Below, piece after piece: positions 1 to 64,000 of a stretch of 64,000 nt of DNA. Position 1 is the first letter of the stretch, and every line of letters starts with the position of its first letter. Where the stretch lies: NCBI GenBank assembly GCA_037189525.1, contig JBBCJC010000002.1, forward strand, positions 736,001-800,000, given 5' to 3'. The notes under the pieces were generated by a model. It worked only from the letters and a program-made list of their open reading frames with translations, ran no database searches and was not told the DNA's origin. The DNA comes from Gemmatimonadales bacterium (lineage in GTDB: Bacteria; Gemmatimonadota; Gemmatimonadetes; Gemmatimonadales; GWC2-71-9). A program made the position numbers and the translations under genes.

Positions 1-1117
1 CGTCTCCAACAAGTTTTCCGGGGTCTTTTTCGGCAGCCCTGGCGCAGTCCGCGCCGAGAACATGGTGTTGCGTTGGGTGGCGGATGAACTCGGCTTGCCG
101 GCCAGTACGGTGGGCAATCTGACGTCGGGGGGCAGCATTGCCAACCTGATTGCGGTGGTTGCTGCGCGGGAAGCCCACGGGATTGGTGCGGCGTCGGTGC
201 CGTCGCAGGTGGTGTATCTGACGTCGCAGGCACACCACTCGCTCGATAAAGCACTTCGGATTGCCGGACTCGGTGAGGCGGTCGTTCGTCAGATTCCGAT
301 CGACGCGGCGTTTCGGATGCGGGCCGACCTGCTCGCCGAACAGATCGTCGCCGATCGCGCTGCGGGGCTCAGTCCCTGGCTCATCCTCGGCGCGGCAGGA
401 ACCACCGATACGGGTGCGGTCGATCCTCTCGATCAGTTGGCGGACATCGCCGCGCGGGAGCGATGCTGGTTCCATGTCGACGGCGCCTACGGCGGCTTCT
501 TTGCGCTGACCGAGGCCGGTAAGCGAACCCTTCGCGGCATCGAACGCGCGGATTCGGTGGTCCTGGATCCGCACAAGAGCCTTTTTCTGCCCTATGGGTC
601 CGGCATGGTGCTGGTTCGCGATCCGGAACCGTTGCGCCAGGCGCATCGTGGCGGGGGCGCCTATCTCCAGGACATTCCAGACGACCCTACCCAGGTATCG
701 CCCGCCGATGTCTCGCCCGAGCTGTCGCGACCGTTTCGCGGGATGCGGATCTGGTTGCCTCTCAAGCTCCTCGGCGCCAAGCCGTTTCGGGCGGCGCTGG
801 ACGAGAAACTGTTACTGGCCCAGTACTTCTATGCTCGGGTAGCGGAGTTGGGGTTCGAAGTCGGTCCGCCGCCCGATCTGTCGTTGGTGACGTTCCGCTG
901 GGCGCCGGAGGGCATGACCCTCGACGAGGCCAACGCGATGAACCGCCGGATCATCGAGTGGTTGCGCGACGACGGGCGGATTTTTCTGTCGTCGACCATG
1001 ATCGACGGGCGCTATACTCTGCGCATGGTGATCCTGTCGTTCCGAACCCATCGGCGCACCGTCGACGTGGCTTTACGGGCGCTCAGCGAAGCAGTCAACG
1101 CGCTGCAGCCAGGTTGA
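1..1117 (+). CDS. PLP-dependent group II decarboxylase (aromatic amino acid/glutamate decarboxylase family), 5' truncated by window edge
   Basis: Frame open from position 2; motifs TSGGSIAN, WFHVDGAYGG, DSVVLDPHK (PLP lysine). Confidence 0.9.
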   Translation, partial: VSNKFSGVFFGSPGAVRAENMVLRWVADELGLPASTVGNLTSGGSIANLIAVVAAREAHGIGAASVPSQVVYLTSQAHHSLDKALRIAGLGEAVVRQIPIDAAFRMRADLLAEQIVADRAAGLSPWLILGAAGTTDTGAVDPLDQLADIAARERCWFHVDGAYGGFFALTEAGKRTLRGIERADSVVLDPHKSLFLPYGSGMVLVRDPEPLRQAHRGGGAYLQDIPDDPTQVSPADVSPELSRPFRGMRIWLPLKLLGAKPFRAALDEKLLLAQYFYARVAELGFEVGPPPDLSLVTFRWAPEGMTLDEANAMNRRIIEWLRDDGRIFLSSTMIDGRYTLRMVILSFRTHRRTVDVALRALSEAVNALQPG

Positions 1118-1766
1118 GCAGGTACGCGAAGAGGTTGTCTCCCAATCGGGTTGGCGTGGCTTTCGCATCGTAGTGATCGAAGCGGGTACAGGCAACCACG
1201 ACATGGCCGGTTCCGTAGGCGGCCTCGACGATCACGGCGTTGCGATTCAGCTTGGCATGCCGGGCGAGCACCTTCCACTCGCGTGCCGGCTCCGTCAGGG
1301 AGCAGTTGCCGACGAAGGCTCCGTTCGATTCGGCGAAGTCGGTGAGCTTGTCGCCGGAGATTCCCGCGAAGATCGGGTGCTTGCGATCGGTGATTCGCGC
1401 TTCGACGGTGTGTTCGCCGGCAAAGATCTCGTAGGGCGCCCAGCCTCGTGAAAAACCGTCGACCTTCGGATTGATGACCAGCAGGATGCCGCCGTTCTGG
1501 ACATATGCCTTGAAGGCGGGGCCGTTGAGATCCTGGAGACGGAACAGATTATCGACCACGATGAGGTCGTAGCGGCCGAGATCGGCGCCGGTGATCGAGG
1601 TCGGAATGGTGTCGAACGGGGTCTGGCGATGCGCCAGGATCGTGGCACCGAACGACCCCATGCCGGCCGCCTGAATGATCCCGACCCGCGGCTGATCCTG
1701 CGCTGCGCCGTTGCCGGCTCCGGCCAGCACGAGCAACAGGACGAAAATCGGGCCGAGGTGAGGCAT
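1095..1766 (-). CDS. Hypothetical exported protein (possible class I glutamine amidotransferase-like fold)
   Basis: Signal-peptide-like N-terminus; 'YDLIVVD...YVQNGGILLV' resembles GATase-like segments; ends convergently on the decarboxylase. Confidence 0.6.
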   Translation of the reverse strand: MPHLGPIFVLLLVLAGAGNGAAQDQPRVGIIQAAGMGSFGATILAHRQTPFDTIPTSITGADLGRYDLIVVDNLFRLQDLNGPAFKAYVQNGGILLVINPKVDGFSRGWAPYEIFAGEHTVEARITDRKHPIFAGISGDKLTDFAESNGAFVGNCSLTEPAREWKVLARHAKLNRNAVIVEAAYGTGHVVVACTRFDHYDAKATPTRLGDNLFAYLLNLAAAR

Positions 1767-1908
1767 TGGGGTCTCCGTGGTACGAGTGTCGGGAATCTGC
1801 GGGTCCCGGGTCGGGTCGCAAGGGGTGCGACCTTGCTGCCAAGGTGATACTGTCTAACGTTAGGAGCCCGGCCGCGCGCGATGCCGGGTCCCTCCGATCA
1901 ACTTTGCT

Positions 1909-3786
1909 GTGGAGTTGGTGACTGTGGCCGACGGTCAGACCATGTTCAATGTTGCCCCGGGTGGCGGCGATCCGTTCGAGCAGCTGCTGGAACAGGTGCG
2001 CCTGGCCGCCGAGGGAGCGTACGATATCCTCGGCGAAATGGGGCGCAGCAAGAGCGGCAACGTCGTGTATCTCGCGCGGGAGCTCGAGACCGGCAATCTC
2101 GTGGCGATGAAGCTCTCGCGTGACGCGGGGGCGCCGGACGAATTCACTCTCGAAGTGGTGCGAACGCTGGACGGGTCGGTGCCGGGGCTCGAGAGCAAGT
2201 GTCCGGAGTGCAAAGGCCTCCTTCCGGATTGGGATCGCTTCTGTTTCCGGTGCGGCGCTGACTTGTCCGTCGTCGGGTTTACCCCGGGCGACGACGAAGG
2301 GGCCGAGATTCTGGCCGCCGTGAAGGAAGCGACGGCGGGTGCCTACGATATCGTCGGCAAAATGGATCGCGCCGATGGAGGCGGGGTCGTGTTCTTTGCC
2401 CGCGATCTGGAGCGGAACCGTCTGGTGGCGCTCCGTCTCAAGCAGGACCAGAGCGCCGATCCGGAGCAGGCGAGCTACTCGATCGGTGAGACGCAGGTCT
2501 TCCGTCCGCTTGCTGCGGAGCTGGGCGCGACCCAGATCGCTCCGGCTGCGTTTGTGATGCCGACCCCGCCGCCTGCCGCGGCTCCGGTGGTCGCGGCGGC
2601 CGTGTCGGAGCCGATTCCGGCCGCCGTTCCTCCGGTGCGGAGTGGCGCGCGCCCGTCCGGCATGGGGAAGAAGTTGGCGCTGGCCGGTGGATTGGTGTTG
2701 CTCGTGGTGATTGCCGTGCTGGCGTTCAGCGGAGGCGATGACGTGACGCCGACGCCTCCGCCTGCTGTCGTCGAAACCCCTCCGCCGGCGGCCGAACCCG
2801 CCGAGCCGGTTGTCACCGAGCCGGTTGCTTCGATTGCCGCGGCGGATTCCGGTGTGATTACCGTGGGGGTGCCGCTGCCCGGTGGAGCGCGCCTCACCAT
2901 CGACGGCCGCGCGGTGCGGGGTGCGCAGCATCGGGTCGCGGCGGGCACCCGAGCGCTGGTCCTGACGGCCGCCGGGTATGAAACCGTGCGCGAGCGGATC
3001 GAGGTCGGGGCTGAGCAAACGGTGGTCTGGCGCCCCCAGCTCTCCCGGGTTGCTGCGTCAGCACCGGCGCCTGCGCCTGAACCGGCGCCGCCGCCCGTTG
3101 CGCCGCCCCCCGCGCAGACGGTGGCGCCGACCTGCGCCCGCGCCGTCAGCCGATCGGAGTGGAGCGCGGCGCTGGATCTCTGCCGCGCCGAGGCGCAGGC
3201 GGGCAATGCGACTGCGCAGCGGAACCTGGCCAAGCTCTATGATGACGGGAACGGGGTGGCGCAGGACCGTGCCCAGGCAGCGGAGTGGTATCAGCGCGCT
3301 GCAGCGGGCGGGAGCCGGGAAGCCCAGGAGCGGCTCGGCTACCTCTATCGGGAGGGACTTGGCGTCCGGCGCGACGAGCGGCAATCCGCGACCTTCTTCC
3401 GGCAGGCGGCGGAGGGGGGCCAGGTTCGGGCCCAGCTCGAATACGGGGTGGCGCTGGAAGACGGCAAGGGGGTAGACCGGGACCAGGCGCAAGCTGCGCA
3501 ATGGTATGAGAAGGCCTCGTCGGGCGGTAGCCCGCAGGCGGCCCGGCGCCTGGGACGGTTGTATGAGCGTGGCAGCGGCGTCTCGAAAGACGAAGCCGCG
3601 GCGGCCAAGTGGTATCGGGTCGGGGGTGATCGCGGCGATGCGGAGGCCCAGTACTTCCTCGGCCGGCTGTACAAGGACGGCAAAGGGGTATCGAAGTCTG
3701 CGGAGCAGGCGTTGGTGTGGTTTCAGAAGGCGGCGGCACAGGGGCATCGTGACGCGGCCAACGAAGCGCGCCGGCTGACGCCCTGA
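1909..3786 (+). CDS. Membrane protein: two kinase N-lobe-like segments flanking a zinc ribbon, TM helix, PEGA-like domain, Sel1 repeats
   Basis: CPEC...CFRC; TM 'LALAGGLVLLVVIAVLAF'; about five Sel1 repeats (AQxxLGxLYxxGxGVxxDxxxAxxW). Start could be ATG 1942. Confidence 0.8.
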   Translation: MELVTVADGQTMFNVAPGGGDPFEQLLEQVRLAAEGAYDILGEMGRSKSGNVVYLARELETGNLVAMKLSRDAGAPDEFTLEVVRTLDGSVPGLESKCPECKGLLPDWDRFCFRCGADLSVVGFTPGDDEGAEILAAVKEATAGAYDIVGKMDRADGGGVVFFARDLERNRLVALRLKQDQSADPEQASYSIGETQVFRPLAAELGATQIAPAAFVMPTPPPAAAPVVAAAVSEPIPAAVPPVRSGARPSGMGKKLALAGGLVLLVVIAVLAFSGGDDVTPTPPPAVVETPPPAAEPAEPVVTEPVASIAAADSGVITVGVPLPGGARLTIDGRAVRGAQHRVAAGTRALVLTAAGYETVRERIEVGAEQTVVWRPQLSRVAASAPAPAPEPAPPPVAPPPAQTVAPTCARAVSRSEWSAALDLCRAEAQAGNATAQRNLAKLYDDGNGVAQDRAQAAEWYQRAAAGGSREAQERLGYLYREGLGVRRDERQSATFFRQAAEGGQVRAQLEYGVALEDGKGVDRDQAQAAQWYEKASSGGSPQAARRLGRLYERGSGVSKDEAAAAKWYRVGGDRGDAEAQYFLGRLYKDGKGVSKSAEQALVWFQKAAAQGHRDAANEARRLTP

Positions 3787-3815
3787 TTCCGTGTCCATCC
3801 ATTATTGAGGATTTC

Positions 3816-4859
3816 ATGAAGGGCGTATTCTCGGCGGCCGGGCTGACGCTCGTGCTTGCCATGACCGCGTGCGGCCGTTCGCCGTCGGCTGAGCAGGAAG
3901 CGCGCGCGAAGGTCCTGCACGACATACCGGCTTCGATCATCCTCCCGACCTACCGCCAACTCGACGCGCGTGCTGCGGAGCTGGCAGAGCGGATTGCCGT
4001 GCTGGCTGCGGAGCCGACGGAGCCGAATCTGGAGTTGGCGCGGACGGCGTGGCGCGAGGCCCGGCGCAGCTGGGAACAGGGCGAGGGATTTCTTTTCGGG
4101 CCCGTCGATAGTGACGGCCTCGATCCGCAGATCGATAGCTGGCCGGTCAATCGGACGGACCTGGATGCAGTCCTGGCCGGCGCCGACTCTCTTACGGTTA
4201 GTGCCGTGAGCCGCCTCGACGTGACACTGCAGGGATTTCACACGCTCGAGTATCTGCTCTGGGGCACCGGAAAGAAGCGAGCGGCCGATCTTACGAAGCG
4301 GGAGTTGGCGTATCTCCAGGCATCCGCGGGCGCCCTCAAGCAGGCCACCGGGGCGCTGGTGTCGGCGTGGGGCGCCGAGGGGGGTAACTATCTGTCCGTG
4401 CTGCAGTCGGCCGGCGAGCCGTCCAATGTGATTTATCCTTCGCAGCAGGCGGGGTTGCAGGAGCTGGTGAACGGTCTGATCAAGATTGCCGACGAATTGT
4501 CGGCGACCAAAATCGCCGAGCCACTCGAAGCACGCGATCCGGCCCTTCAGGAATCACAGTTCAGCGACAACTCGCTCGCCGACTATCTCGACAACGTCCG
4601 GTCCATCGATCATGTCTATCGCGGGGTCTTCGGTTCGGACAGCGTAGCGGGGCTGACGACGCTCGTCCGTCCCGGCGCGGCGCAGGTCGACGAGCGGATC
4701 CGGCGCGAGATTGCCGACGCGTTGATTGCGCTCGAAGCGCTCGCACCGTCGTTCGGCGACGCCATCCTGACTCGGCCGGTCGCGGTGGAGTCGGCCAGGC
4801 AGGCCGTTGCGACCTTGCGGGCGACACTCGAGCGCGACCTGCTTCCGCTGGTCGAGTGA
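3816..4859 (+). CDS. Imelysin (peptidase M75 / IrpA-like) lipoprotein
   Basis: Lipobox-like 'MTAC'; IDSWP and GFHTLEYLLW motifs; ESQFSDNS. Confidence 0.9.
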   Translation: MKGVFSAAGLTLVLAMTACGRSPSAEQEARAKVLHDIPASIILPTYRQLDARAAELAERIAVLAAEPTEPNLELARTAWREARRSWEQGEGFLFGPVDSDGLDPQIDSWPVNRTDLDAVLAGADSLTVSAVSRLDVTLQGFHTLEYLLWGTGKKRAADLTKRELAYLQASAGALKQATGALVSAWGAEGGNYLSVLQSAGEPSNVIYPSQQAGLQELVNGLIKIADELSATKIAEPLEARDPALQESQFSDNSLADYLDNVRSIDHVYRGVFGSDSVAGLTTLVRPGAAQVDERIRREIADALIALEALAPSFGDAILTRPVAVESARQAVATLRATLERDLLPLVE

Positions 4860-6217
4860 CGCAGCGGCAGTCGACCGTGATGCGTGCGTTGGCGGGGCTC
4901 CTCATTCTCCTCGGGGCATCGAGCTGCCGCTCGGGTCATGCCTCCGATCGATCGTCGCATTCGGGCGGGGATCTGACGATTTTCGACCGCACCAGCGGCG
5001 CCTTTCGCGCGCCCGCTCCCAATCTGGATTCTGCGGAGCTTGCGCGGCATCGGATCGGTGATGTCGCGTTCGAAGCGGCGTTCGTTTCTTCGCCGGCGCC
5101 GTTCAATCCCGGGCTCGGCCCGTTCTTCAACGATTTATCGTGCCGAGCTTGTCACCAGGGTGATGGTCGGGGGCGGGCCGCGGAGCCCGGCGCGATTCCG
5201 AACGCACTGCTCCTCCGGGTGAGCGTGCCGGGCACGCCGGCCGTCCCGCGTTTCGGTGCTCAGCTTCAGTTGCGCGCCACCGTCGGCTTCGAACCTGAGG
5301 CCACGGCCGTGGTCTCCTATGTGATGACGCGAGGCCAGCTGGCGGACGGTACGCCCTATGAGCTTCGCGCGCCCCGCTTCGAGGTCGCTTCGGCGCTCGG
5401 GTCGCTTCCGGCCGATCTCGAGCTGTCTCCGCGGCTGGCGCCGCCCGTTTTCGGGCTCGGTTTGCTCGAGGCGGTTGCGGATCAGGATATCCTCGCCCGC
5501 GCCGATCCGGACGATCGCGACGGCGACGGCATTTCGGGGCGTCCGAACTATGCGATCGACGCGACGACCGGGGAACGGAAGCTGGGCCGTTTCGGATGGA
5601 AGGCCGGGGTGCCGTCGCTCCTGCATCAGAGCGCACTCGCGTATTCGGAGGACATGGGGATCACCTCCGCCTACTTTCCGACGGAAACATGCCGGGATCT
5701 GATCAAGCATAGCCGCTGTGAAGATCACGACGCCGACCTTCCGTCTTCCACCATCGATCTGGTCACCTGGTATGTCCGGACGCTCGCCGTGCCGGCGCGC
5801 CGCGGCCTCGACGACCGAACCGTGCGCCGGGGAGAGGCGACCTTTCGGCGGATCGGCTGCGCCTCGTGCCATGTGGAGTCGATGCGGACCGCGGAGACCG
5901 GCGTGCCGCGTTTGCTTGCCGGGCAATCGTTCCGCCCGTATACGGACCTGCTGCTTCACGATATGGGCGATGGCCTTGCCGATGGCCGACCCGATGGCCT
6001 GGCCAACGGGCGGGAATGGCGGACGCCGCCGCTCTGGGGTATCGGGCTCACCCGAGTGGTCAACGGCCATACCAGCTTCCTGCACGACGGGCGCGCCCGG
6101 AATCTGCTCGAGGCCATCCTCTGGCATGCCGGAGAAGCGGACGCGGCGGCAACCCGGTTCCGGAATCTCTCGGCCAAGGATCGTGCCGCCCTGCTCGCCT
6201 TTCTCGAAAGCCTCTGA
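4856..6217 (+). CDS. Di-haem oxidoreductase family protein (DUF1111/DHOR)
   Basis: Two CxxCH motifs (CRACH, CASCH); GRFGWKA, YTDLLLHDMG, WRTPPLWGIG, LHDGRA; overlaps the imelysin stop codon. Confidence 0.9.
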   Translation: MTQRQSTVMRALAGLLILLGASSCRSGHASDRSSHSGGDLTIFDRTSGAFRAPAPNLDSAELARHRIGDVAFEAAFVSSPAPFNPGLGPFFNDLSCRACHQGDGRGRAAEPGAIPNALLLRVSVPGTPAVPRFGAQLQLRATVGFEPEATAVVSYVMTRGQLADGTPYELRAPRFEVASALGSLPADLELSPRLAPPVFGLGLLEAVADQDILARADPDDRDGDGISGRPNYAIDATTGERKLGRFGWKAGVPSLLHQSALAYSEDMGITSAYFPTETCRDLIKHSRCEDHDADLPSSTIDLVTWYVRTLAVPARRGLDDRTVRRGEATFRRIGCASCHVESMRTAETGVPRLLAGQSFRPYTDLLLHDMGDGLADGRPDGLANGREWRTPPLWGIGLTRVVNGHTSFLHDGRARNLLEAILWHAGEADAAATRFRNLSAKDRAALLAFLESL

Positions 6218-6226
6218 TCGTCCGGA

Positions 6227-7780
6227 TCAGGATCGGGTCCGGATGTATTCGATCAGGTCGCCCAGCGCGGCGCCGATCTGCTTGGCTAGCGGAATGGCGT
6301 CGTGCCGGAAGAAGCGGATGATGTCCGGCAGCGACGTGAAGAAGCTGTGGATTATCAGCAGGGAAAGTCCCATCACCGCGAGCGTCAGGGTCGTGGTCAT
6401 CACCGCTACGACCAGCATCGCCACCAGGGCGACCGTCATCAGCGCGCCGATGAACAGCGTCAGGATCCCGCCCAGGACTCGGGCCACGAGGCCGGGGCGC
6501 GGGTAGCCGCCCGACCCAAAGCGCAGCAAGCGGGCTCCCTGTGCCTGGAGCCGCTGCAGGCGTCTGGCGGACCCGGGGTGGTAGCCTCCCGCGGGGGTGG
6601 TGGCGCCGCGGTGTCCGCTGGTCGAGGGCCAGAGGATGAAGAGGAGGCCCGCCTTGGCGCCGGCCGGGAACATCACATCGGTGCGTTGCAACCGCTGAAT
6701 GGCATGCGCCATTCCGTCGGGGTTGCGGGTCAACTGGACGGCGGTGGCGTCGGCCAGGTAGCGGCGGGCGCGCCAGAGGGCGGCGAGGATCGGGCCGAAG
6801 AAGATCCACTGGCCCAGCAGGATGAAAAGCTGGGTCGTGGCGCCGGCCAGGACGAACGGCATCGTCAGCATGGCGCGGCATCCCGACGGCGAGGTGGTCT
6901 CGGGTGAATGCTCCTGGGCCAGCAGTTCGGCAACCTCTTCGACGGCGCGGGCGTCTCGGCTGAACAGCCCGGTGATACTCCGCCTGAGGGTTCGGGCGGC
7001 GCTCTTGGCGGACCCGGCCGTGAGGATGGCGCCCAGCAGACCGAAGGTCCGGTCGACGGAGAGGACCAGATTGGCAATGCGCAGATCGCCGTTGCCCACC
7101 GAGCCGATCAGGTGGCCCAGGACGGCCTGGGTCTCATTGCGGTCGAGGGTGCTCAGCAAGCCACTGGTGACCACGATGGTGGCGTCGTCGGGTCCGGTGC
7201 CCACGGCCGCCGCGTTGGCGGCGGACTGATCGAGCAGCTTGACGCGTGGCGGCCGCATCCCCGCGGCGATGGACATTTCTTCCAGCACATTGATGAGTTG
7301 CCGCTCTTCCAGGTCGTGGGGTCGCGGGTCACGCGCCTCGATGGCGAGCAGCACCCCGCCCGGGCCGGCGCGCCGGAACAGGGCCAGCACCCAGACCCAG
7401 AGCAGCAGCATGCCGAGCATGCCGGGCGCGATGAGCAGCATCCCGAGGCGGGCGAGTGCGGCCAGGTCGAGTCCGGACCAGTCGCCGGCATTGAGGCCCC
7501 GGTCCAGGGGGGCCAGGATTTCGGGGAGCAGCCGGCCGATCCGCTCGATCAGCGCCCAGAGCTCGGCAGGCAGCGGCACGACCAGGTTGACGAGGTGAAT
7601 CAGCGTCAGCGAGATCAGGTAGAGGATCGGGGTCAGGATCAGGCTGAGTGGGATCCCCGCCAGCGCCACCGCGGCGGCGCCGGCCACGGCAAAGCGCCAC
7701 GTCCGGCGGCGATGCCGCGCCTGCTCCGCAAAGAAGGTGGTTCGGTCCGCGGGGCCGAACCGGGATGGAGGAGCCGTCAT
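6227..7780 (-). CDS. HtpX/M48 peptidase-like membrane protein with degenerate zinc site
   Basis: EERQLINVLEEMSIAAG, NAAAVG, LADATAVQLTRNP match HtpX; HExxH replaced by HLIGS. Confidence 0.8.
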   Translation of the reverse strand: MTAPPSRFGPADRTTFFAEQARHRRRTWRFAVAGAAAVALAGIPLSLILTPILYLISLTLIHLVNLVVPLPAELWALIERIGRLLPEILAPLDRGLNAGDWSGLDLAALARLGMLLIAPGMLGMLLLWVWVLALFRRAGPGGVLLAIEARDPRPHDLEERQLINVLEEMSIAAGMRPPRVKLLDQSAANAAAVGTGPDDATIVVTSGLLSTLDRNETQAVLGHLIGSVGNGDLRIANLVLSVDRTFGLLGAILTAGSAKSAARTLRRSITGLFSRDARAVEEVAELLAQEHSPETTSPSGCRAMLTMPFVLAGATTQLFILLGQWIFFGPILAALWRARRYLADATAVQLTRNPDGMAHAIQRLQRTDVMFPAGAKAGLLFILWPSTSGHRGATTPAGGYHPGSARRLQRLQAQGARLLRFGSGGYPRPGLVARVLGGILTLFIGALMTVALVAMLVVAVMTTTLTLAVMGLSLLIIHSFFTSLPDIIRFFRHDAIPLAKQIGAALGDLIEYIRTRS

Positions 7781-7839
7781 GCCGCTGCTCCGGACCAGGA
7801 GTGACTGCAGCTGCCGGTACTTCGGGCGCGAGCGTCCGG

Positions 7840-10239
7840 CTAGGGGACCTTGGGAATACGCACGCGAACCGTCGCTTCATACTCAAACGGCTCGGTGTCG
7901 CCGAACATACCGCTGATCACGTTGATCTGCTGCGCCAGGTTGTTGCCCGCGCCCACTAGCACGAATCGGTTACCGAAGAGTTTGGCGGTGACCACATTGG
8001 GCTGACCCGGCGGCTGTTCCGAGGCATTGGCCTTCAGGAACTTCACCAGCCGCTCCGGGCTCGAGATCAGGTCCCAGTTCGGCGTGACCCGCCCCCGGAC
8101 GAACGCCAGCTCGGACGGCAGCAGATCGATCCCGACGCCCTCGACCCACCCGATCGGATCGTCGGCCCGATTGAAGATCGGCGCGGGGCGAACCCAGAGC
8201 TCGCGCGCTATCGCGGAGACCCGATTCTTCTCGGCCAGCTCGTCCTTTTCTCGCTCGGCGTCGATGTCGGAGAGCCAGTCGGGCGTGAAGCGCTGCCCGA
8301 TGAAATCATCGACGCCATCGAGCAACTGGTCGATCCGATCCAGATCCGCTTCGATCGCGATCTTCTGGGCGACCGTCGTGGCGGTCTTGAGCTTTTCCTC
8401 GAGATCCTTCTTGACGTCGATGATGCCGCCGACCCGCAGGTGGCGGTCCTTGAGTGTGGTGCCTTCGAGGAACTCGCCGAAGCCGTGCCGCGTGGTGCCG
8501 TGAACCATGATCGCCATCCGCGCGTCCTTCGGCAGATGGAACTGCTCCTTCTGATTGATCGGCACCAGGTCGTCTTCGTCGACATCGCCGAGGATCTTGG
8601 CCTGCCAGCGTCCGTTGATGCAGGTTTTGATCCGGACCGGCGCATGGTCCTCGGCGAAGGTGAGCGACTCGAACGTGATGTCGACCTGCTGCAGGAGCTC
8701 GACCTCGGAGCCGTCCGGATCATGCCAACCAAGCGCCAGATCGAAGGCATAGACCTCTCCTTCGTCGGGGTTGGCGGCGGGCAGCTTGTCCAGCGGCACG
8801 ATCACCCGCGCCTGCTTGGGCGCCTGGCCGGGCTGCTCGGGGGGCATGAGCACGACCTTGGGGAGGACGGAATCGTGGAACCGGATGTCCGAGGCCCAAC
8901 GGGGTGTCTGTTTGTCGCCGCCCACGAACGGCGCCATCCGGATCTGCATCAGCAGGCGGGGCCGGATCGCGATGGTGTTGCGCATGAAGCGGGTGGTGGC
9001 GCCGATCGGATGGGGACTGCGGACGAAGCTCCGTTCGGGCAGGTCGACCAGGAACTCGTAATTGCGGTCGCGCAGCGTGATCGGCGCCGTATGGGTCTTG
9101 CCGTCCCGGTCGGATTCGTTCCGGAAGTTGACGTAGCCGCCCTCGGAGGTCGCGAGAAAAAAGAACCGGACCGCCCGGACGCCGCCCTTGTTCTCGGGAA
9201 ACTTGAATCCTTCGTAACGCGAGAACGCAATCGCCTTGCAGGGATGGATCTGGGTCGGGTGGATCTCATCGGCCTGGTCCTCCCGGCCCAACGGCTTGCC
9301 CGCCCGGGCGCAGTCATATGCCCAGCGACCGGCGGCCCAGAAGTGGTCGCCCACCATCGGCCAGTAGGGCCAGCGGGGGTCGAACATCACGCCGTGCGAG
9401 CCGCCGTCGGCCGGGGGCAGCGAGATGGCGCCGACGTCGAAGAGACACTCGATGGCGCCCAGGTCGCCCTCGTCCCGCTTGACGTGCTGGCCGTAGATAT
9501 CGAGCACCGGCTTGAAGCGATCGGTACCGAGCTGCGCTTCGGGCGGATCGATGAAGTCCCTTTCCTGGCTGATCGGGACGTTGCCCTTACCGATCACCTT
9601 CCGGTAGCCGGGCAGCGGGCGGACATGGAAATGCCAACGGGAGAATTTGGTCCACTGGGTATTCGGAACGTCGTTGCAGCCCTGATAGCTCGCGGTGAGG
9701 ACGCCTTCGACCTCGCGCTCCTCCTCCTTTGACGCGTCGCGCGACTCGCCCTGATCGGGGTAGGCGAACTTGGCGGCGTCGTAGCCCGTCCGGCCCACCG
9801 GCACCCAGGCGGGGATGACGCGCATATAGCGGTCGAAGAGCGCGCTCTCGAACGCCTTGGCGATGGCCTTGGCCAGTTCCTTCTTGGCTTCCTCGATCAG
9901 GTCCTTGTCGGTGAACTTCTTGACGGCCGCGTTGACCGCCTCGATGGCGCCCACGATCACATTGACGCCCGGGATGATCTTGAGCAGCGTGTCGAGACCG
10001 TCCACCAGGGCCTTCGCCAGCTTCTGCGTGAAGCCGGATTCGACGAAATCTTGAGGGCCGCGCGCGCCCGAGCGCCGCGCCACCCCGTCGGGTTGCTCGA
10101 GCGACTTGGCGGGCACGGCCTCGTCCCGCTGGTCGACGGCGAGGTCGTAGCTCGGGCAGTTGATCCGATGGAACTGGCGGACCGCGATCTCGTGCGGCTT
10201 GGCCGTGTTGGTGTACTGGTCGATGTTCGCGAACGACAC
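7840..10239 (-). CDS. Hypothetical 799-aa protein, candidate T6SS cargo
   Basis: Long ORF with coding-like composition; starts 5 nt after the stop of the OmpA-like gene; no signal peptide. Confidence 0.7.
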   Translation of the reverse strand: MSFANIDQYTNTAKPHEIAVRQFHRINCPSYDLAVDQRDEAVPAKSLEQPDGVARRSGARGPQDFVESGFTQKLAKALVDGLDTLLKIIPGVNVIVGAIEAVNAAVKKFTDKDLIEEAKKELAKAIAKAFESALFDRYMRVIPAWVPVGRTGYDAAKFAYPDQGESRDASKEEEREVEGVLTASYQGCNDVPNTQWTKFSRWHFHVRPLPGYRKVIGKGNVPISQERDFIDPPEAQLGTDRFKPVLDIYGQHVKRDEGDLGAIECLFDVGAISLPPADGGSHGVMFDPRWPYWPMVGDHFWAAGRWAYDCARAGKPLGREDQADEIHPTQIHPCKAIAFSRYEGFKFPENKGGVRAVRFFFLATSEGGYVNFRNESDRDGKTHTAPITLRDRNYEFLVDLPERSFVRSPHPIGATTRFMRNTIAIRPRLLMQIRMAPFVGGDKQTPRWASDIRFHDSVLPKVVLMPPEQPGQAPKQARVIVPLDKLPAANPDEGEVYAFDLALGWHDPDGSEVELLQQVDITFESLTFAEDHAPVRIKTCINGRWQAKILGDVDEDDLVPINQKEQFHLPKDARMAIMVHGTTRHGFGEFLEGTTLKDRHLRVGGIIDVKKDLEEKLKTATTVAQKIAIEADLDRIDQLLDGVDDFIGQRFTPDWLSDIDAEREKDELAEKNRVSAIARELWVRPAPIFNRADDPIGWVEGVGIDLLPSELAFVRGRVTPNWDLISSPERLVKFLKANASEQPPGQPNVVTAKLFGNRFVLVGAGNNLAQQINVISGMFGDTEPFEYEATVRVRIPKVP

Positions 10240-10244
10240 GCCGG

Positions 10245-11975
10245 TCAGCTCCCGTAGTCCTCGAAGAGCTGCTTCGACGTGGGCTCGTCGCGCACTCCGG
10301 TCTCCTCGAGCTTGTGGTCCCGCTGATAGGCCACGATTACGCGGCGGCGGTCGTCGGCGTCCCAGTTCGCAAAGTCTTTGCCGGTATCGTCGGGTCCGTA
10401 GCCCAGATTGTAGAGGCGCTGAAGCATGCCCAGGTCGGCGTCCGCGTCGGACGGCGGCGGCGCATCGAGATCGAAATCCGGATCGAAGCCGTCGTCGGAC
10501 GGTTCCTGGGCACGAAGGGGCTTGAGCGCGCCGCCGTCGAGCCGGATCAGATGAAAGGTGTCCTCGTCCGGGAAGGCCTGCGAATCGACCGTGCCAGCGC
10601 CGGTCTCCGGTTCCGGGGTATCGGGATCGCGGTAGATGTCGAGCTTGAGGGCGATCTTCGTCGTGGGATGGAAGGCGGGCAGACCGATCACGCCGTTGAC
10701 GGTGGTTCGGCCCCGGATCACGGGCGCATCACGCGAGTCGCCCACGATCGCGACGAAGCGGCGGTTGGCAAGCGGAACCTGCTCGGCTGGCGGTGTCGGG
10801 CGGTCGAATCGGGTAAAGGTCGGCCGGTCGATCATGATCTGGAGCACCCAGATGCGGAGGTCGCGCTCACAGGGCGAATGCAGTGCCACGCCGTGATAGA
10901 AGCGGCAGCCGAACGTCGTCTCCTCGCGTCCCAGCTCCTTCGCCAGCTCCGGATTGGGCGGCGTCAGATTGCGCCGGTGCTCCGGTACCTCGCGGCCGAA
11001 CCGGCGCCGCTGAGTGTCGAATGCGGTTTCGCGCCGCTGCTTACCGTTCGACCAGAACCGCTTGGTGCAGCCTGTGATACCCTGTGCGGCAGCCGGGCAG
11101 GGCCACTTGTCGGGATCGATCCGGGTGCCCTTCGCGAACAGGAAGACGATGACTCGGCGGTTGGGGGCGTTGAGCGCGTCTCGACTCGCCTTGCCCTCGT
11201 CGCCGGCTTTCTCGAGCGCCGCGAGCTCCTCGCGCCCCATCAGGAACTGGGGATTGAACTCGCTGCAACCTTGGAAGGTTGCCTTGGCCTTTCCGCGGCC
11301 CAGGAAATCGTCATCGGTGAGTTCCGGAAAGTCTTCCTCGCCTTCGACGCTCGTGCGGAGGAAATCCATATACTTACCGAAGATCACGGCCCGGTTTGCC
11401 TTGGTGTTGGTGGCCGTGGAGCCAGGTGGCTGGTCGAGCGCCGCGGCGATCGCTTCGGCGGTCAGCGTATCTTGCTTACCGTCGAAGTTGCCGGGGGTGA
11501 ATCCCAGAGCGTCGAGCATCAGCTGAACCGAGCGCAGGCCCCAGGCATCGCCGGACGCGCCTTGGGGGTCGGAGTAGAGTGCTTCCCAGATCGCCACGTC
11601 CCGCCGCATCACGGCGTAGATCGAGCGGGCCCGCCGTTCGCTCAGCCACTTGTTGTAGATGTCGTTGCCGCTCGGGTCGGCGTGGCCGAAGAGCGACATC
11701 GGACAGCCGGGGTGGCGGCGGATGATCCGGCCCAGGCTTTGGAACCCCTCCCGTGCCTCAGGCGCGACGACCGAGGAGTCGAAGGCGAAGTTCGAGGGAT
11801 ACAGATTGGCGCAGGCCACCGCGACCGTGTCCTTCCGCACGGTATTGAACGCCTTGGCGCGGTCGCTGGCGGTCGGAGCGACGATGACCGGTAGCACCGC
11901 TCGGTTCGCATGACTGGCGAAGATGCCGGCGGTGGTCTCGTCGACCATGTCGGGAATGTAGATCGAGTTGGCCAT
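10245..11975 (-). CDS. OmpA-like domain protein with peptidoglycan-binding insert and C-terminal PG-binding domain
   Basis: ATG 11975 lies 2 nt after the PAAR stop; FAFDSS, GHADPSG...NKWLSERRA, NRRV; C-terminal QRLYNLGY...AYQRDHKLEETG. Confidence 0.8.
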   Translation of the reverse strand: MANSIYIPDMVDETTAGIFASHANRAVLPVIVAPTASDRAKAFNTVRKDTVAVACANLYPSNFAFDSSVVAPEAREGFQSLGRIIRRHPGCPMSLFGHADPSGNDIYNKWLSERRARSIYAVMRRDVAIWEALYSDPQGASGDAWGLRSVQLMLDALGFTPGNFDGKQDTLTAEAIAAALDQPPGSTATNTKANRAVIFGKYMDFLRTSVEGEEDFPELTDDDFLGRGKAKATFQGCSEFNPQFLMGREELAALEKAGDEGKASRDALNAPNRRVIVFLFAKGTRIDPDKWPCPAAAQGITGCTKRFWSNGKQRRETAFDTQRRRFGREVPEHRRNLTPPNPELAKELGREETTFGCRFYHGVALHSPCERDLRIWVLQIMIDRPTFTRFDRPTPPAEQVPLANRRFVAIVGDSRDAPVIRGRTTVNGVIGLPAFHPTTKIALKLDIYRDPDTPEPETGAGTVDSQAFPDEDTFHLIRLDGGALKPLRAQEPSDDGFDPDFDLDAPPPSDADADLGMLQRLYNLGYGPDDTGKDFANWDADDRRRVIVAYQRDHKLEETGVRDEPTSKQLFEDYGS

Positions 11976-11977
11976 GG

Positions 11978-13408
11978 TCAGGGCACGGTTTCGTCGGGCA
12001 GCAGATCGCCGTGCTCGTGCGCAATCCGGTTGTAAACCTTGGGGTCGTCGAACTTGCCGGTAACCTTCATCTTGTGGTCGAACTCGAATTCCTCGGTGGC
12101 CCAGCGCAACTGCACCTCGTCCTCGACGGCAAAGCCGGCAAAGTAGCCCAGGTTGTTGAGTCGCATCTGGACGCCGCGAATCGTGTTGGCGGGCGCGAGT
12201 TCTCCGATCCGCATCCACAGTGTCAGTTCGGCCGGGGAGTCGGCCGGCGGTTCGACCTCATCGTCGGGGGGCCGTTCGGCGGCGGGTTCGTGCACCGCGA
12301 GTTCGCCCGCGCGGTGCGTGTGAGAGAGCGCCTGCGACAGGCGCCCGTCGCCGTCGGTCGTATTGCCCACCACGCCGTCGACGGCTGCGCCGTCTCCGCC
12401 GGTGCCGAGGACGATGCGCGCCGTGCGATCGGCCATCGGCATCCGGTCGGCGTCGAGGACCTTGAGATTGAGCAGCAGCGCGGGCGCCGTGCCGACGAAC
12501 GCGTGCTCCTGATCGGCTGAGCGGGAAAACCGGCGCAGTTTGCGGGGCGGAGCGAGGAGCTGGTCGCTCGGCATCAGCGTGAACGGGTTGACGCGCTCCT
12601 TGCGGAGATCGTTGTTCGCGGAGTCTTCCCAGACGGTTCGCCAGCTCCGGAACTGCGCCTGGGTCGAGACGACCGCCGTATGCTCACCGGGCTGGAGGAC
12701 ATGCTCCAGCGGCTCGGTGCGCTCGTCCGCCGCGATGGCTTCGCCCTCGTCGCCTCCGTCGGCCCGGACGGCGCGATCCTCGAGGTTGAGGAAGGTGACG
12801 TGGTAGCTGCCCGGCTCGATCCCGTCGTGGCGGGCGCGGCCTCGGCCGTCTAGGAGCCCGGCGATCGGCTCGTTCTCGCCCAGCTGGAGCTCGTAGGGTT
12901 CGCCGACCATCGGATTTCCATCGTCGTCCACCAACGCGATCTCGATCCAGTGCAGCTGGGTCGGGTTCGGGGGCGGCGGCACGAAGCGCGAGGCCGCGAC
13001 CACTTCCTGCGCGCCTTGCGAGGCGCAGTCGGTGCGCGTGAAGGCCAGGCCCTTGGCCTTGGCGGCCGCCATGGTGAAGCCGGCCGCGCCGCCCGCGCCG
13101 CCGCCGGAGTCGCCGATCGTGACATTGGGAGAGCCCGCGACGATCGTTCCGCCATGGGCGGTCTGGTCGCCCATGCGTGCCGCGGGGATGCCGCCGATCA
13201 GGCAGGTCGGCGATCCGGCGACGATGACGTCGGGTGGCCCGACGCACATCGCCACGTCGCCGACGCGCGCGGCCGGCAGCCCATTGATCAGCACGGTCGG
13301 CGCGCCCTGGAACATGATGGGCCCGCCCACGTGCGGAATGGGCACGACGGCCGGCGTCTGCATCGGGCAGGCGTGCATGTCGGTGAGCCGCGCAGCCGGT
13401 TTCGACAT
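11978..13408 (-). CDS. Extended PAAR protein (PAAR + transthyretin-like + LysM-like + PG-binding)
   Basis: Three PAAR motifs (KPAARLTD, LPAARVGD, IPAARMGD) with His/Cys ligands; C-terminal QMRLNNLGY...DHKMKVTG. Confidence 0.9.
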   Translation of the reverse strand: MSKPAARLTDMHACPMQTPAVVPIPHVGGPIMFQGAPTVLINGLPAARVGDVAMCVGPPDVIVAGSPTCLIGGIPAARMGDQTAHGGTIVAGSPNVTIGDSGGGAGGAAGFTMAAAKAKGLAFTRTDCASQGAQEVVAASRFVPPPPNPTQLHWIEIALVDDDGNPMVGEPYELQLGENEPIAGLLDGRGRARHDGIEPGSYHVTFLNLEDRAVRADGGDEGEAIAADERTEPLEHVLQPGEHTAVVSTQAQFRSWRTVWEDSANNDLRKERVNPFTLMPSDQLLAPPRKLRRFSRSADQEHAFVGTAPALLLNLKVLDADRMPMADRTARIVLGTGGDGAAVDGVVGNTTDGDGRLSQALSHTHRAGELAVHEPAAERPPDDEVEPPADSPAELTLWMRIGELAPANTIRGVQMRLNNLGYFAGFAVEDEVQLRWATEEFEFDHKMKVTGKFDDPKVYNRIAHEHGDLLPDETVP

Positions 13409-13605
13409 GCCTGCAACATCGGATCAGGCCGGCCCCGTGTCTAGTCCGTCCGATGTCCCGCGGTTGCGGATGTGGAAGCCGGTGTCGTCATGGCGATGCA
13501 GGAGGGAACGCTCCGGGTACCGGAGGCCGGTGTCCCGACCGGCCGGACGATGCATGCGGGCGCGATGCTCTGGACGCCCGGCCCGAACGTTCCGAGATTA
13601 TCGAG

Positions 13606-16600
13606 ATGACTCCTCCGCCCGCAGGTACCCGAATTCGAAGGCGCGAGGCCGGCTCTTCGTTCGATCGGGCTACCGGGTCGGTCCATCGCTTCGTTTTTGG
13701 CCGATTTCGCTCCCGCCGGTTGGAGGTTGAGGACGCTCATTTCAACCTGAACAGCGCGGTGCTGCTGCCGGACGCCGTCGGCGCGGACGACAGTGATCAG
13801 AATCACGTCACCGGGCTCGGCGTGCTCCGGACCGCCTACCTGCATGCGCAGCGGCATGACGCCGACCGTCTCCTGGTAGCCGGGCACACGGATCGCTTGG
13901 GGTCCGATGCCGACAACCTGACCCTCTCGCGACGACGCTCCGCCAACGTACTCCACCTGCTCCTGGGCGACCGGGATGCCTGGGCCGCGTCGTCCCAGCA
14001 ACAACACAAAAATGAGGACATCCAGGAGATTCTGGCCTGGGTCGACCGCACGTTCGGCTGGGGGTGTCATCCGGGGCCTGTCACGGCCGCGATGAACGAT
14101 CAGACCCGGGCGGCCCTCCGCGCTTTCAAGACGCGCTACAATACCGAGTTCGACCCCGATATCACGGTCACGGGATCGATCGACGTACCGACGTGGAAGG
14201 CGTTCTTCGACCTGTATTTCCTGGAGCTCAAGGGGATGCTCCGGACCGACGACGCCGGACTCGCCACGCTCCGGTCGGGGCTCCGCTTCGTCGATGACGG
14301 GAAGAAGGGGGTCGGCTGCGGTGAGCACCATCCCGTCACCGCCGCTCATACCAGTCGAGTCGACCGCCGAGTCGAACTCCTGTTCTTCGATGCTGCCGAG
14401 CTACCGCTGCTCGACTGCCACCCGTCGGCGACGGGATGCGTACCCGGCAAATGTGAGATCTATCCGCCCGGCGCGGTATTCGACGTCGATCCGATTCCGG
14501 CCGACGATTGGACCGTGCTGCCGGTGCACCTTCGGCTCCAGTGGAAGGGGCCGGATGAGTCCGAGCACGATTTTCCCCCGGGCTTTCCGGTCATCGTCGT
14601 TCCCGGCGGAGGGGGCGCGGAGATCAACGCGCAAGTCGGCGCCGACGGCCGGCTGACCTTTTCGCTCGACCGCCGGCTCGGCTCGTTCACGCTCCGATTC
14701 GAGACGGCAAACGCGGCCTTCATCACCTCGCCGCCCGGCGGGGTGACCGGCGTCGAGGAGATGGTCTTCGAGCCCGAGCTGGCGCAGCAGATCCGCGACC
14801 GGCGGCGGTTCTGGAAGCTTCCCGCGCAGTGGTCGCTGCGCATGGCGGATTGGGCGGGTCCTACGGAGGGCGATGCCACCACGGCCGTGTTTGCCAGCCA
14901 CGAGTTCACCGGCCTCGACGATGCGTCCAAGACGGTGGGCAAACGGTCGGCGCCGGTCCGCTTCGTGCTCGATCCGCATTGGCAGTTCCTCCGCCTCACC
15001 TATTTCGACCGCTTTCACAAACGGCGGATCAGCATTCCGCGCAGTGTGGTCGAAGGGTTTCTCACGGTCGCGGCCGGCGATGCGACCGATGCCGTTCCCG
15101 ATACGGTCAGCAATTGGACCGTCAACACCGACGAGGACGCGCGGCAGTGTCTGCCGTGGGTGGTGCAACGGGACGGGTCCGGCGCCGCGGCGCCCAAGCC
15201 CGACGGGGCCGGCATGCTCAGGTACCGATCGATGGCCGGTACCTTCATCGAGTCGAGCGCGCCCAACACGCGGCGGCTCGTAACGGTGAGTAGCTCGGGT
15301 GATCCCACGCCGGCCAGTCCGTTCATCAATGCCGGGTTGGGCACGTCGGTGGACCTCAACATTCCCAATGCGGATCGGCTCCGGTTCTACGACCTGCCGG
15401 AGATCTGGAAATCGCGCGGGTACTTCGGGCGGCTCACCAACGCCGCCGGCCCGGGGCCGGTGGCCGATAATTTCTACGACCAGCTTGCCACGCAACCGAC
15501 CAGCGACGAGCGCCCGCTCTCGTTTTCGCTCGACGATATCGTGCTCTTCGAGGGGACGGACACCGGCGCGCTGAGCCGGCCGCTGCCCTGGAACGGCGGG
15601 ACCGATCGGCTGGCGCTCTTCGTCAACACCTTCGCGCCGCCGTCGGGCACGGTTACGTCCGATCCGTTCCAGGGTCTGGGCCTCTACAAGCCGGATACGG
15701 CAGGGAATCTGCCGTTCCTCAGCGAACGGGTGGCCGACACGGCGAATCGCAACTACGTCGCGGACTACCCCGATTGGGTCCGGCTGGTGGTCACGGGCGG
15801 TAATCTGTTCGACTGCTTCGATCGGCGGACGCCGGACGCCGCCGGACAGACGGTCGGAGCGCGGGCGGCGGTCCGGTTCGTGGATCTGACGCCGGCCGGC
15901 GTCGGCGTGGCGCCAGGCGCGCAGAAGGTGGCCCGCTCGCCGACCGCGGTCCGATTCTTCGTGGTGCAGCCGCTTTTCGACGCCATCACGCCGTACGCCT
16001 CGCCCGACCGGCTCTTTCCGAACAGTCGGGTCGGTCGTTTCGATATCGTGCTGCTCCGGTGCTGCGACGCCGACGGTACGACGGAGATTGCCCTCAACCT
16101 CCACTATTTCCGGTTCGCCTTCACCTTCACGCAGCAAGCGATGGAGAACGGCGCGCCGGTCCCGAACCACGCCGCGCCCGCCAATCTCGCGGGGCCGGTC
16201 GCCGCGCAGTTTCAGATCGACGCCATCGGCAACACGCTGGGGCGCTGGAACGGCCAGGACGGCCGCGGGGGCGGCGTCGATATCGTGCCGGCGACGGGCT
16301 CCGCGCTGCGGGTAATGGCGCGCTGGTTCGCGCAGGCGCTGCCGACGGGCGTATCGCACTTCCTGCTCCGCGTCTACCTTCCCGATACCCGCGCATTCAT
16401 GGGCAGCTTCGACGGCGACGGCGAGATGGGCCTCGAGGACAATCCGGGGGCCTGGGTGACGCTGGCGGGTCCGCCGCTCAGCACCAATCCCGATGTCAGC
16501 GCGACACCGGGCGACAGTCTCGTCATTGCGCACGAAGCGGGGCACGGCAACGGCTTGACCGACGAGTATACCGAGTCGTCCCGGACGGCGACCTATCTCT

Positions 16601-17505
16601 CGCAGCCGGGGATCTACAGTTTCTCCCCCGGCTCGCCCTACGATTCCGATGGGCGCTCGATGATGCTCTCCAATCGGAACGTGCGGGCCCGGCATTTCTG
16701 GCACGCGGCCGAGTGGGTCCGCCGGCAGGTGCCCGGCAATCCACCGCTTCAGGTGCGCCAGCGGATCGGCGGCACCACCTACGACTATCGGTTGCCCCCG
16801 CATCCGACGCTCGGCCGCCACTATACCACCGAGCCCTGGCACCAGGCCGCCGATACCAGCCGGGGTACGCGGGGACGGTACGATGCGTTCCTCTACACCC
16901 TCTCGCAGGACGAGTTCAGCCACCAGGTGATGGCAGGCGGTCACTTTGCCGGTGGCGCGCCGGCAGACGCGTTCGACGGCATTCTGATCATCGTGGTCAA
17001 GCTGCGGGTCCGCTTTCACGAAGATCTGTCGACGGTGGTCCGACCCGGGCTGGTGCAGATGACGCGGACCATCCAGGCCGCTTTCAACGACAAATGGATG
17101 GCGTCCGGGACGGCGCGAGGACGGCGGTTCGAGCGGTGCCTGCTGCATTTCGCGCCACGGTATGTGGTCCGCAACTATCCGGGCGACGCCTCTGACGCGA
17201 CCTTCCGGGGTCGTTACCATGCCGGCATGGGGATCACCAATCAGGCCGGGCTCGACAGCCGCGTCTCGAACCTGGTGGCGACGCACGGGATCCATTTCCG
17301 GATTCGCACCGCGGCAAGCGGCACGACTGCCTGGCAATCGTCTCATCTCCGGCTGGTGGTCGACGGTGGTCCGGGTGTCGCGCCCGGACTCGAAACAGCC
17401 TTCGGCGAAATGCTGGGCATCGATGGCACGCCCATCTCGGCGGCCGCGAGCTTCGTCGGGGTGGCCCAGGCGGTGTTGAGCGATTGTCGAGTCGTCGCGT
17501 TGTGA
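13606..17505 (+). CDS. Large putative T6SS effector: N-terminal OmpA-like/PG-binding module, C-terminal zinc metallopeptidase
   Basis: GHTDRLG...LSRRRS...DRRVELL; HEAGHGNGLTDEY at about 16531 followed by SMM (Met-turn-like). Start uncertain (ORF open from 13453). Confidence 0.75.
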   Translation: MTPPPAGTRIRRREAGSSFDRATGSVHRFVFGRFRSRRLEVEDAHFNLNSAVLLPDAVGADDSDQNHVTGLGVLRTAYLHAQRHDADRLLVAGHTDRLGSDADNLTLSRRRSANVLHLLLGDRDAWAASSQQQHKNEDIQEILAWVDRTFGWGCHPGPVTAAMNDQTRAALRAFKTRYNTEFDPDITVTGSIDVPTWKAFFDLYFLELKGMLRTDDAGLATLRSGLRFVDDGKKGVGCGEHHPVTAAHTSRVDRRVELLFFDAAELPLLDCHPSATGCVPGKCEIYPPGAVFDVDPIPADDWTVLPVHLRLQWKGPDESEHDFPPGFPVIVVPGGGGAEINAQVGADGRLTFSLDRRLGSFTLRFETANAAFITSPPGGVTGVEEMVFEPELAQQIRDRRRFWKLPAQWSLRMADWAGPTEGDATTAVFASHEFTGLDDASKTVGKRSAPVRFVLDPHWQFLRLTYFDRFHKRRISIPRSVVEGFLTVAAGDATDAVPDTVSNWTVNTDEDARQCLPWVVQRDGSGAAAPKPDGAGMLRYRSMAGTFIESSAPNTRRLVTVSSSGDPTPASPFINAGLGTSVDLNIPNADRLRFYDLPEIWKSRGYFGRLTNAAGPGPVADNFYDQLATQPTSDERPLSFSLDDIVLFEGTDTGALSRPLPWNGGTDRLALFVNTFAPPSGTVTSDPFQGLGLYKPDTAGNLPFLSERVADTANRNYVADYPDWVRLVVTGGNLFDCFDRRTPDAAGQTVGARAAVRFVDLTPAGVGVAPGAQKVARSPTAVRFFVVQPLFDAITPYASPDRLFPNSRVGRFDIVLLRCCDADGTTEIALNLHYFRFAFTFTQQAMENGAPVPNHAAPANLAGPVAAQFQIDAIGNTLGRWNGQDGRGGGVDIVPATGSALRVMARWFAQALPTGVSHFLLRVYLPDTRAFMGSFDGDGEMGLEDNPGAWVTLAGPPLSTNPDVSATPGDSLVIAHEAGHGNGLTDEYTESSRTATYLSQPGIYSFSPGSPYDSDGRSMMLSNRNVRARHFWHAAEWVRRQVPGNPPLQVRQRIGGTTYDYRLPPHPTLGRHYTTEPWHQAADTSRGTRGRYDAFLYTLSQDEFSHQVMAGGHFAGGAPADAFDGILIIVVKLRVRFHEDLSTVVRPGLVQMTRTIQAAFNDKWMASGTARGRRFERCLLHFAPRYVVRNYPGDASDATFRGRYHAGMGITNQAGLDSRVSNLVATHGIHFRIRTAASGTTAWQSSHLRLVVDGGPGVAPGLETAFGEMLGIDGTPISAAASFVGVAQAVLSDCRVVAL

Positions 17506-18800
17506 GGCGCCGGATCGGGTGGCTTGCCGCGGCGCTGACGGTCGGCGCTGGATGTACACGAGGAGCGGAGATGGAACAGTCCTTCAAACGACTTTCGGGA
17601 ACCGCGGTGGAGTCGGTGCGGAGCATCGATCCGATTGTCTCGATCCTGGATCAGGCCGTGGTGACGGTAACGCCGGCCCCGTCCGAGTCCGGCGATTTCG
17701 TCCGCCCCTTGGGCAATCCCGAGCAGAACTCGCGACTCGGTCGGGCCCTCCCGGACGGCGCCTGGAAGCTGCGCTGGCGCGCGCCCCTCCGCGGCTTAGG
17801 CACTCCGCTCGACGTGCTGAGCGCAGGTGACCGCGTCGTGGTGCGTGCCGAATCGGGCTGGATGCTGTTCGATGCGGACGGTGAGATGCTGGCGCGCGGC
17901 CCCGCGGGCGACGGCACCATGCTGCTCGATCCGAACGACGGACTCCTGCTCGGCCTCGATGGAGCCGGATTTCTGGCAGGATGGGGTCTCGCCGACGGGG
18001 CTCGGCGCTTCCGGATGATCCTCACCATGCCCGGCGACCTGACCTACACCTTCATCGATCGACCCGGTGATCTCTACCTCGCCTCGGTCGAGCGGCGTTT
18101 GCCGCCGCATACACCCGGAGTGCCGAGTGCGGCGTTCGTCGAGCGGATCACGCTGGGCGCGCCGATCGCGGTCGACGACAACGGCACGCTCCGATCCGCG
18201 GCGCGGCTCGGCGATCTGGTGCGCGAAGTCTCGGACCTCCAGATCGCGCGCCGAGGCGAGACCTTCGTGCTGGCCGTGACCGATACGCTCTACCGTGCCG
18301 ACCTGGCGCTCAGGCTCTCTGCCCGGCTGACGGGATCGTTTCGCCCGCTAGCACTGAGCCTGGACGAGCAGGGTCGTGCGCACCTGGTGGTCATGACGGC
18401 GACAGGGCCCGCCCTGTGGGTGGTCGAGCCGGACGGGCGCCGAGTGGTCGACCGGTCCGTGCCGCTCACGTCCAAACGGCTCCTGGCGCCGCCCATCATC
18501 AGCCATCACCACCAGATCTATCTGGTCTACGCTGATCGGATCACGGCGTTCGAGTCCGACGGGCGTTCGTGGTGGGATACGAGATTGGATACCATTGCTG
18601 GTGCCGTGCTGACGGCCGATGACCAGTTGCTGGTGGCGGCGGGCCGGCAGGTGCTGGCGTATCGCGGCGCTGCGGCCGCGGTGCTTGCCACGGCGCTCGA
18701 CCCGTTGGTGACGCCGCCGATTCTCTCGGGGACCGGCCTCCTGCTGGTGGCGTCGGCCGATGCGCTCTTTGCCTACGAAGCAACCGGAAAGCGGCCATGA
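17502..18800 (+). CDS. Lipoprotein with PQQ-like beta-propeller; candidate immunity protein
   Basis: GTG overlaps the effector TGA; 'RRRIGWLAAALTVGAGC' lipoprotein-like signal; repeated Trp-containing beta segments. Confidence 0.65.
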   Translation: MRRRIGWLAAALTVGAGCTRGAEMEQSFKRLSGTAVESVRSIDPIVSILDQAVVTVTPAPSESGDFVRPLGNPEQNSRLGRALPDGAWKLRWRAPLRGLGTPLDVLSAGDRVVVRAESGWMLFDADGEMLARGPAGDGTMLLDPNDGLLLGLDGAGFLAGWGLADGARRFRMILTMPGDLTYTFIDRPGDLYLASVERRLPPHTPGVPSAAFVERITLGAPIAVDDNGTLRSAARLGDLVREVSDLQIARRGETFVLAVTDTLYRADLALRLSARLTGSFRPLALSLDEQGRAHLVVMTATGPALWVVEPDGRRVVDRSVPLTSKRLLAPPIISHHHQIYLVYADRITAFESDGRSWWDTRLDTIAGAVLTADDQLLVAAGRQVLAYRGAAAAVLATALDPLVTPPILSGTGLLLVASADALFAYEATGKRP

Positions 18801-19129
18801 AGATCAGCCAATCGCAGGCCGACGCGCTGGGCGGCTGCAGCGAGTGCGCCCATGCGCCGGTGGAGGGCGGCTCATCCGGTGGCGAGGGGGGGCCGTCGGT
18901 GGTGGTGGCCGATCCAACCAAGTCGGCGTGGATCGTGATCGAGCTGATCGACTCGACCGGCGCGCCACGCGCGGGCGAGGCGTTTTCGGTACGCCCGTCG
19001 GGTGGATTGCCGATTGAAGGAACGCTGGACCCGAAAGGCAAAGTTCGCATCGAAGGGATCGACCCGGGAAGCTGCGCCGTGTCCTTCCCCAAGCTGGGGT
19101 ACCAGGCCGAGCAGGCAACGGCAAGCTGA
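18797..19129 (+). CDS. Small protein with transthyretin-like (carboxypeptidase regulatory-like) domain
   Basis: WIVIELIDSTGAP...GTLDPKGKVRIEGIDPGSCAVSF, similar to the PAAR protein's second domain; ATGA coupling. Confidence 0.75.
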   Translation: MKISQSQADALGGCSECAHAPVEGGSSGGEGGPSVVVADPTKSAWIVIELIDSTGAPRAGEAFSVRPSGGLPIEGTLDPKGKVRIEGIDPGSCAVSFPKLGYQAEQATAS

Positions 19130-19177
19130 GCACAGGGCGCGGCCGTCCGGGTGGATTCAAAACGATCGAGAATCTCC

Positions 19178-19732
19178 ATGTCTCTGGTCAATGAGCGACT
19201 GCTGTCCATCATCCAGGTCCGGGAGTGGGCCGTGCGCGGTCGACTCTTTGCGATCATCGATGCATGTGATGCGCCGGCCGTTCCCCTCCGTGCCCGTGAC
19301 GCGGGGCCGGAGCGGGCCGTTTCGCTCTATCGCGGCCGGGCGGAGGAGGACCTCTGGGCAGTGGCGCCGTATCTGTTTCGGGTCGATCCCGAGCTCTTCG
19401 ACTGGATCAGCGCCGAGCTGTGGTCGACGTCGTGGGGCATCTTTGCCGTCGCGGATACGAGCCTCGACGCGATGCGACTCCATTTCCGGCGCTTTCTGAC
19501 CGTGCGAAATCCGCAAGGCGAGCCCTGGTACTTCCGGTTCTACGATCCCGCCGTGTTGCCCACGTTCCTGGCGACCGCGGACGCCGAGCAGGTGATCGAC
19601 TTCATCGGACCGGCGCGCGCTCTCGCGGCGACCGATCCGGTTTCGTACGGAATCCGGGTCTTTACTAGGCGTGACGGTCCAATGAGGGGCGAGCGTCCGC
19701 GCCCCGCGATCGCAGTCCGGCGCGCGCGTTGA
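19178..19732 (+). CDS. DUF4123 T6SS effector chaperone/adaptor (Tec/Tap-1-like)
   Basis: LFAIIDA...SLY...APYL...WG...HFRRFL.V...YFRFYDP.VL signature. Confidence 0.9.
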   Translation: MSLVNERLLSIIQVREWAVRGRLFAIIDACDAPAVPLRARDAGPERAVSLYRGRAEEDLWAVAPYLFRVDPELFDWISAELWSTSWGIFAVADTSLDAMRLHFRRFLTVRNPQGEPWYFRFYDPAVLPTFLATADAEQVIDFIGPARALAATDPVSYGIRVFTRRDGPMRGERPRPAIAVRRAR

Positions 19733-19842
19733 CTCCGTTCTGTTCGATTTCCGTTCGTTGGGATCAGGATTCCGTCGCATCGTTGTCGCTCGACCCGTCA
19801 GGTCGCCTTCGCAAGCTGAGCATTCTCGTTCCGGGAGGGACC

Positions 19843-20049
19843 ATGGCCGGCTCGAACACCCGCGAGATCCGTAACGAAGATGGCGACGTCATTGCGCGCG
19901 TCTCGGAAGAGAATCCGGGCACGGTGCTCCAGTGTCTCCGGTGCGAATTGGCGGGCGAGGTCCGGGAGCTGATCGAATATCCCCCCACCTGGGCCAAGCT
20001 GTCCGATCGCAATTTGTTCGCGTTGTGCCGACAGGGTGACGTCCGGTGA
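19843..20049 (+). CDS. Hypothetical 68-aa protein
   Basis: GGAGGG Shine-Dalgarno before ATG 19843; CLRC motif. Confidence 0.45.
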   Translation: MAGSNTREIRNEDGDVIARVSEENPGTVLQCLRCELAGEVRELIEYPPTWAKLSDRNLFALCRQGDVR

Positions 20050-20059
20050 AGATGGAACG

Positions 20060-20145
20060 ATGAGTCGGTCCGCTGCGCGAGTGTCCGATCTGTATCCCTG
20101 TCCTAGGTGATGGGGATCGTACCGTACGTGGGAGGGCGGATTTTC
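20060..20145 (+). pseudogene. Frameshifted PAAR gene remnant
   Basis: MSRSAARVSDLYPCP, then after a 1-nt shift VMGIVPYVGGRI; matches MSKPAARLTDMHACP...VPIPHVGGPI of the intact PAAR gene. Confidence 0.7.
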
Positions 20146-20267
20146 CTGTCCGGACAGGGCAGGATGGGGCCGGCTCGGGTATGGCCGGGTGCTGTCAAAT
20201 TCGTACGGAGCGGGCCTCCCGGACGGCTGTCGATACCTTTGACATACGGCGCCCCAGGGTGCAATGC

Positions 20268-20297
20268 TTGACCGGGCCTAACGGTTGCCGCTACACT
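20268..20297 (+). promoter_or_regulatory. Putative sigma70 promoter of the T6SS structural operon
   Basis: TTGACC-N18-TACACT ending 25 nt upstream of ATG 20323. Confidence 0.5.
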
Positions 20298-20322
20298 ATC
20301 ATACCTCCTCTACCCCCTGCGG

Positions 20323-21468
20323 ATGCCAACATATAGTGTCGATCTCACGACCGAGCGTGGCGTTTCGCGGGTGTCCTTTACCCTCGATGACGACCGCCCG
20401 TTAGGGCTGCAGATCAATCATATCCTCGAGGAGTTTCGCCAGCGGGGACTGGTGCTCAAGGGTGGTCCCGAGGACGAGTTGATGGTCGCCTGGAACGGGC
20501 GGCCGGTCGATGGCAGCAGGACGCCGCATGCGCTCGGCATCTCGCCGCTGCACGCCATCGAGTTGCGGATGCGGCCGCGGAGCGCCGCCGTGGTCGCCCG
20601 GGTCGAACCCCCCGCGGCGCCCTTCCTGTCGAAGACATCGTACCTGGCGCTGGTGACGGCCTGTACCGGCGCGGCGATCGCGTGGATCGTGACGGCCACG
20701 CTGTTCACGGATCTGGGAGATGTGCTGACCAGCTACGGGACGCTAGACGTCGTGGTGGCCACCGTGCTCGGTGCGGCGGTCGGGGGTGTCCTGCTAGGTG
20801 CGCTTGCGCGGGCTCGAAGCGAGTCGGTGGTGGTTGGGCTGGCGGCGGGAATCGGGCTCGGAGCCGTCGGGGCGGCCATGGGGGCATTCTCGGGTCTCGT
20901 GATTGCGGGGTACGCCGGGCTCGGCGACTCGCGCCAGAGCTTCATCGTCGCGCGGTTGGTGACCTGGGCGTTGGCCAGCGGCTTCCTCGGCATGTTCCTG
21001 GCCTTTCGCTGGGTACGGACGCATGCCGTGGTACCGTTCGAATCGCTGCTCTGGGGCTGTGGAGCCGGTATCGTCGCCGCCTTGCTGCTGTCGTTGCCGG
21101 GGCCGTCCGATCTCTGGCAATTGCTGGCGTTTCTGGTGGTCGGCGCGGGGACGGGCGCCGGTGTCGTCCATCCCGTCATGGTCCGTTCGCTCGGCGTCAT
21201 CGAGCTGGAGCGCACCGGTGCCGGAACCGTGGGCCTGCTGGGTCATCGGGGCTGGATGGTGCCCTTCCACGGAACGGCTGCGGTCGGTCGAACCCTGAAT
21301 GTGCGCAGCGAGCAGGGACGCTGCCAGGTGGCTCTGACCGGGGCGGCGGCTGAACCGGTCACCCTGGGCGGACGTGCGGTCAGCGGCCCGCACGACCTGC
21401 TCAATCAGGATACCATCACTATCGGGTCGCGCGTCTTCCTCTACCGCCGTTTTCCGGAGGCGAGCTAG
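20323..21468 (+). CDS. Membrane protein: N-terminal ubiquitin-like (YukD/EsaB-like) domain, multiple TM helices, C-terminal FHA-like region
   Basis: N-terminal ~85 aa with 'NGRPVDGSRTPHALGI...IEL'; multiple Gly/Ala-rich hydrophobic helices; C-terminus 'VTLGGRAV...LLNQDTITIGSRVFLY'. Confidence 0.7.
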   Translation: MPTYSVDLTTERGVSRVSFTLDDDRPLGLQINHILEEFRQRGLVLKGGPEDELMVAWNGRPVDGSRTPHALGISPLHAIELRMRPRSAAVVARVEPPAAPFLSKTSYLALVTACTGAAIAWIVTATLFTDLGDVLTSYGTLDVVVATVLGAAVGGVLLGALARARSESVVVGLAAGIGLGAVGAAMGAFSGLVIAGYAGLGDSRQSFIVARLVTWALASGFLGMFLAFRWVRTHAVVPFESLLWGCGAGIVAALLLSLPGPSDLWQLLAFLVVGAGTGAGVVHPVMVRSLGVIELERTGAGTVGLLGHRGWMVPFHGTAAVGRTLNVRSEQGRCQVALTGAAAEPVTLGGRAVSGPHDLLNQDTITIGSRVFLYRRFPEAS

Positions 21469-22754
21469 TGAAAGGCGCGGCGGGTGTCGCACTCTGCCTG
21501 ACTCTCTTCGGGGCGTCGGGTCTGGTCGGGCAGGACGGCGACGTGACGCTGCTGCGCTGCGGCGAGCGATCGGCTCGGCCGTGTCTGATGACCACCGTCT
21601 CACTTCGTCCGGAGCAGGCTCGTCAGTTGGCGGGGCGCTCGCCGGACAGCTTGAGCGTGGCCTGGCGGGCGCGATTCCTGCGGGACACCAGCCTGGCGGG
21701 CCGCGCGCAGAGAACCTGGTCGAGCGCAATGCGCGGAAATCGGGTGCTGATCCTGGTCGATGTCAGCGGCAGCATGAAAAATCTGGGGATCGGGACCGCC
21801 AAGCTCGTCGTCGGAAACTTTCTCCGTACGCTCGATTCGCTGCCCGCCGGGTCGGTCCGGGTGGCGGTTGCGCCGTTCGGCAGTGTCAGCGTTGCCGACC
21901 GGATTGCCGCTGCCCGATTCACGACGCCCGACTCGGCCCGCCACGCGATCGACCGGCTGCCCAATCCGGATCGGGAGAATACCGGGCTGTATAGCGCGGT
22001 GGAGGCAGGCGTCGAGCGGCTGTCGCGTGAATTGGCGGAGGCTGGCGAGGGCCTCGGTGCACTGGTCGTGCTGACCGATGGCGACAACGACGTCGGGCGG
22101 CCTGGAGACGATCCGGGATTGCTGGCGGGGACCGCCGGATTGACCCGTGCCGCGCAGGCCGTGGATCAGAGTGCGGCATTCACCACCATCGTCGGGATCG
22201 GCAATCTCAACGCGCAGGCGTTGAGAACTCTTGCGGGCCCCCGAGGGCGGGCGTATCTCAAGAGCTTGGACGCGTATGAGCTGGCCCGTCCGCTGGCGGA
22301 AGTGCGCGACCTGTTTGCGATCAGCTGGGAAGTGCTGTTCCCGTTGTCCGTCGCGCGCGAAGGTCTCGGGCGAGGGCCTGCGTCGTTGGTGCCTTCGCTC
22401 GGCGCCGTGGCGGGAACGGCATTGTGGCGGCCGCCCGTGATTGCATTGCCCGCGTTCGTCGGCGTGGCGTCGTCGGCATTGCTCCCGAGCGGCGTTGGAG
22501 CGGCTCCGGTCGGTTTCGTTCTGGATCGGCGCTGGCCGCTCGCGTTGATGGCGGGGGTGCTTCTGTTCTTGTTATGGTTCGTGGCTCCCCGGTTGTTGTG
22601 GCCATCATCGCCTGCGGTGGCGCTTGCGCAGGGTGCGCCGACACCGCCCAAGGTGGTGTCACCGCCCGCGGGTGGATTGCGAGCCGATGTGAAAGAAGTC
22701 GCGCCGCGCCGGCCGTCGGACACGACGGCGGCCAAAGCGCGGCGCGCCCAATAG
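21468..22754 (+). CDS. vWA-domain protein with signal peptide and C-terminal TM anchor
   Basis: MIDAS motif LVDVSGSMK...T...VLTDG; TM 'WPLALMAGVLLFLLWFVAP'. Confidence 0.85.
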   Translation: MKGAAGVALCLTLFGASGLVGQDGDVTLLRCGERSARPCLMTTVSLRPEQARQLAGRSPDSLSVAWRARFLRDTSLAGRAQRTWSSAMRGNRVLILVDVSGSMKNLGIGTAKLVVGNFLRTLDSLPAGSVRVAVAPFGSVSVADRIAAARFTTPDSARHAIDRLPNPDRENTGLYSAVEAGVERLSRELAEAGEGLGALVVLTDGDNDVGRPGDDPGLLAGTAGLTRAAQAVDQSAAFTTIVGIGNLNAQALRTLAGPRGRAYLKSLDAYELARPLAEVRDLFAISWEVLFPLSVAREGLGRGPASLVPSLGAVAGTALWRPPVIALPAFVGVASSALLPSGVGAAPVGFVLDRRWPLALMAGVLLFLLWFVAPRLLWPSSPAVALAQGAPTPPKVVSPPAGGLRADVKEVAPRRPSDTTAAKARRAQ

Positions 22755-22800
22755 CAGCGTAGCAGTGAGACAATCCTATTCTCTTTGAGGGGAGCCAGAC

Positions 22801-23271
22801 ATGCCAGTCGTGAAGGTCACGCGGGCCGGGGTCAAAATGGCGCCGCGACAGGTGCCGACCGAGACCACCGCGACCATTCTGCCGATGACCGTCGACCGGG
22901 TCGGGCAGGAGGCGCTCGAGGACGAGCAGCCCACCAAGGTGTCGAGTCTGGCCGAAGCGTTCGAGAAGTTCAAACCGGCGCTCGATTTCAAAGCCAACGT
23001 GGGCGACGAGGGAACCGAGTTTGCGGCGGACCTCGAGTTCAAGAGCCTCAAAGACTTCGACCCCAAGCGGGTGATGACGCGCGAGCCCGGCAAGCGGAAC
23101 GACGTCGCCGATCTGCAGAGTCAGATCGATCTGCTGCACCGGATGCGCGAGCGGTTCGCCGTGTTGTCGGTCCGGCGGGCCTGGGACAATCCCGAGCAGC
23201 GGAAAGAAATCATCGAAGCGGTGGCCGAGTTCCAGGATGCGTTGCGGAAGATCTCCGGAGGTGACGCGTGA
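22801..23271 (+). CDS. tssB: T6SS contractile sheath small subunit (subtype iii-like)
   Basis: SLAEAFEKFKP...LEFKSLKDFDP pattern; 156 aa; GTGA-coupled to the sheath large subunit. Confidence 0.8.
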   Translation: MPVVKVTRAGVKMAPRQVPTETTATILPMTVDRVGQEALEDEQPTKVSSLAEAFEKFKPALDFKANVGDEGTEFAADLEFKSLKDFDPKRVMTREPGKRNDVADLQSQIDLLHRMRERFAVLSVRRAWDNPEQRKEIIEAVAEFQDALRKISGGDA

Positions 23272-24602
23272 GCGAGGTCAAGACCGCGCAGGACATCATC
23301 GCCAAGAAGGGCGCGAGCAAGGCGATCGAGGAAATCTTCAACGTGATCCATCCGGCGCCCTCCAAGACGGCGCTCAAGGACATTTTCACCGCCGAGTCGG
23401 CGTCGCAATTCCTCAAACGGGTAACCGACTTCTCGAGCCTGCTGTCCGCCGAAGACAGCTACGATCAAGCGCTCAAGAAACTCGATGCCCAGCTCAAGTC
23501 GCTCGAGTCGACCCGCGACGAGGTGCTCAAGCAGATCTACGAGAAGATTCGCCCGATCGAGCGGAGCTACCGTGAAATCCAGCTCTTCTTCGAGAACGCG
23601 GAGGTTCGCGACAGCGTCCAGCGTCCGCCGGTCGAGTTCTTCATTTTCAACGCCGACACTCGTGCGGTCACGAGCGACGTCAACAGCTCCACCGTGCAGG
23701 CCGTCGACGAGTTCGTCCAGAGCCGCAACGACAGCTTCAACTTCCGCCAGTTCATCTGCAACATGGTGCTGCCGGGATACGTGCCGGATAATGTCCGGAA
23801 GCGGTTCGAGGACATGGCCAACAAGTGGGGCATGCTGCTGATCGGCGATCTCAAGGACGAGCTGTCCTTCAAGTCGCTCTCCGATCAGTTCCGGACCGAT
23901 GGCGGCGCGTACGAGTTTCTCAAGCGGCCCGAGGATCGTGCCGCGGCCGACGTGGTCATCGCGGGTTTCGTCAAGCTGCGCGACAAGCACTGGTTCGAGG
24001 CGGCGGACGACGACAGCGAGAATGCGGACCTATACGGCCCGTCGTCGCTTCTGTTTGCCGGGTCGCTCGCCCGGACGGATCGGACCACGGGCGGCGGTAT
24101 TGCGCAGGGACCGGTCGGGATGATCTTCGGACAGATTCGCGGCCCCGAAAAAGCCCGGATCGAGCCGCGGATTTCTCAGATGGAGCATCTGTCGATGGAA
24201 CGACAGGTCGTCACCATTATCCGGAACGAAGACAATCAACTCTGCTTCGTGGGCAGCCGGACCCAGGCCGAAGATCCGAAGGGCGTGCTCAAGTTCTTCA
24301 CGTCCTACCGGGTGCTGCGTTACCTGGAGCGCCGGATTGCCGTCTATCTCCGGCGGGTGGCCGAGCAGCGGCTCACGCGCGATCTGGTCAAGGAACAGGT
24401 GCGCAATCCGATCGAGGAGTTCCTCGAGGACGAGCTCAAGAAGGGAACGATCTACAAGTACGACATCGATATCGACATGGACGAGGACAAGTTTGCGCAG
24501 GGAGTCCTCGACATCAAGCTGGAAGTCTTGCCGGTTGGTCCGGCCGAGACCTTCGAGCTCAAGATCGATACGCCCGACTTCAAGAAGGACGGTAAGGAGT
24601 AA
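23268..24602 (+). CDS. tssC: T6SS contractile sheath large subunit (DUF5458 / subtype iii-like)
   Basis: IERSYREIQLFFEN, MVLPGY, C-terminal sheath-like domain; 444 aa. Confidence 0.85.
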   Translation: MSEVKTAQDIIAKKGASKAIEEIFNVIHPAPSKTALKDIFTAESASQFLKRVTDFSSLLSAEDSYDQALKKLDAQLKSLESTRDEVLKQIYEKIRPIERSYREIQLFFENAEVRDSVQRPPVEFFIFNADTRAVTSDVNSSTVQAVDEFVQSRNDSFNFRQFICNMVLPGYVPDNVRKRFEDMANKWGMLLIGDLKDELSFKSLSDQFRTDGGAYEFLKRPEDRAAADVVIAGFVKLRDKHWFEAADDDSENADLYGPSSLLFAGSLARTDRTTGGGIAQGPVGMIFGQIRGPEKARIEPRISQMEHLSMERQVVTIIRNEDNQLCFVGSRTQAEDPKGVLKFFTSYRVLRYLERRIAVYLRRVAEQRLTRDLVKEQVRNPIEEFLEDELKKGTIYKYDIDIDMDEDKFAQGVLDIKLEVLPVGPAETFELKIDTPDFKKDGKE

Positions 24603-24616
24603 CGGCGGAGGATTGC

Positions 24617-25009
24617 ATGGCCGATGACGAGGGCCGGGCCGACGATGTCGGCGGGGTGAATCCGGACGGGTCGCCCAAGCGCGATCTGCGGTACAGCAGT
24701 CATGAGGATCGCTCGGTCCGGGTCGATCGCGAGCTGGACGGCACCGGTCGCCTGGCTCGTGGTGATCGTACCAAGATGTCGGTGCTCAATTTCTCGTCGC
24801 GTCACCCGGTCCGCACCGAGCGCGATCCGGAGTTCACCTTCCGCCCCGCTCCGGCCGCTGCCTCGGCGCCGCCGGCTGCGGAGGTTCCGGCTCCCGCCGC
24901 GTCGGAGGCCAAGGCGCCTGACGATGCGGCGGGATCGACGGCTCCACAGGAGTCGGCCGATCGATCGCCGTCCGTGATGGATCGGGTGAAACATCTGTTC
25001 GGGTTTTAG
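24617..25009 (+). CDS. Hypothetical, largely disordered protein between sheath and tube genes
   Basis: GGAGGA RBS; Pro/Ala-rich linker; amphipathic end MDRVKHLFGF. Confidence 0.6.
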   Translation: MADDEGRADDVGGVNPDGSPKRDLRYSSHEDRSVRVDRELDGTGRLARGDRTKMSVLNFSSRHPVRTERDPEFTFRPAPAAASAPPAAEVPAPAASEAKAPDDAAGSTAPQESADRSPSVMDRVKHLFGF

Positions 25010-25036
25010 GTCTCTCGTCAACGCATCGGAGCTGCC

Positions 25037-25477
25037 ATGGCCACGTATAACCGCGTCAAAGTCAAAATCGATTCCGTCGAGTTTCGTCCGGTCGAGGCCA
25101 AGTACACCATTACGCGCAATGCCAACCAGGTTGGTCGTCGGGTCGGCGACTCGCTGATCGGCCGGGTCGAAGTCTGGATGGACGCCAGCGTGCTGGACAA
25201 CCTGCCGCAGTCCGCTCAGATCGAACTCTGGAAAATCGCCACCGAATCCAAGGACCCGCTCCATAAGGTCGAGGTGACGTGGTACCTCGATGAAGCGGAC
25301 AAAGTGCTGCATGCGGTCGAGTTCATGGGCTGGATTGCCGCCTTCGAGGTCGGGAATCCCCAGGCCGACGTCTCGGGCGGCGGTGTCAGCTCGGTGCAGT
25401 TCAAGAACCTGTTGCGGCTCGAACTCGCCGTCGTGGTCGACGAGTCGAATGTGAGCAAGCACAAGTTCACCAAGTAG
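25037..25477 (+). CDS. tssD: T6SS tube protein Hcp (TssD-like)
   Basis: 146 aa, beta-rich, 'YTITRNANQVGR...GRVEV...ELWK' similar to subtype-iii TssD; position between tssC and tssE. Confidence 0.7.
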   Translation: MATYNRVKVKIDSVEFRPVEAKYTITRNANQVGRRVGDSLIGRVEVWMDASVLDNLPQSAQIELWKIATESKDPLHKVEVTWYLDEADKVLHAVEFMGWIAAFEVGNPQADVSGGGVSSVQFKNLLRLELAVVVDESNVSKHKFTK

Positions 25478-25480
25478 CGA

Positions 25481-25494
25481 GCGCCCTTCGGCGC
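25481..25494 (+). other. Small hairpin just after hcp
   Basis: GCGCC-CTTC-GGCGC with no U-tract; possible mRNA stability or attenuation element. Confidence 0.3.
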
Positions 25495-25507
25495 GCGGGA
25501 CCGCATC

Positions 25508-25900
25508 GTGCCTTCGATTGCCCTTCCTCTCCGGATCGATGCGACCGGTTCGCTCGTCCGGCAGGATGATTTCGACGCGGTCGTCGGAATCATCGGCAAG
25601 ATGGCCGGAACGACCTCGACCACCTGGCCCCACGCCAGGTGGTTCGGGTTGTTCGAAGCCTTCATGGAAGCCGGGCGCCGTCAGCAGCAGGATCACGAAT
25701 CGCTCAAGGACGCCATCAACCTCGCCCTCCGCGAACTCGGTGTGCAGCAGTTCCGGGTCCAGGCGGTGACGACGGTGCGGAGCGATCACGGTTTCGGTCA
25801 CCGCCACTTCCGGATCACCATGACCGACGCCGAGGGTCGCTCTCGTTTTGCCGAGTTGGATGGAGAGGGCCGCCGCGCCGAGACGGAATCGCCATCATGA
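25508..25900 (+). CDS. tssE: gp25-like baseplate wedge protein
   Basis: IALPLRI...FG...LKDAINLALRE; size and synteny. Confidence 0.65.
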   Translation: MPSIALPLRIDATGSLVRQDDFDAVVGIIGKMAGTTSTTWPHARWFGLFEAFMEAGRRQQQDHESLKDAINLALRELGVQQFRVQAVTTVRSDHGFGHRHFRITMTDAEGRSRFAELDGEGRRAETESPS

Positions 25901-27744
25901 AAGTCACCGTCTTCGTCACGATCGGCGATCTGGTCCTCCGCAACAGCGAACTCGACGTCCTCGAGGTCGTGCAGGAACTCGGTCAGCATACCACCTGCCG
26001 GATCGAGTTCATTCGGGATTCCGCGCTGGATGTTTCCCTCGATCAGCTGCTCCGTGACGAAGTGGTGGTGACGCTCAAGGCGGAGGGCGGCCAGATCATC
26101 CCGATCTTCCGAGGAACGATCGGCGACGGGGTGCAGAGCCACCTGCTCAACTATGGCTCGCGTTTCCGTCTCGAGGCCACCTCGGAGTCCGAACGGCTCG
26201 AGTACGTCAATACCGCCTACTTTCCAAACAGCACGTTCGGCGACGTGGCCCAACAGTTCGGGGTCCGGATCGACGGATCGATCCGCCGCGACCAGACGCC
26301 ACTCGACCTGGTCCAGTGGAACGAGACCGAGTTTGCCTTCCTGAAACGGCTGGCCGACGAGCACGGCGCTTTCCTGGTCACTCACGGCCCGCAACCGGAG
26401 ATCCGGACCGAGTTCAAGGATGAGGGTTGGGAACTCATCTGGGGCGACAGCCTGCTCGAGGCGAGCGTGCGGGCGCGACCGACCAGTCATGGCGTGGCGG
26501 GCGCGAGTTACGATCCGCTCACCAAGCACACCCATCGGCACGCGGGCGTCAGGCAGAATCCGCCATCGTTAGGCGGCGCCGCGAAGATCGTCAATGCCGT
26601 GACCGACCTGGCGCGGCAGATGGGCGGCGACCCCGGGCTGGAGTTTCCGAGCGCGCGGGAGACGACGCATCAGAGTTTCAAGACCATTCTGCGCCAGGAG
26701 AGCGAACGGGCTCTCGGAAGCGCGGTGCTGGTCGAGGGACACAGCGTCAAAGTCGGTCTGGGCGCCGGTGACCTGGTCGAGTTGGTCGGCGGGGTCAACT
26801 TCACCCTGCCGACGACCGGCAAGCTCGGTCTCATCAAAGTCGTCCATACCTTCCAGGATCAGCACTACAGCAACCGGTTCGTGGCCACGCCGTGGAAGAC
26901 GTTTACCAACCTCGAGCGTCCCCCGACCCCGCGGGAGCGCACCGTGGTGACGGCGGAAGTGGTCGAGACGGCGACGGATCCAGAGAAGCTGGGACGGATT
27001 CGCATCGCCTACCGATGGCAGACCGGCGCCGATATGACCGGTTGGGCCCGGATCGCGGCCCCGCACGCGGGCAACGGGCGCGGCATCATGTTCCTTCCGG
27101 AGGTCGGCGATGAGGTGCTGGTGGCCTTCGACGACGGCGATCCGGAACACCCGATCGTGATCGGCGCGCTCTGGAACGGCCGGGACCGCCCGCCCGAGGT
27201 TACCGAAAAGAACACCGCCAAGCGGATCATCACCCGGTCGGGCAGCACGATTCAGTTGCTCGACGACGAAGGGAAAGAAACGGTCGAGATCTTCACGCCG
27301 GAGGGGCGCTGTCTGGTCCAGCTCACTAACCAGGGTGGGCATCCGGTCGTGACCGTCTATTCCGATGGCGACATCGCGCTGGAGGCCAAAGAAGAGATTC
27401 GGGTCAAGTGCAAAAAGCTGGTGCACGACGTGGAAACCGATGTAATCGTCAAAGCCGGTGGTGACGTTTCGGTGGATGCTGCGGCCAATGCCGTCATCAA
27501 GGCCAACGTCGACGCGGCGCTGTCGGGAACCAATGCGATTCTCAAAGGCGCCGCCATGGTCGAGTCGGTCGCTGGCGGCGTCAACAACGTCGTCGGGGCC
27601 ATGGTGCAGATCCAGCCGCCCGGTTTCATGGGCAAACAGGTCAATCCCAAGTCGGTCTCGGTGCCCAATGTCGACGTCGGCTCTCGGCCGACGCCGCAAT
27701 CGGCTGATCCGGAGCGGACGGCGGATCCGGAGACGCCGCGATGA
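25897..27744 (+). CDS. vgrG: VgrG spike protein
   Basis: VQWNETEFAFLKRLA; DPEKLGRIRI...WARIAAPHAGNGRGIMFLPEVGDEVLVAFDDGDPEHPIVIGALWN; ATG 25897 overlaps tssE stop. Confidence 0.95.
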   Translation: MKVTVFVTIGDLVLRNSELDVLEVVQELGQHTTCRIEFIRDSALDVSLDQLLRDEVVVTLKAEGGQIIPIFRGTIGDGVQSHLLNYGSRFRLEATSESERLEYVNTAYFPNSTFGDVAQQFGVRIDGSIRRDQTPLDLVQWNETEFAFLKRLADEHGAFLVTHGPQPEIRTEFKDEGWELIWGDSLLEASVRARPTSHGVAGASYDPLTKHTHRHAGVRQNPPSLGGAAKIVNAVTDLARQMGGDPGLEFPSARETTHQSFKTILRQESERALGSAVLVEGHSVKVGLGAGDLVELVGGVNFTLPTTGKLGLIKVVHTFQDQHYSNRFVATPWKTFTNLERPPTPRERTVVTAEVVETATDPEKLGRIRIAYRWQTGADMTGWARIAAPHAGNGRGIMFLPEVGDEVLVAFDDGDPEHPIVIGALWNGRDRPPEVTEKNTAKRIITRSGSTIQLLDDEGKETVEIFTPEGRCLVQLTNQGGHPVVTVYSDGDIALEAKEEIRVKCKKLVHDVETDVIVKAGGDVSVDAAANAVIKANVDAALSGTNAILKGAAMVESVAGGVNNVVGAMVQIQPPGFMGKQVNPKSVSVPNVDVGSRPTPQSADPERTADPETPR

Positions 27745-27751
27745 TCCGGTC

Positions 27752-29482
27752 ATGAGCGAGTTCAAGAGCCTCCGTCCGCCCGAACGCAGCGCGACCGACA
27801 TTGCCCGGGAGCTGCGCGAGCACTTTACCCGGTCTCTCTATGAGGTGACGGGTGCGCAGGCCCAGCCCGATCCGGTGCTCGGCGCGCTCTTTCATGCGCT
27901 TGCCGTGCAGGTCGATCGGGTCTATCAGGAAGCGGATCAGGTATTCTTTGCGGCGGCGCTCGATGACCTGATTCGCGGTCTCGGGATGCCCGCACGGCTG
28001 GCTCGGCCGGCCCAGGCCGTGGTGCAGTTCTCTCAGCTGCAGGGCCGAGAGACGCTTGCTCCGGAGACGGAGCTGATCGGCTATCAGGCGACCGGTGCGC
28101 AGATCGTCTTTACCCCCGACGCGCCGGTCGACATTGCGCCGACGGAAATCGTCTTTGCCGGAGTTGCGGAGGCGGGACGCCTGTCGACCCTGCCGGGGGC
28201 GCGGTTGCCTTGGACCAATCAGCCGATCCTGCCCGGGAATTCGACGCCCATCGACCTCTCGCCGGCCGCCCCGACCCTGTTCCTCGCGTTTGAAACGGAC
28301 GCCGAACACCTGAGCCGGATCGGTCTCTACGTGGAGGCCGCCAGCCAGGCATCGCCCATCCTTGGGGTGCTGGCCCGGAGTCCGTGGCAGTTGCTCGACA
28401 ACCGCGGACAGGTCTCCGAACGCGGGGTGCTCCGGGCGTCTCGAACGCGTGGGGGTATGCAGCGGCTGGATTTCGTCAAAGACCGGCGGCCTGCGCTCGA
28501 GGATACCGGCACAATCGACCGTCTGGTCCCGCTGGTCGGCGGTGTTTACGGAGCAAGCGTATGGCTGATGCCCGAACTGACGCCGGATCGTCGCTGGCGT
28601 TCGGTGATCCCGCCGTCGATTGCCACGGCAGTGCCGCGGGTGCTTCCTCCCGGGCAGGAACGAGCGCTGGATCGCCAGCTGGCCTGGTTGCAGGTGCCTC
28701 TCCCGGCTGGCAGCCGCGGCGTGGCGAGCCAGATTGCCCGCATCGCGGTCAACTGTGTCACGGCGTCGAACATCGAAGCGTGGAACGAGCAGATCGACTT
28801 CGGCCGGATGGGCGCCGTAGTCAGCCACCGTCCGCTTGGCGCAACCGATCGGCATATCATGGGTGTGCTCGGTGTGACGGGTGAAGCCGGGACCCCCTAT
28901 CTCGATATCTCGGATCTGGAGGCGCCGGCCGGATCGGGGCGATACCGGTATCGGGGCAACGCCAGCTTCGAGTTCACCCCTGCCAAGCAGGCGAGCGGGC
29001 GCTTCGACGGCTACGGAATGATGCGACTCCTCTACTGCGACGGCGAAGGCGGCAACGGAATCGCGGTGGGGGAGATCAAGCAGATCCGGAGTGAGCTTGC
29101 CCGGAATCCGACGGCGCGGGTGGCCAGCCTGACGCCGACACGGGGCGGGGCGGCGCCGCCGGCATACAGCGATGCGCGCGACCGTTTCGCAGAGTTGCTC
29201 CGCACTCGCGAACGAATCGTGACCCCTGCCGATATCGAGATCGCCGCCAAGGCGACCGATCCCCGGATCGGCAACGTCAGCGTTACCAGCGCATCGCAGA
29301 TTACCGATACCGGGCTGGAACTGGTGACCGATGTAACGGTTTCGGTGTCGCCCGACGACTTCGCGGACCCGGAGGCGGAACTCGAACGTCTGCGGACCGA
29401 GCTGGAGCAATACCTCGGCGAACGCTGCATGATCGGGCAGCAAATCCGGGTCGCGATTGCCGAGGAGCGGCGCGCCTCATGA
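27752..29482 (+). CDS. tssF: Baseplate protein TssF (gp6/J-like)
   Basis: DPVLGALFHALA...ARPAQAVV; NCVTASN; C-terminal RERIVTPADIE. Confidence 0.8.
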   Translation: MSEFKSLRPPERSATDIARELREHFTRSLYEVTGAQAQPDPVLGALFHALAVQVDRVYQEADQVFFAAALDDLIRGLGMPARLARPAQAVVQFSQLQGRETLAPETELIGYQATGAQIVFTPDAPVDIAPTEIVFAGVAEAGRLSTLPGARLPWTNQPILPGNSTPIDLSPAAPTLFLAFETDAEHLSRIGLYVEAASQASPILGVLARSPWQLLDNRGQVSERGVLRASRTRGGMQRLDFVKDRRPALEDTGTIDRLVPLVGGVYGASVWLMPELTPDRRWRSVIPPSIATAVPRVLPPGQERALDRQLAWLQVPLPAGSRGVASQIARIAVNCVTASNIEAWNEQIDFGRMGAVVSHRPLGATDRHIMGVLGVTGEAGTPYLDISDLEAPAGSGRYRYRGNASFEFTPAKQASGRFDGYGMMRLLYCDGEGGNGIAVGEIKQIRSELARNPTARVASLTPTRGGAAPPAYSDARDRFAELLRTRERIVTPADIEIAAKATDPRIGNVSVTSASQITDTGLELVTDVTVSVSPDDFADPEAELERLRTELEQYLGERCMIGQQIRVAIAEERRAS

Positions 29483-30387
29483 CGGCCGTGATGCCCGACC
29501 TGGCGGCGACCTATCGGGGGGTGCGACACACCCTCGATTCGGCCGTGCCCGCCTTGCTCAGGCTCGGAGTTGATCCCGATCGAATCATCCTGACGGCGGC
29601 GGGCGCCGGCTGGGTGCGCGGCACTATCGTGTCGCAGGAGCCGGCTCCGGGTGAGATCCTGTATCCGGAAACCCGGGTCACACTCGGCGTGGCCGGAACT
29701 GGGGCGCTCGAATCGGTGCCGTTCCCGATGCGCGACAGTGCCGACGGGGAGTTCCGCATCGATCGGCTCTTCAGCCTGTTCGACAACCATTTCCTTCGCC
29801 TGACGCACCATCTCCGGGCGGCGGGTGGCCTGCTCGATCTCCATCCGGATGACAGCGAAGGTGCCAACCGATGGATCGTCGAGATCTTCCGGTTGAGTTC
29901 GGCGCCGTGGCCGAGGGAACGCTGGTACGATGTTGCGCGGCTTTTGCCGGCGTTGCATCGGATAGCGGGCCGGGTCGATGGTCCCGCGCTGGCGCTCAAG
30001 GCGGTGTTTCGGATTCCGGCCTCGCCGATTCGTCTGGTGGCCGGGATTGCGCCGGTTCCGGACGATCGTCGCACCCGACTTGGTGTTCGGAACGGACGAC
30101 TGGGGGTGGACGCATTGATCGGCGACGGGATTACCGCGGCCGTCGGCGTCGAAATCGATATCGGGCCAGTCGATCTTCGCACCTACCGCAGGTTGCAGAC
30201 CGCGGCCGAGTATCGCCAGCGCCAGGCGCTCTATCGGCTGGTGCTTCCGGCCCATCTGCAGCATGACGTGCGTGAACGTTGGATCGTCGGCGACCGGCGC
30301 GATGCGGCCGTCCTGGGCGATTCCGATCGTGAGGCGGCGCTGGGCGTCAACAGTTACCTGGGTTCGCCCGGGAGGAGTGCAGCGTAA
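29479..30387 (+). CDS. tssG: Baseplate protein TssG with N-terminal PASTA-like segment
   Basis: LFSLFDN...LLPALHRIAG...TRLG...LG...VEIDIGPV typical of subtype-iii TssG; ATGA coupling to tssF. Confidence 0.75.
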   Translation: MTAVMPDLAATYRGVRHTLDSAVPALLRLGVDPDRIILTAAGAGWVRGTIVSQEPAPGEILYPETRVTLGVAGTGALESVPFPMRDSADGEFRIDRLFSLFDNHFLRLTHHLRAAGGLLDLHPDDSEGANRWIVEIFRLSSAPWPRERWYDVARLLPALHRIAGRVDGPALALKAVFRIPASPIRLVAGIAPVPDDRRTRLGVRNGRLGVDALIGDGITAAVGVEIDIGPVDLRTYRRLQTAAEYRQRQALYRLVLPAHLQHDVRERWIVGDRRDAAVLGDSDREAALGVNSYLGSPGRSAA

Positions 30388-32027
30388 TGGAGCGTGATCC
30401 GTACTTCCGCTCGGTCAACTGGACGACCGGGATGTTGCTGACCCCGGAGCATTTCCTCCGACAGGATCGGTATGTCGAGGAGCAGGTTGCCTGGTTGCTC
30501 CGCTATTGCCTGTCGGGGACGGGCCTGGTCGGCGGCGGCGTTCGGCTCGATGCGGTGGAGCAGGGGCTGGCCAAATTCGATCCGAAGATCGAACTGGTCA
30601 ACGACGGCGATCGCCTGCGCATCACGGTACTCCGGGCGCGCGGCATCACGCCGAACGGAGAGATCGTCGAGGTCGACGAGTCCCGGCCGTTGCATGGCGA
30701 AGTCCGGCGGGGCGATCTGGCCGGCGTCAGCGAGTTGCTGGTCTATGTCGTTCGGATGCCCGAGAAGGAGCCCGATCCGGAGTCGGTTGGCGCCGACCCC
30801 GGCAATCCCAATCAGGCGGCGCTCAATCGGATCCGCTACGAGGTCCAGCTGGGTATCACTGCGGAACTGGGCCCGGTCTCCATGGCCGTCGCTCGCTTGC
30901 GGCGAGCGTCCGAATCGCTCGGCTTCGAACTCGACGGGCAGTACATCCCGCCATGCGCATCTTTGATCGCGCACAGCGCGTTGCACAATGCCGCAACCCG
31001 GATCCAGTCAGAAGTTCGGTTGCTGAGCAATGAGTATCAGCTGGTTCACGAGCGCGCGGGACATTTTGCCGACCGGACCGCGGCGCGCGGGGTCGATGTG
31101 CGCAACGATCTGGAAATCCGGGCGTTCGTGGAGCGCGCCGTGCTGGCGCTCGAGACAGCGGCGTACGAGACGGCTGATCTCGCCATTCCGCCGGTGCGAT
31201 TCTTCCAGCAGATCGAACGCGCCAGCCGGCTGATTGCCCTGGCTCTCAACCTCAGCCCCTCGACGCGACAGTTCTTCAAGGACTTGGGCCAGGTCGACGG
31301 CGGCTACACCGAGTTGCTCGATGCGGAGCAGGGCCTGCTGGCCGTGCAGCGGGAACTCGACCGGCGGGAAGAACTGCGGCCGCTGGTGGTCCGGTCGACT
31401 GACACGTTGCAGCGGCTCCGCAGGCTGGTCGACGCACTGGCGGGCAAGTACGTCGATTACCGGCAGAACCGGAACATCGAGTCGATCCGCTTCATGCTGG
31501 ATCGCGACGGCGAGCATTTCTACGAAGCCGTCACCTCGCCCTCGCATCCGCAGCGCGATGGCGACCTGCTCACCTTCGTCTTCACGCAGCTCGAACTGAG
31601 CGGCCGTCACGAATATCGCGTCGTGTTGACCGGTGATCCGCGAGCCAGCGCGCAGTGGGCCGTGGGCCAGGAACTGAGCGTCACGCTGCGTGTCAACGCC
31701 TCGGGTGGACCACGAGCGCCGATGACCCGGTCGGTGATGTGCGAGGTCGAGGGGCAGCGCAACTTCGCGGTCAATTTCGATACCCCGCAAGATGTCGCGA
31801 CGATTGCAGGCCTGACGGTCACGGTGCAGCCTGGCCACGGGATTCGGGGCGCAGTGCTGTTCCGCCGCCGGCTGGGCATGGTCGGATCGGGCAGCGGTGC
31901 GGCAATGCCCCTGCCTTCGCCGCCTGTCGTCTCGGAACCGCCGGTGTCCGCCCCGATCCCGTCCGCCGAGACACCGGCGCCGTCTCGGCCGCCCAAGATC
32001 AAAGTGAACCTTCCGAAACGGTCGTAA
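30387..32027 (+). CDS. tssK: Baseplate subunit TssK with C-terminal extension
   Basis: VNWTTGMLLTPEHFLRQD and YIPPC motifs. Confidence 0.85.
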   Translation: MERDPYFRSVNWTTGMLLTPEHFLRQDRYVEEQVAWLLRYCLSGTGLVGGGVRLDAVEQGLAKFDPKIELVNDGDRLRITVLRARGITPNGEIVEVDESRPLHGEVRRGDLAGVSELLVYVVRMPEKEPDPESVGADPGNPNQAALNRIRYEVQLGITAELGPVSMAVARLRRASESLGFELDGQYIPPCASLIAHSALHNAATRIQSEVRLLSNEYQLVHERAGHFADRTAARGVDVRNDLEIRAFVERAVLALETAAYETADLAIPPVRFFQQIERASRLIALALNLSPSTRQFFKDLGQVDGGYTELLDAEQGLLAVQRELDRREELRPLVVRSTDTLQRLRRLVDALAGKYVDYRQNRNIESIRFMLDRDGEHFYEAVTSPSHPQRDGDLLTFVFTQLELSGRHEYRVVLTGDPRASAQWAVGQELSVTLRVNASGGPRAPMTRSVMCEVEGQRNFAVNFDTPQDVATIAGLTVTVQPGHGIRGAVLFRRRLGMVGSGSGAAMPLPSPPVVSEPPVSAPIPSAETPAPSRPPKIKVNLPKRS

Positions 32028-32032
32028 TCGCC

Positions 32033-34687
32033 ATGGATTTCAACCGCCTTTCGATGGATCTGACCGCCGCGCTCGAGGAGTCGCGGCGTGTGGCTGGTCG
32101 TGCGGGTTTGGCGTATATCCAAGCCAAGCATCTGCTGATTGCCTTGCTCGAACCTCAGGGCGCCTTGGGACGAACGGCGGCCAAGCTGCAGCTCGACGCC
32201 GCTGCTGCGCTGCGGGCCGTGACGGCCGTGGCCGATGGCAGCGACGCGGTCAAGGCCGACGGTGCGCGGCAACCGGTTGCGGGCCGGAGTCTTCGCGACC
32301 TGCTCGACCGGGCAACGGCCCGTGCCGATGCCAAGGGCGTCCGTACGATCGGACCGCTCGAGGTCGTGGCGGTGGCCATCGACTCGGATCAGGGCAATCT
32401 GGGGCCGGCGCTTCGTGATGCCGGATGGACGGCGGACAAGCTAACTGCAGCGATGGCGTCTCCCGAGGTGATGCAGCCGGCGGAGGAACGCGCCGGCGAC
32501 GACGGCGGCAGCGTGCTTGCCAAATTCACCCGCGACCTGACCGAAGCGGCCAGGCAGGGCAAGCTGATGCCCGTCGTTGGTCGGGACGCGGAAACCCGGA
32601 ACGTGATCCAGACTCTGCTGCGCAAGACCAAGAACAACCCCGTTCTGGTCGGCGATCCGGGCACCGGCAAAACTGCGGTCGTCGAGGGGCTGGCGCTCCG
32701 GATCGTCGCGGGCGATGTCCCTGAGTCGCTCAAGCAGGCTCGGCTGCTGGCGCTCGACCTGACCGGGTTGGTGGCGGGCGCCAAGTATCGCGGCGAGTTC
32801 GAAGAGCGGATCAAGGCCATTGCCGATGAGGTCCGTGAGCTCGACGACGTGATCCTGTTTCTCGACGAGATCCACACCCTAGTCGGGGCCGGCGGGTCGG
32901 CAGGTGGGATGGATGCCGCCAACATCCTCAAGCCGGCCCTGGCTCGCGGGGAACTCCGCTGCGTCGGCGCGACGACCTTCGACGAATATCGCGAGTCGAT
33001 CGAGAAGGATGGAGCCCTGGCGCGTCGCTTCGAGCGGATCGTTTGCGACGAACCCGACGACGAGATGACACTGGCCATGCTGCGGGGCGTCAAAGGCCGC
33101 TACGAAACCCATCACGGCGTGGCGATCACGGAGGACGCGCTCCAGGCCACGGTCAAACTGGGCCGACGCCATATCCGCGACCGGTACTTTCCCGACAAGG
33201 CGTTCGATGTGCTGGACGAGGCCGCCGCGCGTCTCCGGATGCAGCGGGAGGCCAAGCCCAATCTCCTGGACGAGAAGGAGCGCGCGCTGGTTCGTCTCCG
33301 GACCAAGCTGGAAGGTATCCGCGCCAGCGGTGAGGGAGACGCCTCCGCCGTCGAGCGCGAGATCGCCGCCGCCGAGCAGGATCTCGCGGCCGTGGCGGCG
33401 CGATGGGACGAGGAGAAGACGGTTGCCGACGGACTGCAGACTACTCGTCAGGCCATTCAGGACAAGCAGCGCGAGCTGGCGGCTGCCGAGGCCCAGGGTG
33501 ATGTCGCCAAGGCGGCGGAACTGCGCTACGGTGCGCTCAAATTCCTGGCGGAACAGGAGACTGATCTGGTTGCGCGCCAGGCGGCCATTCTCGAGCGGGG
33601 CGTGATGGTACCGCAGGACGTCCGCTCCAACGACGTTGCCGATGTCGTCGCCCGCCGCGCCGGGATTCCCATTTCCCGGATGCTCGAAAGCGAGCGGGAT
33701 CGGTTGCTCAAACTGGAAGAACGCCTGGCCGAACGGGTCATCGGTCAGCCGGAACCGGTCGAAGCGTTGGCGGAAGCCGCTCGGCGGATGCGAACGGATC
33801 TGCGCAAGAAGCGGAAACCGGCATCGTTCCTGTTCGTCGGCCCGACCGGGGTGGGCAAGACGGAACTGGCCAAGGGGCTCGCGGCCGCGCTGTTCGACGA
33901 CGAGAGCGCGTTGATTCGGATCGACATGGCCGAATACAAGGACGCCGGGTCGATCTCCGGTCTGATCGGATCACGACCGGGGCTGGTCGGATCGGAGCAG
34001 GGTGGTTTCCTCACCGAGCAGGTACGGCGTTCGCCGTATTCGGTGGTACTGTTCGACGAAATCGAAAAAGCCCACGCCGAGGTAATGGACCTGATGCTGG
34101 GGCTGCTCGATGAGGGCCGCCTGACCGACGCGAAGGGCCGCCTCTGTGATTTTACCAATACGATCGTGCTCCTGACGTCCAACCTCGGTGTCAAAGAGGC
34201 CAACGCGGTCGCCAAGACGGCCGACGAGCGGCGTGAGATCATCATGCAGGTGGTCCAGAGCACGCTCCGACCCGAGATCTTCAATCGCCTGGGCGGCGTG
34301 ATCCCGTTCAACTCGCTCGAACTCGACAGCCTGGAGCGGATCGTCCGGATCCATCTGGCGAGTCTGGCCGACCGGGTTCGGGACGAGTACAAAGCGTCGC
34401 TGGAAGTCGACGCGGACGCCGTAACGCTGCTTGCGCAGCTATCATATGATCCGGCGTATGGCGCCCGACCGGTGGAGCGGACCATCGATCGGCATCTGTT
34501 GAGTCCGCTGTCCCGGCTGATCATCGGTGGCGATGTCACCAAGGGCACGGTGGTCCGCGTCGTCAAAGACGGTGAAGAGGTCGTTCTCCTGGCAGGCACT
34601 CGGGAAGAGGTGGATGCGGAGGCCAAGAATCTGGCCGCCGCTGCGACCGCGCCGGCTGCGGACAGCGGAGAAGCGAAGGAGGCGTGA
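32033..34687 (+). CDS. tssH: ClpB/ClpV-family AAA+ ATPase (T6SS sheath disassembly)
   Basis: Two Walker A motifs (GDPGTGKT, GPTGVGKT), Clp N-domain, coiled-coil middle domain; lies within the operon. Confidence 0.85.
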   Translation: MDFNRLSMDLTAALEESRRVAGRAGLAYIQAKHLLIALLEPQGALGRTAAKLQLDAAAALRAVTAVADGSDAVKADGARQPVAGRSLRDLLDRATARADAKGVRTIGPLEVVAVAIDSDQGNLGPALRDAGWTADKLTAAMASPEVMQPAEERAGDDGGSVLAKFTRDLTEAARQGKLMPVVGRDAETRNVIQTLLRKTKNNPVLVGDPGTGKTAVVEGLALRIVAGDVPESLKQARLLALDLTGLVAGAKYRGEFEERIKAIADEVRELDDVILFLDEIHTLVGAGGSAGGMDAANILKPALARGELRCVGATTFDEYRESIEKDGALARRFERIVCDEPDDEMTLAMLRGVKGRYETHHGVAITEDALQATVKLGRRHIRDRYFPDKAFDVLDEAAARLRMQREAKPNLLDEKERALVRLRTKLEGIRASGEGDASAVEREIAAAEQDLAAVAARWDEEKTVADGLQTTRQAIQDKQRELAAAEAQGDVAKAAELRYGALKFLAEQETDLVARQAAILERGVMVPQDVRSNDVADVVARRAGIPISRMLESERDRLLKLEERLAERVIGQPEPVEALAEAARRMRTDLRKKRKPASFLFVGPTGVGKTELAKGLAAALFDDESALIRIDMAEYKDAGSISGLIGSRPGLVGSEQGGFLTEQVRRSPYSVVLFDEIEKAHAEVMDLMLGLLDEGRLTDAKGRLCDFTNTIVLLTSNLGVKEANAVAKTADERREIIMQVVQSTLRPEIFNRLGGVIPFNSLELDSLERIVRIHLASLADRVRDEYKASLEVDADAVTLLAQLSYDPAYGARPVERTIDRHLLSPLSRLIIGGDVTKGTVVRVVKDGEEVVLLAGTREEVDAEAKNLAAAATAPAADSGEAKEA

Positions 34688-35796
34688 TGCGGCGCATGGT
34701 GCTGATGACGGTGCTGGTTGCACTCTGTGCCTCGAATCTCGAGGCGCAGATTCCGCTGCCGTTCTTCAAGAAAAAGAAGAAGCCGCCGGCCGAGGCGGTG
34801 AAGCCACCCGAAGAGTTGCCGGCGCCAGGCACGGCTCCGGCCATTGCGCCCGCGGCTGCACCGGCCACGGCAGGCACCGCAGCAACGCCAGCGCAAGATG
34901 CTGCTGCGCCAGCCATCGTATCATCCGGCGCCGCCGTGCAGTCACAGGAGGAAAAGCAGGCGCTCCAGAATGCGATCCAGCAGGCGCTGGCAGCGGACCA
35001 GGCGGCGGATACCACGGTGGCGCACATTCGCGAGCGGATGGCGCGCTGGACCCAGGTCATGCTGCAGGACCCGACCAATGTCGTGGCACAGAGCGCATTG
35101 CAGCAGGCGCGGGACGATCTTCGCGCAGCCAACGAACGGGCACTGCAAGCCGGTAAAGCGGATCAGGCGACGCGCGATGTGGTCGCCAGCCGACTCAATC
35201 AGGCCGAGATCGACATCCGCGGTAAGAACTGGACGACGGCCGAGCAGCATCTGCGCTTCGTGCTCGATCAGGATAGCGCCAACCCGCGGGCCAGAAGTCT
35301 GATGGCGGAGCTCGAGAAGGGCCGGCGGCTTTCCGACCTGCAGCGCCAGGCGCTGTATATCATCCCGGTGCTGGTCATTCTGGCGGCGGGCCTGGTGCTG
35401 GTCGTCAAGTTGGGCGTCAAGTATCGGGAGTCGCGCCAGCAGAAAGCAGATGCGATTGCCGCGACCCGGGCTGCCGTACTGCAGATCGTCGACGGCGTCG
35501 GCCGGGGTAAGCTGGTGACTCTCGACAAGGACAAGGGCATCTTCAAGATCGGCGCTGCGCAGGGGCCGGCCGATGCCGAGAAGAACGATCTGGTCATCAG
35601 CGACTCGGCCAGCCAGGTATCGCGCTACCATTGCACCCTGGTTCGGAAGGCGGGGCAGTACTACTTGATCGACTCCAGCCTGAACGGCACCGCGGTCAAC
35701 GGCGATCCGCTCAAACGGGGCGATCACTTCCTGCTCGACGACGGCGACGAGATCACCCTGGCCGAGGTGACCCGCCTCAAGTTCCTGCACACCTGA
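34684..35796 (+). CDS. Signal peptide + TPR-like periplasmic region + TM + cytoplasmic FHA domain
   Basis: FHA 'NDLVI...VSRYHC...DSSLNGTAVNG...LDDGDEI'. Confidence 0.85.
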   Translation: MMRRMVLMTVLVALCASNLEAQIPLPFFKKKKKPPAEAVKPPEELPAPGTAPAIAPAAAPATAGTAATPAQDAAAPAIVSSGAAVQSQEEKQALQNAIQQALAADQAADTTVAHIRERMARWTQVMLQDPTNVVAQSALQQARDDLRAANERALQAGKADQATRDVVASRLNQAEIDIRGKNWTTAEQHLRFVLDQDSANPRARSLMAELEKGRRLSDLQRQALYIIPVLVILAAGLVLVVKLGVKYRESRQQKADAIAATRAAVLQIVDGVGRGKLVTLDKDKGIFKIGAAQGPADAEKNDLVISDSASQVSRYHCTLVRKAGQYYLIDSSLNGTAVNGDPLKRGDHFLLDDGDEITLAEVTRLKFLHT

Positions 35797-35803
35797 GGGG
35801 CCG

Positions 35804-36619
35804 GTGGTGCCAGGCTATCGCCTGATTCAGCGGCTTTCGCGGCCTGGCGCGGCGCCGATCTGGGCTGCAGAGGACTCGGCGGGCAACCAGGTCGCCCTCA
35901 AACACCTCCTGCCGGCCGACCGGCAGCGGCTCGATCTCTTCCATCGTTTCCAGACCGAAGGACGGTTGCAGCGCGAACTCGGCGGGCAGCGACACTTGCT
36001 GCGCTGCTACCGTACCGTGCTCGAACCCGAGCCGGTTCTCGTCCTCGAACTGGCGAGTGGCGGGAGCCTGCGGGAACGTTTGGAAAGCGGGCCGTTAAGC
36101 GTTCAGCGGGCCGCCGACGTGGTCTGCCAGGTAGCCGATGCGCTCGACTGGCTGCATGGCAACGGCGTCTATCATCGCGACGTCAAACCGTCCAACATCC
36201 TGATCATGGCCGACGGCACGGTTCGCCTGGCTGATCTCGGTGTGGCGGCCTGCGGGACTCCGCCGCGCGGCTTGCCCGAAGGATGGATCGAAGAGGAGAT
36301 CGGGACGCTGGGGTACGCCGCGCCGGAGTTGCTCCGTGACCCCGCGCTGGCCACGGCCGCCATCGATGTGTATGCGCTCGGGGTGACCTTGTGCGAGTTG
36401 CTGATCGGAGCGCTGCCGTTGGTCTTTCCCGAGGGTGAATCGGAGGCCGAACTGCGGCAGCGGCTTGCGCAGGGACCGACGCCCGTGCTTCCGCGCGGAC
36501 TGGAGGAGCCGATGCGTACCGTTGTCCGTGGAGCGATTGCGCCGCTGCCCACCGAGCGGCCTGCGACGGCGGCGGCGTTTGCGGCGGCCGTGACCCGAGC
36601 AGCGAACCGGATGGTGTGA
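35804..36619 (+). CDS. Hanks-type Ser/Thr protein kinase (soluble, kinase domain only)
   Basis: VALK, HRDVKPSN, DLG, GTLGYAAPE, DVYALG. Confidence 0.9.
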   Translation: MVPGYRLIQRLSRPGAAPIWAAEDSAGNQVALKHLLPADRQRLDLFHRFQTEGRLQRELGGQRHLLRCYRTVLEPEPVLVLELASGGSLRERLESGPLSVQRAADVVCQVADALDWLHGNGVYHRDVKPSNILIMADGTVRLADLGVAACGTPPRGLPEGWIEEEIGTLGYAAPELLRDPALATAAIDVYALGVTLCELLIGALPLVFPEGESEAELRQRLAQGPTPVLPRGLEEPMRTVVRGAIAPLPTERPATAAAFAAAVTRAANRMV

Positions 36620-36640
36620 TGCGCGGCTGCCGGACCGGCG

Positions 36641-37834
36641 CTAGGGGCCGCCGGCGGTCACGGTCCAGCGATCGCGCCGATCGCGGAAACGGTCGATGTG
36701 CAGATGGAGGCCCGTTCCCGCCCGATCGTTCCAGCCGCGGGCCCGGGCCGCCTGGATCTGCGCCTGCAGGATGGCATCGGTCGAGAAGTCTTTGACCCGG
36801 ATTCCCGAACGGCCGAACGCATCGATCAGAAAACGAACCTGTTCGGTGGAGAGGTCGCGCACGCGAATGTCCAGCGCGCTTCCTTTGCCGTACAGTGAAA
36901 CGTGCTCGGCGTGGTCCTGGCCGGTAATCGTAAACGGACGACTGTGGGCGGCCTGGAACGCGGTCTGGACCCGGTCGACCGCCTGGCGGAACTGATCGGC
37001 GGTCAGGTTCGAACTCAGCGTCTGACTCAGGTCGGCCAGCTTGCCGCCAGCTGCGCGAAGGCCGGCGGGCGGGTTGAGGCGATGAGCCTGGTAGATGTCC
37101 CGGACCGCCTTTGCCACCGTGTTGATGCTGGGCTCGACCCACGGGTTCCGGGCAATCGGGCTCGCGTCCAGCACGGTGATGGCGTCGGCCAACTGGCGAA
37201 GCCCTTCCTCCTGCAGGCCCAGATCGAGCAGTGTCGCTCCCCGTTCCAGACTTCGGGTCGATTCTACCATCAGACTGTCGTAGAGCCGCCCCTCGGCTTC
37301 GGTGAGCGGCGGTGGTCCCTCCGGTCCCCCGGCAGCCGATCGGACCGTGCGGACTAGCAGGGACGCGCCGTAGACACCGGCCGCGACGATCAAACCGATG
37401 GCCAGCCAGGCCCAGATCGGGAACCCGACCCGCGCCGATCCCGCTCGCCGCCTCCGCTTCCACCACCGAGCCCGGCGAGGAGCCTCGGGCGCATAGACCG
37501 GTGCGGGGTCGGGCTCCACCGGCTTGGCGCGCACCGCTCCGGTGACGAACTCGTAGCGCGCTGCAGGGGCAAACTCGATGATATCGGCGTCCGACAGTCG
37601 CGTGGCGGCCGAGATCTGGCGGCCTCCCACGCGTACGGTCGTGGCGCTGGAGAAGGGCGTCAGGTAAAAACCGTCTTCGCGCTCGGTAATCGAGGCGTGC
37701 CGGTCGGCGATGCCCGGCAGGTGGAGCCGGAGCGTGCTCGACGCGGAGGATCCGATCCAGAACGGCGACCGGTCGACGACGGCGGCCTCGCCCCGAGTCG
37801 GGGCAGCCGGGGCAAGGCGAGGAGGCGCAGGCAT
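36641..37834 (-). CDS. FHA domain + TM + C-terminal M15/LAS-like peptidase region
   Basis: FHA-like 'IGS...IADRHASI...LSDADII'; TM 'IWAWLAIGLIVAAGVYG'; C-terminal GSALDI...HLHID. Confidence 0.7.
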   Translation of the reverse strand: MPAPPRLAPAAPTRGEAAVVDRSPFWIGSSASSTLRLHLPGIADRHASITEREDGFYLTPFSSATTVRVGGRQISAATRLSDADIIEFAPAARYEFVTGAVRAKPVEPDPAPVYAPEAPRRARWWKRRRRAGSARVGFPIWAWLAIGLIVAAGVYGASLLVRTVRSAAGGPEGPPPLTEAEGRLYDSLMVESTRSLERGATLLDLGLQEEGLRQLADAITVLDASPIARNPWVEPSINTVAKAVRDIYQAHRLNPPAGLRAAGGKLADLSQTLSSNLTADQFRQAVDRVQTAFQAAHSRPFTITGQDHAEHVSLYGKGSALDIRVRDLSTEQVRFLIDAFGRSGIRVKDFSTDAILQAQIQAARARGWNDRAGTGLHLHIDRFRDRRDRWTVTAGGP

Positions 37835-37985
37835 CGGATTCAAGATGCTGCAGGCATTGGGCCGTGGCCAGACCCTAGCCAGTCTGATTTGCGGACGTAG
37901 GTTTGGGCTCGGCCCGTCCCTATTTTGCACGATTGGATACCTGAGAAACCTCGCGGAGCCCACCGGGGCGACGCGGTGAGGATGC

Positions 37986-39233
37986 ATGGGCTGGATTGCT
38001 TCGATAAGCGCAGTGCTGCTGTGGGCCGCGATGCCGGGGATGGTGAGAGCCCAGAACGGGCCCATCACGATCTTTGCCGGTCGCGTCATCGATGGCCAGG
38101 GCACCGTGCATCGAAATGCGACAGTGGTCGTCGATCGTGGCCGAATCCTTCGGATCGAGCCGCGGAAACTGGACGCACCCGCCTATGATTTTCCGCGGGC
38201 CACCGTCATGCCCGGCCTGATCGATCTGCACGTGCATCCGACCTGGTACATCACCACTAAAGGCCGGATGCACGTCGCCGGCGACGGCGATTCTCCCGCC
38301 ACGGCAACTCTCGCGGCGGCGGCTAATGCATACCGCACCCTGATGGCCGGCTTCACGACCATCGTCAGTTTGGGTGCGCCCGAAGATCGCGATCTACGGG
38401 ATGCCATTGCGGCCGGAACCACGCCGGGTCCACGCGTGCTGACCAGCCTGGCGCCGATCACGGATAGCGCGCTGACACCGGAGCAACTGCGAAGTCAGGT
38501 GCGGGAACGGGTGGCGGCTGGTGCGGACCTGATCAAAGTCTTCGCGTCGGCGCGTCTGGCCGACGGGGGCGGATCGACCTTTCGCCCGGCGCAGCTCGAA
38601 GCAATCTGTCAGGAAGCCCGCAGCGCCGGCGTGCGTACCTTTGTCCATGCGCACCGCGACGAGAGCATCCAGGCGGCGGCCGAAGCCGGATGCGATCAGG
38701 TGGAGCATGGTCTGTTTGCGACCCGCGCCGCCTTGGATCTGATGGCATCGAAGGGGACCTCGTTCGGTCCGCAGTGTAGCCTGATTTTCCGGAACTATCT
38801 GGACAATCGGCGCTGGTTCCAAGGGTTGCCGGGCATGGGCGACGACTTCTTTGCCGCCATGGAGCGCTCGGTGCCGCTGGCGGTAGGCGCGCTGCGCGAA
38901 GCGATCGGGGTGCCGTCGTTGACGATCGGATTCGGCACCGATGCTTTTGCGGGTTCCCACGGGCGGAACGCCGACGATCTGGTCTGCCGGGTCCGCCAGG
39001 CAGGGCAGCGGCCGGCGGACGCGCTCCTCTCCGCCACGTCGGTCAACGCCCGAATCCTCGGCCTCGACAAGGAAATCGGGCGACTGGCCCCGGGGTATCA
39101 GGCTGACCTGATCGTCCTCGACGGCAATCCGCTCGATGACATCACGGCGGTGCAGCGCGTCGTGATGGTCATGCGGGGAGGGCGCGTCTATCGCCACGAT
39201 CCGACGGCCTCCGACTTTCGGGCCTTCCGATGA
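37986..39233 (+). CDS. Exported amidohydrolase (Xaa-Pro dipeptidase-like)
   Basis: MPGLIDLHVH, GADLIK, HAH, VEHG, FGTD, G.LAPG..ADLIVLDGNPL. Confidence 0.9.
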   Translation: MGWIASISAVLLWAAMPGMVRAQNGPITIFAGRVIDGQGTVHRNATVVVDRGRILRIEPRKLDAPAYDFPRATVMPGLIDLHVHPTWYITTKGRMHVAGDGDSPATATLAAAANAYRTLMAGFTTIVSLGAPEDRDLRDAIAAGTTPGPRVLTSLAPITDSALTPEQLRSQVRERVAAGADLIKVFASARLADGGGSTFRPAQLEAICQEARSAGVRTFVHAHRDESIQAAAEAGCDQVEHGLFATRAALDLMASKGTSFGPQCSLIFRNYLDNRRWFQGLPGMGDDFFAAMERSVPLAVGALREAIGVPSLTIGFGTDAFAGSHGRNADDLVCRVRQAGQRPADALLSATSVNARILGLDKEIGRLAPGYQADLIVLDGNPLDDITAVQRVVMVMRGGRVYRHDPTASDFRAFR

Positions 39234-40717
39234 TGGACGGCTTTGCGCTCGCGGTGGGTCTCGTCGGCGGCGGTCTCGTCGTCGGTCTCTGGGCGCGGAG
39301 AGTGGGACGGAAGCGGGATGAACTCCGCGCCACCAGTCTCGAAACGCACCGGCAGACGCTCGAAGTCGGCTCGGCCCGCGCCCGGGCGGACCTGCTCAAG
39401 GCCGAGGCGAAAGAAAAGGCCGTGACCGAAGACCTGGCGGCCACTCGGCGCACCGTAGCGGCCGTGCAGGCCGAACTCGAGGCGTTGCGGGTGGCGTTCG
39501 AAGAGGCGGATCACGGCCGGGACGTCGCGACCCATCGGATCGAGAATGCCCGGGCCGAGCTCTCTGCCAGCCGGGCACGGATCGGGGAACTCGAGCGGCA
39601 GCTGGAGACGCTGGCTGCGCGCGAGCCCGTAGTCGTTGGCTCCTGGGCCAGCGGCGGGCTCGGGGCCGATGAACCGGCCGAGACCGATCGCGGTGCGGTG
39701 CAAGACCGGGATGATGCGGAGCTGTCACGGGTCGAGGCCGAACTCGAGGCGGTGCGACAGGAGCGTGACCGCCTGGCATCGGCGGCGGCCGAGGAGCGCC
39801 GCCGGAGCGAGACCGTTCGTGCTCAGCTGGCGGCACGGGTAGCGGAAGAGGAGCGCCGTGTGGGTGAGGCGATCGAGGCCGCGGAAGCCGCCGCCGGCGA
39901 GCGCGATACCGCTACGGCGCGCGTCGACGGCCTGGCCGTGCGCGTGGGCGACCTCGAAGCGGCTCTCCGTGCCGAGCGAGTGGCGCATCAGGAAGAGCTG
40001 GCGAGCCTTGCTGCGCAGCGCGGGGCGTTGCTGGCGCAGGTCGAGCGGCTCGAACCGCTGCGCCGCCAGGTGGCCGACCGCGAGGAGCTGATCCGCTCCC
40101 TGGCGCGGGAACGGGATGACGCCACCGCGGCGCTCGTGCGGATCGAGCGGGATGCAATTGCCCAGGGAGACGAACTGGCCGCGCTCCGTCGCGAGCGGGA
40201 GCAACTGGCCAGCGCCAACGGCGCCAATCACACTCGCGTCGTGGAGCTCGAAACCCGGCTCGTCGTCATGGGCAGGGAGCGAGACCAGATCGAGGCCGAG
40301 CAGAAGCGTCTGACGGCCCGAGTCGAGAGCCTGCGGGCGGAGATCCGCGAACGGGATGTCCGGTTCCGCGCCTTGCTCGACGATCGGCGGTCGTTCGTCG
40401 AGGCCAGTCGTGCGCAGGAAGCAAAGCTGCGGGAAGATCTGGTCAGGGCTCGTCTCAACGGGCCGGCCGGCAACGGTCGCCCGCCGAGTGGCGACCGGGA
40501 CGATCTCAAGCGGATCTATGGGATCGGTCCCGCCATCGAGCGCCTCCTGTTTGCCCGGGGCATTACCACCTACCGGCAACTGGCTGAGCTGACCGAGGAG
40601 GATCTGGATGAGATCAGCCGGTCGATCGGCGGGTACCGCGGGCGGATTGCGCGAGACCATTGGGCTGAACAGGCCCGGCGGGAACACGAGCGAACTCACG
40701 GGGACCGGCTGGAATGA
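39230..40717 (+). CDS. Membrane-anchored coiled-coil protein with C-terminal helix-hairpin-helix domain
   Basis: N-terminal TM; long heptad repeats; DDLKRIYGIGPAIERLL...GITTYRQLA. Confidence 0.8.
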   Translation: MMDGFALAVGLVGGGLVVGLWARRVGRKRDELRATSLETHRQTLEVGSARARADLLKAEAKEKAVTEDLAATRRTVAAVQAELEALRVAFEEADHGRDVATHRIENARAELSASRARIGELERQLETLAAREPVVVGSWASGGLGADEPAETDRGAVQDRDDAELSRVEAELEAVRQERDRLASAAAEERRRSETVRAQLAARVAEEERRVGEAIEAAEAAAGERDTATARVDGLAVRVGDLEAALRAERVAHQEELASLAAQRGALLAQVERLEPLRRQVADREELIRSLARERDDATAALVRIERDAIAQGDELAALRREREQLASANGANHTRVVELETRLVVMGRERDQIEAEQKRLTARVESLRAEIRERDVRFRALLDDRRSFVEASRAQEAKLREDLVRARLNGPAGNGRPPSGDRDDLKRIYGIGPAIERLLFARGITTYRQLAELTEEDLDEISRSIGGYRGRIARDHWAEQARREHERTHGDRLE

Positions 40718-40778
40718 CGGTGGCTATATTCCGCCCGATTCCGATGGTCCCGAACGCGAACATGGTGTGCCGAATCTG

Positions 40779-41840
40779 ATGAAACTCTCTCTTCCTGTAG
40801 CGGTGGCTGCGGTTGGTGTCCTTGCGCTGGCCTGCTCCTCCGGTCAATCCGGCGCGAGCCGCGTCACGGTCGCGCCGGAGACCGGCGAGCGCCACTTGAC
40901 CAACATCCGGCAGCTCACCTTCGGCGGTAACAACGCCGAGGCGTATTTCTCGCGCGACGGTCAGAAGATCATCTTCCAGCGGCAGGAACAACTGGAAACC
41001 GGTTGCGACCAGCAATACGTGATGAATGCCGACGGGTCGGGGATGCGCCGGGTCTCGAACGGTCAGGGTCGCACGACCTGCGGTTATTTCTACGACAACG
41101 ATCGCCGGATCCTCTACAGTTCCACCTTCAAGCACGATCCGGCCTGCCCGGCGCGGCCCGATCAGTCGCGCGGCTATGTCTGGCCGCTCGGTCATTTCGA
41201 GATCTACACCGCCAAGGTCGACGGCTCCGATCTCCGCCAGCTGACCAGCAACGGCGCGTACAACGCCGAGGCTACGGTATCGCCGGATGGCCGCTCGATC
41301 ATCTTCACCTCCACGATGGATGGAGATATCGAGCTCTATACCATGGATATCGACGGGTCCAACCTCCGTCGCATCACCAAGCGCGTGGGGTACGACGGCG
41401 GGGCGTTCTTCTCGCCCGACGGCCGCTCGATCGTTTGGCGCGCATGGTATCCCGAAACGGCGCGCGACTCGGCCGACTACAGCGGGCTCCTGCAGCAGCG
41501 GTTGGTGCGTCCGGCGCGGGTCGAGCTCTGGGTTGCCGATCGTGACGGCTCCAATGCCCGGCAGATCACCCGCCTGGGCGGCGCCAACTTCGCGCCGTTT
41601 TTCCATCCGGACGGCAAGCGGATCGTCTTCTCGTCCAATTTCACGGAGCCGCGCAGCGGACGCTTCGATCTGTATCTGATCAATATCGACGGGAGTGGCC
41701 TGGAACGGGTCACCACCTACGAGGATTTCGACAGTTTCCCGATGTTCAGCCCGGACGGCACGAAACTGATCTGGGCGTCGAACCGTAACGGAAAGACGGA
41801 ACGGGAAACCAACCTCTTCATCGCGGATTGGGTGGAATAG
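40779..41840 (+). CDS. TolB-like PD40-repeat lipoprotein
   Basis: Lipobox LALAC; repeated FSPDG motifs. Confidence 0.9.
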   Translation: MKLSLPVAVAAVGVLALACSSGQSGASRVTVAPETGERHLTNIRQLTFGGNNAEAYFSRDGQKIIFQRQEQLETGCDQQYVMNADGSGMRRVSNGQGRTTCGYFYDNDRRILYSSTFKHDPACPARPDQSRGYVWPLGHFEIYTAKVDGSDLRQLTSNGAYNAEATVSPDGRSIIFTSTMDGDIELYTMDIDGSNLRRITKRVGYDGGAFFSPDGRSIVWRAWYPETARDSADYSGLLQQRLVRPARVELWVADRDGSNARQITRLGGANFAPFFHPDGKRIVFSSNFTEPRSGRFDLYLINIDGSGLERVTTYEDFDSFPMFSPDGTKLIWASNRNGKTERETNLFIADWVE

Positions 41841-41846
41841 CGGTCG

Positions 41847-42545
41847 ATGCGCGGGTTCGTGCGCTGGATCTGGGATTGGATCAAATCGATCGCCGTCGCG
41901 CTGGTGGTGTGGTTTTTCCTCCGTACCTTCCTCGTCGAAGCGTTTCGGATCCCGTCCGGCAGCATGGAAAACACCCTCCTGATCGGCGATTTCCTCTTCG
42001 TCAACAAGTTGCTGTACGGGGCGGAAGTGCCCCTGATCGGAAAGCGCCTGCCGGCCGTGCGTGAACCCGAGCGGAACGATGTGATCGTGTTCGACTCGGT
42101 CGAAGAAGAAGGTCTCAAAGTCGTCAAACGGCTGGTCGGTCTCCCGGGCGACACCCTCTCGATGGAAAACGGAACGCTCTACCGTGACGGCCAGAAAGTC
42201 GACGAGCCGTGGGTGGTGCGGACCGACCTCAATTCTCACGCCGACGCATCGTCGCGGGCCCAGATGCGTCGGTGGCAGATCCGGTATTACGTCGGCAGCA
42301 ACCCGGACCGGTACAATCCGGATCTCAATACCTGGGGCCCCATCGTGGTGCCGCCGGATTCCTTCCTGATGCTGGGCGACAACCGCGACGGCTCCTATGA
42401 TGGCCGGTATTACGGCTTTCTGCCGCGGGCCAACGTGCGTGGACGGCCGTTGATCGTCTACTTCAGCTACGACCCGGAGACGTTCAAGCGGGCTCCGTAC
42501 CTGACCAACATTCGCTGGGGCCGCCTCTTTACCACACCGGAGTGA
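41847..42545 (+). CDS. lepB: Signal peptidase I
   Basis: IPSGSMENTL, VKRLVGLPGD, GDNRDGSYDGRY. Confidence 0.95.
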   Translation: MRGFVRWIWDWIKSIAVALVVWFFLRTFLVEAFRIPSGSMENTLLIGDFLFVNKLLYGAEVPLIGKRLPAVREPERNDVIVFDSVEEEGLKVVKRLVGLPGDTLSMENGTLYRDGQKVDEPWVVRTDLNSHADASSRAQMRRWQIRYYVGSNPDRYNPDLNTWGPIVVPPDSFLMLGDNRDGSYDGRYYGFLPRANVRGRPLIVYFSYDPETFKRAPYLTNIRWGRLFTTPE

Positions 42546-42662
42546 CGAGGCCGTTTTCCGGTCATCGACTCCCGGCTCGGCGCGCGACGCGACAGTCCGC
42601 TTTGCCTCGTGCCCGGTCGCCTCTATCTTGCGCCATTCCCCAGAACGCGACGTGATCAGCGC

Positions 42663-43988
42663 ATGATCGTCTCAGGCGCCCGGTGGACCGTCTCCCTTTC
42701 GCTCGCACTCGCGGCCGGATGCGCTGCGGGGGCATCCGGTCCGGTCACGGTGCCGGCTGCCGAGCTACCCAGCCTCGAAGCGGCGCGCACCAGGACGCCA
42801 CGCGATCGCGATCTCCTGGTGCGGCTGGGCGTCGGCTACTATCAGGCCGGCCGCCTGACCCAGGCCATCGATGTGCTCCGCGCCGCTCGCGCCGTCGAAC
42901 CCTCCTTTGCCGGCCTCGTCTATCTCGGACTCGCGTTCGAAGGCGCGGGCAATCTCGACAGCGCGGCAACGGTATACCAGTCGCTCGCCGCGATGCGGCT
43001 CAGTCGTGCCGAGCAAGCGGAGGTGGGGCTGCGGCTCACCAATGTCACGCAGCGGCAACTGGCGGCGTTTGCCCGAGACGCGGTTGCGCGCGAAGGGGCT
43101 TTGAGCCGGGAGCGTCCGACGCCCAACGTGGTGGCGGTGCTGCCCTGGCGCTACCTGGGCAACAACCGGGAGCTCCAACCGCTCGAAAAGGGGATCACGC
43201 ATCTGATCCTCACCGATCTGAGCCGGATCGGATCGCTCCGATTGGTCGAGCGGGAGCGGGTACAGGCGTTGACGCAGGAAATGTCGCTCACGGCCGCGCA
43301 GCGCACCGAGCCCGGAACCGGAGCGCGATCGGGCCGCCTGCTCAAGGCGGAGCGGGTGGTGCAGGGTACTTTGCGGGACGAGCCGCGCGGCGGCAACCTC
43401 CGCCTCGATGCCAGCGCCGTGACCACGCAGACCGGCGCCGTCGCCGCCCGGGGCTCGGCCTCGGATCGCCTGGCCGAGCTGTTTGCCATGCAGAAGCGGG
43501 TGGTGCTGGAACTCATCGGCCAGCTGGGCATCACGCTCTCGGCTGCGGAGCGGCGCGCCATCGACGAGCGCCCGACCGCGGACCTGCAGGCCTTTCTCGC
43601 CTTCAGCCGCGGACTCGATGCGCGCGACCGGGGTGATTTTGCCGCCGCCGCTGCGGAGTTCCAGGCCGCCGTCGCACGCGATCCCGGATTCCAGGATGCA
43701 CGCGAGCAAGCGGCGGCCGCCAATCGGCTCAGTGTCGCCATGGGGCGGACCCCGACTCAGCTTTCCGGTTTCGTGACCGGGCCCGGAACAGCGGGGACCG
43801 AACGCGGGTTCACCACCGCGCTCGATGCCCTCGACATCGTGGCGCCCTCGAGTGCCGGGACCCTGATCCGTCAAACCGCGCACCGTCTGCCGCTGCCCCA
43901 TGCGCGGCCCACCGAGGCGTTGCGACAGGACGATCCTTCCCGGATCCGCTCGATTGCCGAGTTGATCATCGTGATTCCGCGGCCATGA
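42663..43988 (+). CDS. TPR + CsgG/FlgO-like lipoprotein
   Basis: Lipobox LAAGC; TPR helices; VAVLP...LRLVERER...GRLL. Confidence 0.75.
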   Translation: MIVSGARWTVSLSLALAAGCAAGASGPVTVPAAELPSLEAARTRTPRDRDLLVRLGVGYYQAGRLTQAIDVLRAARAVEPSFAGLVYLGLAFEGAGNLDSAATVYQSLAAMRLSRAEQAEVGLRLTNVTQRQLAAFARDAVAREGALSRERPTPNVVAVLPWRYLGNNRELQPLEKGITHLILTDLSRIGSLRLVERERVQALTQEMSLTAAQRTEPGTGARSGRLLKAERVVQGTLRDEPRGGNLRLDASAVTTQTGAVAARGSASDRLAELFAMQKRVVLELIGQLGITLSAAERRAIDERPTADLQAFLAFSRGLDARDRGDFAAAAAEFQAAVARDPGFQDAREQAAAANRLSVAMGRTPTQLSGFVTGPGTAGTERGFTTALDALDIVAPSSAGTLIRQTAHRLPLPHARPTEALRQDDPSRIRSIAELIIVIPRP

Positions 43989-45094
43989 TGCGACACCGTC
44001 TTCTGCTGGTTGCCGCCCTTGTCGTTCCGGCCGGGCTCCGGGCGCAAACTCCGGCCACTGCGGATGAGCGCAACGCCTGGGTGGTTGGTGTGCAGGCTCG
44101 GCAGCTGCGATTCAAAACCGCGGCCGACGAGTTCACCGTGCGCCAGATCGTGGTGCCCGCCGGACTCGGCTGGCGGCGTGGCGCGCTGGGGTTGGATCTG
44201 GGTACGGCCTGGGTGGACAGCCGGCTCGCGGGCGGCGTTGGCTCGCGCTCGGTATCTGGGCTCACGGATACCCAGGTCCGGGGGACCTACACCTTTGGTC
44301 ACGATCTGGCCGTGCTGACCGTGGCGGCGAATCTGCCGACCGGCCTCAAAGACGCCCCGCTCGACGATGCGCCCGTGCTCGGTGCCGTGTCCTCGAGCTT
44401 CCTGGCCTTTCCGGTTCCCGCGCACGGCAGTGGCGCCGCGTTGACGGGCGGGCTGGCCGTGGCCGTTCCCGCCGGCGAATGGAACGTCGGCTTGGCCGGC
44501 AGCCTGCGGTGGAGCGCCGAGTACACTCCCTATCGGGACGGTCAGGCCTCCTACGCCTACCAGCCCGGGATCGAAGGCCGGCTTCGGGCCGGGGTCGACC
44601 GCGTGGTCGGACGGTCTCGCGTTACGGCAGGTCTCACCTTCAGCACCTTCGGCACCGATGAATTCGGAACCGGGTCGACGGTGACCGGAGTCTATCGCCC
44701 CGGCCCCCGCTGGATTGCCGAAGCCGCCACCGTCACGGCGCTCGGCGCGCGGTCGTCGCTGGCGGTGTTCGGGTGGCACTATCAACGCACCGACGGCGAT
44801 GCCGATGGCGTGTCGGTTGGCAACCGGGAGCGGATCAGCAGCCTGGGCGCCTCGGTTCGGTCCTCGCTCACCCCGGCGGTGGAGGGCCATCTGGGCATCG
44901 ATGGCCGGCTCGCGCGCATCGGGGAAACGCCCGGGCGGATGATTGGCGCTGAGGCAGGTCTGGGTCTCCGGATGTCCGAGCGCTTCAGCCTGGTGCCAAC
45001 CATCCGGTACGAATCGGGTCGGTTAGAGCCGGGGTCGGGAGATCAGACCCTTCGGGGATTGTCAGGGTCGGTGTTTCTTCGGAGTCGCCTCTAG
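43985..45094 (+). CDS. Outer-membrane beta-barrel protein
   Basis: Signal peptide; alternating amphipathic strands; coupled to the lipoprotein gene. Confidence 0.65.
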   Translation: MMRHRLLLVAALVVPAGLRAQTPATADERNAWVVGVQARQLRFKTAADEFTVRQIVVPAGLGWRRGALGLDLGTAWVDSRLAGGVGSRSVSGLTDTQVRGTYTFGHDLAVLTVAANLPTGLKDAPLDDAPVLGAVSSSFLAFPVPAHGSGAALTGGLAVAVPAGEWNVGLAGSLRWSAEYTPYRDGQASYAYQPGIEGRLRAGVDRVVGRSRVTAGLTFSTFGTDEFGTGSTVTGVYRPGPRWIAEAATVTALGARSSLAVFGWHYQRTDGDADGVSVGNRERISSLGASVRSSLTPAVEGHLGIDGRLARIGETPGRMIGAEAGLGLRMSERFSLVPTIRYESGRLEPGSGDQTLRGLSGSVFLRSRL

Positions 45095-45196
45095 AACTCC
45101 TCGCTATCGAGACACCGTTTTCTTGACGGATCCGCTGCCCATGTGATACGTTGACGCCCGGTCGGTCCAGCTCGAGACCGGGGAACGAGGGATCAC

Positions 45197-45712
45197 GTGG
45201 CAACCGAACTTGGCGGGATGCAGGTCACATCGCTGATGGAGGCGTTGCCGGGAATCGCATCGGTACTGCGGAATCCCGTCGCGGATGCGTTCGTCGGTTT
45301 GATCCGGGCGGGTGCCCGTCTGGGCGATTTCAAGGTCGCCGACGCGGAAGAGATCCTTCGGTACGCGGTTCGGCGCACCCTGATGACCCAGGACGAAACG
45401 GAACGGGTCCTCGCGGAAGTGCGTGAGGCAACGGAAAAGCGGGCCGAGAAGGCTGCCGAGCGGGAGCGGGGTAAGGCTGCCAAAAAGGCCGCCGCCCCGG
45501 TGGCTGAACCGAAGCGGGCCGAGCCCGTCGAGGCGCGTCGTCCGGAGCCGGCCGAGCCGAAGCGGGTCGAGAAGAAGAAGGCGGCACCCGCGCCGGCCCC
45601 CGCAGCGAAGAAAGCTGCCCCGAAAAAGGCGGCTCCTAAGCCCGCGGCAAAGAGTGCAGCCAAGGCGCCCGCCAAAGCAGCAGCCAAGCCGGCGGCAAAA
45701 AAGCGCAAGTAA
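45197..45712 (+). CDS. Protein with histone H1-like PAKK-rich C-terminal tail
   Basis: GAGGGA RBS; AKKAAPKKAAPKPAAK repeats. Confidence 0.75.
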   Translation: MATELGGMQVTSLMEALPGIASVLRNPVADAFVGLIRAGARLGDFKVADAEEILRYAVRRTLMTQDETERVLAEVREATEKRAEKAAERERGKAAKKAAAPVAEPKRAEPVEARRPEPAEPKRVEKKKAAPAPAPAAKKAAPKKAAPKPAAKSAAKAPAKAAAKPAAKKRK

Positions 45713-45716
45713 ATCC

Positions 45717-45734
45717 CGCCCGCCAAAGCGGGCG
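45717..45734. terminator. Hairpin between convergent genes
   Basis: CGCCCGC-CAAA-GCGGGCG. Confidence 0.4.
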
Positions 45735-45751
45735 ACCGAGCCGGTTCGGGG

Positions 45752-45958
45752 TCAGCCGGCTCGTTTGACGACGTTGGCGGCCTGGGCGCCCTTGGGTCCG
45801 TCGACGATGTCGAACTCGACCGGATCACCCTCGGCGAGCGAACGGAATCCGTCCATGCTGATCGCGGTATGATGGACGAAGATGTCCTTGCCGCCCTCCT
45901 GCGCGATGAAGCCGAACCCCTTCGCGTCGTTGAACCACTTGACGGTGCCTTTCGCCAT
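45752..45958 (-). CDS. cspA: Cold-shock protein (CspA family)
   Basis: [18 protein letters not shown]...DIFVHHTAI, 68 aa. Confidence 0.95.
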
Positions 45959-46201
45959 CGTTCCTGACCTCATCTGATGGGAGCCTGTTCGGCTCAGAGT
46001 ATCCGTCCGATCACCGTGCGATCGAACGAGCCAATCCGTCTCAGTCGGCGACCCGATGGGATGCCCCGACGGTATGCATGGACGACTGCGCCAGCCCTGC
46101 CTTCCAAATATTGTCTGGCGCGATTGCAGGTTTGTCAATAAGGTCTTAGGTGTCCGGCAGATCCCGGTAGCGGCCCACTCGACATTCACGGGGAGAACGA
46201 G

Positions 46202-48181
46202 ATGATTGCAGGGTTCCTGGCAGCGGCGATGCTGTTGCAGCAACCGCCGCGGGCCATCGCGCGGGTCCAGATCGAGCCGGCGGGGGCCGAGATCTCGATC
46301 GGCGATACCCTCAAGCTCACGGCGCGGGCGCTCGACGCGGAGGGCCGGGTCATCGACGGCGCCGTCGTCCGGTGGTTGCAGTCCGGCGGTCACTTCGAGG
46401 GCTCGGTCGATTCCACCGGCCAGGTCATCGGCGGGGCCACCGGGACGATCGTGGCCACCGCGCTGGTGCGTTCCGGAGCAAGCGAGCGACCCGTCACGGC
46501 CATTGCGCGGGTGACCGTGCTGCCCTTGCCCGTGTCCCGGATCGAGGTGGAGCCTGTTCCTACGGCCCTGGTGGTGGGGCAGAGTCTCACCCTGGCGGCG
46601 CGACCCTACGCAGCCAACGAGGATCTCCGATCCGATCCGATTGCCTGGTCGAGTGAGAATCCCGGCGTGATTCGGGTTTCGCCCTCCGGCCGGATCACGG
46701 CGGTGGCCAACGGCCGGACCTCGGTCACGGCGCGGGTGGGCTCGGTGGAGCGGGTGCTGCCGATCACGGTCGGAGCCAATCCGGTCCGCTCGCTTGCTGT
46801 GCTGCCGGCAACCGCCAAGGCCCGTACGGGAGATGTGATTCGCTTCCAGGTCCGCGCCAGCGGCGCCGCGGGCCCACTCGAGACCGCCGTGCAGCCGGAA
46901 TGGTCGATTGCGTCGGGGAACGCGCAGATCGACGCCGACGGCGCGTTCGTTGCGGACCTGCCGGGAACTTATCAGGTGTTCGCCTCGTTTGCCGGGCAGA
47001 TGGCGGAGGCGATGGTCGAGGTGGCGCCCCGGGACGCGACTCGGCCGATCAAAGTGCTGGGCCGCCTGCCGATCGGCATGATGACCACCGAGTTCTGGCT
47101 CCATCCGAACGGAAAGATCGGCTACCTGGCTACCGGCGGCCTGACCGGTGTCGGCGGCGATCGTTTGTACGCGGTCGACGTGAGCGACCCGTCCGCGCCG
47201 CGGATCACCGACTCCGTGGTGGTCGACGCGCGTATCGTCAACGACGTGATGACGACGGAAGACGGCAAATATGCGGTGATGACGCGGGAGCAGTCGTCGA
47301 GCCGGAAGAACGGGATCGTGATCCTCTCGCTCGAAGATCCGGCCCACCCCAAGCCGATTGCCGATTACACCGAAACGGTGTCCGGCGGAGTACACAGCAC
47401 TTATGTCTATCAGGGCCACGTCTATCTGACCGACGATGCGACCGGCTCGATGCGTGTCATCAGCCTGGCCGATCCGTACAAACCGCGCGAAGTGGCGCGG
47501 TGGCAGACGCCGCCGCCCGACGCGGGGCGGACGCTGCACGACATCGACGTCAAGGATGGCCTGGCCTATCTCAGCTACTGGAACGACGGTCTGGTGGTGC
47601 TGGATGTCGGCAACGGCATCAAGGGCGGGCGTCCCGACAATCCGGTCTTCGTCTCCCAGTACAAGTACGACCTGAACGCGCTCTATCGCGAGGTCGAGGC
47701 GGTCGGCGGTCCGGGGTTCATTCGCGGGACGCACACGGCGTGGCGCGCGGGCAAGTATGCCTTCGTCGCGGACGAAGTCTTTCCTGCGCAGGCAGTGGGG
47801 CAGGGTGTGCCGGGCTTCGGCCGCGCCTATGGCCGGCTGCAGGTCATCGATCTGTCGGACATCACCAAGCCGAAGAGCGTCGCTTGGTACGAATCGAAGG
47901 ATGGCGGCACCCACAACATCTGGGTGGCGGGCGATACGCTCTTTCTGGGTGACTACCAGGGCGGTTTGCGCATTCTCGATGTCGGCGGTGAGTTGAAGGG
48001 TGATCTGTTGCGGCAGGGGCGTGTGATCGGCAACGTCGTGACGGGCGACAAGGCCGGGCACATTCCGAACGTGGCCGGAACCTGGGGCGCCATCTATCGG
48101 AACGGCTACATCTACGTTCCGGATGTCAACTCCGGGCTGTGGATCGTGCAAATCGAGCCCAAACGGCAACTTACGCCCTAA
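46202..48181 (+). CDS. Ig-like (Big_2) domain + LVIVD-repeat exported protein
   Basis: [23 protein letters not shown]; repeated LYAVDVSDP / LVVLDV / LQVIDLSD. Confidence 0.85.
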
Positions 48182-48205
48182 CGACCGATCCGATATCTTG
48201 AACTG

Positions 48206-48820
48206 ATGTCGACCACCCCGACGAGCCTCGTGATCCGCACCTTTTCCGATCGCGCCGAGAGCCTTGCGCATTTTCTGCTGCAGGCCGGCGAAGCGCCGCG
48301 GATCATCGCGTTCGACGATGCTGCGGGGTGTCCGGTCGATAGCGCCCTGGCGGCGCTCGAGTGGACCGGCGCGGTCGGCATCCTGCAAGACGATGACATG
48401 ATCCAGGCCGTCCGGCTGACCAGCGAGACGGCCGCTGCCGTGGTCGAGCGGAAGGTCCCGGACGGGCGGCAGTACGTCTATCTCGGTCCTCGCCTCGATG
48501 CGCCGCCGATGGACGTGTTCGAAGGTCGGGTCCTCTTCGATGAGCCCGGAGTCAAAGCGGTCGAGTTCTCTCAGCGAGCCCACGCGTTGGCCCACTTTCT
48601 CCGGGCCACGTCGGGGGTGGGGGCGCTGCTGGCCCTGTTGGGGCGCCGCGCGCCGGAAGTACGTCACATCCGGCGCTGGTTCCGGGCCATCGTGGAGCAG
48701 CTCGACGGACAGCGGATGCTGGTCGGGGGCTGGTTTGCGGCCGGGGCGGCCGGCGCGGTATTCAGTTCGATGGATCCGGTGCCCGATTATCGGTACATCG
48801 AGGTCGGCCTCGACGGCTGA
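48206..48820 (+). CDS. Hypothetical protein with internal duplication
   Basis: [12 protein letters not shown] / [12 protein letters not shown] repeat. Confidence 0.7.
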
Positions 48821-49051
48821 CTTATCCCCATTCTTTCCATCCACATTTTCCACACGGGACGAGCAGCGCCTTAAGCGCATGTCCTATCGCGTCATCAGAC
48901 CCACATCCCGATCCACACCGATCGCGTAACCCGAAGAAATAAAGGCACTTGCGAGTTTTTGGGGCGTTTGCAACCTTGCAGATGTCTCCGATAGGGTCAT
49001 TTCTGATGGCTTTATTGTGAGCGACTTTCGTCGAACGTCGGGGGAGTGCTG

Positions 49052-49400
49052 GCGGGGTTCTGCTGAATCCGCAGTCACGTTGAGTCCGGTGATCACGTCG
49101 GCGAAAGCGGTGGAGCCAGTCGCGTGCTCCACCCACTCCGATCTGGCGCCTCGGGGTGCAGTGCGAAGGGTCGGTCCGCGACCCGATCCGACTCGCAGCG
49201 CCTGGATGAGTGAACCGGCGAAGATGGCCATCTGCGTCGGGAATCGTCCCACCGGGCCCTGGCATGCCCTACCGAAGGCGGATCAGCCTTCCGGCGGCAT
49301 CTGGGAGAAGAACGAGGCGCCTGGCGCTTCGACCGGGTGGGAGCTCGTCTGACGAACGGCCGCGACAGGTCTCCGGACTTGTGCGGCCGTTCGGCTTTTT
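49052..49400 (+). ncRNA. Candidate structured non-coding RNA or leader
   Basis: Several complementary stems, two long-range closing helices and a terminal terminator hairpin in a ~720-nt intergenic gap. Confidence 0.4.
49353..49400 (+). terminator. Intrinsic terminator-like hairpin
   Basis: CGAACGGCCGC...GCGGCCGTTCG (11 bp) followed by GCTTTTT. Confidence 0.65.
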
Positions 49401-49538
49401 CAGGAGGTAGGCGTACAAGATCGCTTCGGTCGGACGTCCCCTTCCCGGAGTGGGCGAAATGCCGCCCGCGGGGGTGGCCATGCGGGCCCGGTGTCGATCC
49501 CCGTGCAAGTAAGTTCCGCTTATTGTCGAGGTGATGAC

Positions 49539-49937
49539 ATGACGACCTCCGTATTCACGACCGGCCGTACCCTGAACGTTGTAATTGCGAGTGACCGAGA
49601 AGCCTTCACCCGCGACCTGGCGGAATCACTGCGAGCCCACGGTCACAACCCGATCGTCCAGGATTCCGGCGGTTCGGCGCTGGACGCGCTGAGCTCCGGG
49701 GCCGATGCGATTCTGGTCGACACCAACCTTCCCGGCGTCGACTGGGAGCAGGTTCGGAGCGCACTCGGCGCCAGCCGCACCAGCGTTCCGGAACCGATCG
49801 ATGCGATCGAGCGTCGCCACATTGCCGCGACGCTCCGGTTCACCGGCGGGAATCGCCGTAACGCCGCGCAGCTCCTGGGGATTGCCCGTTCGACCCTGCT
49901 GGCCAAGATCCGTAAGTACGGTCTCGACCGCGAATAA
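49539..49937 (+). CDS. Small degenerate receiver + Fis-type HTH regulator
   Basis: GAGGTGA RBS; DAILVD; ERRHI...GNRRNAAQLLGIARSTLLAKIRKYGL. Confidence 0.85.
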   Translation: MTTSVFTTGRTLNVVIASDREAFTRDLAESLRAHGHNPIVQDSGGSALDALSSGADAILVDTNLPGVDWEQVRSALGASRTSVPEPIDAIERRHIAATLRFTGGNRRNAAQLLGIARSTLLAKIRKYGLDRE

Positions 49938-49946
49938 ACCAACCCG

Positions 49947-49973
49947 CCGGCGGTTCCGTCATGGGGCCGCCGG
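49947..49973. terminator. Hairpin between convergent genes
   Basis: CCGGCGG...CCGCCGG inverted repeat. Confidence 0.35.
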
Positions 49974-49974
49974 T

Positions 49975-50406
49975 TCATTCCACCCGCAGCCGGCCGAGTC
50001 GCGAGACGACGACGGTCCGCTGGATGGTGCCGCGCTGCAGCCGATGGGTCACATTGGCGAGCCCTAGAGACAGTCCGCTCGGTCCGTAGGTCAGTGCGTG
50101 CATCGCGGGACTCGAGGTCACGGCCATCGTTCCGGGGCCTTGCCGCCGGTGGATTGGGGGCTGATCCGGGCGGGCCGGATCTCTGACGACGATCGAGTCG
50201 GCCGTCACGAGGACCTCGATCTGGCGGCTCAGGGCCTCTGCCGCCGATCGGCCGATCCGATAGGCATCCAGAATCGCAGCCTGGGCCAGCGTCACCTGCG
50301 CGCGGTCCGCCTGCCGGCTTGCGCCGGTTACGACCATCCCTGCCAGGATCCCCGCCGTACTCAAGGTGACGAGCGTTTCGAGCAGCGTCATCAGTCGACC
50401 TCCCAT
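49975..50406 (-). CDS. GspH/FimT-like pseudopilin
   Basis: MTLLETLVTL.. prepilin-like helix; C-terminal VVSRLGRLRVE. Confidence 0.7.
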   Translation of the reverse strand: MGGRLMTLLETLVTLSTAGILAGMVVTGASRQADRAQVTLAQAAILDAYRIGRSAAEALSRQIEVLVTADSIVVRDPARPDQPPIHRRQGPGTMAVTSSPAMHALTYGPSGLSLGLANVTHRLQRGTIQRTVVVSRLGRLRVE

Positions 50407-50585
50407 CGGTTGGAAGCCCAAGATGGCACAGCTCGGCGGACCCCAGCGTACCCTTCCAACGCATGAGCCGCCCGGCCGACGCAATATCCCGAAACCCTGG
50501 CGCTCCGCCCTCAGCAGTCCATCTTTAGCATACGGTCCCATCCGGGGGTCGGTCGGACACGTATAGCGAGGGGGCGCAACGGGCC

Positions 50586-51152
50586 ATGGGCTTGATAATC
50601 TTCGCGGTGGTAGTGGTCGTGATCGTCTTCTGGGTGATCGGGGCGTACAACCAGCTCATCGCGCTCAAGAATCGGGTGCTGAACGCCTGGAAGCAGATCG
50701 ACGTGCAACTCAAACGCCGGCACGATCTGATCCCCAACCTGGTCGAGACAGTGCGGGGCGCGATGAGCTTCGAGCGCGAAACGCTCGAGGCGGTCATTGC
50801 CGCGCGCAACAGCGCCGTGCAGGCCCACGGCGTCGGGGCCACCGCCAAGGCGGAGGGCGAGTTGACACAGGCGTTGGGTCGGCTCTTTGCGTTGAGTGAG
50901 AACTATCCCGATCTCAAGGCCACCACCAACGTGGGGCAGTTGCAGGAAGAGTTGGCCAGCACCGAAAACAAGATTGCGTTTGCCCGGCAGTTGTACAACG
51001 ACGAGGCGACGCTCTACAACACCAAGCAGGATCAGTTTCCCACCAATCTGGTGGCCGGGCTCGCCAAGGCCTCGCCGGCGGAACTCTGGGAAATCGAGGA
51101 CGCCGCCGAACGCGCTGTGCCCAAGGTCGATCTCGGCTTCAAGAAACCGTAA
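50586..51152 (+). CDS. lemA: LemA family protein
   Basis: AWKQIDVQLKRRHDLIPNLVE; ENYPDLK; ENKIAFARQLYN. Confidence 0.95.
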   Translation: MGLIIFAVVVVVIVFWVIGAYNQLIALKNRVLNAWKQIDVQLKRRHDLIPNLVETVRGAMSFERETLEAVIAARNSAVQAHGVGATAKAEGELTQALGRLFALSENYPDLKATTNVGQLQEELASTENKIAFARQLYNDEATLYNTKQDQFPTNLVAGLAKASPAELWEIEDAAERAVPKVDLGFKKP

Positions 51153-51158
51153 GGTGGC

Positions 51159-52181
51159 GTGACCGACCGCAACCTGTTCGAGCAGCAGGCGCACAACAAA
51201 CGTCGTTCGGCCTGGCTCACGGCGGGGTTCATCCTGTTCACCGCCTGGGTCGGGTTCGGCGGCGACCTCGGTTTCTATCTCCTCACGCGCGATGCGGGTC
51301 CCGAAGGGTATCGCCACGTCGTCCCGGTCATCGGCCTGGTCGCCTCGGTGATTGCGGGCGGCATCGCACTCTTTTCCTGGAAACGTGGTGCGCAGCAGGT
51401 GCTCGCGGCGTCCAAAGCCCGCGAAGTGATCGATCCGACCACGCTCGAAGAACGCCAGCTGGTCAACATCGTCGAGGAGATGGCCATCGCGTCCGGGGTG
51501 CCCAAGCCCCGGGTCTGGATCGTGCCCGACACCGATCCCAACGCCTTTGCCACCGGTCCCGATCCGGAACACGCGCACGTCGCGGTCACGGCTGGCTTGC
51601 TGCGGATGCTCAACCGCGACGAGTTGCAGGGCGTCGTGGCGCACGAGATGGCCCATGTGCGCAACTACGATATCCGGCTGATGACTCTCCTGGCCGGCAT
51701 GATCGGCGCCATCGTCCTCCTGTCCGACATCATGCGAAACTTCCTCCGCTTTGGCGGCGGGCGCCGGAGTGACTCGCGGGGCGGGAAGAAGGACGCCAAT
51801 CCGCTGGCGCTCCTGGTCCTGGGACTCTGGCTCATCAGTTTGATCCTGGCCCCGATCGTGACTCGGCTGCTGGCGATGTCGATCAGCCGGAAGCGCGAGT
51901 TCCTGGCCGATGCTACCGGCGCCCAGTTCACCCGGAATCCGTCGGCGCTGGCGAGCGCGCTTGCCAAGCTGGATGGCGCGGGCGAGCCGACCCGCTTCAT
52001 TGCCCGGGGCGCGGCACACATGTGCATCGTCGATCCGGCCGAGCGGCGCCTGGCCGGTAAGAGCGGCTTCCTCGGCATGATGGCGTCGCATCCGCCGATC
52101 GGGGAGCGGATCGAACGACTGCAGGCCATGGCCTTCATCGGCCCCGACCGGTCGCCCGATGCCCAGCTACCAACCGCCTGA
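51159..52181 (+). CDS. htpX: HtpX-like M48 zinc metalloprotease
   Basis: PNAFATG, HEMAH, SRKREFLAD, SHPP; follows lemA. Confidence 0.9.
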   Translation: MTDRNLFEQQAHNKRRSAWLTAGFILFTAWVGFGGDLGFYLLTRDAGPEGYRHVVPVIGLVASVIAGGIALFSWKRGAQQVLAASKAREVIDPTTLEERQLVNIVEEMAIASGVPKPRVWIVPDTDPNAFATGPDPEHAHVAVTAGLLRMLNRDELQGVVAHEMAHVRNYDIRLMTLLAGMIGAIVLLSDIMRNFLRFGGGRRSDSRGGKKDANPLALLVLGLWLISLILAPIVTRLLAMSISRKREFLADATGAQFTRNPSALASALAKLDGAGEPTRFIARGAAHMCIVDPAERRLAGKSGFLGMMASHPPIGERIERLQAMAFIGPDRSPDAQLPTA

Positions 52182-52198
52182 TTTTTTCGCGAGCGTGC

Positions 52199-52999
52199 TC
52201 AGGACCGGGGCGGCAGCTTGAATTCGGTGTACCGTCCGAACGATCGAAACCCGAGCCGGTGATAAAGAGATTCCGCGCCAGGCGCCGCCTGGAGGATGCC
52301 GATCGCGATTCCATCCCGCCTCGCGTCCTCCAGCGGCGACGTGACGAGGTGTGATCCGATTCCGCGGCCCCGGTGGGCAGCGGCCGTTCCGACGTTGTAG
52401 AGTCCGGCCACCTTGCCGCCAATCGTCACTTCCGCGGTACCGACCGCCTCATCTCCGTCCCAGGCCAGATACAGACGCAGGGGGCAACCGGGTGCGAGCA
52501 ACAGGTCGGCTGCGGCGTGGTAGAACCCGAGCACCGATTGGTCCGGAGGATCCCAGTTGGCGGCAAGCACGGCCGCAAAGCGTCGCAATTCCTCCACGGT
52601 GCCGACCCGGGCAATCCGAAGTGCGCCGCCCAATGGCGCGCGCTGCGCAGCAACCTCTTCCAGATCGGCGGCCATGGCCGCTTCGGATTCCGCGGCCACG
52701 AGACCTGCCTCAGTCAGCCGGCGATCGAGATCGGCGGGTTGATCTCCCGGACTCAGCCACCAGGAAAACGGACGATTCGCGGCGCCGAAATGATCGAGGA
52801 CGGCCGCGATTCGATCGGCCGCCAGGTCCGGAGCGAGCCGGGTGTGACAGACGGTGTTGAAGGTGTCGCAGGGAAGGCCCGAGTCGGCGAGCTGGAGGCC
52901 CAAGTCGTCCTGGCACGTCATGCCGGGCAGCTGACGCTGGATCCAGCCGCTGTGGAGCGCCAGGTTCCGGTCGGCGCGGTCGAGCAGACTGGCCGGCAC
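52199..52999 (-). CDS. GNAT N-acetyltransferase
   Basis: VGTAAAHRGRGIG; LYHRLGF; start inferred at GTG 52999. Confidence 0.85.
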   Translation of the reverse strand: MPASLLDRADRNLALHSGWIQRQLPGMTCQDDLGLQLADSGLPCDTFNTVCHTRLAPDLAADRIAAVLDHFGAANRPFSWWLSPGDQPADLDRRLTEAGLVAAESEAAMAADLEEVAAQRAPLGGALRIARVGTVEELRRFAAVLAANWDPPDQSVLGFYHAAADLLLAPGCPLRLYLAWDGDEAVGTAEVTIGGKVAGLYNVGTAAAHRGRGIGSHLVTSPLEDARRDGIAIGILQAAPGAESLYHRLGFRSFGRYTEFKLPPRS

Positions 53000-53003
53000 G
53001 GCG

Positions 53004-54056
53004 CTAGAGCCGTTCGCCGACCGCCGCGAGGAGTTCATCGGCCAGCGTGGCGGGGTCGAAGGGCACCGAGACGACGCGGTCGGCGCCGGCGGCCCGGGCC
53101 CCGGTCGTGATCCCGTCGACCAGTGCCACCAGCGCATAGAGCCGATTGCGATCGGGGACGAAGCCGCCGAGCGCAGCTTTCGGATCCGAGGTGCCGGGTG
53201 CGGACAGTACGACGAGCGCCGTGTCGACCCGGTTGGCGTGCGAGGCCAGCTCGCTCGGTGAGCTGACCCGGTCGACCGTGAACCCGGTATGGCGGAGGAG
53301 CAGAGCCGCCAGCCGCGCCGTGTCTTCGTGGGTAATCCAGACCAGGGCTCGCCCGCGGTGCTGGATCACCGGCTGGTGGCCGATGGCCAGGTTGATCATG
53401 CGCAGCCCGACCTGATAATCGGCGCTGCTGGCTTGCCGGAGATCGCCGGCCTTCTTGATGATATCGCGGATGCGCAGCAGGCTGTCGCGAACCGACTCGA
53501 GCGCGCTCCGGTGATCCGAATCGAGATGGCGATCGGTAAGCAACAGCTCGACCTCGGCCGATGCGCTCATCAGCGGATTATTGATCTCGTGATGCAGCGT
53601 CACCGTCATCTCGCCGATGGCGGCGAGCCGCTCGGCGCGGACCAGCTCCTGTTCGACCGCGGTCTGCGCGGCCGTCAGGGCGCGCCGGCGCCGGACCCGC
53701 TCGACGATCTGGGGCAGCAATTCGCGCAGGTTGCCGTCTTTGACCAGATAGTCTTCCGCTCCGGCGCGTAGCGCGGCCGCGGCCAGCGTCTCGCTGCCTT
53801 CACCGGTTACCATCACGACCGAGGGCGGGTCCGGCCGGGCAACCAGGCGCGGCAGCAGGTCGATCCCGGTCCCGTCCGGCAGCTGGTAGTCGAGCAGGAT
53901 GATATCGGCGTCGCTACAGGCCGCGAGGGCTTCGGCGCCGGAATTGACGACGGTCACGTCCTCATAGCCGGCGGCGCTGAGCAGTCGGCGTACAAGGTGG
54001 ACCATGCTCGCGTCGTCGTCGACGACGAGTAATCGGGGTCTGGCGGGATCAGGCAC
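53004..54056 (-). CDS. Receiver + HisKA dimerisation domain + degenerate receiver
   Basis: LLVVDD, LLDYQLPD, HEINNPL; no HATPase motifs seen. Confidence 0.85.
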   Translation of the reverse strand: MPDPARPRLLVVDDDASMVHLVRRLLSAAGYEDVTVVNSGAEALAACSDADIILLDYQLPDGTGIDLLPRLVARPDPPSVVMVTGEGSETLAAAALRAGAEDYLVKDGNLRELLPQIVERVRRRRALTAAQTAVEQELVRAERLAAIGEMTVTLHHEINNPLMSASAEVELLLTDRHLDSDHRSALESVRDSLLRIRDIIKKAGDLRQASSADYQVGLRMINLAIGHQPVIQHRGRALVWITHEDTARLAALLLRHTGFTVDRVSSPSELASHANRVDTALVVLSAPGTSDPKAALGGFVPDRNRLYALVALVDGITTGARAAGADRVVSVPFDPATLADELLAAVGERL

Positions 54057-55143
54057 GCGCGTCGTCGAGGAAAATGAGGGCCTCGCGACGCGCTACGACG
54101 GATTGGAGCGCCCGGTGGACGCGCGGATCGATGACGGTCCCGACGAGGTCGCGCAGCCGCTCGATGGCCAACTCGGGCACCATCTTTTCCTGATAGGGCC
54201 GGGACGTCGTCAGGGCATCGTAGATCTCGACCGCGCCGATGATCCGCGCGCCGGCGGGGATCTCGTCGCCGGCGAGTCCGTCCGGGTAGCCCTTGCCGTC
54301 CCAGCGTTCATGGTGGCTGCGCACCACGTCGATGATCTGCTTCAAATGCGCGAGCGGGGCCAGGATCTGTGATCCGGTGACCGTGTGATTCTTGACGTGC
54401 TCGAACTCTTCGTCGGTGAGGGGGCCCTGCTTGTTGAGGATCTCCTCACGGATTCCGATTTTACCGATGTCGTGGAGGCGTCCGGCGGTCCGGACCAGCT
54501 CGACGCCCTCCTCGTCCATCCCCATCTCGGCGGCCACCGTTGCCGCCATGTCGGCCACCCGCGCCGAGTGGCCGCGGAGGTACGGGTCCTTCGCTTCGAG
54601 CGCGTTGACGAGCGCTTCGAGCGTAGCCACCGAGATCCGCTCCAGGTTGGCGCGCTCCATCCGCAGCTCGGCGGTCCGGATCGCCACCTCTTCCTTGAGC
54701 CAGTGATTGATCTGCTGGCTCTCGATCATGGTATCGCGGCGGCGGAGCGCGCGATGGATGGCGCGGAGCAGGTCGGTCAGGTCGACGGGCTTGGTGAGGT
54801 AGTCCATCGCGCCGCGCTGCATGCAGAGCGCGGCGCTGGCGGCGTCGTTGACCGCGGTGAGCATCAGGATGGCGGCGTTGGGCTCGATTTCGAGGACCTG
54901 CGGCACCAGGTCGATCCCGTTGGCATCCGGCATCCGCACATCGAGCAGCACGCAGGCGATTTTCTGCCGGTGAAGCGCGTCGATCGCTTCGCTACCGGAC
55001 GCAGCCGTCGAAACCTCGTATCCCTGTTGCGTCAGGAAACGCTTGAGGGCGTTCCGGATCGGTTCCTCGTCGTCGACGACGAGGACCGTGACCGGGCCTT
55101 TGGGCGTGCTGGCAAACTGGTACGGTGCGGCGGCTTGTTCCAC
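54049..55143 (-). CDS. Response regulator with HD-GYP c-di-GMP phosphodiesterase domain
   Basis: VLVVDDE, LLDVRMP, LHDIGKIG, HHERWDGKGYP; GGGAG RBS before GTG 55143. Confidence 0.9.
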   Translation of the reverse strand: MEQAAAPYQFASTPKGPVTVLVVDDEEPIRNALKRFLTQQGYEVSTAASGSEAIDALHRQKIACVLLDVRMPDANGIDLVPQVLEIEPNAAILMLTAVNDAASAALCMQRGAMDYLTKPVDLTDLLRAIHRALRRRDTMIESQQINHWLKEEVAIRTAELRMERANLERISVATLEALVNALEAKDPYLRGHSARVADMAATVAAEMGMDEEGVELVRTAGRLHDIGKIGIREEILNKQGPLTDEEFEHVKNHTVTGSQILAPLAHLKQIIDVVRSHHERWDGKGYPDGLAGDEIPAGARIIGAVEIYDALTTSRPYQEKMVPELAIERLRDLVGTVIDPRVHRALQSVVARREALIFLDDARA

Positions 55144-55226
55144 GAGACGATAGTCTCCCGAGTGTGCCCGTCGTGGATGAATCTGTGACAGTGACCACGG
55201 GCGGGCAAGGTCCACCGCCTGGTCTG

Positions 55227-56063
55227 CTACCCGATGAACTCGACCGCGATCTGGTGCGGAATCAGGCCGGCCGCATGGCCGCGATCGAGCAGGAGCTGGA
55301 CCGCTTTTCGGCCGCGCTCGCCGTAGTCCACCGTCCACTGATTGACGTACATCCCGACGAAGGTATCGGTCCGCTCGTCGGAGATGCCCCGGTTGTACTG
55401 CTTGGCGTGTGCCAGAGCCGCGCCGCGGTGGGCCAGCGAATACTCGATCGAGGCTTTGAGGTCCCGAGCTACCTGATTCATGACCTCGGTGCCCAGATCC
55501 CGGCGGACCACGTTCCCGCCCAGGGGGAGAGGAAGGCCGGTGTCGGCCAGCCACCAGGCGCCCAGGTCCTCCCAGAGGTGGAGGCCCAGGTCGCCAAACG
55601 TCAGCTGACCCTCGTGAATCAGCAGTCCGACTGGCACATCGCCCCGGAGCACCGCGTCTTCGATCTGGTCGAACGGCATCACGACCGGCTCGAAATCGGG
55701 CTGATACAGCTTGAGCGCGAGGAACGCGGTGGTCAGCGTTCCGGGCACGGCCACCCGCTTGCCTGCAATCGCCTGGCGGGGGTCGGCCGGCTTGGGTTCG
55801 GTCGAAACCAGGCGGGGCCCGTAGCCGTCACCCATGGATGATCCGCTGGACAGGAGCGCGTAGCGGTCCGCCAGGTAGGCGTAGGCATGGATGGAGACGG
55901 CCGTGACTTCGAGTTCTCCCTGGAGGGCCCGCCGGTTCAGCGTCTCGATATCCTGCAGCTCATGGGTGTAGGAGAGATCACCCGTGTCGATGTGGCCCGA
56001 CGAAAGGCCGTAGAACATGAAAGCATCGTCGGAATCGGGGGAATGAGCGACACGGATCAGCAT
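55227..56063 (-). CDS. mqnD: 1,4-dihydroxy-6-naphthoate synthase (futalosine pathway)
   Basis: AHSPDSDDAFMFY, DIETLN, LIHEGQL, LPLPLGG, MYVN. Confidence 0.9.
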   Translation of the reverse strand: MLIRVAHSPDSDDAFMFYGLSSGHIDTGDLSYTHELQDIETLNRRALQGELEVTAVSIHAYAYLADRYALLSSGSSMGDGYGPRLVSTEPKPADPRQAIAGKRVAVPGTLTTAFLALKLYQPDFEPVVMPFDQIEDAVLRGDVPVGLLIHEGQLTFGDLGLHLWEDLGAWWLADTGLPLPLGGNVVRRDLGTEVMNQVARDLKASIEYSLAHRGAALAHAKQYNRGISDERTDTFVGMYVNQWTVDYGERGRKAVQLLLDRGHAAGLIPHQIAVEFIG

Positions 56064-56101
56064 GGCAAAGACTCGTTCGAAGGAGGGGCGCCAACTCGCC
56101 G

Positions 56102-56884
56102 TCAGCGGCTGTTGGCTTGGGCCCGGTTACGGAAGTCGGTGATGACGGCCTGATGGTCGAGGTATTCGACCCGGTTGGCCGCCATCTCGGCGTCGTAGGC
56201 GCGCAGGAAATTGGCGTAGCTGGCGGCGAGGGCCGACGAATCGTTCTCGTACTCGGCCACCTCGCCGCGGATCAGGTAGCCGAACAGATGGTCCGGTTGC
56301 CCGGCAAGGATCGTATCGGCTTTGGCCTTGGCCCGGGCAAACTCGCCGACCACGGTATGGATCATGGCGGCGTGATACCGGGCATCGGCATCGACTTCAC
56401 CCGGCGCGAGCAGACCATACGCATCGAGCGCCATCGGCGAAAACATCATCACGGTGTCGGCCGAGCGGGCTTCGGCGGCGCGCATGACACGCTCGAACAA
56501 CCGGTCGAAGCGCTGGCGCGGCGTCATGTTGCTGATATCGGGAGCCCGGCCGGCCTGCGCGACGGCTCCGCTGCCCCCGCCGGCATTGGCCATGGCAGGA
56601 GCCTGCGGTGTCGGCACATTGCCTTTGCCGACCATGTAGGCCACCGCGGCAACCGACAGCAGCGCCACGAGGCCGGCCACGACCCAGGCAAACCGTTCCT
56701 GCTTGGCCCCGACGCCTCGGCCCGCTTCCGACCCGCAGCGATGACAATAGCGCGCGCCCGGCGTGAGCTCACCGCCGCATCCTTCACAGCGCCGCTGTCC
56801 GGCCCGCGCGCCGCACTGGCTGCAGAACTGGCCGGTGAAGGGACTGCCGCAGCTGGCGCAGGTATTTTGAGACGCGTTGGTCAT
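56102..56884 (-). CDS. Double zinc-ribbon membrane protein with TPR-like C-terminus
   Basis: CASC/CSQC/CEGC/CHRC motifs; TM helix. Confidence 0.75.
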   Translation of the reverse strand: MTNASQNTCASCGSPFTGQFCSQCGARAGQRRCEGCGGELTPGARYCHRCGSEAGRGVGAKQERFAWVVAGLVALLSVAAVAYMVGKGNVPTPQAPAMANAGGGSGAVAQAGRAPDISNMTPRQRFDRLFERVMRAAEARSADTVMMFSPMALDAYGLLAPGEVDADARYHAAMIHTVVGEFARAKAKADTILAGQPDHLFGYLIRGEVAEYENDSSALAASYANFLRAYDAEMAANRVEYLDHQAVITDFRNRAQANSR

Positions 56885-56988
56885 AGCACGCGAAAAGTAA
56901 GGGGTTGGAGCCTGCACGGTGAGGGGTGGGTCTGGTGCTCCGGGGAGCCTTCCGCTACCATCCTACCTCAGGCGAACTGTAAGGACTC

Positions 56989-57255
56989 ATGACACAGCCT
57001 ACGGCAGCCGAGATTCCCAGCGTGCCTGGTGCCCATCATCTGGGCGACCTCGGGCGCGGCGGCGTTACGTGGAAGGTGTATCTGGAAACGAATACCACCA
57101 TGGTGCCCGTCAAGGGCCGGGTGCATTTCGTTGCCGACGCGACGCAGCGGTCGACTGGGTGGATCTTCATCGAACGGACGGAACAGGACCTCTTGCGGCG
57201 ATTTCATGAGTTCAGCGCGCTCGAGCTGTGGAGGGTGCTCGAAAGTCTCGCTTGA
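56989..57255 (+). CDS. Hypothetical protein
   Basis: AAGGA RBS; 88 aa with globular composition. Confidence 0.6.
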   Translation: MTQPTAAEIPSVPGAHHLGDLGRGGVTWKVYLETNTTMVPVKGRVHFVADATQRSTGWIFIERTEQDLLRRFHEFSALELWRVLESLA

Positions 57256-57282
57256 GCGGCATCGAGCCCCACGCTGTCCTCC

Positions 57283-58884
57283 ATGTTACGCTGGTCCGTT
57301 CCGTTTGCCGTGGTCGCGGCTATTGCCGCTCCGCTCAACGCGCAGACTCCTCCCGACTCCACTGGTGCACTGAATCGCATCACCGCCGTGGTGATCGAGA
57401 CCAGTGACGTCTATACCCAGGAACAAGCCAATACGCTGGTTGCCCGGATTCTGAACGGGCTCCACATCACGACGCGCCACGGCGTGATCCGTCGCGAGGT
57501 GCTGCTCCGCCCGGGCGAAGTCTATGATTCCGCCCGCGCGGCAGAGACGGAACGCGGCCTTCGGGCGCTGCGGATCTTCCGGCGGGTCACGGTCGACTCG
57601 GTCCGGTCGGACTCGGGGTTGGTACTGCGGGTCCGGACCCAGGACGCCTTCACCACCCGGTTCGAGTTTTCCATCGTCGGCTCGGACGAGAGCCGGAGTT
57701 GGGCCGTATCCGTCAACGAACTCAATCTGCTCGGCACGGCCACCCGGGTCATGGTGCGCTACCGGAAGACGCCCGACCGCGATGGGGTGACGACCTCGTT
57801 CCAGCGCCATCGCTTGATCGGCGGACGGGTGGGGCTCACGGCGTTCTACGATGCGCGGAGCGACGGCCACACCGTCTACGGTGACATAGCCCAGCCGTTC
57901 TTCTCCTTTTCGTCGCCGACCAGCTGGTTCGTTTCCGGCGAGCAACGCGATGAGCGCGTCCTGCGCTTCGCGGAGGGCGACCCCGATCCATCGGCCATTC
58001 TCGAGCGGCGCTTCTGGCTGGCCCGCACCGGGATGGGTCAGGCGCTGATCCGCTCGCCGTCGGGATACCTCCGGGTCGGCGTCAATGCGCAGCTCCGGCG
58101 CGACGATTACGCCGCGCAGTCGCGGGTCGACACGCTGGGCCGGAGCGTGTCGGGGGCCATCACGCCTTTCCTCCAATGGCGGGCCGCGCGCTTCCTGGTG
58201 AGCCGGGACTTCGAAGGGATGGGACGGCAGGAGGATGTCGACCTGAGTACCGTCGTCCATTTCGGGCTGGGCCTCACCCCGGCGGCCTTCGGCTACCAGG
58301 ACAACGGCATCGTCCCCACCCTCTCGGCGCACACCGGGGTGGGGTGGCGACGGGGGTTTGCCCGGTTTTCGACCTCGATCCACGGCCGCCTGACCGACGC
58401 CGGGGTGGTCGACTCCGGCGCGGTCCACCTGGCCAGTCTGGTCGTCCTGAAGCCGGCGCCCCGTCAGATGGCGGTCTTCCATGCGGCCCGGGGTTGGCAG
58501 AAGAACCCCATGCCCGGGGCGGAGTTCGACCTGGGACTGGGGCTGGGCCCGCGCGGTTTCCGAGCCCATGCCTTTACCGGCGACCAGGCATTCCTGGTGG
58601 GCACCGAACTCCGCTATACCGTCGTCGACGACTTCCTCAACTCGGCCGGGCTGGGGGTCGCGGCGTTTGCGGAGTATGGTGGGGCCTGGTATGCGGGGTC
58701 GCCGGTCCGGGCCGGCTATTCGGTCGGGCTGGGGCTCCGCTTCGGACTGACCTTTGCCAGCGATCTCTCACCGGCCCGGCTCGACTTTGCCTACACCGGC
58801 GGGGACGGCCTTGCCCGCCCGGCCTGGCGGGTCGCGTTCGGGAAGGGATTCGCCTTCAGTACGAGTGGTCGGCTGGACCAGTGA
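57283..58884 (+). CDS. Omp85/TamA-like outer-membrane protein with POTRA domain
   Basis: VIRREVLLRPGE...ETERGLRAL.IF; ELNLLG; RGF motif in the barrel. Confidence 0.75.
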   Translation: MLRWSVPFAVVAAIAAPLNAQTPPDSTGALNRITAVVIETSDVYTQEQANTLVARILNGLHITTRHGVIRREVLLRPGEVYDSARAAETERGLRALRIFRRVTVDSVRSDSGLVLRVRTQDAFTTRFEFSIVGSDESRSWAVSVNELNLLGTATRVMVRYRKTPDRDGVTTSFQRHRLIGGRVGLTAFYDARSDGHTVYGDIAQPFFSFSSPTSWFVSGEQRDERVLRFAEGDPDPSAILERRFWLARTGMGQALIRSPSGYLRVGVNAQLRRDDYAAQSRVDTLGRSVSGAITPFLQWRAARFLVSRDFEGMGRQEDVDLSTVVHFGLGLTPAAFGYQDNGIVPTLSAHTGVGWRRGFARFSTSIHGRLTDAGVVDSGAVHLASLVVLKPAPRQMAVFHAARGWQKNPMPGAEFDLGLGLGPRGFRAHAFTGDQAFLVGTELRYTVVDDFLNSAGLGVAAFAEYGGAWYAGSPVRAGYSVGLGLRFGLTFASDLSPARLDFAYTGGDGLARPAWRVAFGKGFAFSTSGRLDQ

Positions 58885-58909
58885 TCGAGTTCCCCGTAGC
58901 TTCTGAGCC

Positions 58910-59359
58910 ATGACCGCCTCCGAACCGCCGTCTGCCCCTGCGCCAGAACCCGAACCGGCCCCAGTCCCGGTGCGCCGCCGGCGCTGGCCGGTCATTCTGG
59001 CCGCCGTGATCGTCACCCCGATTCTGCTGTCGATCATCTACACCGGGTTTGTCCTGACCTGGTCCTATTCGGACGGCGAGCGATCCGGCCAACTCTACCG
59101 GTTCTCGAAAAAAGGGTGGCTCTGCAAGACCTGGGAGGGGGAGCTCAACATCACCCCGACGGCGGCGTCTCCCACCATCTGGTACTTCACGGTTCGTGAC
59201 GAAGACATCGTGCCGGCCATTACGGATATGATCGGGAAGCAGGTGGTGCTCCACTACGGTGAACACCGTGGGGTGCCCAGCAGCTGCTTCGGCGATACCA
59301 ACTTTTTTGTCTATGGCGTGCGGGGGGTGGTTGGAACCTCCTCGGACACCATACCGTAG
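58910..59359 (+). CDS. Conserved hypothetical membrane-anchored protein
   Basis: TM followed by YSDGERSG...SKKGWLCKTWEGEL. Confidence 0.75.
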   Translation: MTASEPPSAPAPEPEPAPVPVRRRRWPVILAAVIVTPILLSIIYTGFVLTWSYSDGERSGQLYRFSKKGWLCKTWEGELNITPTAASPTIWYFTVRDEDIVPAITDMIGKQVVLHYGEHRGVPSSCFGDTNFFVYGVRGVVGTSSDTIP

Positions 59360-59421
59360 GGTCAAAGACCGGTTCTTCCCTTGCCGTGATCGGGCGGCGG
59401 TGCCAATTTTCCTGACTTCCC

Positions 59422-59492
<71 letters not shown>

Positions 59493-59517
59493 CTCACCCC
59501 CAATTCGCGGGGGAATC

Positions 59518-60267
59518 ATGCAGTTCCGGACCATCATCGTCACGACGGTGCTGGCCACCTCCTTCGGCCTCGCTGCCCATCCGGCTTCGGGTGTGGCGCA
59601 GCCGAGATTTGCCTCCATCACGGGTCGAGTCATTACCGGGCCGGCGGAACGCCCGGTGAGCGGGATTACCGTCGTTCTCCTGGCGGTCGGCGGACGTGCC
59701 ACGACGGATTCGGCGGGCCGGTTCTCGTTTCTCGGTCTCGATGCCGGAACGTATCGGGTCGAAGCCGGCGTCGAAGGCATGGCGCCTCTGGCGGCCACGG
59801 TTGCCCTGGCGCAGGGTGAGCAGAAAGAAATCGAGTTTCGGATCGACGGGGCCGGTGAGCGGTTGCCCGTGGTGGTCTCCGCCCCGGCGGGCCGCGCGGT
59901 CGCCGATGCTCCTCCCAGCGCGTTTGCCCGCCGCCGGGCCCGCGGCAACGGCCGATACTTCGACCAGGACGAGATTCAGGAGCGCCGCCCGCATCGTTTG
60001 AGCGACTTGTTGCGCCTCTTGCCGGGCGTGCGGGTCGAATGCCGGGGAGGCAGTTGCTTCGTACGCCTCAATAACGACCCGCGCGGCTGCGCGCCTGCCG
60101 TCTTTCTCGACGAGCAGCGGAGCCCGGTGTCTGCGATCGATCAGACCGCGCCAAGTGACGTGCTTGGCCTGGAGATCTATCGCGGGCCATCGGAAACGCC
60201 GCCCGAGTTGAACAATGATCAGGCGCGGTGTGGTGGGGCAATCGCGATTTCGACGCGAAGGGGGTAG
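59518..60267 (+). CDS. Carboxypeptidase-regulatory-like domain + TonB plug-like domain (no barrel)
   Basis: ITGRV...TDSAGRF..GL..GTY; DLLRLLPGV...LEIYRGP...CGGAIAISTR. Confidence 0.8.
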   Translation: MQFRTIIVTTVLATSFGLAAHPASGVAQPRFASITGRVITGPAERPVSGITVVLLAVGGRATTDSAGRFSFLGLDAGTYRVEAGVEGMAPLAATVALAQGEQKEIEFRIDGAGERLPVVVSAPAGRAVADAPPSAFARRRARGNGRYFDQDEIQERRPHRLSDLLRLLPGVRVECRGGSCFVRLNNDPRGCAPAVFLDEQRSPVSAIDQTAPSDVLGLEIYRGPSETPPELNNDQARCGGAIAISTRRG

Positions 60268-60269
60268 TC

Positions 60270-61100
60270 ATGAAGAGCCATCTGATGCTCGTCACCTGTC
60301 TGCTGGCAGTTCCCTCGATCGGTCTGGTCGACGGGATCGAACCGATTGCCGCGCAGGCGGGGTCCGGCACCATCAAAGGCGTCGTCATGTCGACCACGCC
60401 GCGTCGGCCGCTCGAAGGGGTCCGGCTCCGCCTGGTCGGCACCGAGCTCAATGCGGTCTCGGATTCTCGGGGCCGGTTCCAGTTCCGAGACCTCGATCCC
60501 GGCCAATATGTGATCGAAGCGGCGGCCATCGGCTACACGACGATGAACTCTCCGCTCCTCCTGCGCGAGCGCGAAACGCTCGAGCTCGAGTTCCTGGCCA
60601 GCATCGAGGCGTTGCGCTTACCGGATTTGGCCGTGGAAGAGCGGGCGGCGGAGCATGGCCCGCGTGATTGGCTCCGGCGCAAGTCGGAAGGGCGCGGCCG
60701 GTACATCACCCGGAAGCATCTGGAAGAGCGCCAGGTGCGATACCTGCCTGATGCGCTGCGGATGGTCGCGGGGGTGCGGGTCGAGTGCCGAGGGTCGATC
60801 TGTCGGGCGCAGATGCTGCGGGCGCATCGCGGGTGCGGGCCCGGCTACTTCATCGATGGGATTCCGGCGCACTCGTCGGCGCTCTGGCTCACGCCGGTGA
60901 ATGAAATCGAAGGGATCGAGGTGTACTCAGGCCCGTCGGAAACGCCCCCGGAACTGGAGAGTGGCTCCACCCAGTGCGGAGCAATCGCGCTGTGGACTCG
61001 TCCCCCGCCACCGCGGCGGCCTAAGGAGCCCAAGGCCGAGCCCGAGCCGCCGGCGTCCGATTCGACGTCGACCAGCCTCAACTACGCCCTTCGGCGCTGA
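60270..61100 (+). CDS. Carboxypeptidase-regulatory-like domain + TonB plug-like domain (paralogue)
   Basis: SDSRGRF..L.PG.Y; DALRMVAGV...IEVYSGP...CGAIALWTR. Confidence 0.8.
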   Translation: MKSHLMLVTCLLAVPSIGLVDGIEPIAAQAGSGTIKGVVMSTTPRRPLEGVRLRLVGTELNAVSDSRGRFQFRDLDPGQYVIEAAAIGYTTMNSPLLLRERETLELEFLASIEALRLPDLAVEERAAEHGPRDWLRRKSEGRGRYITRKHLEERQVRYLPDALRMVAGVRVECRGSICRAQMLRAHRGCGPGYFIDGIPAHSSALWLTPVNEIEGIEVYSGPSETPPELESGSTQCGAIALWTRPPPPRRPKEPKAEPEPPASDSTSTSLNYALRR

Positions 61101-61102
61101 AC

Positions 61103-62206
61103 TCAGCCGGCGGCGAGCGCCGCCATCTTGGCGGCCAGGCCATCGACCGCTGCCTGGTAGGAGGCGGCGAACTTGGCCAGGCCGTCTTCTTCCAGGAACG
61201 CCGTTACCTCCGCAAGACTGATATTCCGCCCGGCGAGCCGTCCCAGACGGTCTGCCGCCGTCGCGATCGCGGCATCGATCCGCACGGCAGGGTCGCCGTG
61301 ATCCCGGTACGCATTGAAGGTGTCCGGAGGAAGCGTGTTGACCGTGTCGTCGGCAATCAGCGCTTCGACATAATACACGTCCGGCAGGCGCGGGTCCTTG
61401 GTGCTGGTCGAGGCCCAGAGCGGGCGCTGCCGGGTGGCGCTATGCGCGGCGAGCCGCTGCCACCGTGGGGTCACCAGCGAGGTTCGGAAGGCCTGGTACG
61501 CCAACGCCGCATTGGCGATGGCGATGGTGCTACGGAGATCCTGGGCATCGCCCTGCTGGTCGAGCAGGCCATCGATCCGGCTGTCGACCCGGCTCACGAA
61601 GAAGCTGGCGACCGAGGCGATCTTGTTGATCGCGAGGCCGGCCTCGATCCGGGTTTCCAGTCCCGTCAGGTACGCATCGATGACGGCCTGATACCGTTCG
61701 ACCGAGAACAGCAGGGTGATGTTGACGTTGATCCCGGCCGCAATGCACTCGGTGATGGCCGGCAGGCACGCCACCGTGCCGGGGATCTTGATCATCGCAT
61801 TCGGCCGGTCGAGCGCGGTCCAGAGCCGCTTGGCTTCCGCGACCGTTCCCGCCGCGTCCTGTGCCAGCGTGGGCGACACTTCCAGCGAGACCAGCCCGTC
61901 GCGCCCTTCGGTGCTCAGATAGACCGGCAGGAAGGCGTCGCAGGCGGCCCGCACGTCCGCCACGGCCAGCGATTCGAACACCGCCGCGGGCGTGAGTCCT
62001 TCCGCCATGAACCGCCGTACGTCGGCGTCGTAGTCTTTGCTGCCCGAGATGGCTTTTTCGAAGATGGTCGGGTTCGACGTCATGCCCAGCAAGCCATCGT
62101 CGGCAATCAGCGCAGCCAGCGTACCACTCGCGATCAGGTCGCGGGTGATGAAATCGTACCACGGGCTCTGGCCGAGCTGACCCAGCCGAACGAGGGGGTT
62201 GGTCAT
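61103..62206 (-). CDS. tal: Transaldolase
   Basis: [43 protein letters not shown]. Confidence 0.95.
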
Positions 62207-64000
62207 GAGGCGCTCCGCTGGTGAACCCGACGGACCGCGGCGATGACCCGGTCCTTGGTGAATCCGAATTCTTCGAACAGGCGCTCACCGGGGGCGGACG
62301 CGCCGAAATGATCGATCCCGATCGACTCGCCCTGCTCGCCGACCCAGGTGAGCCAGCCGAAGGTCGTGGCCGCTTCGATCGAGACCCGGGCCCGGACTCC
62401 GGGGGGCAGGATCTGATTGCGATATTCGGCGGTCTGGGCCTTGAAGAGCTCCCAGCTGGGCAGCGACACCAGGCGGGTCGGAAGGCCGCTGTCGGTCAGG
62501 TCGCGCGCGGCCTCGAGGGCTACGCCGACTTCCGAGCCGGTCGCGAGGAGGATCGCTTCCGGGGGCGTCGCCGGCTCGAAGAGGACGTAGCCTCCCGCCT
62601 GGACTCCCGCCGCGCTGGCGGCCGAATGATCGACGGCGTTGACCTTCTGGCGGGACAGGATCAACGCGGTGGGGCCATCGGTCCGCGAAATCGCCGCGCG
62701 CCAGGCCTCGGCGGTCTCGGCAGCGGTTCCCGGACGCAGGACCACCAGGTTCGGGATGCTCCGCAGCATGGCCAGGTGCTCGATCGGCTGATGGGTCGGG
62801 CCGTCCTCGCCCACCCCGATCGAGTCGTGGGTCAGGATGTAGATCGCCGGCAGGTGCATCAGCGCGGCCAAGCGGATGGCCGGCTTCATGTAGTCCGCAA
62901 ACACCAGGAAGGTGCTGCCGAAGGGTCGAATGCCGCCGTGTGCGGCCATCCCGTTCATGGCGGCGCCCATGGCGTGCTCGCGGATACCCCAGGCCACCAT
63001 CTGCCCCGGGCGGCCCGCCTCGAACAGGCTCGCGCCTTTGATGTCAGTGCCGGTGCTGCCGGCCAGGTCGGCGGACCCGCCCACCAGGTTCGGCATGACT
63101 TGGGCAATGGCGTTGAGCGTGGCGGCCGAGGCCTGGCGGGTGGCCAGGGCATCGGAGGCGCCGTACTTGGGGAGCACCTGAGCCCAATCGATGTCCACGG
63201 TGCCAGCCAGCCAGCGGGTCAACTCGGCGGCCAGGGCAGGGTGGGCGGCCTCGTACCGGGCCCAGGCCGCCTTCCATTCGGCCACCCGGGCTTCGCCGCG
63301 GGTCTGGCATTCCGCCCAGTGCGACCGGGCTTCGGCCGGCACATGGAACGGTTCGTCGGGCCAGCCCAGGATGGCCTTGGTCTTGGCGATCTCGTCCTTG
63401 CCGAGCGGGGCGCCGTGGGAGGCGGCGGTATTGCGCTTGGTCGGGGCGGGGTCGGCAATTACGGTGCGAAGGACGACGAGGCAGGGCTTGTCGGACTGAG
63501 CGGCGGCGTCGGCCAGGGCCGCGTCGATGGCGCCCAGATCGTTGCCATCGCTGACGGTCAGGACCCGCCAGCCGTAGGCTTCGAAGCGGCGCTGGACGTC
63601 TTCGGAAAACGAGCGGCCGGTGGTGCCGTCGATGGTGATCCGGTTGTCGTCGTAGATGACCGTCAGCTTGCCCAGAGCCAGGTGACCGGCCAAAGACGCC
63701 GCTTCCGCCGCGACACCCTCCATCAGGTCGCCATCGCTGGCGAGGACCCAGGTCCGGTGGTCGACGATGTCGTGACCGGGCTGGTTGAACCGGCTGGCGA
63801 GGTACCGCTCCGCCATGGCCATCCCGACCGCGTTGCCGATGCCCTGGCCCAGGGGACCGGTGGTCGTCTCGACTCCGGGGGTATGGCCGCGCTCCGGGTG
63901 CCCCGGGGTGCGGGAGCCCCACTGCCGGAAGTTCCGGATCTCGTCGAGCGAGAGATCGTACCCGGACAGGTGGAGCAGCGAGTAGAGCAGCATCGACGCG
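62203..64000 (-). CDS. tkt: Transketolase (5' end outside window)
   Basis: [44 protein letters not shown]. Confidence 0.97.

Follow-up and report, generated by a model that had tools for sequence, protein, structure and literature searches.

The T6SS encoded in the window (the whole 64,000-nt stretch of Gemmatimonadota DNA analysed here) probably represents a separate lineage related to subtype iii, in which neither of the known membrane complexes was detected; it is likely to dock its baseplate on a system-specific inner-membrane module and is predicted to have its assembly switched on by the adjacent kinase. The genes are co-oriented in one operon with the core order tssB-C-(orf)-hcp-E-vgrG-F-G-K-clp; 14 plus-strand ORFs extend from 20323 to 36619 with intergenic gaps of -4 to +46 bases, and a convergent FHA-TM gene on the minus strand (36641-37834) closes the locus. 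The source genome (G000) is 98.1% complete and holds one copy of each core T6SS gene. Pfam and NCBIfam profiles assign TssB, TssC, VgrG, TssG, TssK, the Clp ATPase, the vWA protein, two FHA proteins and the Ser/Thr kinase. The tight, same-strand run of sheath, tube, baseplate, spike and ATPase genes described in an earlier sequence-only reading is thus borne out by the ORF map and these profiles, and the flanking membrane genes that it named (Ubl/multi-TM/FHA, vWA-TM and two FHA-TM) are confirmed by profiles and folds.

The general T6SS core is present, comprising TssB/C, Hcp, VgrG, PAAR, TssE/F/G/K and the Clp ATPase, with TssE recognized by position only. From tssB to clp all genes lie on the plus strand. 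The small sheath subunit TssB (22801..23271) matches PF05591 with 25.8 bits and TIGR03358 weakly, and hhalign relates it to subtype iii at 95% and to subtype i at 89%; the large subunit TssC (23268..24602) matches PF17541 with 76 bits (cut-off 25). The Hcp/TssD tube (25037..25477) is aligned by hhalign with iii TssD at 82% and with i Hcp at 0.2%, on a weaker profile basis; PF17642 gives no match to the window Hcp and an E-value of 0.045 with its acidobacterial orthologue. The probable TssE, a gp25-like wedge (25508..25900), belongs to a conserved family assigned from position and size, for which hhalign, PHROGs and PDB sequence searches returned no match to profiles. The VgrG spike (25897..27744) carries PF04717 and PF05954 and scores 117.6 bits with TIGR01646, the baseplate wedge protein TssF (27752..29482) matches TIGR02243 (E 2e-8) and phrog_6 weakly and iii TssF by hhalign at 94%, and the second wedge protein, TssG (29479..30387), matches PF06996 with 46 bits. 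TssK (30387..32027) is recognized by PF05936 and TIGR03353 (E 2e-20), and its alignment and tails reveal a conserved C-terminal domain, a Pro-rich linker and a basic end motif. The dedicated Clp/TssH ATPase (32033..34687) forms a clade of its own with its orthologues (support 100), on a branch separate from those of the two further Clp ATPases in this genome, of iii Clp and of ClpV. The starts given for vgrG, tssF and clp are corrected ones. PHROGs searches of the window proteins yielded weak matches at most; searches against PDB sequences were uninformative for TssC and TssE and produced only weak matches for TssK.

Between tssC and hcp lies a gene for a conserved low-complexity protein with a C-terminal amphipathic helix (24617..25009). 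Among the 54 distinct ORFs of at least 60 aa found at this position in 61 loci, 29 exceed a hydrophobic moment of 0.55, compared to 181 of 1136 controls, while the window copy reaches 0.52; the protein is possibly a membrane tether.

The TssC trees take their references from T6SS-i and T6SS-iii alone; FastTree was run on 97 rows and IQ-TREE on a hand-picked subset of 39 of them, with agreeing results. Within this scope, the window TssC and its relatives form a clade with 100/100 support, outside the 99/97 clade that contains all five annotated Bacteroidota iii rows and far from T6SS-i, so that the suggestion of a variant nested in neither of these annotated subtypes has held; the root of the iii-like group is a polytomy. 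The window TssC is 21-24% identical to TssC from Bacteroidota plasmids and finds no match in T6SS-i TssC (hhalign 1%). TssK and the dedicated Clp presumably speak against T6SS-iv or eCIS. According to hhalign, the sheath, tube, TssF and VgrG are nearer to iii than to i, while TssK and TssG are about equally close to both. The earlier impression of iii-like sequences was therefore right for the sheath, which is of the PF17541 type above cut-off, and for the tube, which is of the TssD type, but not for TssG, which hhalign relates to the i references at 96% and to the iii references at 44%. In the sections cited here, Bongiovanni et al. 2024 (PMC10781749) report no T6SS-iii outside Bacteroidota among >20,000 genomes and call the origin of the T6SS-iii membrane complex unresolved. 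An 'i4b' T6SS described, in the part of PMC9113992 cited, on plasmids of Acidobacteria and Gemmatimonadetes is probably another system; our search of plasmids with TssC gave seven matches, all in Bacteroidota.

Searches of the whole source genome for tssJLM and tssNOPQR, which the sequence-only reading had failed to recognize in the locus, found no canonical membrane-complex gene: neither TssJ/L/M/A nor TssN/O/P/Q/R was detected. PF17555, PF17643, PF09850, TIGR03348, PF12790, PF06812 and PF17561 all remained below cut-off, and 19 reference proteins (TssN/O/P/Q/R and TssJ/L/M/A) gave zero tblastn matches at E<0.01. With the TssJ/L/M/A profiles, the E. coli control exceeded the cut-off each time. 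The TssN profile, which is shallow and built mostly from Hymenobacter, detected TssN in 2/2 Bacteroidota plasmids, but not in the source genome or in any of 20 related genomes. The searches for TssO, TssP, TssQ and TssR in the source genome relied on a small set of references and lacked a positive control; O, Q and R are reported, in the part of PMC10781749 cited, to escape profiles in 23-31% of true T6SS-iii systems. TssM occurs in only three of the 20 related genomes, and the two cases checked both lie in separate T6SS-i loci; TssM/L/A are found in such loci of G212 and G214, apart from the window-type locus. Weak matches in the source genome to DotU (E 0.44), to ImpA_N (E 0.44 and 0.80) and to TssO (E 0.008, in a 1100-aa frame) are below cut-off and distant from the locus, and were rejected. 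The operon encodes no lipoprotein or beta-barrel according to a lipobox scan, and no outer-membrane component was found.

The operon begins with the genes of two membrane proteins. The first (20323..21468, +) encodes an inner-membrane protein composed of a beta-grasp Ubl domain (aa 1-85), six TM segments and an FHA domain (aa 289-379), modelled by AF2 with pLDDT 88. The best fold match of the Ubl domain is EccD5 (Z 11.1, rmsd 2.2, 86 residues aligned by VIA), followed by ubiquitins with Z 9.7 and below, and the beta-grasp domain precedes the TM bundle, as in Ubl scaffolds of the EccD/YukD type; a match to YukD in the ESM Atlas (0.82) serves as a lead only. The FHA domain (Z 11.2, rmsd 1.8, 80 residues aligned by VIA) has a degenerate binding motif. 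By analogy with the EccD/TssN theme, we regard this protein as a candidate baseplate dock. The second gene (21468..22754, +) encodes a protein with a signal peptide, a periplasmic vWA domain (PF00092), a TM segment and a cytoplasmic tail. Its MIDAS is intact (D98/S100/S102/T172/D204 are conserved), as is the Cys pair C31/C39, and R-x3-[DEQ]-x-T is found in 53 of 54 vWA-TM tails compared to 25 of 938 control tails. TssN is described in the part of PMC10781749 cited as an EccD-like protein with a TM bundle and a Ubl domain that binds TssK, and TssR as containing a vWA domain; the Ubl/vWA pair repeats these domain themes without detectable homology.

The membrane module moves as a block. Among 201 Gemmatimonadota genomes, the Ubl-6TM-FHA protein is confined to the six that also have TssC, and in two genomes (G104 and G212) Ubl-TM-FHA is fused in frame to vWA-TM. 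In the 45 informative loci, the vWA gene is immediately 5' of tssB in 36 and the TM-FHA gene in 37; of the nine loci in which vWA is not at this position, five were traced, three with the Ubl gene in the locus and two with vWA further upstream. Synteny across related genomes thus answers the earlier question about the flanking genes, which are conserved with the core. In the T6SS-negative congener G145, the same two flanks are ~3.3 kb apart, compared to 37 kb in the window, which indicates that the island was acquired or lost as a whole, in which case it should carry its own anchor. The system has relatives in Gemmatimonadota and in Acidobacteriota; the number of positive genomes is small, and some of them are related to each other.

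Downstream of clp, FHA1 (34684..35796, +; PF00498, 54 bits) comprises a signal peptide, a periplasmic helical domain, a TM segment and a cytoplasmic FHA domain. It follows clp in all 19 stretches holding clp, and it is the sole FHA with near-intact pThr motifs, retaining S-R-x-H and NG. The soluble Ser/Thr kinase (35804..36619, +; PF00069, 124 bits) retains the K, HRD-x-K, D-x-G and G-T-x-x-Y/W motifs; two of 13 Gemmatimonadota stretches have no adjacent kinase gene. FHA2 (36641..37834, -) contains an FHA domain (Z 17.5) with a degenerate binding motif, a TM segment and a periplasmic domain with the invariant residues D-H-x-E-H...G-x-x-x-A-x-D...H-L-H. This periplasmic domain, found in the same 6/201 Gemmatimonadota genomes as TssC, is possibly a cell-wall hydrolase, as judged from its residue pattern; FHA2 was not seen in the six acidobacterial downstream stretches. 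For a wall hydrolase of the M15/TagX type, with a Hedgehog/DD-peptidase fold and Zn ligands, PF08291 gave no match, the fold searches listed matches to the FHA domain throughout and the ESM Atlas returned an unnamed cluster (0.83).

We infer that the membrane module is an inner-membrane anchor gated by phosphorylation and analogous to TssN/TssR. The kinase would phosphorylate the Thr in the vWA-TM tail, FHA1 would bind it and cluster the membrane proteins, the membrane-tethered Ubl would recruit TssK, as the Ubl-like domain of TssN does in Bacteroides, and FHA2 might open the cell wall locally; the sheath would then fire Hcp-VgrG-PAAR, loaded with the cargo encoded upstream, and be recycled by the dedicated Clp. 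A precedent is found in Agrobacterium, where Fha binds phospho-TssL according to the part of PMC13584744 cited. A comparable toolkit of Ubl, FHA and kinase is found in T7SS (EccD; YukD-YukB(FHA)-YukC), where YukD, FHA domains and a pseudokinase scaffold T7SSb according to the part of PMC12637312 cited, and EccD of T7SSa shares the order of a Ubl followed by multiple TM segments. However, the window operon has no gene for an FtsK-type ATPase or WXG100 protein, its Ubl protein has six TM segments, it is linked to a contractile tail and, unlike in T7SSb, its kinase keeps the catalytic motifs.

A further finding, new here, is that Acidobacteriota encode the same Ubl as a free protein ending in Gly (13 of 13 end in TNG), whose gene lies within an E1-RING-Ubl-E2 operon and occurs in the same genomes as TssC (8 of 301). 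The operon encodes a ThiF-type E1 with GxGxxG and the Cys motif (kept in 15/15), a UQ_con-like E2 with HPN..Cys (kept in 11/11) and a four-TM RING-like protein, with Pfam matches of E2 and RING below cut-off; the products are predicted to be parts of a Ubl conjugation system, i.e. an E1, an E2 with a catalytic Cys, an E3-like RING and a Ubl with a free C-terminal Gly. Bacterial ubiquitination operons (Bil/Bub and CBASS Cap2) are the closest known counterparts of this gene set, but in the sources consulted in part they are tied to phage defence, whereas the acidobacterial operon is tied to a T6SS, a JAB peptidase gene was not noticed next to it and the window has a fused Ubl in a genome in which no E1, E2 or RING orthologue was found. 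If the link holds, the operon is a candidate for a role of bacterial ubiquitination beyond phage defence. A bolder and rather doubtful reading is that of a fifth T6SS subtype with an anchor built by ubiquitination, in which the acidobacterial membrane RING E3 would attach the free Ubl to TM-FHA as the baseplate dock and Gemmatimonadota would have hard-wired the product as the Ubl-TM-FHA fusion.

It is unlikely, though worth weighing, that the five genes form a Thr-phosphorylation signalling module of the PpkA-Fha1-PppA type, the real anchor being an unrecognised complex from another locus or one made up of housekeeping envelope proteins. In T6SS-i, genes for FHA proteins, kinases and phosphatases serve as regulatory accessories (from the part of PMC13584744 cited), so that co-occurrence with the core is no proof of a structural role. 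The kinase, the FHA proteins and the PP2C phosphatase found in six of six Acidobacteriaceae stretches are known parts of this pathway (PpkA/TagE, Fha1/TagH, PppA), with a membrane-protein Thr as the likely target, as in Agrobacterium TssL; G204 and G208 carry a second vWA/FHA1/kinase/FHA2 copy, and the operon has no outer-membrane protein. On the other hand, that pathway includes no 6-TM protein carrying an EccD-like Ubl, an island that is acquired or lost as a whole is expected to bring its own anchor, and the window system differs from T6SS-i in having no TssJ/L/M/A, membrane-anchored FHA domains and a kinase without a conserved TM segment.

Still less probable is a very divergent T6SS-iii, with Ubl-6TM-FHA as a permuted TssN homologue and vWA-TM as a TssR homologue. 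The closest families of the sheath, tube, TssF and VgrG, the recurrence of TM+Ubl and vWA themes, the absence of TssJLM and of a detectable TssA, the polytomy at the base of the iii-like TssC group and the shallow TssN profile would all agree with it. However, hhalign of the Ubl domain with the TssN C-terminus (0.2%) and of the two TM parts (1.0%) is no better than with unrelated controls, and homology of either part to TssN was not detected. The window Ubl is N-terminal, followed by six TM segments and FHA, which reverses the domain order of TssN, a protein without FHA; TssR is a lipoprotein of ~800 aa, whereas the window vWA has a C-terminal TM segment and no lipid anchor; no TssN/O/P/Q/R was detected in the source genome; a kinase and FHA proteins are added; and TssC (~22% identical) and Clp fall in separate clades, in Gemmatimonadota and Acidobacteriota instead of Bacteroidota. 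If instead the main reading is right, two soil phyla would carry a sister lineage whose Ubl/vWA module is not homologous to that of T6SS-iii, and envelope anchoring of the phage-like tail would have arisen a third time, with the membrane-tethered beta-grasp as a recurring dock.

Upstream of the operon lies a likely effector region (7840-19732), which the sequence-only reading had overlooked, as it had the domain themes shared with TssN/TssR and the E1/E2/RING operon of the acidobacterial relatives. Genes for a PAAR-extension protein, an OmpA-like/PG-binding protein and a 799-aa protein (7840..13408, -; PF05488, PF00691, PF01471) recur next to the core in 8-12 related loci, and their products are likely spike cargo. 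The variable cassette (13606..19732, +; PF13503, Tla1 and weak M6 matches), which encodes a 1299-aa OmpA-like/HExxH protein, a beta-propeller, a small Ig-like protein and a DUF4123 chaperone, is missing at the same site in the congener G124 and is a likely effector-immunity-adaptor cassette. The OmpA-like proteins were set aside as wall anchors because no TM segment or signal was seen in the 1350-aa ORF, and inspection of the other by eye showed none either. A contractile injection system that stays at the inner membrane, acts inside the cell or is released by lysis, and does not traverse the outer membrane while the cell is alive, would explain the missing outer-membrane component and the peptidoglycan-binding domains of several cargo proteins, but is very improbable in view of TssK, TssG, the split TssB/TssC sheath and the dedicated recycling Clp, which are T6SS features, and of PAAR, DUF4123 adaptors and a variable cassette, which fit contact-dependent delivery. 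Since this type of T6SS is missed by standard profiles, T6SS counts in Gemmatimonadota and Acidobacteriota are likely too low. Relatives of the system are found in the cultured, non-pathogenic hosts Granulicella mallensis X5P3 and Granulicella sp. S156, which makes it directly testable.

The T6SS locus in the window is real and is conserved in two bacterial phyla. ORF listing and translation gave 14 co-oriented genes at 20323-36619, spaced by -4 to +46 bases, which bears out the compact operon described in the sequence-only reading, followed by one convergent gene (FHA2, 36641-37834, reverse strand); GC content does not shift along the window. Profile searches of the operon matched TssB, TssC (PF17541, 76 bits), VgrG, TssG, TssK, the Clp ATPase, vWA, two FHA proteins and a kinase; TssF and Hcp were assigned via profile-profile matches to Bacteroidota references, and TssE by position only. 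Each core gene is present once in the genome of origin (G000; 4.65 Mb, 98.1% complete). A TssC scan of genome contigs identified 68 loci, with 67-94% identity in Gemmatimonadota and 52-56% in Acidobacteriota; four records labelled otherwise (Bacillota, Acidimicrobiales and two Janthinobacterium) group by identity with these phyla and may be mis-binned. The distribution is patchy: TssC was found in 6 of 201 Gemmatimonadota genomes (including G000) and 8 of 301 Acidobacteriota genomes (including G214), and in the congener G145, which lacks the system, the flanking genes share a contig and are separated by about 3.3 kb, compared with 37 kb in the window. A conserved disordered protein with a C-terminal amphipathic helix, encoded between tssC and hcp (24617-25009), could act as a sheath-end tether replacing the absent TssA/TagA.

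The module flanking the core, comprising Ubl-TM-FHA (20323-21468), vWA-TM (21468-22754), FHA1 (34684-35796), the kinase (35804-36619) and FHA2, is part of the system, and its conservation with the core could be followed across genomes. Directly upstream of tssB, vWA is found in 36 and TM-FHA (the counterpart of Ubl-TM-FHA) in 37 of the 45 loci with enough sequence; among nine exceptions, three have a Ubl gene in the same locus and two have both genes further upstream. FHA1 follows clp in 19/19 clp-containing stretches. Of 13 Gemmatimonadota stretches, 11 have an adjacent kinase and 10 an adjacent FHA2; FHA2 is missing from all six acidobacterial stretches, where PP2C takes its place. Longimicrobium-type loci are arranged tssK-FHA1-kinase-FHA2-Ubl-vWA-tssB, and G104 and G212 encode an in-frame Ubl-TM-FHA/vWA-TM fusion of compatible topology. 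Within Gemmatimonadota, the 6/201 genomes with Ubl-TM-FHA are precisely those with TssC, and the same holds for the periplasmic domain of FHA2. A second vWA/FHA1/kinase/FHA2 copy lies downstream of the T6SS in G204 (L077:7431-12489) and G208 (L080:4760-9055).

We consider this module probably a phosphorylation-gated inner-membrane anchor, with TssK docked via Ubl: phosphorylation would gate the module assembled at the inner membrane, and Ubl would serve as the TssK dock. That the module, with its kinase and FHA proteins, serves signalling only and the anchor is encoded elsewhere seems unlikely. In searches of G000, families TssN, TssR, TssO, DotU, IcmF, SciN and ImpA_N gave nothing above the cut-off, 19 reference proteins of the T6SS-i and T6SS-iii membrane complexes gave no tblastn match at E<0.01, and the best match of the TssN profile to six-frame ORFs had E 0.89, in line with the earlier claim that neither TssJLM nor TssNOPQR is recognizable. 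For TssO/P/Q/R the absence is less certain: according to PMC10781749, profiles overlook TssO, TssQ and TssR in 23-31% of genuine T6SS-iii systems. Among 20 related genomes, TssN was found in none (positive controls 2/2) and TssM in three (G212, G214 and G217); in G212 and G214 it is part of a distinct canonical T6SS-i that also has TssA/L/B/C/K. Loci L122, L124 and L125 of these two genomes are canonical T6SS-i (TssA, TssL, TssM), so both subtypes coexist. T6SSs of these phyla have been assigned to subtype i4b (PMC9113992), which fits the separate canonical loci.

The structure model of Ubl-TM-FHA (29 sequences, pLDDT 88) shows six long helices between a beta-grasp and an FHA sandwich; its top fold matches were an FHA domain (Z 11.2, rmsd 1.8, 80 aligned) and the Ubl domain of EccD5 (Z 11.1, rmsd 2.2, 86 aligned; ubiquitins at most 9.7), a comparison that bears on the Ubl and FHA parts and hardly tests the TM bundle. 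Judged by the canonical FHA motifs, FHA1 retains S-R-x-H and NG, with Ala replacing the usual first Arg, and the FHAs of Ubl-TM-FHA and FHA2 are degenerate. The kinase retains its catalytic motifs, and in vWA the MIDAS residues and a pair of cysteines are conserved; the cytoplasmic tail of vWA-TM carries R-x3-[DEQ]-x-T in 53/54 distinct tails, on which the motif was itself defined, versus 25/938 controls. The periplasmic domain of FHA2 exhibits an invariant His/Asp pattern reminiscent of M15 peptidases such as TagX; a PF08291 search gave no match, and the lists of fold matches were taken up by the FHA part. The role of TagX is treated in PMC13584744. In an acidobacterial FHA1 (L084:4567-6744), the shared helical-TM-FHA part is preceded by a large periplasmic domain of the PF06439 sugar-hydrolase-like type. 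PMC10781749 describes TssN as an EccD-like protein that combines TM segments with a Ubl and binds TssK, and it reports a vWA domain in TssR. The domain themes of the window protein and TssN are alike, but their order is reversed, and hhalign gave 0.2% (Ubl) and 1.0% (TM part) for homology to TssN, on a par with unrelated controls. A permuted T6SS-iii is less probable than the signalling-only reading.

The library-wide TssC search returned 150 matches, of which 77 (400-620 aa) entered a 97-row FastTree tree, 39 rows of which were passed to IQ-TREE. The Gemmatimonadota-Acidobacteriota clade (support 100/100) falls outside the 99/97 clade containing all five annotated T6SS-iii rows (IQ-TREE, 39 rows) and apart from T6SS-i, so in this tree, whose annotated references covered T6SS-i and T6SS-iii, the window TssC nests in neither. 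The window clade, the T6SS-iii clade and three further iii-like lineages outside both (TssC rows P0050/P0053/P0056/P0058, P0070/P0132 and P0090/P0137) form one group apart from four T6SS-i rows, with a polytomy at its base. A plasmid search with the window TssC matched seven records, all from Bacteroidota, at 21-24% identity. In hhalign comparisons with references of 2-5 sequences per family, TssB, TssC, Hcp, TssF and VgrG were nearer T6SS-iii, and TssG and TssK at least as close to T6SS-i; the T6SS-iii-like appearance noted from sequence alone thus holds for sheath and tube but not for TssG. The window Clp forms a clade separate from the two other Clp ATPases of G000, T6SS-iii Clp and ClpV. 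The system would work much as T6SS-iii does, but no TssN was found for it and its TssC lies outside the T6SS-iii clade. We found the lineage described nowhere in the literature searched, outside which most subscription papers lie; supplementary tables may list its loci as incomplete clusters.

In Acidobacteriota the TM-FHA protein has no Ubl, and a gene of its own encodes an 86-aa homolog of that domain (32-36% identity over 63-75 aa), found in exactly the 8/301 TssC-positive genomes and ending in TNG in 13/13 copies. This gene belongs to a divergent E1-RING(4TM)-Ubl-E2-kinase operon (L046:3230-6893; also L042-L064, L108, L110, L112, L114 and L120), tied to the acidobacterial T6SS and complete in 13/13 loci having at least 7.4 kb upstream; eight other loci are too short. 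E1, RING, Ubl and E2 are adjacent also in G316, G340 and G420; in G474 a contig opens with RING, Ubl and E2, and G265 carries all four on a different contig. The conjugation enzymes retain catalytic Cys motifs, with Pfam matches of E2 and RING below the cut-off. Burroughs, Iyer and Aravind had reportedly already described prokaryotic E1-E2-RING operons in Acidobacteria. G000 has no orthologs of E1, RING or E2, and the free Ubl matches nothing there but the fused domain; this split/fused pattern suggests that conjugation and gene fusion would lead to the same product. Non-covalent use of Ubl is equally plausible, by analogy with YukD (PMC12637312). In L042-L064 a C-terminal R-x-R-L tag, which may be a docking signal, is shared by TssK (12/13), E2 (9/11) and the kinase (10/11), and is found in 0/15 E1 proteins.

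The region upstream of the operon encodes OmpA-like/PG-binding proteins, a PAAR-extension protein and a DUF4123 chaperone. A gene for a large HExxH protein is also found there, with a beta-propeller gene downstream of it; the 13.4-19.8 kb part of the window is absent at this site in the congener G124, which fits the expectation for an effector cassette. Next to this, an injection system that does not secrete is very improbable. In 13 related loci, homologs of a Zn-ribbon/TM/PEGA/Sel1 protein of the window (1909-3786) lie close to the T6SS, and imelysin, di-haem oxidoreductase and M48 peptidase genes (3816-7780) are missing at the site in G124. Elsewhere in G000 (L121:10334-11091; contig C2, about 222.3-223.1 kb), an orphan DUF4123 gene is paired with a small Ig-like gene, possibly a second effector locus.
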